From: Chthoniobacteraceae bacterium
GTDB lineage: Bacteria > Verrucomicrobiota > Verrucomicrobiia > Chthoniobacterales > Chthoniobacteraceae
Length of the DNA stretch: 33,471 bases
Direction: 5' to 3'
NCBI GenBank assembly: GCA_031409655.1
Contig: JANNXQ010000260.1
Span: 1 to 33,471, forward strand
How positions within the stretch are numbered: the first letter of the stretch is position 1; each line of letters begins with the position of its first letter. This document shows, in pieces, positions 1-33,471 of this stretch. A program made the position numbers and the translations under genes. The notes under the pieces are model-generated. The model was not told the origin of the DNA and searched no databases. It saw nothing but the letters and a program-made list of their open reading frames with translations.

Positions 1-3
1 CGC

Positions 4-2153
4 ATGAAACAACACCTCGCCTTTCTCACCTCACTCTTTCTCGCCGCCACCCTGCACGCGCGAGTCGTCGAGATCGAACTCACCATCGCCGAGACGCCGG
101 TGAATTTCACCGGGCGCACGGTGCAGGCGATGACCATCAACGGCGGCATCCCTGGCCCGACGCTTCGCTTTACCGAGGGCGATATCGCGCGCATCACCGT
201 GCGCAACGAGCTGAACGAGGATACGGCCATCCACTGGCACGGTGTGCTCGTTCCTAATGCGATGGACGGCGTCCCGCATGTGAACATGGCACCCATCAAG
301 CCGGGCGGCATTTTCCACTACGAATTCCGGCTGCGGCAGGCGGGCACGTATTGGTATCATTCGCACAACGTCCTGCAGGAGCAGCGGGGCGTGTATGGGG
401 CCATCGTCATCGCGCCGCGCGGCGGCGAGAGAATTCGCGCCGACCGCGAGCACGTCGTCATGCTCGGCGACTGGACGGACGAGCCGCCGCGCGAGGTCCT
501 CCGCACGCTGCGGCGCGGGAGCGACTACTACTCGGTGAGAAAAGGCACGGCGCAGAGCATCGTCGGCGCGGCGCAGGCGGGCGCGCTCGGCGCGTATTTC
601 AAACGCGAGTGGTCCCGGATGCCGCCCATGGATTTGTCCGACGTGGCCTACGACCGTTTCCTCATCAATGGCCAGCCCGAGCAGACGCTCGCCGCCCGGC
701 CCGGCGAGCGCGTGCGGCTGCGCGTCATCAATGCGGGAGCGGCGACCTATTTTCACCTCGGCTGGGCGGGCGGGCCGATGCGCGTCATCGCCGCTGACGG
801 CAAAGACGTGCAGCCCGTGGCGCTCGACCGCTTCCTCATGCCTATCGCGGAGACCTACGACCTCCTGCTCACCGTGCCCGCGAGCGGCGCGGCGGAGTTT
901 CGCGCGACCGCGCAGGACGGCACGGGCCGCACCTCGCTCTTATCGGGAACGGCCCGCGCATCGCCGCGCCCGATGTGCCGAGGGCCAGCATCTACGCCAG
1001 CATGGCAGGGATGAAAATGAACGCGGCTCCGGCGATGGACGCGATGCCCGGAATGAAAATGCCCGCGCCGAAAAAGCCCGCCTCTGCCCACAGCATGGCG
1101 GATATGCCAGGCATGAAAATGCCAGCCGCCAGCGCGCCTGCCGACAGCATGGCCGCCATGCCGGGCATGGATCACAGCGCGATGAACATGGACGACCCCG
1201 CCCGCCCGAACGCGCCCTACGCCCGACTTCGCTCCGTCCGCCCCACCACGCTCCCCGCGGGCCGTCCCGTGCGCGACTACACCTTTCGCCTGCAAGGCGA
1301 CATGATTCGCTACGTCTGGTTCCTCGATGGCAAGACACTCACCGAAGCCGACACCATCAAGGTCCGCCACGGCGAAATCGTCCGCTTTCGCCTCATCAAC
1401 GAAAGCATGATGCACCACCCGATGCACCTGCACGGACACTTCTTCCGAGTGCTCAATGGCGCGGGCGACTACTCGCCGCTCAAGCACACCGTGGACGTGC
1501 CGCCGATGGGCGAGCAGACCATCGAGTTCGACGCCAATGAAGAGCGCGACTGGATGTTTCACTGCCACATCCTCTACCACGCAAAAGTCGGCATGGCCCG
1601 GGTCGTCCACTACGAAGACTCCCCCCCAAACCCTCACCTCGCGAAGATGGACAAGACCGAGCACGACCCGATTTTCCTCTGGGGCGAAGGCACTGCCATG
1701 AACCACATGAGCGACGGCTTCCTCACGCTGCAAAACAACCGCAACGGCCTCACCGCCGCGTGGAGCGTCGGCTGGCAAAACGTGGACAAAACCGACTACG
1801 AACTCGAACTCACCTACGACCGCTACGTCACCAGCTTTCTCAGCGTCTTCGCCGGCGCGGACATCACGAACGAAGACGCCGGCAATCGCGGCATCCTCGG
1901 CGTGCGCTACCTTCTCCCGCTCAATATCGGCTCCACCGCTTGGGTGGATACGAACGGCGACTTCCGTTTCCGCGTCGAGAAAACCTTCCAACTCACCGCC
2001 CGCCTCGCCGCTTTCGGCGGAGCCGAATACGACACCCGAACGCAATGGCAGACCATCGTCGGAGCGGAATACACACTGAACAAACAGCTCTCCTTCATCA
2101 CCCAGTGGCACTCCGATTTCGGCTTCGGCGGCGGGCTGAGCATCCGGTTTTGA
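4..2153 (+). pseudogene. copA: CopA-family multicopper oxidase with Met-rich linker and C-terminal outer-membrane beta-barrel-like domain; split by a 1-nt frameshift at ~940-941
   Basis: Signal peptide; Cu ligands HWHG and WYHSH in ORF 4..1014; HPMHLHGH and HCHILYH..GM in ORF 975..2153. Restoring one base in ctc-tt-atc (937-944) gives a continuous ...TSLFIGNGPRIAAPDVPR... reading (~716 aa). Confidence 0.85.
1002..1190 (+). repeat. Imperfect Met-rich repeats (MPGMKMP-type) in the oxidase linker
   Basis: atgcccggaatgaaaatgccc (1044), atgccaggcatgaaaatgcca (1104), atgccgggcatggat (1158), atggcagggatgaaaatg (1002). Confidence 0.8.
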
Positions 2154-2258
2154 AATAAGGGCGGCGGAGACACGGCCAGGCGTTGCTGCGCTTCGATTGA
2201 CTTGTTGACCGCGCGGCTCATTCAAAACCGGCCAACTTCAACCAACAAAACAACAACC

Positions 2259-2417
2259 ATGAAAACACTGAAACTCGCCCTGGTCGCACTGACCTTCGCC
2301 ACCTTCCTCTTCTCCGGCTGTGCAAGCACCGGCGGCGGTTCCACCACCGGAACGCACGAAATGGGACCGCCAAAAAGCCCCTCTAGGATGTCCAATCAAG
2401 ACATGCCCGGTCGCTAA
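2259..2417 (+). CDS. Small predicted lipoprotein (52 aa)
   Basis: MKTLKLALVALTFATFLFSG-C lipobox; A/C-rich upstream region. Confidence 0.7.
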   Translation: MKTLKLALVALTFATFLFSGCASTGGGSTTGTHEMGPPKSPSRMSNQDMPGR

Positions 2418-2418
2418 C

Positions 2419-2586
2419 ATGGCCATGAAAGAAACGACGACCCTAACCAAAGACCCCGTTTGCGGAATGACCGTGGACGAAGCCACGGCGCTGCACGCCG
2501 AACGCGATGGAAAGACCTTCTACTTTTGCAGCGAGCACTGTCGGCAAAAGTTTCTATCCACGCCCGCGGGTGCGAAGCCGGAGTGA
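2419..2586 (+). CDS. YHS-domain small metal-binding protein
   Basis: KDPVCGMTV...DGKTFYFCSEHC motif; starts 1 nt after the previous stop (alternative start 2425). Confidence 0.85.
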   Translation: MAMKETTTLTKDPVCGMTVDEATALHAERDGKTFYFCSEHCRQKFLSTPAGAKPE

Positions 2587-2633
2587 TGCTGCACTTCCTG
2601 CCCGCCAATTCACCAACCCTGGTTCCCAAATTT

Positions 2634-3641
2634 ATGACCAAGCTCACCACCAGTCGCGAAATCCGTCTCGCCTCACGCCCCAAGGGCATGCCCACCGCCG
2701 CCAATTTTACTTTGGCCGAAACCAATCTGCCTCCACTGCAAGCTCAGCAGGTGCTCGTGCGAAACCTGTTCATGTCCGTCGATCCTTACATGCGGGGCCG
2801 GATGAACGAGGGGAAGTCGTATGTGCCGCCGTTTGCGATCGGCCAGGCGCTCGAAGGCGGCGCCATCGGAGAGGTCGTCGAATCGCTGGCGAGTGAGTTC
2901 AAGCCCGGCGATGTGGTCACGTCGCGCTACGGTTGGCGGGAAGCGTTCGTCGCTGCGCCGAAGGAACTCCGCGCGGTGGACAAGGCGGTCCAGCCACTGT
3001 CCGTTTACCTCGGCACTCTTGGCATGACGGGCATGACGGCGTGGGCGGGTTTGACGCTTGTCGAAGTAAAGGCGGGCGATGTCGTCTTCATTTCCGGTGC
3101 CGCCGGTGCCGTCGGCAATGTGGCCGGCCAACTGGCGAAGCTGCGCGGCTGCCGCGTGACCGGCTCCGCCGGTTCCGAGGAGAAAGTGCAGAGCCTGCTG
3201 GACGACTGCGGATTCGACGCCGCCTTCAACTACAAGACCGGTCCGACGCTCGATCAACTCAACCAAGCCGCTCCTGACGGGATCGATGTCTATTTCGACA
3301 ATGTCGGCGGCGAGTCGCTCGAAGCCGCGCTCTCCACGCTGCGCGTGCATGGCCGGATCATCGCCTGTGGTGGCATCTCCTCCTACAACGACGAGAAGCC
3401 AAAACCCGGTCCCGCCAATCTCTTCAACATGACCACCAAGCGGCTCACGATGAAGGGGCTGATCGTGGGCGATTGGCTGGACCGTCAAAACGAATTTGAA
3501 AAGGAAGTGGGCGGCTACTTCCGCGCCGGAAAACTCAAGAACAAGGAAACCGTGGTGGAAGGAATTGACCACGCCGTGGACGCATTTCTCGGGCTCTTCT
3601 CCGGAAAAAACTCAGGGAAGATGGTCGTGAAGCTGAACTGA
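2634..3641 (+). CDS. NADP-dependent oxidoreductase (MDR, CurA/prostaglandin-reductase-like)
   Basis: EIRLASRPKG, SVDPYMRGRM, SGAAGAVG, GIDVYFDNVGG, GKNSGKMVV motifs. Confidence 0.9.
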   Translation: MTKLTTSREIRLASRPKGMPTAANFTLAETNLPPLQAQQVLVRNLFMSVDPYMRGRMNEGKSYVPPFAIGQALEGGAIGEVVESLASEFKPGDVVTSRYGWREAFVAAPKELRAVDKAVQPLSVYLGTLGMTGMTAWAGLTLVEVKAGDVVFISGAAGAVGNVAGQLAKLRGCRVTGSAGSEEKVQSLLDDCGFDAAFNYKTGPTLDQLNQAAPDGIDVYFDNVGGESLEAALSTLRVHGRIIACGGISSYNDEKPKPGPANLFNMTTKRLTMKGLIVGDWLDRQNEFEKEVGGYFRAGKLKNKETVVEGIDHAVDAFLGLFSGKNSGKMVVKLN

Positions 3642-3678
3642 CCCAGCCCGCCTAACGCCAGAAAACGAAAACGAATTT

Positions 3679-5061
3679 ATGCGTTACCAAAGTATCAATC
3701 CCGCCACCGGCAAAGTCCTGAAGACCTTCAAGGAACTGACCGAGCCGCAGCTTGAAAAAGCCCTCAAGACCGCGGCTGCCTGCTTCGAGACCTGGCGGCA
3801 CACGTCGTTCAAACACCGCGCTGCCGTGGCCGCAAAAGCTGCTGCCATCCTGCGCCAGCGCGTGGACGAGTTCGCCCGCCCGATGACGCTCGAGATGGGC
3901 AAACGCATCGAGGAAGCCCGTGGCGAAGTGGCAGTCAGCGCGGACATCACCGACTACTACGCCAAACATGCCGAGCGCTTCCTCGCTCCGCAAAAGCTCA
4001 AGCCCAAGTCCGGTCAGGCCGTGATCGAAAGCAGTCCGCTGGGCGTGATCTTCGGTGTTCAACCGTGGAATTTTCCCTACTACCAGCTCGCCCGTTTCGC
4101 CGCGCCCAATCTGATGGCCGGTAACGTTGTGATGGTGAAACACGCGGGCTGTGTCCCGCAATGCGCCCTCGCCTTCGAGCGGCTCTGGCGCGAGGCCGGC
4201 GCGCCCGTGGGCGCTTACACCAATCTCTTCATCTCTCACAACCAGGTGAACGAGGTCATCGACGATCCCCGCATCCAGGGCGTCGCGTTGACCGGTGGCG
4301 TGGAAGCCGCGCGGGGAGTCGCCGCGCGCGCCGGACAGAACGTCAAGAAGACCACGATGGAACTGGGCGGCAACGACGCCTTCATCGTGTTGGCCGACGC
4401 GGACCTCGACCAGGCGGTCAAGTGGGGCGTCTGGGCCAAAATGAACAACATGGGCCAATGCTGCGTCGCCGGGAAACGCTTCATCGTCGTCGAAAAACTC
4501 TACGAGCGCTTTCTCTCCAAGTTTCACATCGCGCTCGCGGCCTTCACCCCCGGCGATCCGATGGACGAGGCCACGACCCTCGCCCCGCTCTCCACCGAAG
4601 CCGCCTTGGTCACGCTCCTCGCCCAAGTGAAACGCGCGGTCGCCAAAGGCGCGACCGTGGTGCTCGGCGGCAAACGCCTCGCGCGCCCCGGCTCCTATAT
4701 GCAGCCCACGATTCTGACGAACATCAAACCCACGAACCCCGCCTACCGCGAAGAGTTCTTCGGACCCGTCGCGCTCTTCTTCCGGGTAAAAAATGAGGAC
4801 GAAGCCGTGGCCCTCGCCAACGACTCTGACTTCGGTCTGGGCGGGTCCGTCTTCACCAACGACATCGCGCGCGGGAAGCGCGTCGCGAGCCGGATCGACA
4901 CTGGCATGGTGTTCATCAATCACCCGACCTGGACGGCCTCGGACCTGCCGTTTGGCGGCATCAAACATTCCGGCTACGGCCGCGAACTCTCCGGCCTTGG
5001 CATCCAGGAGTTCGTAAACAAAAAACTGGTGCGTGTTTCCTCGCTCGGTGCGGCGGCGTGA
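3679..5061 (+). CDS. sad: NAD(P)-dependent succinate-semialdehyde dehydrogenase (Sad/GabD1-like ALDH)
   Basis: QPWNFP, MELGGND, GQCCV, EEFFGP, PFGGIKHSGYGRE motifs. Confidence 0.85.
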   Translation: MRYQSINPATGKVLKTFKELTEPQLEKALKTAAACFETWRHTSFKHRAAVAAKAAAILRQRVDEFARPMTLEMGKRIEEARGEVAVSADITDYYAKHAERFLAPQKLKPKSGQAVIESSPLGVIFGVQPWNFPYYQLARFAAPNLMAGNVVMVKHAGCVPQCALAFERLWREAGAPVGAYTNLFISHNQVNEVIDDPRIQGVALTGGVEAARGVAARAGQNVKKTTMELGGNDAFIVLADADLDQAVKWGVWAKMNNMGQCCVAGKRFIVVEKLYERFLSKFHIALAAFTPGDPMDEATTLAPLSTEAALVTLLAQVKRAVAKGATVVLGGKRLARPGSYMQPTILTNIKPTNPAYREEFFGPVALFFRVKNEDEAVALANDSDFGLGGSVFTNDIARGKRVASRIDTGMVFINHPTWTASDLPFGGIKHSGYGRELSGLGIQEFVNKKLVRVSSLGAAA

Positions 5062-5117
5062 CTCGTCGCGCCCCGCTCGACGTCACGAATCAGGTACAGA
5101 GTAACGTGTCGATCAGG

Positions 5118-5195
5118 GTTGCCGAAACCAAATTGGGCCATATCGACGTTCCCGTGAACAACGCTGGGATCGGCCAATTCGTGGCCATCGAAGAA
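5118..5195 (+). pseudogene. Short-chain dehydrogenase (SDR) fragment
   Basis: Manual translation VAETKLGHIDVPVNNAGIGQFVAIEE contains the SDR NNAG motif; no start or rest of gene. Confidence 0.6.
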
Positions 5196-5284
5196 GGGGG
5201 AAACACCTAAAAAGGAGCGGCGGACAACACCAACGACCGGAACCCGGCAAAGAGCGGCCAACCCTCAAGGCGAAAAGCCCGGCT

Positions 5285-5398
5285 ATGACCATCAAGAACG
5301 CAGCGACAGACCATCCAATTTTAATGCTTCTCTCGGAACGGTGGAGCCCCCACGGATTTGAAGACCGTCCGGTGCCGGAGACCGACCTGCTCTTGCTC
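5285..5398 (+). pseudogene. Nitroreductase-family N-terminal fragment, truncated at the IS630 remnant
   Basis: MTIKNAATDHPILMLLSERWSPHGFEDRPVPETDL matches the nitroreductase N-terminal RWSP-x-F motif; similarity ends near 5400. Confidence 0.7.
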
Positions 5399-5404
5399 GG
5401 GATG

Positions 5405-5878
5405 CATTATTATTGCAGGCCAGGGCGGAAGATGCGGAGGTCCCCTGGGGCGATCAGACCGGGGTGAACAACCAGCCCAACGCGCAGCGCGGCTACGCGC
5501 CGAAAGGACAGATCCCCACGGTGAGCCAGCGCTCCAAACGCTTTGGATTCTCCGTGATGAGCGCGGTGACCAACCGCGGCAGCGCCCGGTGGATGGTTGC
5601 CAAAGGAGCGCCCAACTCCACCCTGCTCATCCAGTTCCTGGTGCGGCTCCACAAGCAGGCGGGAGCAAAGTGGTTTTGATCCCGACAACCTGCGCGTGCA
5701 TCACCTGCCCAGCTACAGCCCAGAACTCAACCCTGATGAGCGGCTCCACCGGGCGCTCAAGAGCAAGCTCTCGCAACTGCACTCCTGCCACAAACAGCCG
5801 GCTATCATCCGCGGTTACTTCCAATCCGCCACCACTTCCTATGCCGCATGAAGGCTCTGTCTTATTGCCGGAAAAATA
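5405..5878 (+). mobile_element. Degenerate IS630-family element (partial DDE transposase, frameshifted, internal deletions)
   Basis: WGDQTG...RGYAPKGQ...SAVTNRG, DNLRVHH, LPSYSPELNPDE, ...YFQ..TSYAA; end ttgccggaaaaaTA (5865-5878); left boundary approximate. Confidence 0.85.
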
Positions 5879-5921
5879 GCGATGACCTGGCTTTCAGCCA
5901 CGGCTTCATCCCCGCAGTTCT

Positions 5922-6950
5922 TCAGCGCTTCACCTTCGGTTGATTCCGCGCGGTTTTCACCTTGAGCCGCGGCTGCGGCGGGGAGGCGCGGCCGTCGGGC
6001 TCGTATTTCTTGGTCGTCGGCCAGATCAGCCGCCAGGGCTGGGACTTCACGGTGGCGCTGGCTTGTTCGAGATTTGCGGCAATGTCGGAGAATTGGCCGG
6101 TGAGGCGGCCGAGGGTGCGGTCGAGGGTTTCTGACGCATGGCGGAAATTGCGGAGGCTGACTTCAATGTCTTTGTTACTCGATAAGTTGGCGGTGAACTT
6201 CTCGGCGTTGGCGAGCGTCTTCGAGAGGTCGCTGCCGGGGCCGGTCAGCTCCGCGATGTGAGCGAGCGCGGTGCCGAGCCGGCCTTCGTCGCTGGTCATC
6301 GCTTCCACGTTTTTCAACGAGCGGCGCAGCGAGCCGTCCGGGCCGCTGAGTTCGTTGAGGTTGGTGCCGAACTTTCGGAACTCGGCGAAGGCGACGGGCA
6401 GGTCGGAACCTTCGGCGGTGAGCTTCGTAAGATTGTCGGCAGTCTTCTGCAAACTCTCGAGCGTGGCGGTGGCTTTGGTCAGCGCGGGGTCGATCTTTTC
6501 CAATACTGCGGGGACGGCGTCGGCGAGACCGCCGAGACGTTCGCCGAGGAACGTGGAGCCATCAGGCGCGAGGCCGCTGGCTTCCTCGCCGCTGGTGAAG
6601 TCGATGACCGGTTTGCCGAGCACGCTCGGTTGCGTCATCTGCGCTTTCACCTTGGTGAAAATCTCCGCCGCCTTCGCGACCTGCACTTCGACGAGCGTTT
6701 CCATTTTCGGGGTTGGGCGATCCTTCTCCGGCACCGGCGAGAAGAGCTTGCGCACCTGGCCGATCTTGCGTCCCGCGAGGAGCACGGGCGCGCCGGGTTC
6801 GAGGCCGGCGGCGTTGTCGAAGTAGATGCGGAAAGTTTTTTGCGGCACGAAGACGCCGGGCGATCCGAGATAGAGCAGCAGGGCGACGAGCGCAGCGAGC
6901 GTGAGCACGACGAGCAGGCCGGTGCGGATTTCATTGCGGAGAATGTTCAT
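5922..6950 (-). CDS. mlaD: MlaD/MCE-family substrate-binding protein with helical extension
   Basis: N-terminal TM helix, FDNAAGLEPGAPVLLAGRKIGQV MCE motif, C-terminal QPWRLIW. Confidence 0.9.
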   Translation of the reverse strand: MNILRNEIRTGLLVVLTLAALVALLLYLGSPGVFVPQKTFRIYFDNAAGLEPGAPVLLAGRKIGQVRKLFSPVPEKDRPTPKMETLVEVQVAKAAEIFTKVKAQMTQPSVLGKPVIDFTSGEEASGLAPDGSTFLGERLGGLADAVPAVLEKIDPALTKATATLESLQKTADNLTKLTAEGSDLPVAFAEFRKFGTNLNELSGPDGSLRRSLKNVEAMTSDEGRLGTALAHIAELTGPGSDLSKTLANAEKFTANLSSNKDIEVSLRNFRHASETLDRTLGRLTGQFSDIAANLEQASATVKSQPWRLIWPTTKKYEPDGRASPPQPRLKVKTARNQPKVKR

Positions 6951-7726
6951 GCGTTGGCGGCTTCGAGGATGGGTCCCTGGGTATCGCCCGCGATGAATTG
7001 CGCGACGACGGGATCGGCGGAGTTTTTGAAACCCTCGGGGGTGTCGTCGGCAATGATCTTCCCCTGGAAGAGCATGGCCATGCGGGTGGCGATCTTGAAG
7101 GCGCTCTCCATCTCGTGGGTGACGATGATGGAGGTGGCGCCGATCTTTTCGCTTAGTTCGATGATGAGTTCGTCGATCACGGAACTAATCACGGGATCGA
7201 GGCCGGCGCTGGGCTCGTCGTAGAGGATGAGTTCCGGGTCCATGATGATCCCGCGCGCGAGGCCGATGCGTTTGCGCATGCCGCCACTGAGTTCCGAAGG
7301 CATCTTGTCGCGCGCGTCGGCCATGCCGACCAAGGTCAGCTTTTCGTCCACCAGTTGGTCGATCTCCGCGCGCGTCTTGCGGGTCAGCTCTTCGAGCGGC
7401 AACGCGAGATTGTCGCGCACGCTCAGGGAACTGATGAGCGCGCTGTATTGATAGACCATGCCGATCTTTTGCCGCATCCGGTTCAGCCGCCGCCGACCCA
7501 TGCGCGTCACTTCCAGACCCTTGAAAGCCACACTGCCGCGAGTGGGCGCGAGGATGCCGAGGATGAGCCGGAGCAAGGTGCTCTTGCCACTGCCCGATTG
7601 ACCGAGCACGACGAGTCGCGCCTTCGCCGGGACGCACAGATTCACCCCAGAGAGGATTTCCTTTTCGTCGAAGGCGAGATGCACGTCGCGTAACTCGACG
7701 ATGGGTGATGCGTCGGTGTCGCTCAT
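6947..7726 (-). CDS. mlaF: MlaF/Mkl-family ABC transporter ATPase
   Basis: GQSGSGKS Walker A, LSGGMRKR, ILYDEPSAGLDP; ATGA overlaps with mlaE and mlaD. Confidence 0.92.
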   Translation of the reverse strand: MSDTDASPIVELRDVHLAFDEKEILSGVNLCVPAKARLVVLGQSGSGKSTLLRLILGILAPTRGSVAFKGLEVTRMGRRRLNRMRQKIGMVYQYSALISSLSVRDNLALPLEELTRKTRAEIDQLVDEKLTLVGMADARDKMPSELSGGMRKRIGLARGIIMDPELILYDEPSAGLDPVISSVIDELIIELSEKIGATSIIVTHEMESAFKIATRMAMLFQGKIIADDTPEGFKNSADPVVAQFIAGDTQGPILEAANA

Positions 7727-8514
7727 TGATCGAAGAGCGCGACGAGCACCACGTTGCAGAGCGTGTCGAAGCCGATTACCGTCGTAATGGAAGTCACTAC
7801 GCTGGAGGTCGTGGCGTCGCCCACACCCGCCGCGCCGCCGCGCACGGTCAGCCCTTTGTAGCAGGAGACGAGGCCGATGATGAGGCCGAAGAGAAAGCTC
7901 TTCACCGTGCCCGCTACGATGTCGCGGATGAGCAAGTTCTCCCCCGCGGTCTCGATGAAGCTGCGAAAGGGAATATCGAACGCCCAACGCGAGATCAGGC
8001 CCGCGCCGCACATCGCGGTGAGATCCGAGATGACGACGAGGCACGGCAGCAAAAGGAAAACCGCGAGCACGCGCGGACTCACAAGGAAGCGCAGCGGCCC
8101 GAGCCCCATCGCCTCGATGGCCTCGACCTCCTCGGAGACCGTCATCGTCCCCAACTCCGCCGTGTAGGCCGCGCCGATCCGCGCCGCGACCATGATGCCC
8201 GTCATGAGCGGTCCGAGTTCGCGCGTGAAAGCGATGCCCACGAGCGCCGGCACGAGCCGCTCCTGTCCGAAAGTCTGAAGCTGGTAACCGGTGAGCAGCG
8301 CCATCGTCAGGCCGATGAAGAACGAGACCAAGGCCACCAAGGGGATGGAGCCGACGCCGGTGCGCTCCGTCTGCTGAAAGAAGATCGAGAACCGAAAAGG
8401 AAACCGCCCGCGGACCACCTGGTCCCCCATTTCCTCCACCGTATGCACGAGCAGCCAGACGACACTGCTCAGGTGCTGGAGGGTGGAGCGGATGGCGGGC
8501 CAGGGCGAAAGCAT
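7723..8514 (-). CDS. mlaE: MlaE-family ABC transporter permease
   Basis: RELGPLMTG, AELGTMTVSEEVEA, GVGDATTSSVV motifs; start 8514 preferred (alternative GTG 8535). Confidence 0.92.
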   Translation of the reverse strand: MLSPWPAIRSTLQHLSSVVWLLVHTVEEMGDQVVRGRFPFRFSIFFQQTERTGVGSIPLVALVSFFIGLTMALLTGYQLQTFGQERLVPALVGIAFTRELGPLMTGIMVAARIGAAYTAELGTMTVSEEVEAIEAMGLGPLRFLVSPRVLAVFLLLPCLVVISDLTAMCGAGLISRWAFDIPFRSFIETAGENLLIRDIVAGTVKSFLFGLIIGLVSCYKGLTVRGGAAGVGDATTSSVVTSITTVIGFDTLCNVVLVALFDQ

Positions 8515-8523
8515 CGGCTCGGA

Positions 8524-8548
8524 ATCGCGCGCCACGTCGCTCGTGGAC
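8524..8548 (-). promoter_or_regulatory. Island bipartite motif upstream of mlaE
   Basis: gc-GTCCAC-N14-GCGAT, 9 nt before ATG 8514. Confidence 0.7.
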
Positions 8549-8595
8549 GCCGCGAGCGCCCGATGTCTGGCGGACGGGGCGTGACATTTTCACAC

Positions 8596-8620
8596 GCGCA
8601 CCCAGGGAGCCGACGGCGAT
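8596..8620 (+). promoter_or_regulatory. Island bipartite motif upstream of DUF2934 gene
   Basis: cacac-GCGCAC-N14-GCGAT, 9 nt before ATG 8630. Confidence 0.8.
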
Positions 8621-8629
8621 TCTCCAGGC

Positions 8630-8848
8630 ATGATGACGCCCCAAAACAACTGGCCTGATTTCGAGCAAGAGATCGCTGCGCTCGCCCATCAATACTGGAT
8701 GGAGGAAGGCTGCCCCCAGGACCGCTCGGTACAGCATTGGGAGTGGGCCGAGCGTGAGCTGCGCCGACGCTTCGGAGACGGTCCGTCGGACGGACAATCG
8801 CCCGGCGGCATCCCGAACGACACGGGCGCATCGGGGAAGATGGGTTGA
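8630..8848 (+). CDS. DUF2934-domain small protein
   Basis: EIAALAHQYWMEEGCPQDRSVQHWEWAEREL matches the DUF2934 pattern. Confidence 0.8.
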   Translation: MMTPQNNWPDFEQEIAALAHQYWMEEGCPQDRSVQHWEWAERELRRRFGDGPSDGQSPGGIPNDTGASGKMG

Positions 8849-8881
8849 ACGCTGAGGCAGGAGCAAGGAGCAGGGGTGCTT

Positions 8882-11800
8882 CTACCCTTTGAGATGCGTG
8901 GCGAGGGCGCGCAGGGGGACGCTGATGAATTCCGACGGGCGCGCAAGTTCGTGCGCGACTTCGCGGAGGGCGCGATCGACGAGGAAGAGTTCCAGAAGCG
9001 CGGCGCGCTCGGCGGCATCGCGCGGGACGATCGCGGCCTCGCCGAGCGCCTCGAAATAGGCGCGCACGAAGACCTCCGTAACGTGTGCCACCCAGACGGA
9101 GGCCCACAGTCGCAGCGCGGCGCGATCGGTCTCCATCTCGCGATGGACCGCGGCCTCGGCGGCGAAATCGAAGGAGCGCAGGAGCGCGGCGACATCGACG
9201 AGTGGCGAACGCTTCAAGGACCGTTCTCCCAGCGGGCGGCTCGCGTCGCCCTCGAAGTCGATCACGACGAAAGCCTTTCCGGTATTCAGCAATTGCCCGA
9301 GGTGCAGGTCGCCATGCACGCGCATCCTCGCGCCGGCGAAGCGCTGCTGATGGAGGCGCGCGAAGATGGCGAGCATCCCGCGCCGGTTTTCCACGATCTG
9401 CCCGGCGAGTCCATGATCGTCCTCGGAGAGACTCCCGAGACGCTGCCGCAGCAGCCGCAGGACGCGGCCCGCCTGCCCGCGCATCGCCTGATAGAGCGAG
9501 CGCTGATAGTGAACGCTGAAGGGTTCGGGAACGAACGCCGGACCGGTCTCGTCGGCCAAGGCGAGATGCAACTCGGCGACCTGCGCGGCGAGCAGTCGCA
9601 CGCGCTCGGGATAGACGGCGCCGATGACCGTTGCCGCGTCCGCAGTGGCAGCGTCGAGGCGGGCTTCCTGCGCGCGATCGAAGAAGCGCGCGAGGGCGTC
9701 GAGCGTGAAAGTCCAGCCGTCGCCCTGATGCGCGACGTAGCCGGTGACCGCGCTGAGCACGGTGCTGCCTTCGCGGCTTGGGAGGGACAACGCGCTGAAG
9801 AGCGGTGGCACGGTGGCGAAGCCGCGACGTTGCAGTGCTTCGAGCACCGTGACCTCGGGATGCGAGCCGGGTTCGATCCGTCGATAGACCTTGAGCAGGA
9901 GCGCGTCGCCAAAGGCGATGTTGGTATTGGCGCAATCCTCGTCCAGCAGCTGGCTCGCGGAGATTGCGGAAGGTTCCACGGGCCATTCGGAAAAGGAGCG
10001 TGCGGTAAAAGTCCGTGCGTCAGGTGGCCGATGAAGTTGCAACAGGTGCTCGCGCATGGCGGGCAAATACAACGCGTCCGCGAGCACTTCATCCGCACCC
10101 AGCTGGGCAAGCACGGCCTTGGGATGCTCCGTCTGGAGTCGCGCCGCGGCTTCACCCGCCACGCGGGCCAGGGGCAGCGCGTAAGTATCGGGTTCGCCTT
10201 CGGTGAAGTGGACCTCGATGAGACAGAGCCACGCCGAGTCTGTGAGCTCGATGGTCCGACCCACGGCGTAGTCGCGCACGGTGCGTCCTCCCGGGCGGAA
10301 CCAAGCGCAGCGCCGGAGAAAGCACGGCAGCACTTGACTCGTAAGTGTCGCGACGAAGCGAGCCGACCAACCCGCAAAGGCCGGCAACTCCGGCACCACG
10401 GCACGATCCGTGGCAGCGGTGCTTTGTAGAGCCAGCCAGTAGAAACCATGCGGCCCCAGCGTGACGACCATCGGCACATCCGCCCGCAGCGCGGGGAAGC
10501 GCGTGCGACCGAACAACTCTTCCGGGGCGATGCCCGCGAAGGCACTCAGATCCAGTTCCACGACCTGCACGAAGCGCGAGAGATTCGCCACGACGAGGAT
10601 CGTCTCACCCTCCAGCCGCCGCAGATAAGCGAGCACCTTGGCATTCTCCGGCTGGAGAAACTCGATGCTCCCCCGCGCAAAAGCCGCGCTCCCGCGTCGC
10701 ACCGCGAGGATGCGCCGCATCCACCAAAAGAGCGACGACGCATTCCGCTTCTGATTCTCCGCATTCACGGTCTCGTAGTGATACTCCGGGTCGATGATCA
10801 GCGGCAGGAGCAGCCGTTGCGGATTCGCGGAGGAAAAGCCGGCGTTACGATCCGGGCTCCATTGCATTGGGGTGCGCACGCCGTTGCGGTCGCCGAGGAA
10901 GATATTGTCGCCCATGCCGAGTTCGTCCCCGTAGTAGAGAATCGGGGTGCCGGGCATGGAGAGGAGCAGCGAGTTCAACAGCTCGATCTTGCGCCGGTTG
11001 TTGCCCACGAGCGGCGCGAGGCGGCGGCGGATGCCGACATTGATCCGCGCGCGCGGATCGGCGGCATAGACGCGCACCATGTAGTCGCGCTCCTCGTCGG
11101 TCACCATCTCCAGCGTGAGCTCGTCGTGATTGCGCAGAAAGATCGCCCACTGGCAGCCATCGGGGATCGGGGGCGTCTGCTCGAGGATGTCGATGATCGG
11201 AAAACGGTCCTCCATTTGCAGCGCCATGAAGAGCCGTGGCATGAGCGGGAAGTGAAAGTTCATGTGGCACTCATCGCCCGTGCCGTAATACTCGGCGGCG
11301 TCTTCGGGCCATTGGTTCGCTTCGGCGAGGAGCATCCGATCGGGGAATTTTCCGTCGATGTGCGCGCGGAGTTTGCGGATGAAGGCGTGGGTCTCCGGCA
11401 GGTTCTCACCATTGGTGCCCTCGCGTTCATAGAGATAAGCCACCGCGTCGAGGCGCAGTCCATCCACCCCGCGCTCCATCCAGAAATCCACCGCGCGCAA
11501 CAGCTCCTCCTTCACCGGCGGATGATCGAAATTCAGATCCGGCTGATGCGCGAAGAAGCGGTGCCAGTAGTAGGCATTAGCCGTGGGATCCCACGTCCAG
11601 TTCGACGGCTCAAAGTCCGGGAAGATGAGCCGCACCTCGCGGTAGCGATCCGGCGTCTCGCTCCACACATAGTAGTCGCGCTCCGGCGAACCCGCCGGCG
11701 CCCTTCGCGCGCGCTGAAACCACGCGTGCTGATCGGAGGTGTGATTGAGCACGAGTTCCGTGATCACGCGCAGGCCGCGCGCGTGCGCCGCAGCCATGAA

Positions 11801-12052
11801 CGCCTCGAAATCCGCGAGCGTGCCGTAACTCGGATGCACCGCGAGATAGTCCGCGATGTCGTAGCCGTCGTCGCGCAGCGGCGACGGATAGAAAGGCATG
11901 ACCCAAAGCGCCGTAACGCCGAGTTCCACGAGGTAATCGAGCCGCTGCGTGAGCCCAATGAAATCCCCCACGCCATCCCCGTCGCTATCCTGGAAAGTTT
12001 TGACGTGGAGCTGATAGATGACGGCATCTTTGAACCAGAGGGGATCGGACAT
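8882..12052 (-). CDS. treS: Trehalose synthase fused to maltokinase (TreS-Mak/Pep2)
   Basis: DPLWFKDAVIY start, GLRLDAV, LAEANQWP, FLRNHDELTLEMV (GH13 TreS); C-terminal RVHGDLHLGQ and IDFEG kinase motifs. Confidence 0.95.
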   Translation of the reverse strand: MSDPLWFKDAVIYQLHVKTFQDSDGDGVGDFIGLTQRLDYLVELGVTALWVMPFYPSPLRDDGYDIADYLAVHPSYGTLADFEAFMAAAHARGLRVITELVLNHTSDQHAWFQRARRAPAGSPERDYYVWSETPDRYREVRLIFPDFEPSNWTWDPTANAYYWHRFFAHQPDLNFDHPPVKEELLRAVDFWMERGVDGLRLDAVAYLYEREGTNGENLPETHAFIRKLRAHIDGKFPDRMLLAEANQWPEDAAEYYGTGDECHMNFHFPLMPRLFMALQMEDRFPIIDILEQTPPIPDGCQWAIFLRNHDELTLEMVTDEERDYMVRVYAADPRARINVGIRRRLAPLVGNNRRKIELLNSLLLSMPGTPILYYGDELGMGDNIFLGDRNGVRTPMQWSPDRNAGFSSANPQRLLLPLIIDPEYHYETVNAENQKRNASSLFWWMRRILAVRRGSAAFARGSIEFLQPENAKVLAYLRRLEGETILVVANLSRFVQVVELDLSAFAGIAPEELFGRTRFPALRADVPMVVTLGPHGFYWLALQSTAATDRAVVPELPAFAGWSARFVATLTSQVLPCFLRRCAWFRPGGRTVRDYAVGRTIELTDSAWLCLIEVHFTEGEPDTYALPLARVAGEAAARLQTEHPKAVLAQLGADEVLADALYLPAMREHLLQLHRPPDARTFTARSFSEWPVEPSAISASQLLDEDCANTNIAFGDALLLKVYRRIEPGSHPEVTVLEALQRRGFATVPPLFSALSLPSREGSTVLSAVTGYVAHQGDGWTFTLDALARFFDRAQEARLDAATADAATVIGAVYPERVRLLAAQVAELHLALADETGPAFVPEPFSVHYQRSLYQAMRGQAGRVLRLLRQRLGSLSEDDHGLAGQIVENRRGMLAIFARLHQQRFAGARMRVHGDLHLGQLLNTGKAFVVIDFEGDASRPLGERSLKRSPLVDVAALLRSFDFAAEAAVHREMETDRAALRLWASVWVAHVTEVFVRAYFEALGEAAIVPRDAAERAALLELFLVDRALREVAHELARPSEFISVPLRALATHLKG

Positions 12053-12061
12053 CGCCGCGGA

Positions 12062-12086
12062 ATCGCACCGCGCGCCCGTGCTGCGC
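12062..12086 (-). promoter_or_regulatory. Island bipartite motif upstream of treS
   Basis: agcac-GCGCAG-N14-GCGAT, 9 nt before ATG 12052. Confidence 0.8.
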
Positions 12087-12103
12087 GTGCTGACTCGCGA
12101 TAC

Positions 12104-12128
12104 ACCCACCGATTCCGGCGCGTGCGTT
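12104..12128 (+). promoter_or_regulatory. Variant island motif upstream of the response regulator
   Basis: gatac-ACCCAC-N14-GCGTT, 17 nt before ATG 12146. Confidence 0.5.
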
Positions 12129-12145
12129 CCTGTAGTGTCGAGCCG

Positions 12146-12856
12146 ATGCATCCAGAAATCTCACCTCCCTTTCCAAGTCTCGTCGCAGGCGAAGCACGGA
12201 AGCGCGTGCTCATCGTGGATGACCATCCCGTCTTCCGCCGCGGCATCGGCGAGCTCATCCGCCGCCGGAGCAACATGGCGATCTGCGGCGAAGCGGAAAA
12301 CGCCCACGCCGCACTCGAGGCGACGCGCCGACTCGATCCCGACGTGGTGATGCTCGACGTTTCACTTCCCGGCGCCAATGGCATCGAGGTCATCAAGCTC
12401 CTGCTCGCCGAACGCCCGCGGCTGCGCATCCTCGTCGTCTCGATGCATGAGGAATCGCTCTACGCCCTGCGCGCCCTGCGCGCCGGAGCGAAAGGCTACG
12501 TCATGAAGAACCAAGCCGAGGAGCAACTGCTCGACGCCCTGCGCAAAGTCACGAGCGGCGGCCTCTACGTGAGCCCGGCCCTGGGGGAAAAGCTCGTCTT
12601 CAAAATCGTGCAAGGCAGCGCCGGCGACCTCGGCTCACCGGTGGACAAACTTTCCGATCGCGAACTCGAAGTCTTGCAACTCTTCGGTCACGGCAAGAGC
12701 ACGCGCGAAGTGGCGGAGGCCCTGCACCTGAGCGTAAAGACGATCGAAACCCATCGCGCGCACATCAAAGAAAAACTGGGATTCAAGGACGCCGCCGAGA
12801 TGGTGAAGTTTGCGATCGAGTGGGTGGCGGTGGAGGAAAGCAGCCAGCGACTTTAG
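12146..12856 (+). CDS. NarL/FixJ-family response regulator (REC + LuxR HTH)
   Basis: VLIVDDHP, VMLDVSLP, GYVMK, LSDRELEVL...LHLSVKTIETHR. Confidence 0.93.
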   Translation: MHPEISPPFPSLVAGEARKRVLIVDDHPVFRRGIGELIRRRSNMAICGEAENAHAALEATRRLDPDVVMLDVSLPGANGIEVIKLLLAERPRLRILVVSMHEESLYALRALRAGAKGYVMKNQAEEQLLDALRKVTSGGLYVSPALGEKLVFKIVQGSAGDLGSPVDKLSDRELEVLQLFGHGKSTREVAEALHLSVKTIETHRAHIKEKLGFKDAAEMVKFAIEWVAVEESSQRL

Positions 12857-12917
12857 CAACCAAACTTTTTCACACCGGCCTGATCCGCGCGCAGGCCGGA
12901 CCGCGGATTGCGCATAC

Positions 12918-12942
12918 GGCCGGAGCCCGGGGCGTCCGCGAT
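12918..12942 (+). promoter_or_regulatory. Island bipartite motif upstream of treY
   Basis: catac-GGCCGG-N14-GCGAT, 13 nt before ATG 12956. Confidence 0.7.
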
Positions 12943-12955
12943 TTCTTGGCGCGAC

Positions 12956-15721
12956 ATGAGCGCCATCCCGACCGCCACCTACCGGTTCCAGTTTCACCAA
13001 GGGTTCACTTTTGCGGATGCGCGGGCGCTGGTGCCTTATTTGCAGCGGCTCGGAATCAGCCATGTGTATGCTTCGCCGTTCTGGCGGGCGGCGCCGGGCA
13101 GCACGCATGGGTATGATGTCGTGGAGCACAACGCGCTGAATCCGGAAGTGGGGACGCGTGAGGACTTCGAGGCGTTCTCTGCGGAGCTGAAGACGCACGG
13201 GCTCGGGCTGATCGTGGACTTTGTGCCGAATCACATGGGCATTGAACGGGCGCTGAATCCGTGGTGGCGCGATGTCTTGGAGCATGGGCCGTCGTCGCCG
13301 TATGCGCAGTTCTTCGACATCGATTGGCAGCCAGTAAAGCGCGAACTCGAAAACAAGGTGCTGCTCCCGGTGCTCGGTGAACAATATGGGCGCGTGCTGG
13401 AGAGCGGCGAATTGCGCGTGGAGTTTGCGGATGGGGACTTTGGGCTGCGGTGTGGGGAGTTCACGCTGCCGGTGGCACCGCGGACGACGGTGCCGTTCGT
13501 GCAGCGGGCGGTGGAGCTGCTGGCGCCTGCTCCAGCGGAGTTGAAGAGCATCCTCACGGCGATCGAGCACCTGCCCTCGCGCACGGAGACGGTGCCGGAA
13601 CGGATCGCCGAGCGGGTGCGGGAAAGGCAGATCATCCGTGAAAGGCTCACGCGGCTTTGCGTCGAGGCGCCGTCCGTGACGGATGCGATCCAGCGCTCGC
13701 TGGACGAATGGCACGATCCGGCGGACGCGGCCCGCTTCGACCGACTCGATGCGCTGATCAGCGGGCAATCTTATCGGCTGAGTTCGTGGCGCGTGGCGGG
13801 AGAGGAGATCAACTACCGGCGCTTCTTCGATGTGAATACGCTCGCGGCGATCCGCATGGAATTGCCCGAAGTCTTCGAGGCGACCCATGGCCTGCTCTTT
13901 GCACTGCTCGACGCCGGCCATGTGGCCGGAGTGCGCATCGACCACATCGACGGCCTCGCATTCCCGCGGGACTACCTCGCACAGCTCCGCCAGCGCGGCG
14001 GCGATGGGTGGTATATCCTCGTGGAGAAGATCCTCGGCCCCGATGAAAAACTGCGCGCGGATTGGCCGGTGCAGGGGACGACGGGTTACGAGTTTGCCAA
14101 TCAACTCACGCAACTGCTCATCGCCGCGCCGGGCATCACGCAACTCGCGGCGACTTACGACAAGTTCCTCGGCTTCCATCTCGATTACCGCGAGGTCGTC
14201 TATCGCAGCAAACGCCTCGTGATGCAGACGGCGATGGCGAGCGAGGTCAACGCGCTTGGCCATCGGCTCAATCGCGTGTCCGAGAGCCATCGCTGGTCTC
14301 GCGACTTTACGCTGAACTCGCTGACCGCTGCGGTGCGCGAAGTCATCGCGTGCTTTCCGGTCTATCGTAGTTACCTCGATCCGACGCAGTCCGCGGACGA
14401 GTCGGATGTGCGGCTCATGAGCCGGGCCATCTCGCTGGCCCGGAAGCGGAATCGTTCGATGGAGCGCACAGTCTTTGAGTTTCTGCGCGACGTGCTTCTT
14501 CCGCCCGCTGACAATCAGCATCCCGTCGATGAGGGATTGCGCCGCACCTTCGTGCTGAAGTTCCAGCAATGCACCGGGCCGATCACGGCCAAGGGCGTCG
14601 AGGACACCGCTTTCTATGTTTTCAATCGTCTCGTCGCCTTGAATGAAGTCGGCGGCGAACCGCACGCCAGTGGCGCGACGAGCGAAATTTTCCACCAGCA
14701 GAATACGGCGCGGCTCGCGGAGACGCCGCACAGTTTGCTCGCCACTTCCACTCACGACACGAAGCGCAGCGAAGATGTGCGCGCACGGCTCGCCGCGCTC
14801 TCCGAGCTGCCCGATGCATGGAGCCGTGCGGTGCGGCGCTGGCACACCATGAATCGCAAGCACCGCCGTGAAATCGACGGCGACCTCGCGCCGGACGCGA
14901 ACGAAGAATATCTCCTCTACCAGACGCTGCTCGGTGCGTGGCCGCTCGAAGGTCTCACCGGCAACAACCGCGAAGAATTCATCGCCCGCATCCAGGACTA
15001 CATGGTGAAGGCGTTGCGCGAGGCGAAGGTGAACAGCAGTTGGATGGAGCCGAATGCCGATTGGGAGGATGCGGTGCGTGCCTTTGTCGCCACGATCCTC
15101 ACTCCCGGCGCGCGCAATCGTTTCCCCGCCAGCCTCGCACCCATCGCCGAGCGCACCGCGCAACTCGGGATGGTGAACTCGCTCACGCAAACGGTGCTCA
15201 AGCTCACCTGCCCCGGCGTCCCGGACTTCTATCAAGGAAGCGAGCTGTGGGATTTTTCCCTGGTCGATCCCGACAACCGCCGGCCGGTGAACTACAAACT
15301 GCGCCAGGAACAACTCGCGGAAGTGCAGCGCGCGGCGGCGGGAGCGTTACTGACGACGTGGAGGGATGGGCGGATCAAGATGTTCGTCACGCATCGGCTG
15401 CTTGCACTGCGGCGGCAGCAGGCGGCGCTCTTTGCGAGCGGCAGCTACACGCCGGTCGCGGTGAGGGGCGCGCACGCGGAGCGTGTCGTTGCGTTTGAGC
15501 GCACCCATGGGGCTTCGTCGCTGCTGGTGATCGTCCCGCGGCACACGGCGGCGCTCGGTTACCCGCCAGTGGGAGAGGTGTGGGAGGACACGCACGTCGC
15601 GGCGACCGAGCCGGAGCGGCGCTATCGGGGAGTCTTCACCGGATGCGAGCATGGGGGTGCGCCGCTGGCGCTCGCGGAGGCCCTCGGGGAGCTGCCAGTG
15701 GCGGTGCTCACGTCGGTGTAG
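12956..15721 (+). CDS. treY: Malto-oligosyltrehalose synthase
   Basis: PTATYRFQF, GSTHGYDVV, DFVPNHM, INYRRFFDVN, RIDHIDG, TSTHDTKRSED, SLVDPDNRRPV. Confidence 0.96.
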   Translation: MSAIPTATYRFQFHQGFTFADARALVPYLQRLGISHVYASPFWRAAPGSTHGYDVVEHNALNPEVGTREDFEAFSAELKTHGLGLIVDFVPNHMGIERALNPWWRDVLEHGPSSPYAQFFDIDWQPVKRELENKVLLPVLGEQYGRVLESGELRVEFADGDFGLRCGEFTLPVAPRTTVPFVQRAVELLAPAPAELKSILTAIEHLPSRTETVPERIAERVRERQIIRERLTRLCVEAPSVTDAIQRSLDEWHDPADAARFDRLDALISGQSYRLSSWRVAGEEINYRRFFDVNTLAAIRMELPEVFEATHGLLFALLDAGHVAGVRIDHIDGLAFPRDYLAQLRQRGGDGWYILVEKILGPDEKLRADWPVQGTTGYEFANQLTQLLIAAPGITQLAATYDKFLGFHLDYREVVYRSKRLVMQTAMASEVNALGHRLNRVSESHRWSRDFTLNSLTAAVREVIACFPVYRSYLDPTQSADESDVRLMSRAISLARKRNRSMERTVFEFLRDVLLPPADNQHPVDEGLRRTFVLKFQQCTGPITAKGVEDTAFYVFNRLVALNEVGGEPHASGATSEIFHQQNTARLAETPHSLLATSTHDTKRSEDVRARLAALSELPDAWSRAVRRWHTMNRKHRREIDGDLAPDANEEYLLYQTLLGAWPLEGLTGNNREEFIARIQDYMVKALREAKVNSSWMEPNADWEDAVRAFVATILTPGARNRFPASLAPIAERTAQLGMVNSLTQTVLKLTCPGVPDFYQGSELWDFSLVDPDNRRPVNYKLRQEQLAEVQRAAAGALLTTWRDGRIKMFVTHRLLALRRQQAALFASGSYTPVAVRGAHAERVVAFERTHGASSLLVIVPRHTAALGYPPVGEVWEDTHVAATEPERRYRGVFTGCEHGGAPLALAEALGELPVAVLTSV

Positions 15722-15777
15722 AGGCAGCACGCCCGGCTCGATCGCCGGAAAGAGCCGCCGCTCATCCGTTCCGATGC

Positions 15778-15802
15778 GTCCAGCGGAGCCGGATGCCGCG
15801 AT
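15778..15802 (+). promoter_or_regulatory. Island bipartite motif upstream of the GSP26-like gene
   Basis: gatgc-GTCCAG-N14-GCGAT, 10 nt before ATG 15813. Confidence 0.7.
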
Positions 15803-15812
15803 GGAAGCGGTC

Positions 15813-16322
15813 ATGGACACCACACCCTCGCCTGTCGAAGCGCGGCAACATTTCCGCGACCTGCTCAAAAAATTCCACACCGCCATGCTTGTCACGCACG
15901 GCAAGGATGGGCGGCTCCGCGCCCGGCCGATGGCTGTCGCCCGCGTCGATGAAGATGGCGGCCTCTGGTTTTTCAGTGACACCGACTCCGCGAAGATCCA
16001 CGAGATCGAAGCGGACACTGCGGTGCATATCGTCTGTCAGGACGATCGCAGCGCGTATCTCTCGATGAGTGGCCGTGCGCAGCTCCGCGATGATTTCCAT
16101 CTCATCGCGCAACTCTGGCAGGAACCCTTTCGCGTGTGGTTCCCCGGCGGTGCGGACGATCCGAACATCAAATTGATCCGAGTGCATCCCGCGCAAGGCG
16201 AATACTGGGACACCACGGGCTTCCAGAAGATCAAGTATCTCTTCGAGGCCGCGAAGGCTTACGCCACGGGCGAGACGCCCAAGGTCGCGGAAGGCGAGCA
16301 ACACGGGCGCGTGGTGTGGTAG
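15813..16322 (+). CDS. Pyridoxamine 5'-phosphate oxidase-like FMN-binding protein (general stress protein 26 type)
   Basis: AMLVT...LRARPM...LWFF...SAKIHEI...WFPGGADDPNI...GEYWD. Confidence 0.85.
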   Translation: MDTTPSPVEARQHFRDLLKKFHTAMLVTHGKDGRLRARPMAVARVDEDGGLWFFSDTDSAKIHEIEADTAVHIVCQDDRSAYLSMSGRAQLRDDFHLIAQLWQEPFRVWFPGGADDPNIKLIRVHPAQGEYWDTTGFQKIKYLFEAAKAYATGETPKVAEGEQHGRVVW

Positions 16323-16378
16323 TGGCGCGCCGGGTCGTACACTTGATTCCAGAGTTTCTGACGAGCGAAAATTAACCC

Positions 16379-16403
16379 GGCCACTCACCGAACGAGGCGC
16401 GAA
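16379..16403 (+). promoter_or_regulatory. Variant island motif upstream of paoA
   Basis: cc-GGCCAC-N14-GCGAA, 35 nt before ATG 16439. Confidence 0.45.
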
Positions 16404-16438
16404 GTCACGTCCACAGTCCGCAGAAAACCTTCCTGAAA

Positions 16439-17143
16439 ATGAGCCACGATGCCAATCCCGACCCACTCGACGAAGCGCCGGATGTCATGCTTACCTTTGG
16501 CGATCCCGCGACCCGGCGCCTCTTTCTCAAGCAAGTCGCTGGGACTGGCGCGGCGGTGGCGCTGGGGCCGCACCTTATGAATGCCCAGAGCAGCGCGGCG
16601 ACGCCGCCGGGCGCCGATGCCGCGAGCGTGGAGGTGGTCGAAGTCCGGCTGGTCATCAATGGTCGCGCAACCAAGCTGAGCCTTGATCCGCGGGTCACGC
16701 TGCTCGATGCGTTGCGCGAGCATCTTCAACTCACCGGCAGCAAGAAGGGTTGCGATCACGGGCAGTGCGGCGCCTGCACGGTGTTGGTCGAGGGACGGCG
16801 GATCAATTCGTGCCTCAGCCTCGCGGTGATGCACGAGGGGGACAAGATCACCACGATCGAAGGCTTGGGCGGGCTGGCGAAGCTGCATCCGATGCAGGCC
16901 GCCTTCATCAAGCATGATGGCTTTCAATGCGGCTACTGCACGCCGGGTCAGATTTGTTCGGCGGTGGGGATGCTGGGTGAAATCAAAGCCGGCATTCCCA
17001 GCCATGTGAGCGCCAATCTCCTGGGCAAGATGTCGGCAAGTGAGGAGGAGATTCGCGAGCGCATGAGCGGCAATCTTTGTCGCTGCGCGGCTTATCCAAA
17101 CATCGTCGAGGCGGTGCTCGAGGTCGCGGGAGGACAAGGATGA
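16439..17143 (+). CDS. paoA: Aldehyde oxidoreductase 2Fe-2S subunit with Tat signal
   Basis: TRRLFLK twin-arginine motif; [24 protein letters not shown]. Confidence 0.92.
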
Positions 17144-18090
17144 AAGCCTTTACCTACGAGCGGGCGGACAGTCCGGCAGCAGCGACCAAGGCGCTGGCCG
17201 CGAAGCCCGAGGCGAAGTTCATCGCGGGCGGCACGAACCTACTCGACCTGATGAAGCTGCAGATCGAAACCCCCGCGCATCTCATCGACGTAAATCGTCT
17301 TGGCCTCGACAAAATCGAAGCCCTGCCCGAGGGCGGTCTGCGCATCGGCGCACTCGTGCGCAATACCGATCTCGCTGCCGACCCGCGCATTCGCCGCGAC
17401 TACGCCGTGCTCTCGCGGGCGCTGCTCTCCGGGGCTTCCCCGCAACTGCGCAACAAGGCGACGACCGCGGGCAATCTCCTCCAGCGCACCCGCTGCCCGT
17501 ATTTCTACGACACTACGAAGCCCTGCAACAAACGCGCGCCCGGCACAGGCTGCGCGGCGATCGGCGGCTTCACGCGCAATCTCGCCATCATGGGCACGAG
17601 CGAGGCGTGCATCGCCACGCATCCCTCCGACATGGCCGTGGCCATGCGGGTGCTTGATGCGGTGGTGGAAACGATCGCGTCCGACGGCGCCACGCGCGCC
17701 ATCCCGCTCGCGGAGTTTCATCGACTGCCGGGCAACACGCCGCACGTCGAGACGACGCTGCGCCCTGGCGAGATGATCACCGCCGTCACGCTGCCGCCGC
17801 CGCTCGGTGGCCTGCACATCTATCGCAAAGTCCGCGACCGCACTTCCTATGCCTTCGCCACTTTGTCAGTCGCCGCGGTCATGCTGCCCGGTGGCAAAAA
17901 CCGGTTCGCGTTCGGCGGGCTCGCGCACAAACCGTGGCGGGTCGAGGACGCGGAGAAAATGGACACCCCCGCCGCGGTCGCCGAAGCCGTGCTCGCAGGT
18001 GCGCGCACCACGCCGCAGAACGCCTTCAAGGTGCCGCTCGTCGGGCGGGTGCTCGCCTCCATCTTTGCCCAAGCCAAAGCCTCCGCATGA
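17140..18090 (+). CDS. paoB: Aldehyde oxidoreductase FAD-binding subunit
   Basis: [34 protein letters not shown] Cys cluster, [15 protein letters not shown] overlap with paoA. Confidence 0.92.
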
Positions 18091-20294
18091 AATTCGACAC
18101 GCCCGCCACTACCAATCCGATCGACCGCGCGCGGATCATCGGTCGCCCGACGGATCGCATCGACGGTCCGGCCAAAGTAACCGGCACGGCGCCCTACGCA
18201 TTTGAGCGCAACGATGTCGCGCCGAGGGCCGCTTACGGCTGGATCGTCGGGGCCGCCATCGCCACCGGGCGCATCGTGCGCATCGACACGAAGGCCGCCG
18301 AAGCCGCGCGCGGCGTGCTTGCCGTCGTCACTCATGAGAACGCGGGCAAGCTCGGCAAAGCGAAAGCGCACACCGCCCGAATGCTCGCCGGCCCGGAGGT
18401 GCAGCATTACGACCAGGCGGTCGCACTGGTGGTGGCGGAGACTTTCGAGCAGGCGCGTGCAGCGGCGAAATTGGTGCGCGTCGAATACGCGCCGGGGAAG
18501 GGTCGGTTCGATCTCGCGGCGGAGAGGGATAGCGCGATCAAGAAAGACAGCGAGGCTGGCCCAGCGGACACGGCGGCGGGCGACTTCGACGGGGCGTTCG
18601 CGCGCGCGGCCGTGACGGTCGATGCGACCTACACGACGCCCGACCAAAGCCACGCGATGATGGAGCCGCACGCAACCATCGCCGACTGGAAAGGCGACCA
18701 GCTCACGCTCTGGACTTCCAATCAAATGATCGCCTGGGCCGTGCGCGATACCGCGGAGACGCTGCTCATCTCGCCGGAAAACATCCACGTCAGCTCGCCC
18801 TACATCGGCGGCGGTTTCGGCTCGAAGCTGTGGGTGCGCGCTGATGTGATCATGGCCGCGCTCGGCGCGCGTGCGGCAAAACGTCCGGTCAAAGTCGCGT
18901 TGGCCCGCCCGCAGATCGCGAACATGACGACGCACCGCCCCGCGACGATTCAACGCGTGCGCCTCGGCGCCGGCAAAGACGGGCGCATCGACGCCATCGC
19001 GCATGAATCGTGGTCCGGCGATCTGCCCGACGGACAGATTGAAACGGCGGCTCTACAAACCCGCCTGCTCTACCGTGGCGCGAATCGGATGACCGCGCAT
19101 CGCCTGGCGACGCTCCACCTCGGCGAAGGCAACGCGATGCGTGCGCCGGGCGAGGCCGTCGGGCACCTCGCACTCGAAGTCGCGATGGATGAGCTGGCCG
19201 AGAAGCTCGGCATGGATCCGGTGCAACTCCGCATCCTCAACGACATCCAGCACGATCCCGAGGTCGGCTCGGCCCGCCCCTTTTCCAGCCGCAAACTGGT
19301 CGAGTGCCTGACCGTCGGCGCAGAGCGTTTCGGCTGGGCGAAGCGCAATCCGAAGCCCGGCCAAGTGCGCGAGCGCGGCTGGCTGATCGGCATGGGCGTG
19401 GCGTCCGCTTTCCGCAATAGCCCGACGATGGATTCCGCCGCCCGCGTCGGCGTCGATGCGAAAGGTTTGATCACCGTCGAGACGGACATGACCGACATCG
19501 GCACCGGCAGCTACACCATCATCGCGCAGACTGCGGCGGAGGTGATGGGCGTGCCGCTGGAGCGCGTCACCGTGAAGCTGGGCGACAGCAAGGCGCCGGT
19601 TTCATCCGGCTCAGGCGGGCAATGGGGCGCGAATAGTTCGACCTCCGGCGTCTATGCCGCGTGCATGAAACTGCGCGGCGAGCTGGCGAAAAAAGCGGGG
19701 CTCAACGCGGACGAAGCCATCTTCGAGGACGGCCAGATTCGCGCTGGCGGTCGCAGCGTTCCGCTCGGTCAGGCAGCGGGACCGGACGGCCTCACGGTCG
19801 AGGACAAGATCGAGTTCGGCGACCTTCAGAAGAAGTTCGTCCAGGGTTCGTTCGGCGCGCATTTCGTCGAAGTCGGCGTAGATGCCGCGACCGGCGAGAC
19901 CCGCGTCCGTCGCATGAGCGGAGTTTTCGCCGCCGGCCGCATCCTCAATCCCAAATCCGCACGCAGCCAGGTCATCGGCGCGATGACCATGGGCATCGGT
20001 GCCGCGCTCATCGAGGAACTCGTGGTGGACCTACGCCACGGATATTTCGTGAACCACGACCTCGCCGAATACCACATCCCCGTCCACGCCGACATCCCGC
20101 ACCAGGACGTGCATTTCCTCGAGGAGCTCGACGACAAATCCTCGCCCATGAAGGCCAAGGGCGTTGGCGAACTCGGCATCTGCGGCGCAGGTGCCGCCGT
20201 CGCCAACGCCATCTACAACGCGACTGGCCTTCGGCTGCGCGAGTATCCGCTGACGCTGGACAAGGTGCTCCCGGGTCTGCCGCCCCTTGCCTGA
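18087..20294 (+). CDS. paoC: Aldehyde oxidoreductase molybdenum-binding subunit
   Basis: [13 protein letters not shown] start, [28 protein letters not shown]. Confidence 0.93.
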
Positions 20295-20295
20295 G

Positions 20296-21192
20296 ATGCG
20301 CGAGATCGGCGACATCGTGCGGGAGTTCGAGCGGCGTCGCGGCGAGCCCTTGGCGCTGGCGACGCTCGTGCGGACACGCGGCTCCAGCTATCGCCGCCCT
20401 GGCGCGCGGATGTTGATCGCCGCCGACGGCGCGACGGTCGGCTCGCTCAGTGGAGGATGCCTCGAAGAGGAGGTCGTGGAAAAAGCGCGCGAAGTGTTGC
20501 GCACCGGCGCGCCGGCGCTGATGGCGTTCGATACGCGCCGCCGATTTGGTTGCAACGGCGCCCTGGAGATTCTCGTCGAACGAGTGCGCGCAGATTTTCT
20601 CGATGAGCTGGCCGGGCATTTCCGAGCCCGCCGTCCGTGTCTGATGGCGACAGCCTCTGCGGGTGGCAGCCGGATCGTCTCGAGCGCGGACGACGCCACC
20701 GCCGCCGACCTCGTGCAAGCGCTGGAGCCCGCGCTGCAATTGCTCATCGTCGGCGAAGGCCCCGATAGCACCGCGCTCTTCTCTTTCGCGAAAGCGCTCG
20801 GCTGGACCGCCCATCCCATCGACAGCGCGGCCCAACTTGCCGCCAGTTACGATGCGTGGACTGCCGCGATCGTGAAGACGCACAACTACGGCCGCGACTT
20901 CGCCGCCCTGCGCGCGCTCTTCCCGCTGGACCTGCGCTACATCGGCCTCATCGGCCCACGCGCCCGGCGCGAGCAATTGCTCGGCGACCTCTTCGACACT
21001 GGCATCGCCGTCGGACCGAATCTCTTCGCCCCCGCCGGCCTCGATCTCGGCGGCGATGCACCCGAAGCGATCGCGCTCGCCATCGTCGCGGAAATCCAGG
21101 CCGTCTTCGCTCGCGGTTCAGGGCAATGTTTGCGCGACCGCAAGGTGCCGATTCACGCGCCACTTCCGGAATCCGCGGTGGCGCTCGGCTGA
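20296..21192 (+). CDS. xdhC: XdhC/PaoD-family molybdenum cofactor insertion chaperone
   Basis: GSSYRRPGARM, GSLSGGCLE, FGCNG, YIGLIGP, PAGLDLGGDAPEAIALAIVAEI. Confidence 0.88.
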   Translation: MREIGDIVREFERRRGEPLALATLVRTRGSSYRRPGARMLIAADGATVGSLSGGCLEEEVVEKAREVLRTGAPALMAFDTRRRFGCNGALEILVERVRADFLDELAGHFRARRPCLMATASAGGSRIVSSADDATAADLVQALEPALQLLIVGEGPDSTALFSFAKALGWTAHPIDSAAQLAASYDAWTAAIVKTHNYGRDFAALRALFPLDLRYIGLIGPRARREQLLGDLFDTGIAVGPNLFAPAGLDLGGDAPEAIALAIVAEIQAVFARGSGQCLRDRKVPIHAPLPESAVALG

Positions 21193-21194
21193 AC

Positions 21195-21830
21195 ATGGAA
21201 ACGGTCGGCGCGGTGATCCTAGCCGCTGGCAATTCCTCGCGCCTCGGTGAGCCGAAACAACTCCTGCACTACCGGGGCGAGACGCTCATCCGTCGCGCCG
21301 CGCGCGCTGCTCTCAAAGCGCATTGTGCGCCGGTGATCGTCGTCACGGGAGCCGGACATCCGCGGATCGCGGAAGAACTGGCGGCGCTGGACGTGTGCAT
21401 CCTCCATCACCCGGAATGGGCGCGCGGACTCGGCAGCTCGATCCGCGCGGGCCTGGCCAGTGCGCTCGCCGCGAGCCCCGCGCTCGACGCTCTCATGCTG
21501 ATGGTCTGCGACCAGCCCTGGGTCACCGCTGAACTCCTCACCGCGCTCGTTGCCGCCCGCACCCAGACGCGCCAGCCCGCCGCTGCTTGTGCTTATGCCG
21601 GGATCGTCGGCGTGCCCGCGCTCTTTGATCGCACGCTTTTCCCCTCCCTCGCCGCGCTCCCGGACGAGCACGGCGCCAAGCAAATCCTCGCTGCGAACGC
21701 GGAAGCCGTCGCGCGGGTTGCCTTCCCGCAAGGAGCCATCGACATCGACACCCCCGCGGACTGGCGCGCCGTGAGCGAGACCGCCGCAGCCACTGTGCGG
21801 GCTACACCTCCGCCTTCGTCCCGCGCGTGA
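21195..21830 (+). CDS. mocA: Molybdenum cofactor cytidylyltransferase (MocA-like nucleotidyltransferase)
   Basis: ILAAGNSSRLGEPKQLL, GLGSSI, CDQP, GVPALF, DIDTPAD; last gene of the pao operon. Confidence 0.82.
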   Translation: METVGAVILAAGNSSRLGEPKQLLHYRGETLIRRAARAALKAHCAPVIVVTGAGHPRIAEELAALDVCILHHPEWARGLGSSIRAGLASALAASPALDALMLMVCDQPWVTAELLTALVAARTQTRQPAAACAYAGIVGVPALFDRTLFPSLAALPDEHGAKQILAANAEAVARVAFPQGAIDIDTPADWRAVSETAAATVRATPPPSSRA

Positions 21831-22518
21831 TGCGCCACGTCGTCGTGAGCGGCTCCGCGAGCATGTCCGTGCCGGGCCAGAGGCGGGTCGCGCCGCGGAA
21901 GGCGTCCTGATTGTCTCCGCGCTCGCAGCCTGCCGGCAGTGGATCGAGGTGCTGCGCATTGCCGCCGCCGAGGGCGATGTGATCGGGCCAGAAGACGTCG
22001 CGCAGCACCGAGAGGGCGCGCTCGACACTGCGCTGCCAGCGCTTCTTGCCACCGGTGTTGAGCGCTTCCTTGCTCAGCCGATCCATGAAGGCTTCGGACT
22101 TGGAAAGGCGCAGGGTCCCGATCTCCAGCGGGACGATGGTGTCGTCGGCGATCAAGGTGGCGCCCACGCTGGTGCCGAGGCCGACGAAGAGCATCCGCCC
22201 ACCCTCGTAACGGGCCAGCGCCTGCATCGCGGCGTCGTTGATGATCCGCACGGGACGTTTCAGCGCCTTGTCGAAATCGTGGTCCATCCAGCCGCCGGAA
22301 AGATTCAGCGGATTGCGGGCGATGCGGCCCTCCCGGACCAGACCGGGGAAGCCAAGCGTGATGGCTTCGTATTCCCAGTCTTCCGTCGCGGCGAGCACGC
22401 CTTTGACCATCTTGGCCGCGGTTAGTCCACGGCCCGACGGAAACTTGCGGAAGCCTTCGTGCCCCGAAGCCATCATCTTCACGCTGGTCCCGCCCACATC
22501 GATCATCAGGACTTTCAT
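21802..22518 (-). CDS. ROK-family sugar kinase (polyphosphate glucokinase-like)
   Basis: IDVGGTSVK, LGFPG, NDAAMQA, GLGTSVG, GGGNA. Confidence 0.85.
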   Translation of the reverse strand: MKVLMIDVGGTSVKMMASGHEGFRKFPSGRGLTAAKMVKGVLAATEDWEYEAITLGFPGLVREGRIARNPLNLSGGWMDHDFDKALKRPVRIINDAAMQALARYEGGRMLFVGLGTSVGATLIADDTIVPLEIGTLRLSKSEAFMDRLSKEALNTGGKKRWQRSVERALSVLRDVFWPDHIALGGGNAQHLDPLPAGCERGDNQDAFRGATRLWPGTDMLAEPLTTTWRITRGTKAEV

Positions 22519-23210
22519 GGCTTCGCCTCCAAGGCCGCGAGCATGTGTTCGATCAATTCGGCGACGCCATCGCCGTGATCGCCGTCAGTCACGTAGGCGG
22601 CTTTCCCGCGGAGCGCGGGCAGGGCATTCGCGACAGCCACGGGATAGCCGCAGATTTCGAGGAAGGTGTGATCGTTCTCGGCGTCGCCGATGCCGGCGAT
22701 GTCTTTCGGCTCGAGGCCGAGCCGGTTCAGCGCGGCCTTCAATCCGGTGGCCTTGTTCACGCCGCTGGGCAGCACCATCACCGCACCCTTGTTGAAGATG
22801 ACCTGGAGTTCCAAGCCGAGATCCTTGATCGCTTCGAGGACCACCTTCTCATGCGGCTCCCAGGTCGCGACGATCACTTTCCCGATTTGCAGGGGCAGTC
22901 CGCGCTCATGCAGTCGCGCGATGAAGGCTGTGGGCGGCGGCTCGGCAAGTGGTTCCACTTTGCCCGTGGCGGGATCGAAGAGCACCGCGCCATTCTCCAT
23001 CACCGCGAGGTCGAACCAGCTGAGTTCCGGAAAAATCGACGCGAGTTCATTCAGCTCCCGTCCCGTCACAAGGATCAACCGTAAGCCGGCCGTTTTCAGC
23101 CGCTGCACCGCGGCCAGGGTGGACACGCTGACGGTGCCATTGTGCGCGAGCGTGCCGTCGAAGTCGGTGGCGAGCCCGCGGAGCCGTGGAACCGGAAGTC
23201 CGGGATTCAC
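22515..23210 (-). CDS. HAD-superfamily hydrolase, subfamily IIB-like
   Basis: ATDFDGTL, VTGR, ENGA, NKATGL, GDAEND, VANA; 4-nt overlap with the ROK gene. Confidence 0.88.
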   Translation of the reverse strand: MNPGLPVPRLRGLATDFDGTLAHNGTVSVSTLAAVQRLKTAGLRLILVTGRELNELASIFPELSWFDLAVMENGAVLFDPATGKVEPLAEPPPTAFIARLHERGLPLQIGKVIVATWEPHEKVVLEAIKDLGLELQVIFNKGAVMVLPSGVNKATGLKAALNRLGLEPKDIAGIGDAENDHTFLEICGYPVAVANALPALRGKAAYVTDGDHGDGVAELIEHMLAALEAKP

Positions 23211-23223
23211 GCTTTGGATTCGC

Positions 23224-23412
23224 TTAGCGGGAATCCGTGGTGGTGGTCTGCGTGCTCGTGGAATTCCGCATCGGATATTGGGAGCGTGTTTCCTCCGTGA
23301 CGGTGGTGGAGGTGGTCGTCGGTTTCTTCTCCTCGACGACGGTGGTGCAGGCGGACGCGCTCAGCATCAATCCCAGCGCGAGGACTCGAATCAGATTGGT
23401 TTGGTTGTTCAT
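23224..23412 (-). CDS. Small Thr-rich predicted lipoprotein (62 aa)
   Basis: MNNQTNLIRVLALGLMLSASA-C signal/lipobox followed by a Thr-rich tail. Confidence 0.7.
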   Translation of the reverse strand: MNNQTNLIRVLALGLMLSASACTTVVEEKKPTTTSTTVTEETRSQYPMRNSTSTQTTTTDSR

Positions 23413-23423
23413 ACAGGCGGGGA

Positions 23424-23448
23424 TTCGCCGTCGCGGTCCCGGTTGCGC
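23424..23448 (-). promoter_or_regulatory. Island bipartite motif upstream of lipoprotein-HAD-ROK operon
   Basis: gatac-GCGCAA-N14-GCGAA, 11 nt before ATG 23412. Confidence 0.75.
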
Positions 23449-23499
23449 GTATCCACTTTCAACTTTCTCGAAGGCCAGACCGTGGAGCACGCCCGGGAC

Positions 23500-23967
23500 C
23501 TACCGCCGAATCAGCAGCCCGGCAACGAAGCCGGCGAAGATGGCGGCGAGCAGGGATTCGCGCGGATTGTGCCGCACATACTCCTCGCCGTCGGCGAGAA
23601 ATCCGCGCGCCCGTTCCCGTGCCTGCCCGTAGGCCGCAGTCGCCTGCACCTTCACCTCTTCCGCCGCGGCAGTGGCTTTCGCCTTCACATCTTCGGCGAC
23701 GACACCGGCCCGGTCGCGCACGTCGCTCGCGAGGCCGCTGATCTTTTCCCTAGTCGTGTCGAGACGCTCTCCGGCCTTGGCGTGGAGCTCATCCAAGACG
23801 GTCTCCAAGTCCTGTCCAGACATGCCGAGCTTTTCGCGGAGTCGCGCGAGCAGCTCTTCGCCTTTGCCTTTCACGAAGGCGAGATCGTCGTCGGTGAGTT
23901 GCGCGAAGCGTTGCCGGAGCTGGCCTTTGATTTCGTCCCAGTGGATTTCGTAAGTGAAGCTTTTCAT
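23500..23967 (-). CDS. CsbD-family stress protein fused to a DUF883/ElaB-like C-terminus
   Basis: WDEIKGQLRQRFAQLTDDDL...G..EEL (CsbD) and EEYVRHNPRESLLAAIFAGFVAGLLIRR (DUF883 C-terminal anchor). Confidence 0.85.
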   Translation of the reverse strand: MKSFTYEIHWDEIKGQLRQRFAQLTDDDLAFVKGKGEELLARLREKLGMSGQDLETVLDELHAKAGERLDTTREKISGLASDVRDRAGVVAEDVKAKATAAAEEVKVQATAAYGQARERARGFLADGEEYVRHNPRESLLAAIFAGFVAGLLIRR

Positions 23968-23975
23968 GCCCCGTC

Positions 23976-24000
23976 ATCGCGAATGAAGTGCCGCGCGGTC
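23976..24000 (-). promoter_or_regulatory. Island bipartite motif upstream of the CsbD gene
   Basis: gacac-GACCGC-N14-GCGAT, 8 nt before ATG 23967. Confidence 0.8.
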
Positions 24001-24014
24001 GTGTCAAAGCGCAG

Positions 24015-25568
24015 CTACTTCGCCGGAGCGGCGGTGAGTTTTTCCACGATCAGACTTTCGAGGCGGGAGAAGTCCACGGGCTTGGTGAGATGCCCTGCGA
24101 AACCGGCGGCGCGGCTTTTTTCCAAATCGTGATCCATGCCGTAGCCGCTCACCGCGATGGCCTGCACCGGGCCATGCGCGCGCAGTTTCTCCAGCAGTTC
24201 CCAGCCAGTGCCGTCGGGCAGGCCGATGTCGCACACGACGAGATCGGCGGGCGCGGCGAAATACTGCTCGCAGGCGGCAGCGACGCTTCCCGCGGCGGTC
24301 ACGCCAAACCCGCGCCGACGAAGAGCGCGAGAAAGGGCGCGCCGCGTGTCTTCGTGATCTTCCACGACGAGGATGGTCTTGCCGCGCACCGCAAGCTCGG
24401 GCGTCTGCGCTGCCGCGTCGCCCACCACCGGCCCGGCCGCGCAGGTGGGCAGCGCGATCCGGAAGACGGCACCGTGGCCCTGCCCATCGCTCTCCGCGCA
24501 GATGGTGCCGCCGTGACCTTCCACGATGGCCCGGGTGATCGCGAGCCCGAGGCCGATTCCAGTGGCGGTGGGTTGCGGACGGATGGGACTGAATGCGCCG
24601 AAGATCGTGGCGAGCCGCGCGGGGTCGATGCCCATGCCGTCGTCGCTGATTTCGATGTGCAAGGTGTCCGCCTCATTGGCCGTGGTGACCGTCACGTGGC
24701 CGTGCGGACCGGTGAATTTCACGGCATTCTTGAGCAGGTTCCAAAGCATCTGATTCAAGCGCGCGAAATCCCCGGACACCGCGGAGTTCGCTGCCGCGAG
24801 CTCGGTGCGGAGGGTGATGCGTTTGTCCTCGAAGCCAGCGTGAACCACATCCAGCGCGGCCTCGATGCAGCGATGCACATCCACGGGATTGCGCTCCATC
24901 TTCAGCCGCCCGCTGGCGATCTGCGTGAGGTCGAGCAGGTCGTCGATGAGCCGGGCTTCGAGTTCCACATTGCGCTGGATCATCGCGAAGGTCTCGCGCA
25001 AGTCGGGCGCGAGCGTGGGGTCATTCACCGTGGAAGAGACCAGGGCCAGCACGGGCGTGAGCGGCGTGCGCAGTTCGTGGCTGAGCATGGCGAGGAAGTC
25101 GTCCTTGGCGGCATTGGCGGAGCGCGCCTCCACGTAGAGCCGTTCCATCTCCGCGCGCTGCGCTTCGAGTTGCCGCTCGGTTTGCATCTTGTAGATGGCG
25201 TTGTTCACCGCGAGGCGGATGGCGTCCGCGGCGGGATCGCTCTTTACCAGGCAGTCCTGCGCGCCGGCCTTCATCAGCGCCACCGCCGACATCGGGTCGC
25301 CGGCTCCGGTGAAGATGACGGTGGGCAGCGCGAGCCGGCCGCTCTCGTCGCGTGCCGCGCGGAGGAAATCGAGCGCACTGCCATCGGGCATATAGTCGTC
25401 CAGCACGACGCAATCGGGCTGGCTGTCGCGCAACCGCGCGAGCCCTTCTTCGACGGTCGCGGCTTCGACGATGCGGTAGGCAAAACTGGCATCCTGCCGG
25501 ACATGACCCGCGACCACTGCGCGATCGTCCGGGGACTCGTCGATAATGAGCAGAGTGCGTTGCTCCAT
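24015..25568 (-). CDS. Cytoplasmic hybrid histidine kinase (REC-HisKA-HATPase-REC)
   Basis: N-terminal REC (CVVLDDYMPD), LSHELRTPL, NLLKNAVKFT, DDGMGI, GIGLGL, C-terminal REC (VCDIGLPD, HLTKP); no TM helix. Confidence 0.92.
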   Translation of the reverse strand: MEQRTLLIIDESPDDRAVVAGHVRQDASFAYRIVEAATVEEGLARLRDSQPDCVVLDDYMPDGSALDFLRAARDESGRLALPTVIFTGAGDPMSAVALMKAGAQDCLVKSDPAADAIRLAVNNAIYKMQTERQLEAQRAEMERLYVEARSANAAKDDFLAMLSHELRTPLTPVLALVSSTVNDPTLAPDLRETFAMIQRNVELEARLIDDLLDLTQIASGRLKMERNPVDVHRCIEAALDVVHAGFEDKRITLRTELAAANSAVSGDFARLNQMLWNLLKNAVKFTGPHGHVTVTTANEADTLHIEISDDGMGIDPARLATIFGAFSPIRPQPTATGIGLGLAITRAIVEGHGGTICAESDGQGHGAVFRIALPTCAAGPVVGDAAAQTPELAVRGKTILVVEDHEDTRRALSRALRRRGFGVTAAGSVAAACEQYFAAPADLVVCDIGLPDGTGWELLEKLRAHGPVQAIAVSGYGMDHDLEKSRAAGFAGHLTKPVDFSRLESLIVEKLTAAPAK

Positions 25569-25589
25569 AGGTCAGGCAGGGTTGGGCGG

Positions 25590-25614
25590 ATTCATTTGCC
25601 AGAAATCGGCGCGC
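25590..25614 (-). promoter_or_regulatory. Weak variant of island motif upstream of the hybrid kinase
   Basis: cacac-GCGCGC-N14-TGAAT; upstream half good, downstream half poor. Confidence 0.3.
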
Positions 25615-25736
25615 GTGTGGCAAGCGGCTTTGCCATTCTCGAGAATCAAGCCCTGATTCGCGGCTCGGGGCTTTAGTGATCTTCCGATGCCTCCCCGTCG
25701 CGTCGGAGAAATCGGGAGGATGCGAGCGATAGATAC

Positions 25737-25761
25737 GCGCACCCGCCGCGCGCGCGGCGAT
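25737..25761 (+). promoter_or_regulatory. Island bipartite motif upstream of 25774 gene
   Basis: gatac-GCGCAC-N14-GCGAT, 12 nt before ATG 25774. Confidence 0.8.
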
Positions 25762-25773
25762 GAAGGCAGCACT

Positions 25774-26040
25774 ATGGCCAAACGATCTCAACCCACTCCG
25801 CCCAAGCTCGACGACCTGATGGTGCGGGCCGACGGCTTCGCGCGCCGCGAACCGGCGACCGCCATTGCTTCCGCCTTCGGCGCGGGCTTCCTGCTCAATC
25901 TCCTCCCACTCGGCGCGATCGCTGCCGCTCTCGTGGGCATCGCCTTCTCCCTCGTGCGACCGGCGCTGCTTTTCCTCGGCCTCTTCAAAGCCTGCGAACT
26001 TTGCCGCACCCAAACCTCCACCACTCCCAGCCATGAATGA
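25774..26040 (+). CDS. Hypothetical small membrane protein (88 aa)
   Basis: FARREPATAIASAFGAGFLL resembles DUF883-type anchors; hydrophobic segment; motif upstream. Confidence 0.7.
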   Translation: MAKRSQPTPPKLDDLMVRADGFARREPATAIASAFGAGFLLNLLPLGAIAAALVGIAFSLVRPALLFLGLFKACELCRTQTSTTPSHE

Positions 26041-26395
26041 TGCCACAAAAATAGATGAAGCCGCGATCGCCGCGACCGACAAGCGATTGGTCGGAGAAAC
26101 GCAGCCCTGCTGCGATCGGACGAACATGGTGCTCTGGGCGATTGGCGCGGGCCTGGCCATCGGGCTGATCGTGCGCGCGCTGCGCCCTGCGCCGACGCGC
26201 ACCGAGCGTGTCTCCGAGCTGCTTGCCGATCTCGAAGATCGTCTCCGCGACGCGACCCGCCCGACCTTGCGCCGCGCCAGTGCTTACGCCAGCGACGGCG
26301 CCGAGGTGCTGCGCGATCGCCTGCACAATGGCGAAGCCCGGCTCGGCCGCATTTTCCACGACGCCACCCGCGGGGTGCGCAAACTCTTTTCGTGA
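26033..26395 (+). CDS. Hypothetical protein (120 aa) with one TM helix and amphipathic tail
   Basis: 8-nt overlap with upstream gene; VLWAIGAGLAIGLIVRAL TM segment. Confidence 0.7.
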   Translation: MNDATKIDEAAIAATDKRLVGETQPCCDRTNMVLWAIGAGLAIGLIVRALRPAPTRTERVSELLADLEDRLRDATRPTLRRASAYASDGAEVLRDRLHNGEARLGRIFHDATRGVRKLFS

Positions 26396-26434
26396 GCCCT
26401 CGAACGCTCGCGGAGCGGAGGCGCACGCCCGGCA

Positions 26435-27637
26435 CTAACGATCGAAACGGAAGAGATGCGCCTCGGTATTCGGTCGGCGGAGGATGGCGTCGCGGATGAT
26501 CTCCGCGGCGACGACGCTGTAAGTCACCCCATTTCCCCCGAAGCCGAGCGTGAAGTAACACGCGGGTAACTCCGGCACGGAGCCGATGTAGGCGAGACCG
26601 TCCTTGGTTTCGCCGAAGGTGCCGCCCCACGCGTAGGCGATCTCCAGGTCGATACGCGGGAAAAGTTCGCGGAAGCGGCGGGCGAGGCGCTCGGCTTTCT
26701 TCGGCACGAGCGCGTCGCGGCGGAGCGGATTGCGGAAAGGATCGTCCTCCCCACCGACGATCGCGCGCCCGTCGTTGGTGGTGCGCATGTAGAGGTAAGG
26801 CCGCGCCGTTTCCCAGAGGAGGCACTGCTCCCACCAACCGTCGAAATTCTCCACGGGCTCGCTCACGAAGGCGAACGACGACTTCAATTCCACCACGCGG
26901 CGATCGAGTAACTCCACGGCCTCATACCCCGTGGCAAAGACCGCCCAACGCGCGCGGATGGTGTGGTCGCGGTCGGTGGTGAAGGTGACGCCGTCTTCGC
27001 GCGCGTCGTATTTCTCCACGGCCGTGCGGTCGAAGATGCGTGCGCCACGGCTCTGCGCGCGGGCGAGCAGACGGTGCGCGAGGCGGAAGGCATCCACCTC
27101 CGCCGCGGTGTGCGAGAGCAGCGCTGCGGGCCGGCTGAAGGAAAAGCGGGCGGCGATCTCCGGCTCGGTGAGGAAGGCCACGTCGATGCCCGCCGCCTGG
27201 CGCGCGTCGCATTCGGCGCGGAGGTCGGCGACTTCGGATTTCTTCGTCGCGATGTAGAGGCTCTTCTTCTTCGTGAAGCCGCAGTCGTCGCCGAGTTCGG
27301 CGCAGAGGGCTCCGACTTTCCCGATACTCTCGAGACAGACGCGATAAGCCTCTTCCGCATCGCGCTGGCCAAGGCGCTCGATCAATTCCGTCAGCGGGGT
27401 ATCGATCTCGTATTGGAGCAGTGCGGTGGTCGCGGAGGTGCTGCCGCTGGCCACTTCCCGCTTGTCCAGCACGACGACGTCGAGTCCTGCCTCCACGAGC
27501 TTGTCCGTGACGAGCGCGCCGGTGATGCCCCCGCCGAGCACCACCACTTCACATTCCACATCCTGCTTGAGCGATGGATACACGCTGAGCAGTCCGTTTT
27601 TGAGCGGCCAGAAAGGATGAGGAGAAAGCAAGTCCAT
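26435..27637 (-). CDS. FAD-dependent oxidoreductase (DAO/glycine oxidase family)
   Basis: VVVLGGGITG, SGSTSATTALLQYEID, ATGY, WGGTFGETKDGL, GFGGNG. Confidence 0.9.
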   Translation of the reverse strand: MDLLSPHPFWPLKNGLLSVYPSLKQDVECEVVVLGGGITGALVTDKLVEAGLDVVVLDKREVASGSTSATTALLQYEIDTPLTELIERLGQRDAEEAYRVCLESIGKVGALCAELGDDCGFTKKKSLYIATKKSEVADLRAECDARQAAGIDVAFLTEPEIAARFSFSRPAALLSHTAAEVDAFRLAHRLLARAQSRGARIFDRTAVEKYDAREDGVTFTTDRDHTIRARWAVFATGYEAVELLDRRVVELKSSFAFVSEPVENFDGWWEQCLLWETARPYLYMRTTNDGRAIVGGEDDPFRNPLRRDALVPKKAERLARRFRELFPRIDLEIAYAWGGTFGETKDGLAYIGSVPELPACYFTLGFGGNGVTYSVVAAEIIRDAILRRPNTEAHLFRFDR

Positions 27638-27648
27638 GAACCGCGGGT

Positions 27649-27673
27649 TACGCGGAAGAGCCCGCAAGTGGAC
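27649..27673 (-). promoter_or_regulatory. Island bipartite motif upstream of the FAD oxidoreductase
   Basis: ggcac-GTCCAC-N14-GCGTA, 11 nt before ATG 27637. Confidence 0.65.
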
Positions 27674-27690
27674 GTGCCGCTTGAAAGTGC

Positions 27691-27715
27691 GACCGGATCG
27701 CGGGCCAGCGGCGAT
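27691..27715 (+). promoter_or_regulatory. Island bipartite motif upstream of 27725 gene
   Basis: agtgc-GACCGG-N14-GCGAT, 9 nt before GTG 27725. Confidence 0.7.
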
Positions 27716-27724
27716 TCAGGGAGT

Positions 27725-27961
27725 GTGAAAGAATTCATCATCCGGCTCACCGATCCTTCCACGGTAGATCAACAACTTGCCGTGAGGGTGGCCGGGGAGG
27801 GCGATGTCGGGCGGGCTGCGCAGTTGGCGATTGACGACATGATTGCCACGCGCGGTGGCGACTTCGCGTTCCCGCTCTTCATCGACATCCACCTGGCGGA
27901 AGAGTTCCCACAGGTCGCGGCGCATTATGAGCAGGCCCAGCGGAGTGGTGCCCGAGTGTAG
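27725..27961 (+). CDS. Hypothetical protein (78 aa)
   Basis: GTG start MKEFIIRLTDPST...; fills the intergenic gap, protein-like composition, motif upstream. Confidence 0.65.
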   Translation: MKEFIIRLTDPSTVDQQLAVRVAGEGDVGRAAQLAIDDMIATRGGDFAFPLFIDIHLAEEFPQVAAHYEQAQRSGARV

Positions 27962-27985
27962 GCCACCGGGTCCGCGTTGCGCGCC

Positions 27986-28010
27986 ATCCACCAAGGGCCC
28001 CTCGCGCGAT
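27986..28010 (+). promoter_or_regulatory. Island bipartite motif upstream of yihY-like gene
   Basis: cc-ATCCAC-N14-GCGAT, 9 nt before ATG 28020. Confidence 0.6.
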
Positions 28011-28019
28011 GGAACGTCG

Positions 28020-29105
28020 ATGAACTTTCGCCCGCTCACCGACCACCGCGTTTTCCGAATGCTCAAGGCCACCGCCGACGCGTGGCTGGAAGACAACGCG
28101 CTGCGGCTCAGTGCGGCGCTCGCTTACTACTCCATCTTTTCCATCGCCCCGTTGCTCGTCATCGCGATCAGCGTCGCTGGACTCGTGCTCGGCGAGGAAG
28201 CGGTGCGCGGCCAGCTCGGCCAGCAGCTCGAAGGCTATCTCGGACCGCAAGCCGCCGCGGGCGTGCAGACTCTGGTCCAAAGCGCCTCGAAGCCCTCCGA
28301 AGGCTGGCTCGGTGCGATCGTCGGATTTGCCACGCTGCTGCTCGGCGCTTCGGGGGTTTTTGGGCAATTGAAGGACGCGCTCAACACCATCTGGGGGGTG
28401 AAACCGAAAGGCGGCGCGGGGGTCTGGCGCTTCGTCCGTGAGCGGCTGCTGAACTTCGGCCTGGTGCTCGTCATCGGCTTTCTCTTGCTCACATCGCTGG
28501 TCCTCACCACGACCCTCGCCGCGCTCTCGGGTTACATCGAGCAACGCGTCGGCATCCCACCCGTCGTCGGCGGGCTCGTGACCTTCGGCGTCTCGTTGGG
28601 CGTGGTCACCCTGCTCTTCGCTTTCATTTTCAAAGTGCTGCCCGATGCGCAAATCGAATGGCGCAACGTGTGGATCGGTGCCGGCGTCACCGCGCTGCTT
28701 TTCGAGATCGGCAAGTTCGGCCTCGGCTTCTATCTCGGTCGGGAAAGCACGGCGTCGGGCTTCGGCGCCGCGGGCTCCGTGGTCATCCTGCTCCTGTGGG
28801 TCTATTACGCCTCGTGCATTTTGCTTTTCGGCGCGGAGTTCACGCAGGTCTATGCCCGCGAGACCGGGCACGACATCCAACCCTCGCCGAATGCTGTGCC
28901 CGTGACCGCGAAGGAGCGCGCGCAACAGGGCCTCGTTCCGGCTCACATCCCCGAGCAGCGGAGCGCGCCACCGCAGCCACTGCGGCTCCCCGTCCCTGCG
29001 GCACCCACTGGCGGCCATCCGATGGGCGCGCTGCTCGGAGTCGTCGCTGCGGCCTTCGTGGTCGGCCTCGTCGCCCGCCGCGAAGTGGAGCGCCGCGGTT
29101 CGTGA
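28020..29105 (+). CDS. YihY/virulence factor BrkB family membrane protein
   Basis: AALAYYSIFSIAPLL, LKDALNTIW, FKVLPD, FGAAGSVVILLLWVYY..ILLFGAEFT. Confidence 0.92.
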   Translation: MNFRPLTDHRVFRMLKATADAWLEDNALRLSAALAYYSIFSIAPLLVIAISVAGLVLGEEAVRGQLGQQLEGYLGPQAAAGVQTLVQSASKPSEGWLGAIVGFATLLLGASGVFGQLKDALNTIWGVKPKGGAGVWRFVRERLLNFGLVLVIGFLLLTSLVLTTTLAALSGYIEQRVGIPPVVGGLVTFGVSLGVVTLLFAFIFKVLPDAQIEWRNVWIGAGVTALLFEIGKFGLGFYLGRESTASGFGAAGSVVILLLWVYYASCILLFGAEFTQVYARETGHDIQPSPNAVPVTAKERAQQGLVPAHIPEQRSAPPQPLRLPVPAAPTGGHPMGALLGVVAAAFVVGLVARREVERRGS

Positions 29106-29125
29106 TCATCCCAGATTTTCGACAA

Positions 29126-29150
29126 GCGCACCGCTCCTCCCTCGCGCGAT
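29126..29150 (+). promoter_or_regulatory. Island bipartite motif upstream of PA2169-like gene
   Basis: gacaa-GCGCAC-N14-GCGAT, 12 nt before ATG 29163. Confidence 0.75.
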
Positions 29151-29162
29151 AGAGACATTACT

Positions 29163-29612
29163 ATGAGCAACACCACCTCCACTCTCAACGACCTGATCGA
29201 AACCCTGAAAGACGGCCAGGAAGGCTTCCGCGCCGCGGCGGAAGACGTCGAATCCTCCGATCTTAAAACCCTCTTCGGCGAATACTCGCTCCAGCGCAGC
29301 AAGTTCGCCGGCGAACTCCAAGCGCTCGCCCGCGGACTCGGCGAAAAGGAACCCGAGACCACCGGCTCCGTCTCCGGCGCGCTGCATCGCGGCTGGATCA
29401 ATCTCAAGGCCGCGCTTTCCAGCAAAGACGAGCACGCCATCCTCGCGGAGTGCGAGCGCGGCGAAGATTCCGCCGTCGCCGAATACCAGAAAGCGCTCGA
29501 GCAAACGGGCCTGCCCGCCAACGTCCAGGACATCCTCCGCACGCAATTCACCGCCGTGCAAGCCGCGCACGATCGCGTGCGCAACCTGCGCGACTCGCTC
29601 GCGGCGAAGTAA
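29163..29612 (+). CDS. PA2169-family four-helix-bundle (ferritin-like, DUF2383) protein
   Basis: LNDLIETLKDGQEGF, GALHRGWINLK, ECERGEDSA. Confidence 0.92.
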   Translation: MSNTTSTLNDLIETLKDGQEGFRAAAEDVESSDLKTLFGEYSLQRSKFAGELQALARGLGEKEPETTGSVSGALHRGWINLKAALSSKDEHAILAECERGEDSAVAEYQKALEQTGLPANVQDILRTQFTAVQAAHDRVRNLRDSLAAK

Positions 29613-29647
29613 CACAACAAGACCTCCTCAGTCGCCGCAAGGCGCAG

Positions 29648-29687
29648 AACGGCAGCGACCCTCCATTGGTTGCTGCCGTTTTCTTTT
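29648..29687 (+). terminator. Intrinsic terminator after PA2169-like gene
   Basis: 13-bp stem aacggcagcgacc/ggttgctgccgtt (one G-U), 7-nt loop, followed by ttctttt; lies between convergent genes. Confidence 0.8.
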
Positions 29688-29723
29688 GCCACCACCGCCA
29701 CACTCCGGGCAACTCCGACGACG

Positions 29724-31610
29724 TTAATTCCCGATCACTTCCGAAGCCAGCAGCACGCCGGACTCGGCAGCAAGATTCCAAGGGATCTCCGTCTCGAACG
29801 GGAGGGTGCCGCCTCCGCCGTAGCGGGGATCTTCACTCGACCACACCAACTTCCATCGGCAGCCACGCGGCGGGGCGAGCAGCGGTTCGGGGGCGGGATC
29901 AAGGGGTGATTGCGGGCCGAGATTGATCAGCAGCAGGCGATCGTCCTGCGCCGGGCCGAAGAACCGCAGGACGAAAGCCGCGGCATCGAGCACGGCGCCG
30001 TCGCAAGTTCCGCGCGGCGCTTTGCCGAGCACCGGATCGTCGCGGCGCAGGTGCAGCAGATCACGATGCAGACGCAGCACCGCGGCGTGGGTTTGCCGCT
30101 CCGAGAAATCCAGCTTGCAGCGCTGGAAGGTGTCGCTCGAACCAGGATCGGGGAGTAACTCGACCCCATCGCCCGCGGCGATGCGGGGAAATTGCCGGAG
30201 TAACTCCGCGCGCCCCGCCGCCACCGCACGCGCCAACTCGGGCGGATGATCGGAAAAATAGAGAAACGGCGCGGAAGCCGCGAACTCCTGACCCTGGAAT
30301 AACATCGGAGTATTCGGACCCAGCAAGAGCAGCGCGGTGAGCGCGCGCCAGCGGCCCGCGCTGGCCATCGTGTGCAGACGCCGGCCCGCCAGAGAATTGG
30401 CGATCTGATCGTGATTCTGCAGGAAGTTTACAAAGCTCGCCGGCGAGAGATCAAAACCCGGTTCCCCCCGCGGCGCGCCCAGCCACTTGCTCCGCTGGCC
30501 CTGGTAAAGAAAACCCCGCTTGGCCATGGAAATGAACTCCTGCGGAGATCCGCGATAGCTCATGTAGTAGGCTTCCTGTCGCCCGGTGAGTGCGACCATC
30601 GCCGCATGATGAAAGTCATCGTTCCACATGGCTTGCAGGCCGCAGCCGCCTTCCTCGAGTGAACGGAGGAGATGGGAGCGCTGGGTCTCATCTTCCGCGA
30701 CCAAATAAGTGCCGCGCCCGCGCGCTGCATCGCGCACCTGGCGGGCGATCACCCCCAGCACATGGTCGTGCGATACATCGAGGATTTGCTGCGTGGCATC
30801 CAGCCGCAACCCGTCGAGATGGAATTCGTCGATCCAGTAACCGGCATTCGCGACGAAAAACTCGCGCACCGGGCCGCTGTGCTCGTCGTCGAAATTCAGC
30901 GCGTCGCCCCAATCGTTCTTGTAACTCGAGCTGAAGTATTGCCGGGAAAAATTTCCCAGGTAATTCCCCTCGGGACCAAGATGATTATAGACAACATCGA
31001 GAATGACTCCGAGGCCGGACGTGTGCGCGCGATCCACAAAGCGGCGGAAGTCATCCGGATCGCCGTAGAGCCGCGTGGGCGCGAAGAGATTTACGCCATC
31101 ATAACCCCAGCCATGCCGGCCGGGGAAATCCGCAATGGGCATGACTTCGATCAAAGTAACCCCGAGATCCGCGAGATGCTGCAACTGCTCCATCGCCGCG
31201 GCCCACGTGCCTTCGCGCGTGAAGGTGCCGATGTGCATCTCGTAGATCGCTTGTCCGTCCCGCTGCACCCCAAGCCACTCACCATCCGACCAAATGAATG
31301 CGCCTGGATCGACGATCTGCGACGCCCCGTGTGGCCCGAGCGGTTGAAAGCGCGACGCGGGATCGGGCCAAGCTCCGCCATCGAGTTGGTAGCGATATTG
31401 CATTCCCGCCCTAGCTACGCCGACATCACCGGACCAATAGCCGCTCCGTTCGGCGCGCAGTTGGGCCGGGATCGCATCGGTTAAATCATTCCTCCATCCA
31501 AAGATTACGGAAACCCGATCCGCCGTGGGTGCCCACACGCGGAAATGCACGCCGCCGCCAGCCTGGACTTCGGCTCCCACTGGCAACCGGCGTGAGTCGT
31601 GCCTGGTCAT
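29724..31610 (-). CDS. treZ: Malto-oligosyltrehalose trehalohydrolase
   Basis: FRVWAP, PDPASRFQP.GPHG, YEMHIGTFT, WGYDGV, DVVYNHLGP, GLRLDAT, LQNHDQ, PMLFQGQE (alternative start 31646). Confidence 0.95.
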   Translation of the reverse strand: MTRHDSRRLPVGAEVQAGGGVHFRVWAPTADRVSVIFGWRNDLTDAIPAQLRAERSGYWSGDVGVARAGMQYRYQLDGGAWPDPASRFQPLGPHGASQIVDPGAFIWSDGEWLGVQRDGQAIYEMHIGTFTREGTWAAAMEQLQHLADLGVTLIEVMPIADFPGRHGWGYDGVNLFAPTRLYGDPDDFRRFVDRAHTSGLGVILDVVYNHLGPEGNYLGNFSRQYFSSSYKNDWGDALNFDDEHSGPVREFFVANAGYWIDEFHLDGLRLDATQQILDVSHDHVLGVIARQVRDAARGRGTYLVAEDETQRSHLLRSLEEGGCGLQAMWNDDFHHAAMVALTGRQEAYYMSYRGSPQEFISMAKRGFLYQGQRSKWLGAPRGEPGFDLSPASFVNFLQNHDQIANSLAGRRLHTMASAGRWRALTALLLLGPNTPMLFQGQEFAASAPFLYFSDHPPELARAVAAGRAELLRQFPRIAAGDGVELLPDPGSSDTFQRCKLDFSERQTHAAVLRLHRDLLHLRRDDPVLGKAPRGTCDGAVLDAAAFVLRFFGPAQDDRLLLINLGPQSPLDPAPEPLLAPPRGCRWKLVWSSEDPRYGGGGTLPFETEIPWNLAAESGVLLASEVIGN

Positions 31611-31651
31611 TTGCGGCACCGCTACTTCCGCGTCAGGAGGCTCCATAGCCG

Positions 31652-32266
31652 CTACCGCGGGACCGTCGGCGCGGGAGTCGTCCGAGTGGGACTTTCGAGC
31701 ACCAGGCCATCAAAGGTCAGCACTTGAGTTCCGCGCAGGCGGATCTGTTTTCCATCCGGCAAAGTCAACATACCATCCGGCTTCACCGTCGTCCCGTTCG
31801 GCAGCTTAAAATCCCGGCCGAGCCGCTCGATCACGCCATTGCGCGTCACCATCACCGCCCCACCGGAAACCGTCACTCCATCGGCAGAGGAAGTGACGAC
31901 CCCTTCGCCCACATTCTTCATCGGGGTCACCAACGAACTCACGGGCGCCGTCCCCTGCGGCGAGAGCGCAACGTCTTCAAAGGCACCGGTCAGCGTGAGC
32001 AGTTGATTGTCCCGCAGCGCCGCCTTCTCGCCATTTGGCAAAGTGACGGAACCATCGGCTTGCACGCGCAAGCCGTTCTCGAGCACGAGTTCCCTCTCCA
32101 CCTTTTGCGAGACGCCATTGCGGGTGAGGAGGACGCCGGCCCCCCCCCGGGTGAACCCGTCGCGCGCGGAAACCGCGCCGCCCGGGACCACTCCTGGCAA
32201 TGATTTCTGAGCAAAAGCAAGCTGACTGGCAAAGACGACAAAAAGAGAGAGCAGCGACCTTTTCAT
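31652..32266 (-). CDS. Secreted protein with two tandem DUF6799-like beta-rich domains
   Basis: Signal peptide MKRSLL...AFA; two ~59-aa repeats DG...TRNG...L.NG..V..DG..TLP.G....LR..Q.LT..G. Confidence 0.75.
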   Translation of the reverse strand: MKRSLLSLFVVFASQLAFAQKSLPGVVPGGAVSARDGFTRGGAGVLLTRNGVSQKVERELVLENGLRVQADGSVTLPNGEKAALRDNQLLTLTGAFEDVALSPQGTAPVSSLVTPMKNVGEGVVTSSADGVTVSGGAVMVTRNGVIERLGRDFKLPNGTTVKPDGMLTLPDGKQIRLRGTQVLTFDGLVLESPTRTTPAPTVPR

Positions 32267-32275
32267 GGAACTCAA

Positions 32276-32300
32276 ATCGCTGGACACGCCCGCTGCGGTC
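32276..32300 (-). promoter_or_regulatory. Island bipartite motif upstream of DUF6799-like gene/treZ
   Basis: cacac-GACCGC-N14-GCGAT, 9 nt before ATG 32266. Confidence 0.8.
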
Positions 32301-32316
32301 GTGTGAAATCCCACGC

Positions 32317-32341
32317 GGTCAGTGCGGCGACCACGAGCGAT
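32317..32341 (+). promoter_or_regulatory. Island bipartite motif upstream of 24-aa peptide gene
   Basis: cacgc-GGTCAG-N14-GCGAT, 13 nt before ATG 32355. Confidence 0.6.
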
Positions 32342-32354
32342 TCATCAGGCACCT

Positions 32355-32429
32355 ATGAATAATGTCTTCTACATCATCGGTGTGCTCGTGGTCATCCTCG
32401 TCATCCTCAAATTCGTCGGGCTTTACTGA
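32355..32429 (+). CDS. 24-aa single-TM microprotein MNNVFYIIGVLVVILVILKFVGLY
   Basis: Manual translation; host-like C/G third positions (atc, gtc, ctc, ttc); motif upstream; below the ORF-track cutoff. Confidence 0.7.
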   Translation: MNNVFYIIGVLVVILVILKFVGLY

Positions 32430-32684
32430 GCCACTTCGTGCTGATTGAGAGGCGGCTCTTTTGGGCTAGATCGCCAGACCGATCCGTCGTTCCATCTTCA
32501 TCTCCCACCCAGCACCGCCGCAGCTGGTACCGCGGCATTTCTGACCGGAGTATCCTTGAGCACCCTGACTTCCATCAGGCGCTCCGCCGCGCAATTTCAA
32601 ACCGCGAACTACCACCACCCTGCGCCCTTGTTTGCACTTCGTTCAAGAGCCATATGTCCACACCGGCGTCCTTCCTTTAATGGC

Positions 32685-33335
32685 ACGGGATAGTGAGTAT
32701 AACGGACCGAGCACCCGACCCACTTCTGCGCCCGTATTGCCGGCGGCGACGCGCTGCTCGATGCAACGTTTCTATGAACGATTCAGTCCAGGTATTGTGG
32801 TAGAGATTGGCGCGCTGGGACATGCTCTGGCGGAGGCCGGCCTGGCGCAGGCACTGCCCGTAAGTGCCGCTGCCATACTGGCTACCGCGATCCCTGTGAA
32901 AGATGAGGCTGGGCGGTGTTGCGCTCGATCCCGAAGTCTGGCGGAGAGCCTACACGACCAACTCTGCGTGCAGATTCCCGGCTAGGTACCCGCCGACAAT
33001 CTTGCGCGAACAAAGATCAATGACAACAGTCAGATAAAATCAACCGGCGGGGGTGGGGATGAAGGTAATGTCCCCAGGCCAGACCTGGTCGGGCTTTGAC
33101 GGCAGCGGCTGGTCGAAGAGAAGGTTGGTCAGCTCGTCCCCCACTGGCTTTTGGTACTTAGGTTTTGCGCTGAATGGCGCGCTAGTCGCATGCGCGCATA
33201 AGCCGGCAGATGCGATCGGGCGCACTGATCACGTCCGCGTCGGAGAGTTCCTCGGCAATGCACCGGTGGCCATAACGACGGCGATGACGCTGGAAGATGA
33301 CTTCGATCCGATCACTGATCTGGTGGTCCTCACAC
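32685..33335 (-). mobile_element. Degenerate IS3-family transposase (integrase core) remnant
   Basis: IFQRHRRRYG, KPDQVWPGDITFIPT, *FYLTVVIDLCSRKIVG, LIFHRDRGSQY, QSMSQRANLYHNTWTESF; in-frame stops at 33040-33042 and 32950-32952; boundaries approximate. Confidence 0.88.
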
Positions 33336-33471
33336 TACTGAGCATTCCAAAAAAGGTTCATAGTCCATCGAGGTTAAGAGTCGATTGGATCCAGAAGGCG
33401 CGCAGACAACGCTTCACCTTCCGGACTCGGGTCAGAGCCTTGGGCGCGGCGCGGCTGAGTTCCCAAAGCTC
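33336..33471 (-). mobile_element. 3' end of a probable IS630-family element running off the window
   Basis: ELWELSRAAPKALTRVRKVKRCLRAFWIQS...* (stop 33358-33360) resembles IS630 transposase C-termini; followed by ggaatgctcagTA at the junction with the IS3 remnant. Confidence 0.55.

Follow-up and report, generated by a model that had tools for sequence, protein, structure and literature searches.

The window, the whole stretch of DNA analysed here, comprises 33,471 nt of a Chthoniobacteraceae bacterium (GCA_031409655.1, contig JANNXQ010000260.1, positions 1–33,471, forward strand; GTDB lineage Bacteria; Verrucomicrobiota; Verrucomicrobiia; Chthoniobacterales; Chthoniobacteraceae). Its genome is referred to as G000 and its contig as C260. 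The Chthoniobacterales, including Ca. Udaeobacter, are among the commonest soil bacteria. Positions 5922–32,429 (no strand assigned) form a general-stress island that appears to be governed by one bipartite motif, the proposed reader of which is encoded outside the window. The motif was searched with the rule.C[AG].[CG]C[AG].-N14-.CGA[AT], and its distance to the start codon is given below as the gap. Gene starts come from a simple gene caller, which misplaced several of those in the window.

At the left of the island, two sites stand back to back, one on the minus strand (8524–8550, gap 9) before mlaE-mlaF-mlaD (5922–8514) and one on the plus strand (8594–8620, gap 9) before a DUF2934 gene (8630–8848). 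The 8514 start had been picked partly with the motif in view; both the start and the motif are kept in a related genome, G001. The trehalose genes follow, with sites before treS-maltokinase (8882–12,052; site 12,062–12,088, minus, gap 9) and treY (12,956–15,721; site 12,916–12,942, plus, gap 13); treS and treY of another locus, L132, also have the motif. Between them, a NarL-type regulator (12,146–12,856) is preceded by a weak and uncertain plus-strand site (12,102–12,128) with GCGTT, one mismatch and a gap of 17. Further plus-strand sites precede a GSP26-like, pyridoxamine-oxidase-like gene (15,813–16,322; site 15,776–15,802, gap 10) and a paoABC-like/xdhC/mobA unit (16,439–21,830; site 16,377–16,403, GCGAA, gap 35). 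On the minus strand, sites lie before a unit with a 62-aa lipoprotein-like gene, HAD and ROK genes (21,802–23,412; site 23,424–23,450, GCGAA, gap 11) and before a csbD-like gene (23,500–23,967; site 23,976–24,002, gap 8).

The right part of the island begins with a pair of membrane-protein-like genes of 88 and 120 aa (25,774–26,395; site 25,735–25,761, plus, gap 12), relatives of which carry the motif in G001 and G002. An FAD oxidoreductase gene (26,435–27,637) has a minus-strand site with GCGTA and one mismatch (27,649–27,675, gap 11), and plus-strand sites precede a 78-aa ORF with a GTG start (27,725–27,961; site 27,689–27,715, gap 9), a yihY/BrkB gene (28,020–29,105; site 27,984–28,010, gap 9) and PA2169 (29,163–29,612; site 29,124–29,150, one mismatch, gap 12). 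The last two sites belong to a DUF6799-treZ unit (29,724–32,266; site 32,276–32,302, minus, gap 9) and a 24-aa hydrophobic peptide (32,355–32,429; site 32,315–32,341, plus, one mismatch, gap 13).

A sequence-only reading had proposed that 17 gene starts share this motif. All 12 sites with an exact GCGAT were confirmed at the starts it named, with gaps of 8–13 nt and 14 nt between the pentamer and the upstream hexamer. The motif is thus real, and the rule is matched exactly at a gap of 7–13 in 11 of the 17 starts (shuffle mean 0.017, maximum 2; 5000 shuffles), a count that is circular because the rule was derived partly from the same sites. The paoA site is exact only at gap 35, and the FAD oxidoreductase (27,637), PA2169, the 24-aa peptide and the NarL-type regulator (gap 17) have one mismatch each. 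The site proposed for a REC-HisKA-HATPase-REC hybrid kinase (24,015–25,568, minus), TGAAT, has two mismatches in the −10 part and is unsupported. In the window a strict pattern has 10 matches, whereas 100 shuffles gave 2.71 on average and 9 at most. Exact matches are missing before operon-internal genes (0/10) and before unit-leading genes at 2.4–3.7 kb (0/3); among these genes, mobA, the HAD gene and an aldehyde dehydrogenase gene have one-mismatch matches. GCGAT is not enriched before the 5190 called genes, which rules out the housekeeping promoter.

The motif also occurs elsewhere in the genome. When a matrix made from window sites only was applied to the other 305 contigs (score ≥12), 15 of 706 matches lay near an ATG start at spacer 14, compared with 0/745, 5/996, 6/1362, 3/916, 2/1376 and 0/746 at spacers 11, 12, 13, 15, 16 and 17, and the genes marked on these contigs of G000 include csbD, BON, ferritin and GSP26-like ones. 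Genome-wide, the rule finds 36 sites, 26 of them outside C260 (about 11–12 of these 26 being expected by chance), and 7–20 at the spacers from 9 to 20 other than 14; before unit leaders it matches 15 of 2345 at spacer 14 and 2–5 at other spacers. At least six further contigs carry the motif 8–13 nt before the first gene of a unit, and the gap distribution has peaks at 8–9 and 11–12 and none at 4–6. By Pfam, the held-out targets are CsbD, BON, Ferritin, Pyrid_ox_like, Iron_permease, Transglut and REC-SpoIIE, so that typical general-stress cargo is found under one promoter type. Catalase, DUF892 and DUF1328 genes on contig C58 had no rule match in the genome-wide scan.

Within the order, the motif recurs before csbD. 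NCGAW was found at a gap of 8–12 in 24 of 30 csbD loci of Chthoniobacterales, and these 24, selected on NCGAW alone, have C at −35 (18/24), R at −34 (21/24), C at −32 (18/24), C at −31 (23/24) and R at −30 (21/24), although kin are not independent in such counts. In a second family, the −10 part is present in 22 of 29 csbD, and 19 of these 22 fit with at most one mismatch at spacer 14, compared with at most 2 at any other spacer. Family-wide, the motif reads RCRNSCR-N15-NCGAW and lies 8–13 nt before the start. CGAA is about as common as CGAT (11 and 13 of the 24 csbD promoters); the first G of GCGAT is largely specific to this genus, and only CGAW is fixed across the 24. EcfG (ECF15) promoters have a GGAAC-type −35 and a GTT-type −10, neither of which the csbD promoter logo shows. 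With a loose rule, spacer 18 was matched in 11 of 38 csbD, probably through repeats within the −35. The −10 part is missing at five csbD loci of genomes that have the clade V sigma factors described below (G004, G015, G017, one in G021 and one in G000).

Outside the order, the motif was found in 0 of 6 csbD of genomes without clade V. In G160, where clade V is present, it precedes a csbD operon and CsbD-like, glycine-zipper and sorbosone-dehydrogenase genes; 14 of 22 pattern hits were chosen by eye in this genome (6 of 13 in G119), and of those 14, 5 precede nothing but ORFs of ≤10 aa. Both Pfam-detected csbD and PA2169 of G160 lack the motif at gaps of 6–14, and when gaps were widened to 7–70 nt the enrichment was lost in the G160, G021, G029, G037, G030 and G005 islands. 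PA2169 relatives fit at spacer 14 with at most one mismatch in 7 of 12 cases, which is weak support because 5 also fit spacer 12. Whole-genome pattern counts in relatives are too noisy to be used alone, and their reversed-pattern control is not composition-matched.

The motif had been thought to match no known consensus, with sigma-28 as the nearest lead. Its spacing and core bases instead coincide with the ECF19/ECF18 promoter type. PMC11519972 gives the LitS (ECF19) consensus as GCATCCR-N15-CVGAAD; the PMC7826278 supplement describes ECF19 promoters by 'ATC in -35, CG or TG in -10' and ECF18 promoters as TGCATCTT/CGTA, and assigns 0.51% of ECF19 to Verrucomicrobia. The Streptomyces LitS and mycobacterial SigK promoters and the motif share a seven-base −35, 15 nt and a five-base −10 ending in GA(A/T), with RC..CCR here and GCATCCR in LitS, the consensus used for the comparison. 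The CG at −10 and the spacing of ECF19 promoters are present, and the T of ATC is found in 9 of the 24 csbD sites; window sites have 2–6 of the 7 bases of the LitS −35, six in the yihY/BrkB site. In its geometry the motif matches the LitS consensus and is not an unknown promoter class.

A position 8–13 nt before the start implies leaderless or near-leaderless mRNAs. If the W corresponds to −10, its place in an ECF promoter, +1 would fall on the A of the ATG at a gap of 9, and we infer that most of the transcripts lack a leader or have one of 2–4 nt.

The best candidate for the reader is clade V, a lineage of ECF sigma factors resembling SigK and LitS, to which co-occurrence, synteny and DNA-contact residues point. 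G000 has two copies, on contigs C58 (11,693–12,349) and C276 (33,358–33,990), each inside a sister stress island. The proteins, of 218 and 210 aa, contain sigma2 and sigma4 only, the ECF architecture; SigK is the best PDB match of the C58 protein, and the two score 127 and 137 bits against the NCBIfam SigK model, the cut-off of which is 226. Clade V takes up 51 of the 77 rows of a quick tree, separate from an RskA-linked clade (SH-aLRT 88/90); SigK itself is absent from this tree and 14 of 91 ECF matches, mostly the weakest, were left out. ECF19 genes typically have an RskA-like anti-sigma gene at position +1; no anti-sigma gene was found after either G000 copy. Among 80 clade V loci, 24 are orphan and 56 have a soluble partner of 51–87 aa, mostly 78 aa, detected with a short sequence pattern rather than an HMM.

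Clade V occurs in 21 of 22 csbD-bearing genomes, the exception being 75% complete, and in 8 of 19 genomes without csbD. In G002 (96% complete) its member is the only one among the ECFs compared, and the motif stands at both csbD. Around orphan ECF genes, at 23 further loci, the motif precedes 15 of 293 genes at spacer 14 and 0–4 at other spacers; around anti-sigma-type ECF genes it precedes just 1 of 757, and this sister subgroup, with its 78-aa soluble anti-sigma-like partner, probably reads a close variant. The motif is absent before the C58 and C276 ECF genes themselves and was found before 0 of 24 orphan and 1 of 56 anti-sigma-type ECF genes (L169), with L046 and L099 added by the tree-set scan; autoregulation therefore provides no direct link. 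At the position of RpoE-F175, all 80 clade V proteins have E, and SigK and the RskA-linked proteins on contigs C66 and C219 have R, which according to PMC7776599 calls for −32T. Position −32 is free in the motif (T in 9 of the 24 csbD promoters). An acidic residue at RpoE-K56 predicts −11A, and most clade V proteins have one; the two G000 copies have A and Q. Relative to ECF19, the free −32 and the A or G at −33 match E rather than R at RpoE-F175, an RskA-type membrane anti-sigma is missing, the orphan subgroup is not autoregulated, the two G000 copies lack the sigma-4 cysteines, and the targets are general-stress genes instead of carotenoid or MPT70/83 genes.

Other readers were weighed against clade V. 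The RskA-linked ECF19-type proteins (C66, C219), or one of about 35 other ECFs, are an unlikely choice. The former are also SigK-like, ECF19 and ECF18 promoters share the geometry, and cross-recognition is plausible, and G000 has 42 sigma region-2 matches. However, no member of the RskA-linked clade was found in G002, G003, G011, G019 and G037, whose csbD carry the motif; its R at RpoE-F175 predicts −32T, and T is present in only 4 of 14 window sites; and its genes lie outside stress islands. The RpoS-like group-2 sigma encoded at 20,956–21,843 of contig C19, for which G-14 C-13 would resemble an extended −10 and which would act as the general-stress sigma of enteric bacteria does, is improbable. 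It is best described as RpoD/RpoS-like, with scores below the cut-offs; it has relatives in nearly all related genomes, so its presence cannot exclude it; and the 17 nt from the hexamer to −12 would also suit a group-2 factor. Against it, relatives of 63–79% identity exist in 5 of 5 genomes of other orders, four of which have csbD without the motif, the motif has no conserved −7 T, and its region 4.2 reads RERIRQ, an RpoD-type motif, which predicts a TTGACA-like −35. Co-occurrence and DNA-contact residues support clade V over both alternatives. Another group-2 sigma, on contig C32, was rejected: only 7 of 41 genomes have it, and many that carry the motif do not.

Sigma-28 promoters have a TAAA-type −35. 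The motif has a CGAT core, and FliA is encoded in G000 (contig C170; TIGR02479 above the cut-off), yet fliA lies in a flagellar cluster, the −35 of the motif is GC-rich without TAAA, and CGAA is as frequent as CGAT across the order, which makes sigma-28 a very improbable reader. That the motif is the operator of a non-sigma regulator, such as the NarL-type protein within the island, or a translation signal, since its −10 part occupies the ribosome-binding-site position, is quite improbable: the two boxes are not repeats of each other, direct or inverted, the spacing is that of a published ECF consensus (PMC11519972), the gap distribution parallels TAnnnT peaks at −12/−13 and −16 before unit leaders of G000, the motif is missing at operon-internal genes, where an SD-like signal is commoner, and the paoA and G160 sites lie 19–35 nt from the start. 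Chance matches in DNA of 64% GC, aided by the choice of starts with the motif in view, are practically negligible as an explanation; the motif is degenerate and raw counts in relatives are noisy, but the spacer-specific enrichment before the same gene families, on held-out contigs and in other genomes, already refutes chance. The proposal that the motif is the −35/−10 of an alternative sigma factor whose gene lies elsewhere, with a general-stress-type regulon, is supported by the held-out spacer-14 enrichment, the stress-gene targets and the csbD promoters. The motif is likely to be the promoter of a Chthoniobacterales general-stress regulon read by clade V SigK/LitS-like ECFs.

The orphan ECF genes may themselves be under sigma-54 control. 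A conserved sigma-54 box (GG-N10-GC, −24/−12) precedes 20 of 51 clade V rows and 0 of 26 RskA-linked rows, and 15 of 24 orphan loci compared with 1 of 56 anti-sigma-type loci; the box of the C276 gene has GA in place of GC. Tandem TGTC-N9-GACA palindromes lie upstream of orphan ECFs (30/40; shuffle mean 7.6, maximum 15), and rpoN is present in G000. Orphan ECF genes often adjoin an NtrC-type REC-AAA+-HTH gene, a neighbour at 8 of the 24 orphan loci and at none of the other 56, and a gene for a sensorless DHp-CA protein. The NtrC-type protein on C58 is REC-Sigma54_activat-HTH_8, and this activator would presumably act at the palindromes and the ECF promoter. In a fold comparison, the DHp-CA protein (219 aa) resembled histidine-kinase cores generally, with no phosphotransferase among the matches listed. 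In the proposed circuit, hybrid kinases would phosphorylate the NtrC-type activator, possibly via the DHp-CA protein as phosphotransferase; the phosphorylated activator and sigma-54 RNA polymerase would transcribe the ECF gene; and the ECF would switch on trehalose/glucan enzymes, CsbD, PA2169, ferritin, BON, YihY and small membrane proteins. The hybrid kinase of the window (24,015–25,568) is a possible input. More tentatively, with nearly even chances, the Chthoniobacterales may have a stress architecture of their own, from phosphorelay to sigma-54 to an anti-sigma-free SigK-like ECF and a mostly leaderless regulon, with the same lineage under a 78-aa soluble anti-sigma in a Ca. Udaeobacter-type subgroup.

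Parts of this circuit recall known systems. In the EcfG-NepR-PhyR system of Alphaproteobacteria (PMC8103513) an ECF likewise drives a regulon of general-stress type that includes CsbD and trehalose genes, and the small soluble partner of the sister subgroup is loosely NepR-like; the ECF lineage and promoter differ, and control here appears transcriptional via sigma-54, not by partner switching. In Pseudomonas syringae, HrpR/HrpS, enhancer-binding proteins, and sigma-54 transcribe the gene of the regulon-driving ECF HrpL (PMC5263251), but that cascade leads to type III secretion, whereas the one proposed here would serve stress protection and has an activator with a receiver domain. The Rrp2-RpoN-RpoS cascade of Borrelia burgdorferi (PMC4014564) also joins a response-regulator enhancer-binding protein and sigma-54 in control of a second sigma, there RpoS and not an ECF, with a host-adaptation regulon. 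In the part of the literature that was searched, no account of this regulon or of Chthoniobacterales stress-protection switching was found.

For this stress response, the analysis thus names a promoter, a candidate sigma clade, a proposed sigma-54 tier above it and a set of genes. If true, an ECF19-like sigma lost its anti-sigma, relaxed one promoter base by a single residue change and became a global stress regulator, and the Chthoniobacterales architecture would stand alongside RpoS, SigB and EcfG. The RpoS and SigB regulons include CsbD, trehalose enzymes, catalase HPII, ferritin-like and BON proteins; the cargo overlaps with that found here, and the sigma class and the promoter differ. Separately, the motif also precedes a gene for a REC-SpoIIE phosphatase, a hint of a partner-switch element like that of SigB.

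The genome around the window spans 6.85 Mb at 63.4% GC, and the window, which is contig C260, carries an island from 5.9 to 32.4 kb. One of its sigma factors has its nearest named relatives in Chthoniobacteraceae and Chthoniobacterales records, and the genome is accordingly taken to belong to Chthoniobacterales. The island contains mlaEFD, DUF2934, treS, a NarL-type regulator, treY, a GSP26-like gene, paoABC-like genes with xdhC and mobA, ROK, HAD, csbD, a hybrid kinase, an FAD oxidoreductase, yihY, PA2169, treZ and DUF6799. Judged by eye, its flanks are broken insertion-sequence remnants of lower GC, IS630-like on the left (5200-5900) and IS3-like on the right (32600-33471); at 1-2153, a multicopper oxidase is divided between two overlapping ORFs (ends 1014 and 2153), a frameshift or an assembly error. 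The sequence-only reading had proposed a promoter motif composed of a hexamer, 14 nt and GCGAT. All 12 exact GCGAT sites that it listed are there, with gaps of 8–13 nt to the start codon and the hexamer 14 nt upstream, and exact matches are found at none of ten operon-internal genes. When one fixed rule was applied to its 17 motif-bearing starts, 11 were recovered exactly at gaps of 7–13 nt, paoA at a gap of 35 nt, and four with one mismatch, while the kinase site found no support. Four promoter pairs stand back to back, 12–43 nt apart (8524-8620, 12062-12128, 27649-27715 and 32276-32341), and polymerases diverging from them may compete.

Because the rule was derived in part from the window sites, it was tested beyond the window. 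A matrix built from 14 window sites and run over the other 305 contigs of the genome placed 15 of 706 matches close to an ATG at spacer 14, and 0–6 of 745–1376 at six other spacers. More than half of the matches scoring at least 10 (15/26) fall on five contigs (C165, C58, C85, C5 and C210); the products of the matched genes include three CsbD proteins, BON, ferritin-like and GSP26-like proteins, a low-affinity iron permease and transglutaminase-like proteins. A rule-based genome scan returned 36 sites at spacer 14, 26 of them beyond the window, and 7–20 at 11 other spacers, so that about 11–12 of those 26 are chance occurrences. GCGAT is not enriched before the genes of this genome in general. 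The motif is very probably a real regulon promoter. It is also present at a REC-SpoIIE (PP2C) phosphatase gene (C85:542-1732), and likewise at loci L135, L139 and L143 (four genomes), which hints at a partner-switching element or feedback. Gaps to the ATG in the rule scan peak at 8–9 and 11–12 nt, with none at 4–6, and TAnnnT peaks before unit leaders lie at -12/-13 and -16. Both patterns would be consistent with leaderless or nearly leaderless transcripts, and the TAnnnT peaks, which precede the ATGs of unit leaders, suggest that across the genome many housekeeping mRNAs are leaderless.

Within the order, NCGAW is found 8–12 nt upstream of the start at 24 of 30 csbD loci. These 24 promoters, aligned by the -10 element alone with W numbered -10, have C at -35 (18/24), a purine at -34 (21/24), a free base at -33, C at -32 (18/24) and -31 (23/24), and a purine at -30 (21/24). 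In the family of genome G037, the -10 element precedes 22 of 29 csbD genes, and, with one mismatch allowed, 19 of these fit spacer 14 and no more than two fit any other spacer; here, -30 is G or T. As read from these alignments, the general form is RCRNSCR-N15-NCGAW, with GCGAT as a local flavour. Counting against this, the -10 element is missing at five csbD loci of the order whose genomes do encode the candidate sigma factor, and one further start was not located. The motif had been said to match no known consensus, yet its promoter class is already known, being ECF19-like with LitS-type geometry: the LitS consensus, GCATCCR-N15-CVGAAD, has equal element lengths and spacing (excerpt of PMC11519972). 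For ECF19, the group that includes LitS and SigK, the -35 element is described by ATC and the -10 element by CG or TG; ECF18 is assigned TGCATCTT/CGTA (PMC7826278, part of the supplement). The window sites agree with LitS at 2–6 of seven -35 bases and 2–4 of five -10 bases, a partial agreement that makes the motif a relaxed variant, not the identical consensus.

Among 42 sigma region-2 matches in the genome, a paralogous ECF pair (C58:11693-12349 and C276:33358-33990) lies within stress islands, each copy adjoining DUF1328 or DUF3309 with csbD near, and C58 also having catalase and DUF892. The best solved relative is SigK, though the pair scores under the NCBIfam SigK cut-off. A quick tree that took in 77 of the 91 matches separates the pair's clade (clade V, 51 rows) from an RskA-linked clade of 26 rows with the ECFs of C66 and C219. 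Of 41 genomes, 29 have clade V, made up of 21 of the 22 bearing csbD and 8 of the 19 without it. The motif is present in G002, G003, G011, G019 and G037, five genomes whose search matches include no RskA-linked member. Around 23 further loci with an orphan clade V gene, with no adjacent anti-sigma gene, 15 of 293 nearby genes carry the motif at spacer 14 (0–4 at other spacers), including csbD, treS, treY and DUF3309; in the surroundings of anti-sigma-type members it precedes only 1 of 757. A phylum sample of 151 genomes contained csbD in nine, with strong clade V matches in the source genome, G037 and G160, and in six outside-order genomes without clade V the motif preceded none of six csbD genes. 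We consider clade V the probable reader of the motif. The RpoS-like sigma of the source genome is present in all five outside-order genomes tested, and a divergent group-2 sigma (C32:97176-98090), in which regions 2.4 and 4.2 are altered, occurs in 7 of 41 relatives.

In G160, which carries clade V, both Pfam-detected csbD and PA2169 are without the motif near the start, and the motif leads an operon holding one csbD at a gap of 19 nt. Pattern matches were fetched for G160 (14 of 22, chosen by eye) and for G119, which lacks clade V (6 of 13). The former include a CsbD-like gene, a sorbosone dehydrogenase, a DUF4336 gene and a gene whose product is related, at 37% identity, to the glycine-zipper protein of C58, and five led tiny ORFs only; none of the six from G119 is recognisably of stress-cargo type.

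Regarding DNA contacts, -32T is reported to accompany R at the RpoE-F175 position, and -11A an acidic residue at RpoE-K56 (excerpt of PMC7776599). The first position is E in all 80 clade V proteins and R in SigK and the C66 and C219 proteins; by our own mapping, the free base of the motif would be -32 in that numbering. At the second, E is found in all 56 anti-sigma-type proteins and in 13 of the 15 orphan proteins scored; the two copies of the source genome have A and Q, which argues against a clean fit. The anti-sigma-type subgroup (56 of 80; L145-L209, many of them Ca. Udaeobacter records) has a conserved soluble protein of ~78 aa next downstream, resembling the N-terminal part of RskA-type anti-sigmas and possibly a NepR-like small anti-sigma. 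Upstream of these ECFs (for example at L145, L150, L153, L160 and L218), TGGACG followed after ~17 nt by a TAAGA-like element is conserved by eye; it resembles a promoter of sigma-70 type and may be the target of the RpoS-like sigma.

The motif is absent upstream of the orphan ECF genes. A sigma-54-type box lies upstream of 20/51 clade V rows versus 0/26 RskA-linked ones, and at 15/24 orphan versus 1/56 anti-sigma-type loci; rpoN is present in the genome. A set of 45 selected loci, mostly orphan, of which 40 have the box by a permissive score, was examined for palindromes, and TGTC-Nn-GACA was found upstream in 30 of the 40 (n=9 in 23), against a mean of 7.6 and a maximum of 15 in shuffles. 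A REC-Sigma54_activat-HTH gene is close to 8/24 orphan loci and 0/56 others. A 219-aa DHp-CA protein is also close to 8/24 orphan loci, its genes on C58 (12526-13185) and C276 (32369-33022) being divergent from the ECF gene. On inspection it keeps the histidine and the N box and lacks a sensor and the DxGxG box; its fold is kinase-core-like, and we infer that it is a phosphotransferase. The DHp-CA gene of L152 has the motif upstream. Precedents for a second sigma under sigma-54 are HrpL (excerpt of PMC5263251) and Borrelia RpoS (excerpt of PMC4014564). The full cascade, from phosphorelay through sigma-54 and ECF to regulon, is put forward tentatively, at slightly less than an even chance.

The literature listings searched showed no case of an ECF19-like promoter serving general stress in Verrucomicrobiota through an anti-sigma-free clade controlled by sigma-54; EcfG is discussed as a general-stress sigma in an excerpt of PMC8103513 that does not mention Verrucomicrobia, and that of PMC7509140 gives SigK background only. 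A further conserved element, CAGAGTAAA / CTCTGTAAA, matched in 20 of 40 loci (L039, L041, L070, L132 and others), lies in either orientation some 10 nt before the sigma-54 box and is possibly the site of a DNA-bending protein.
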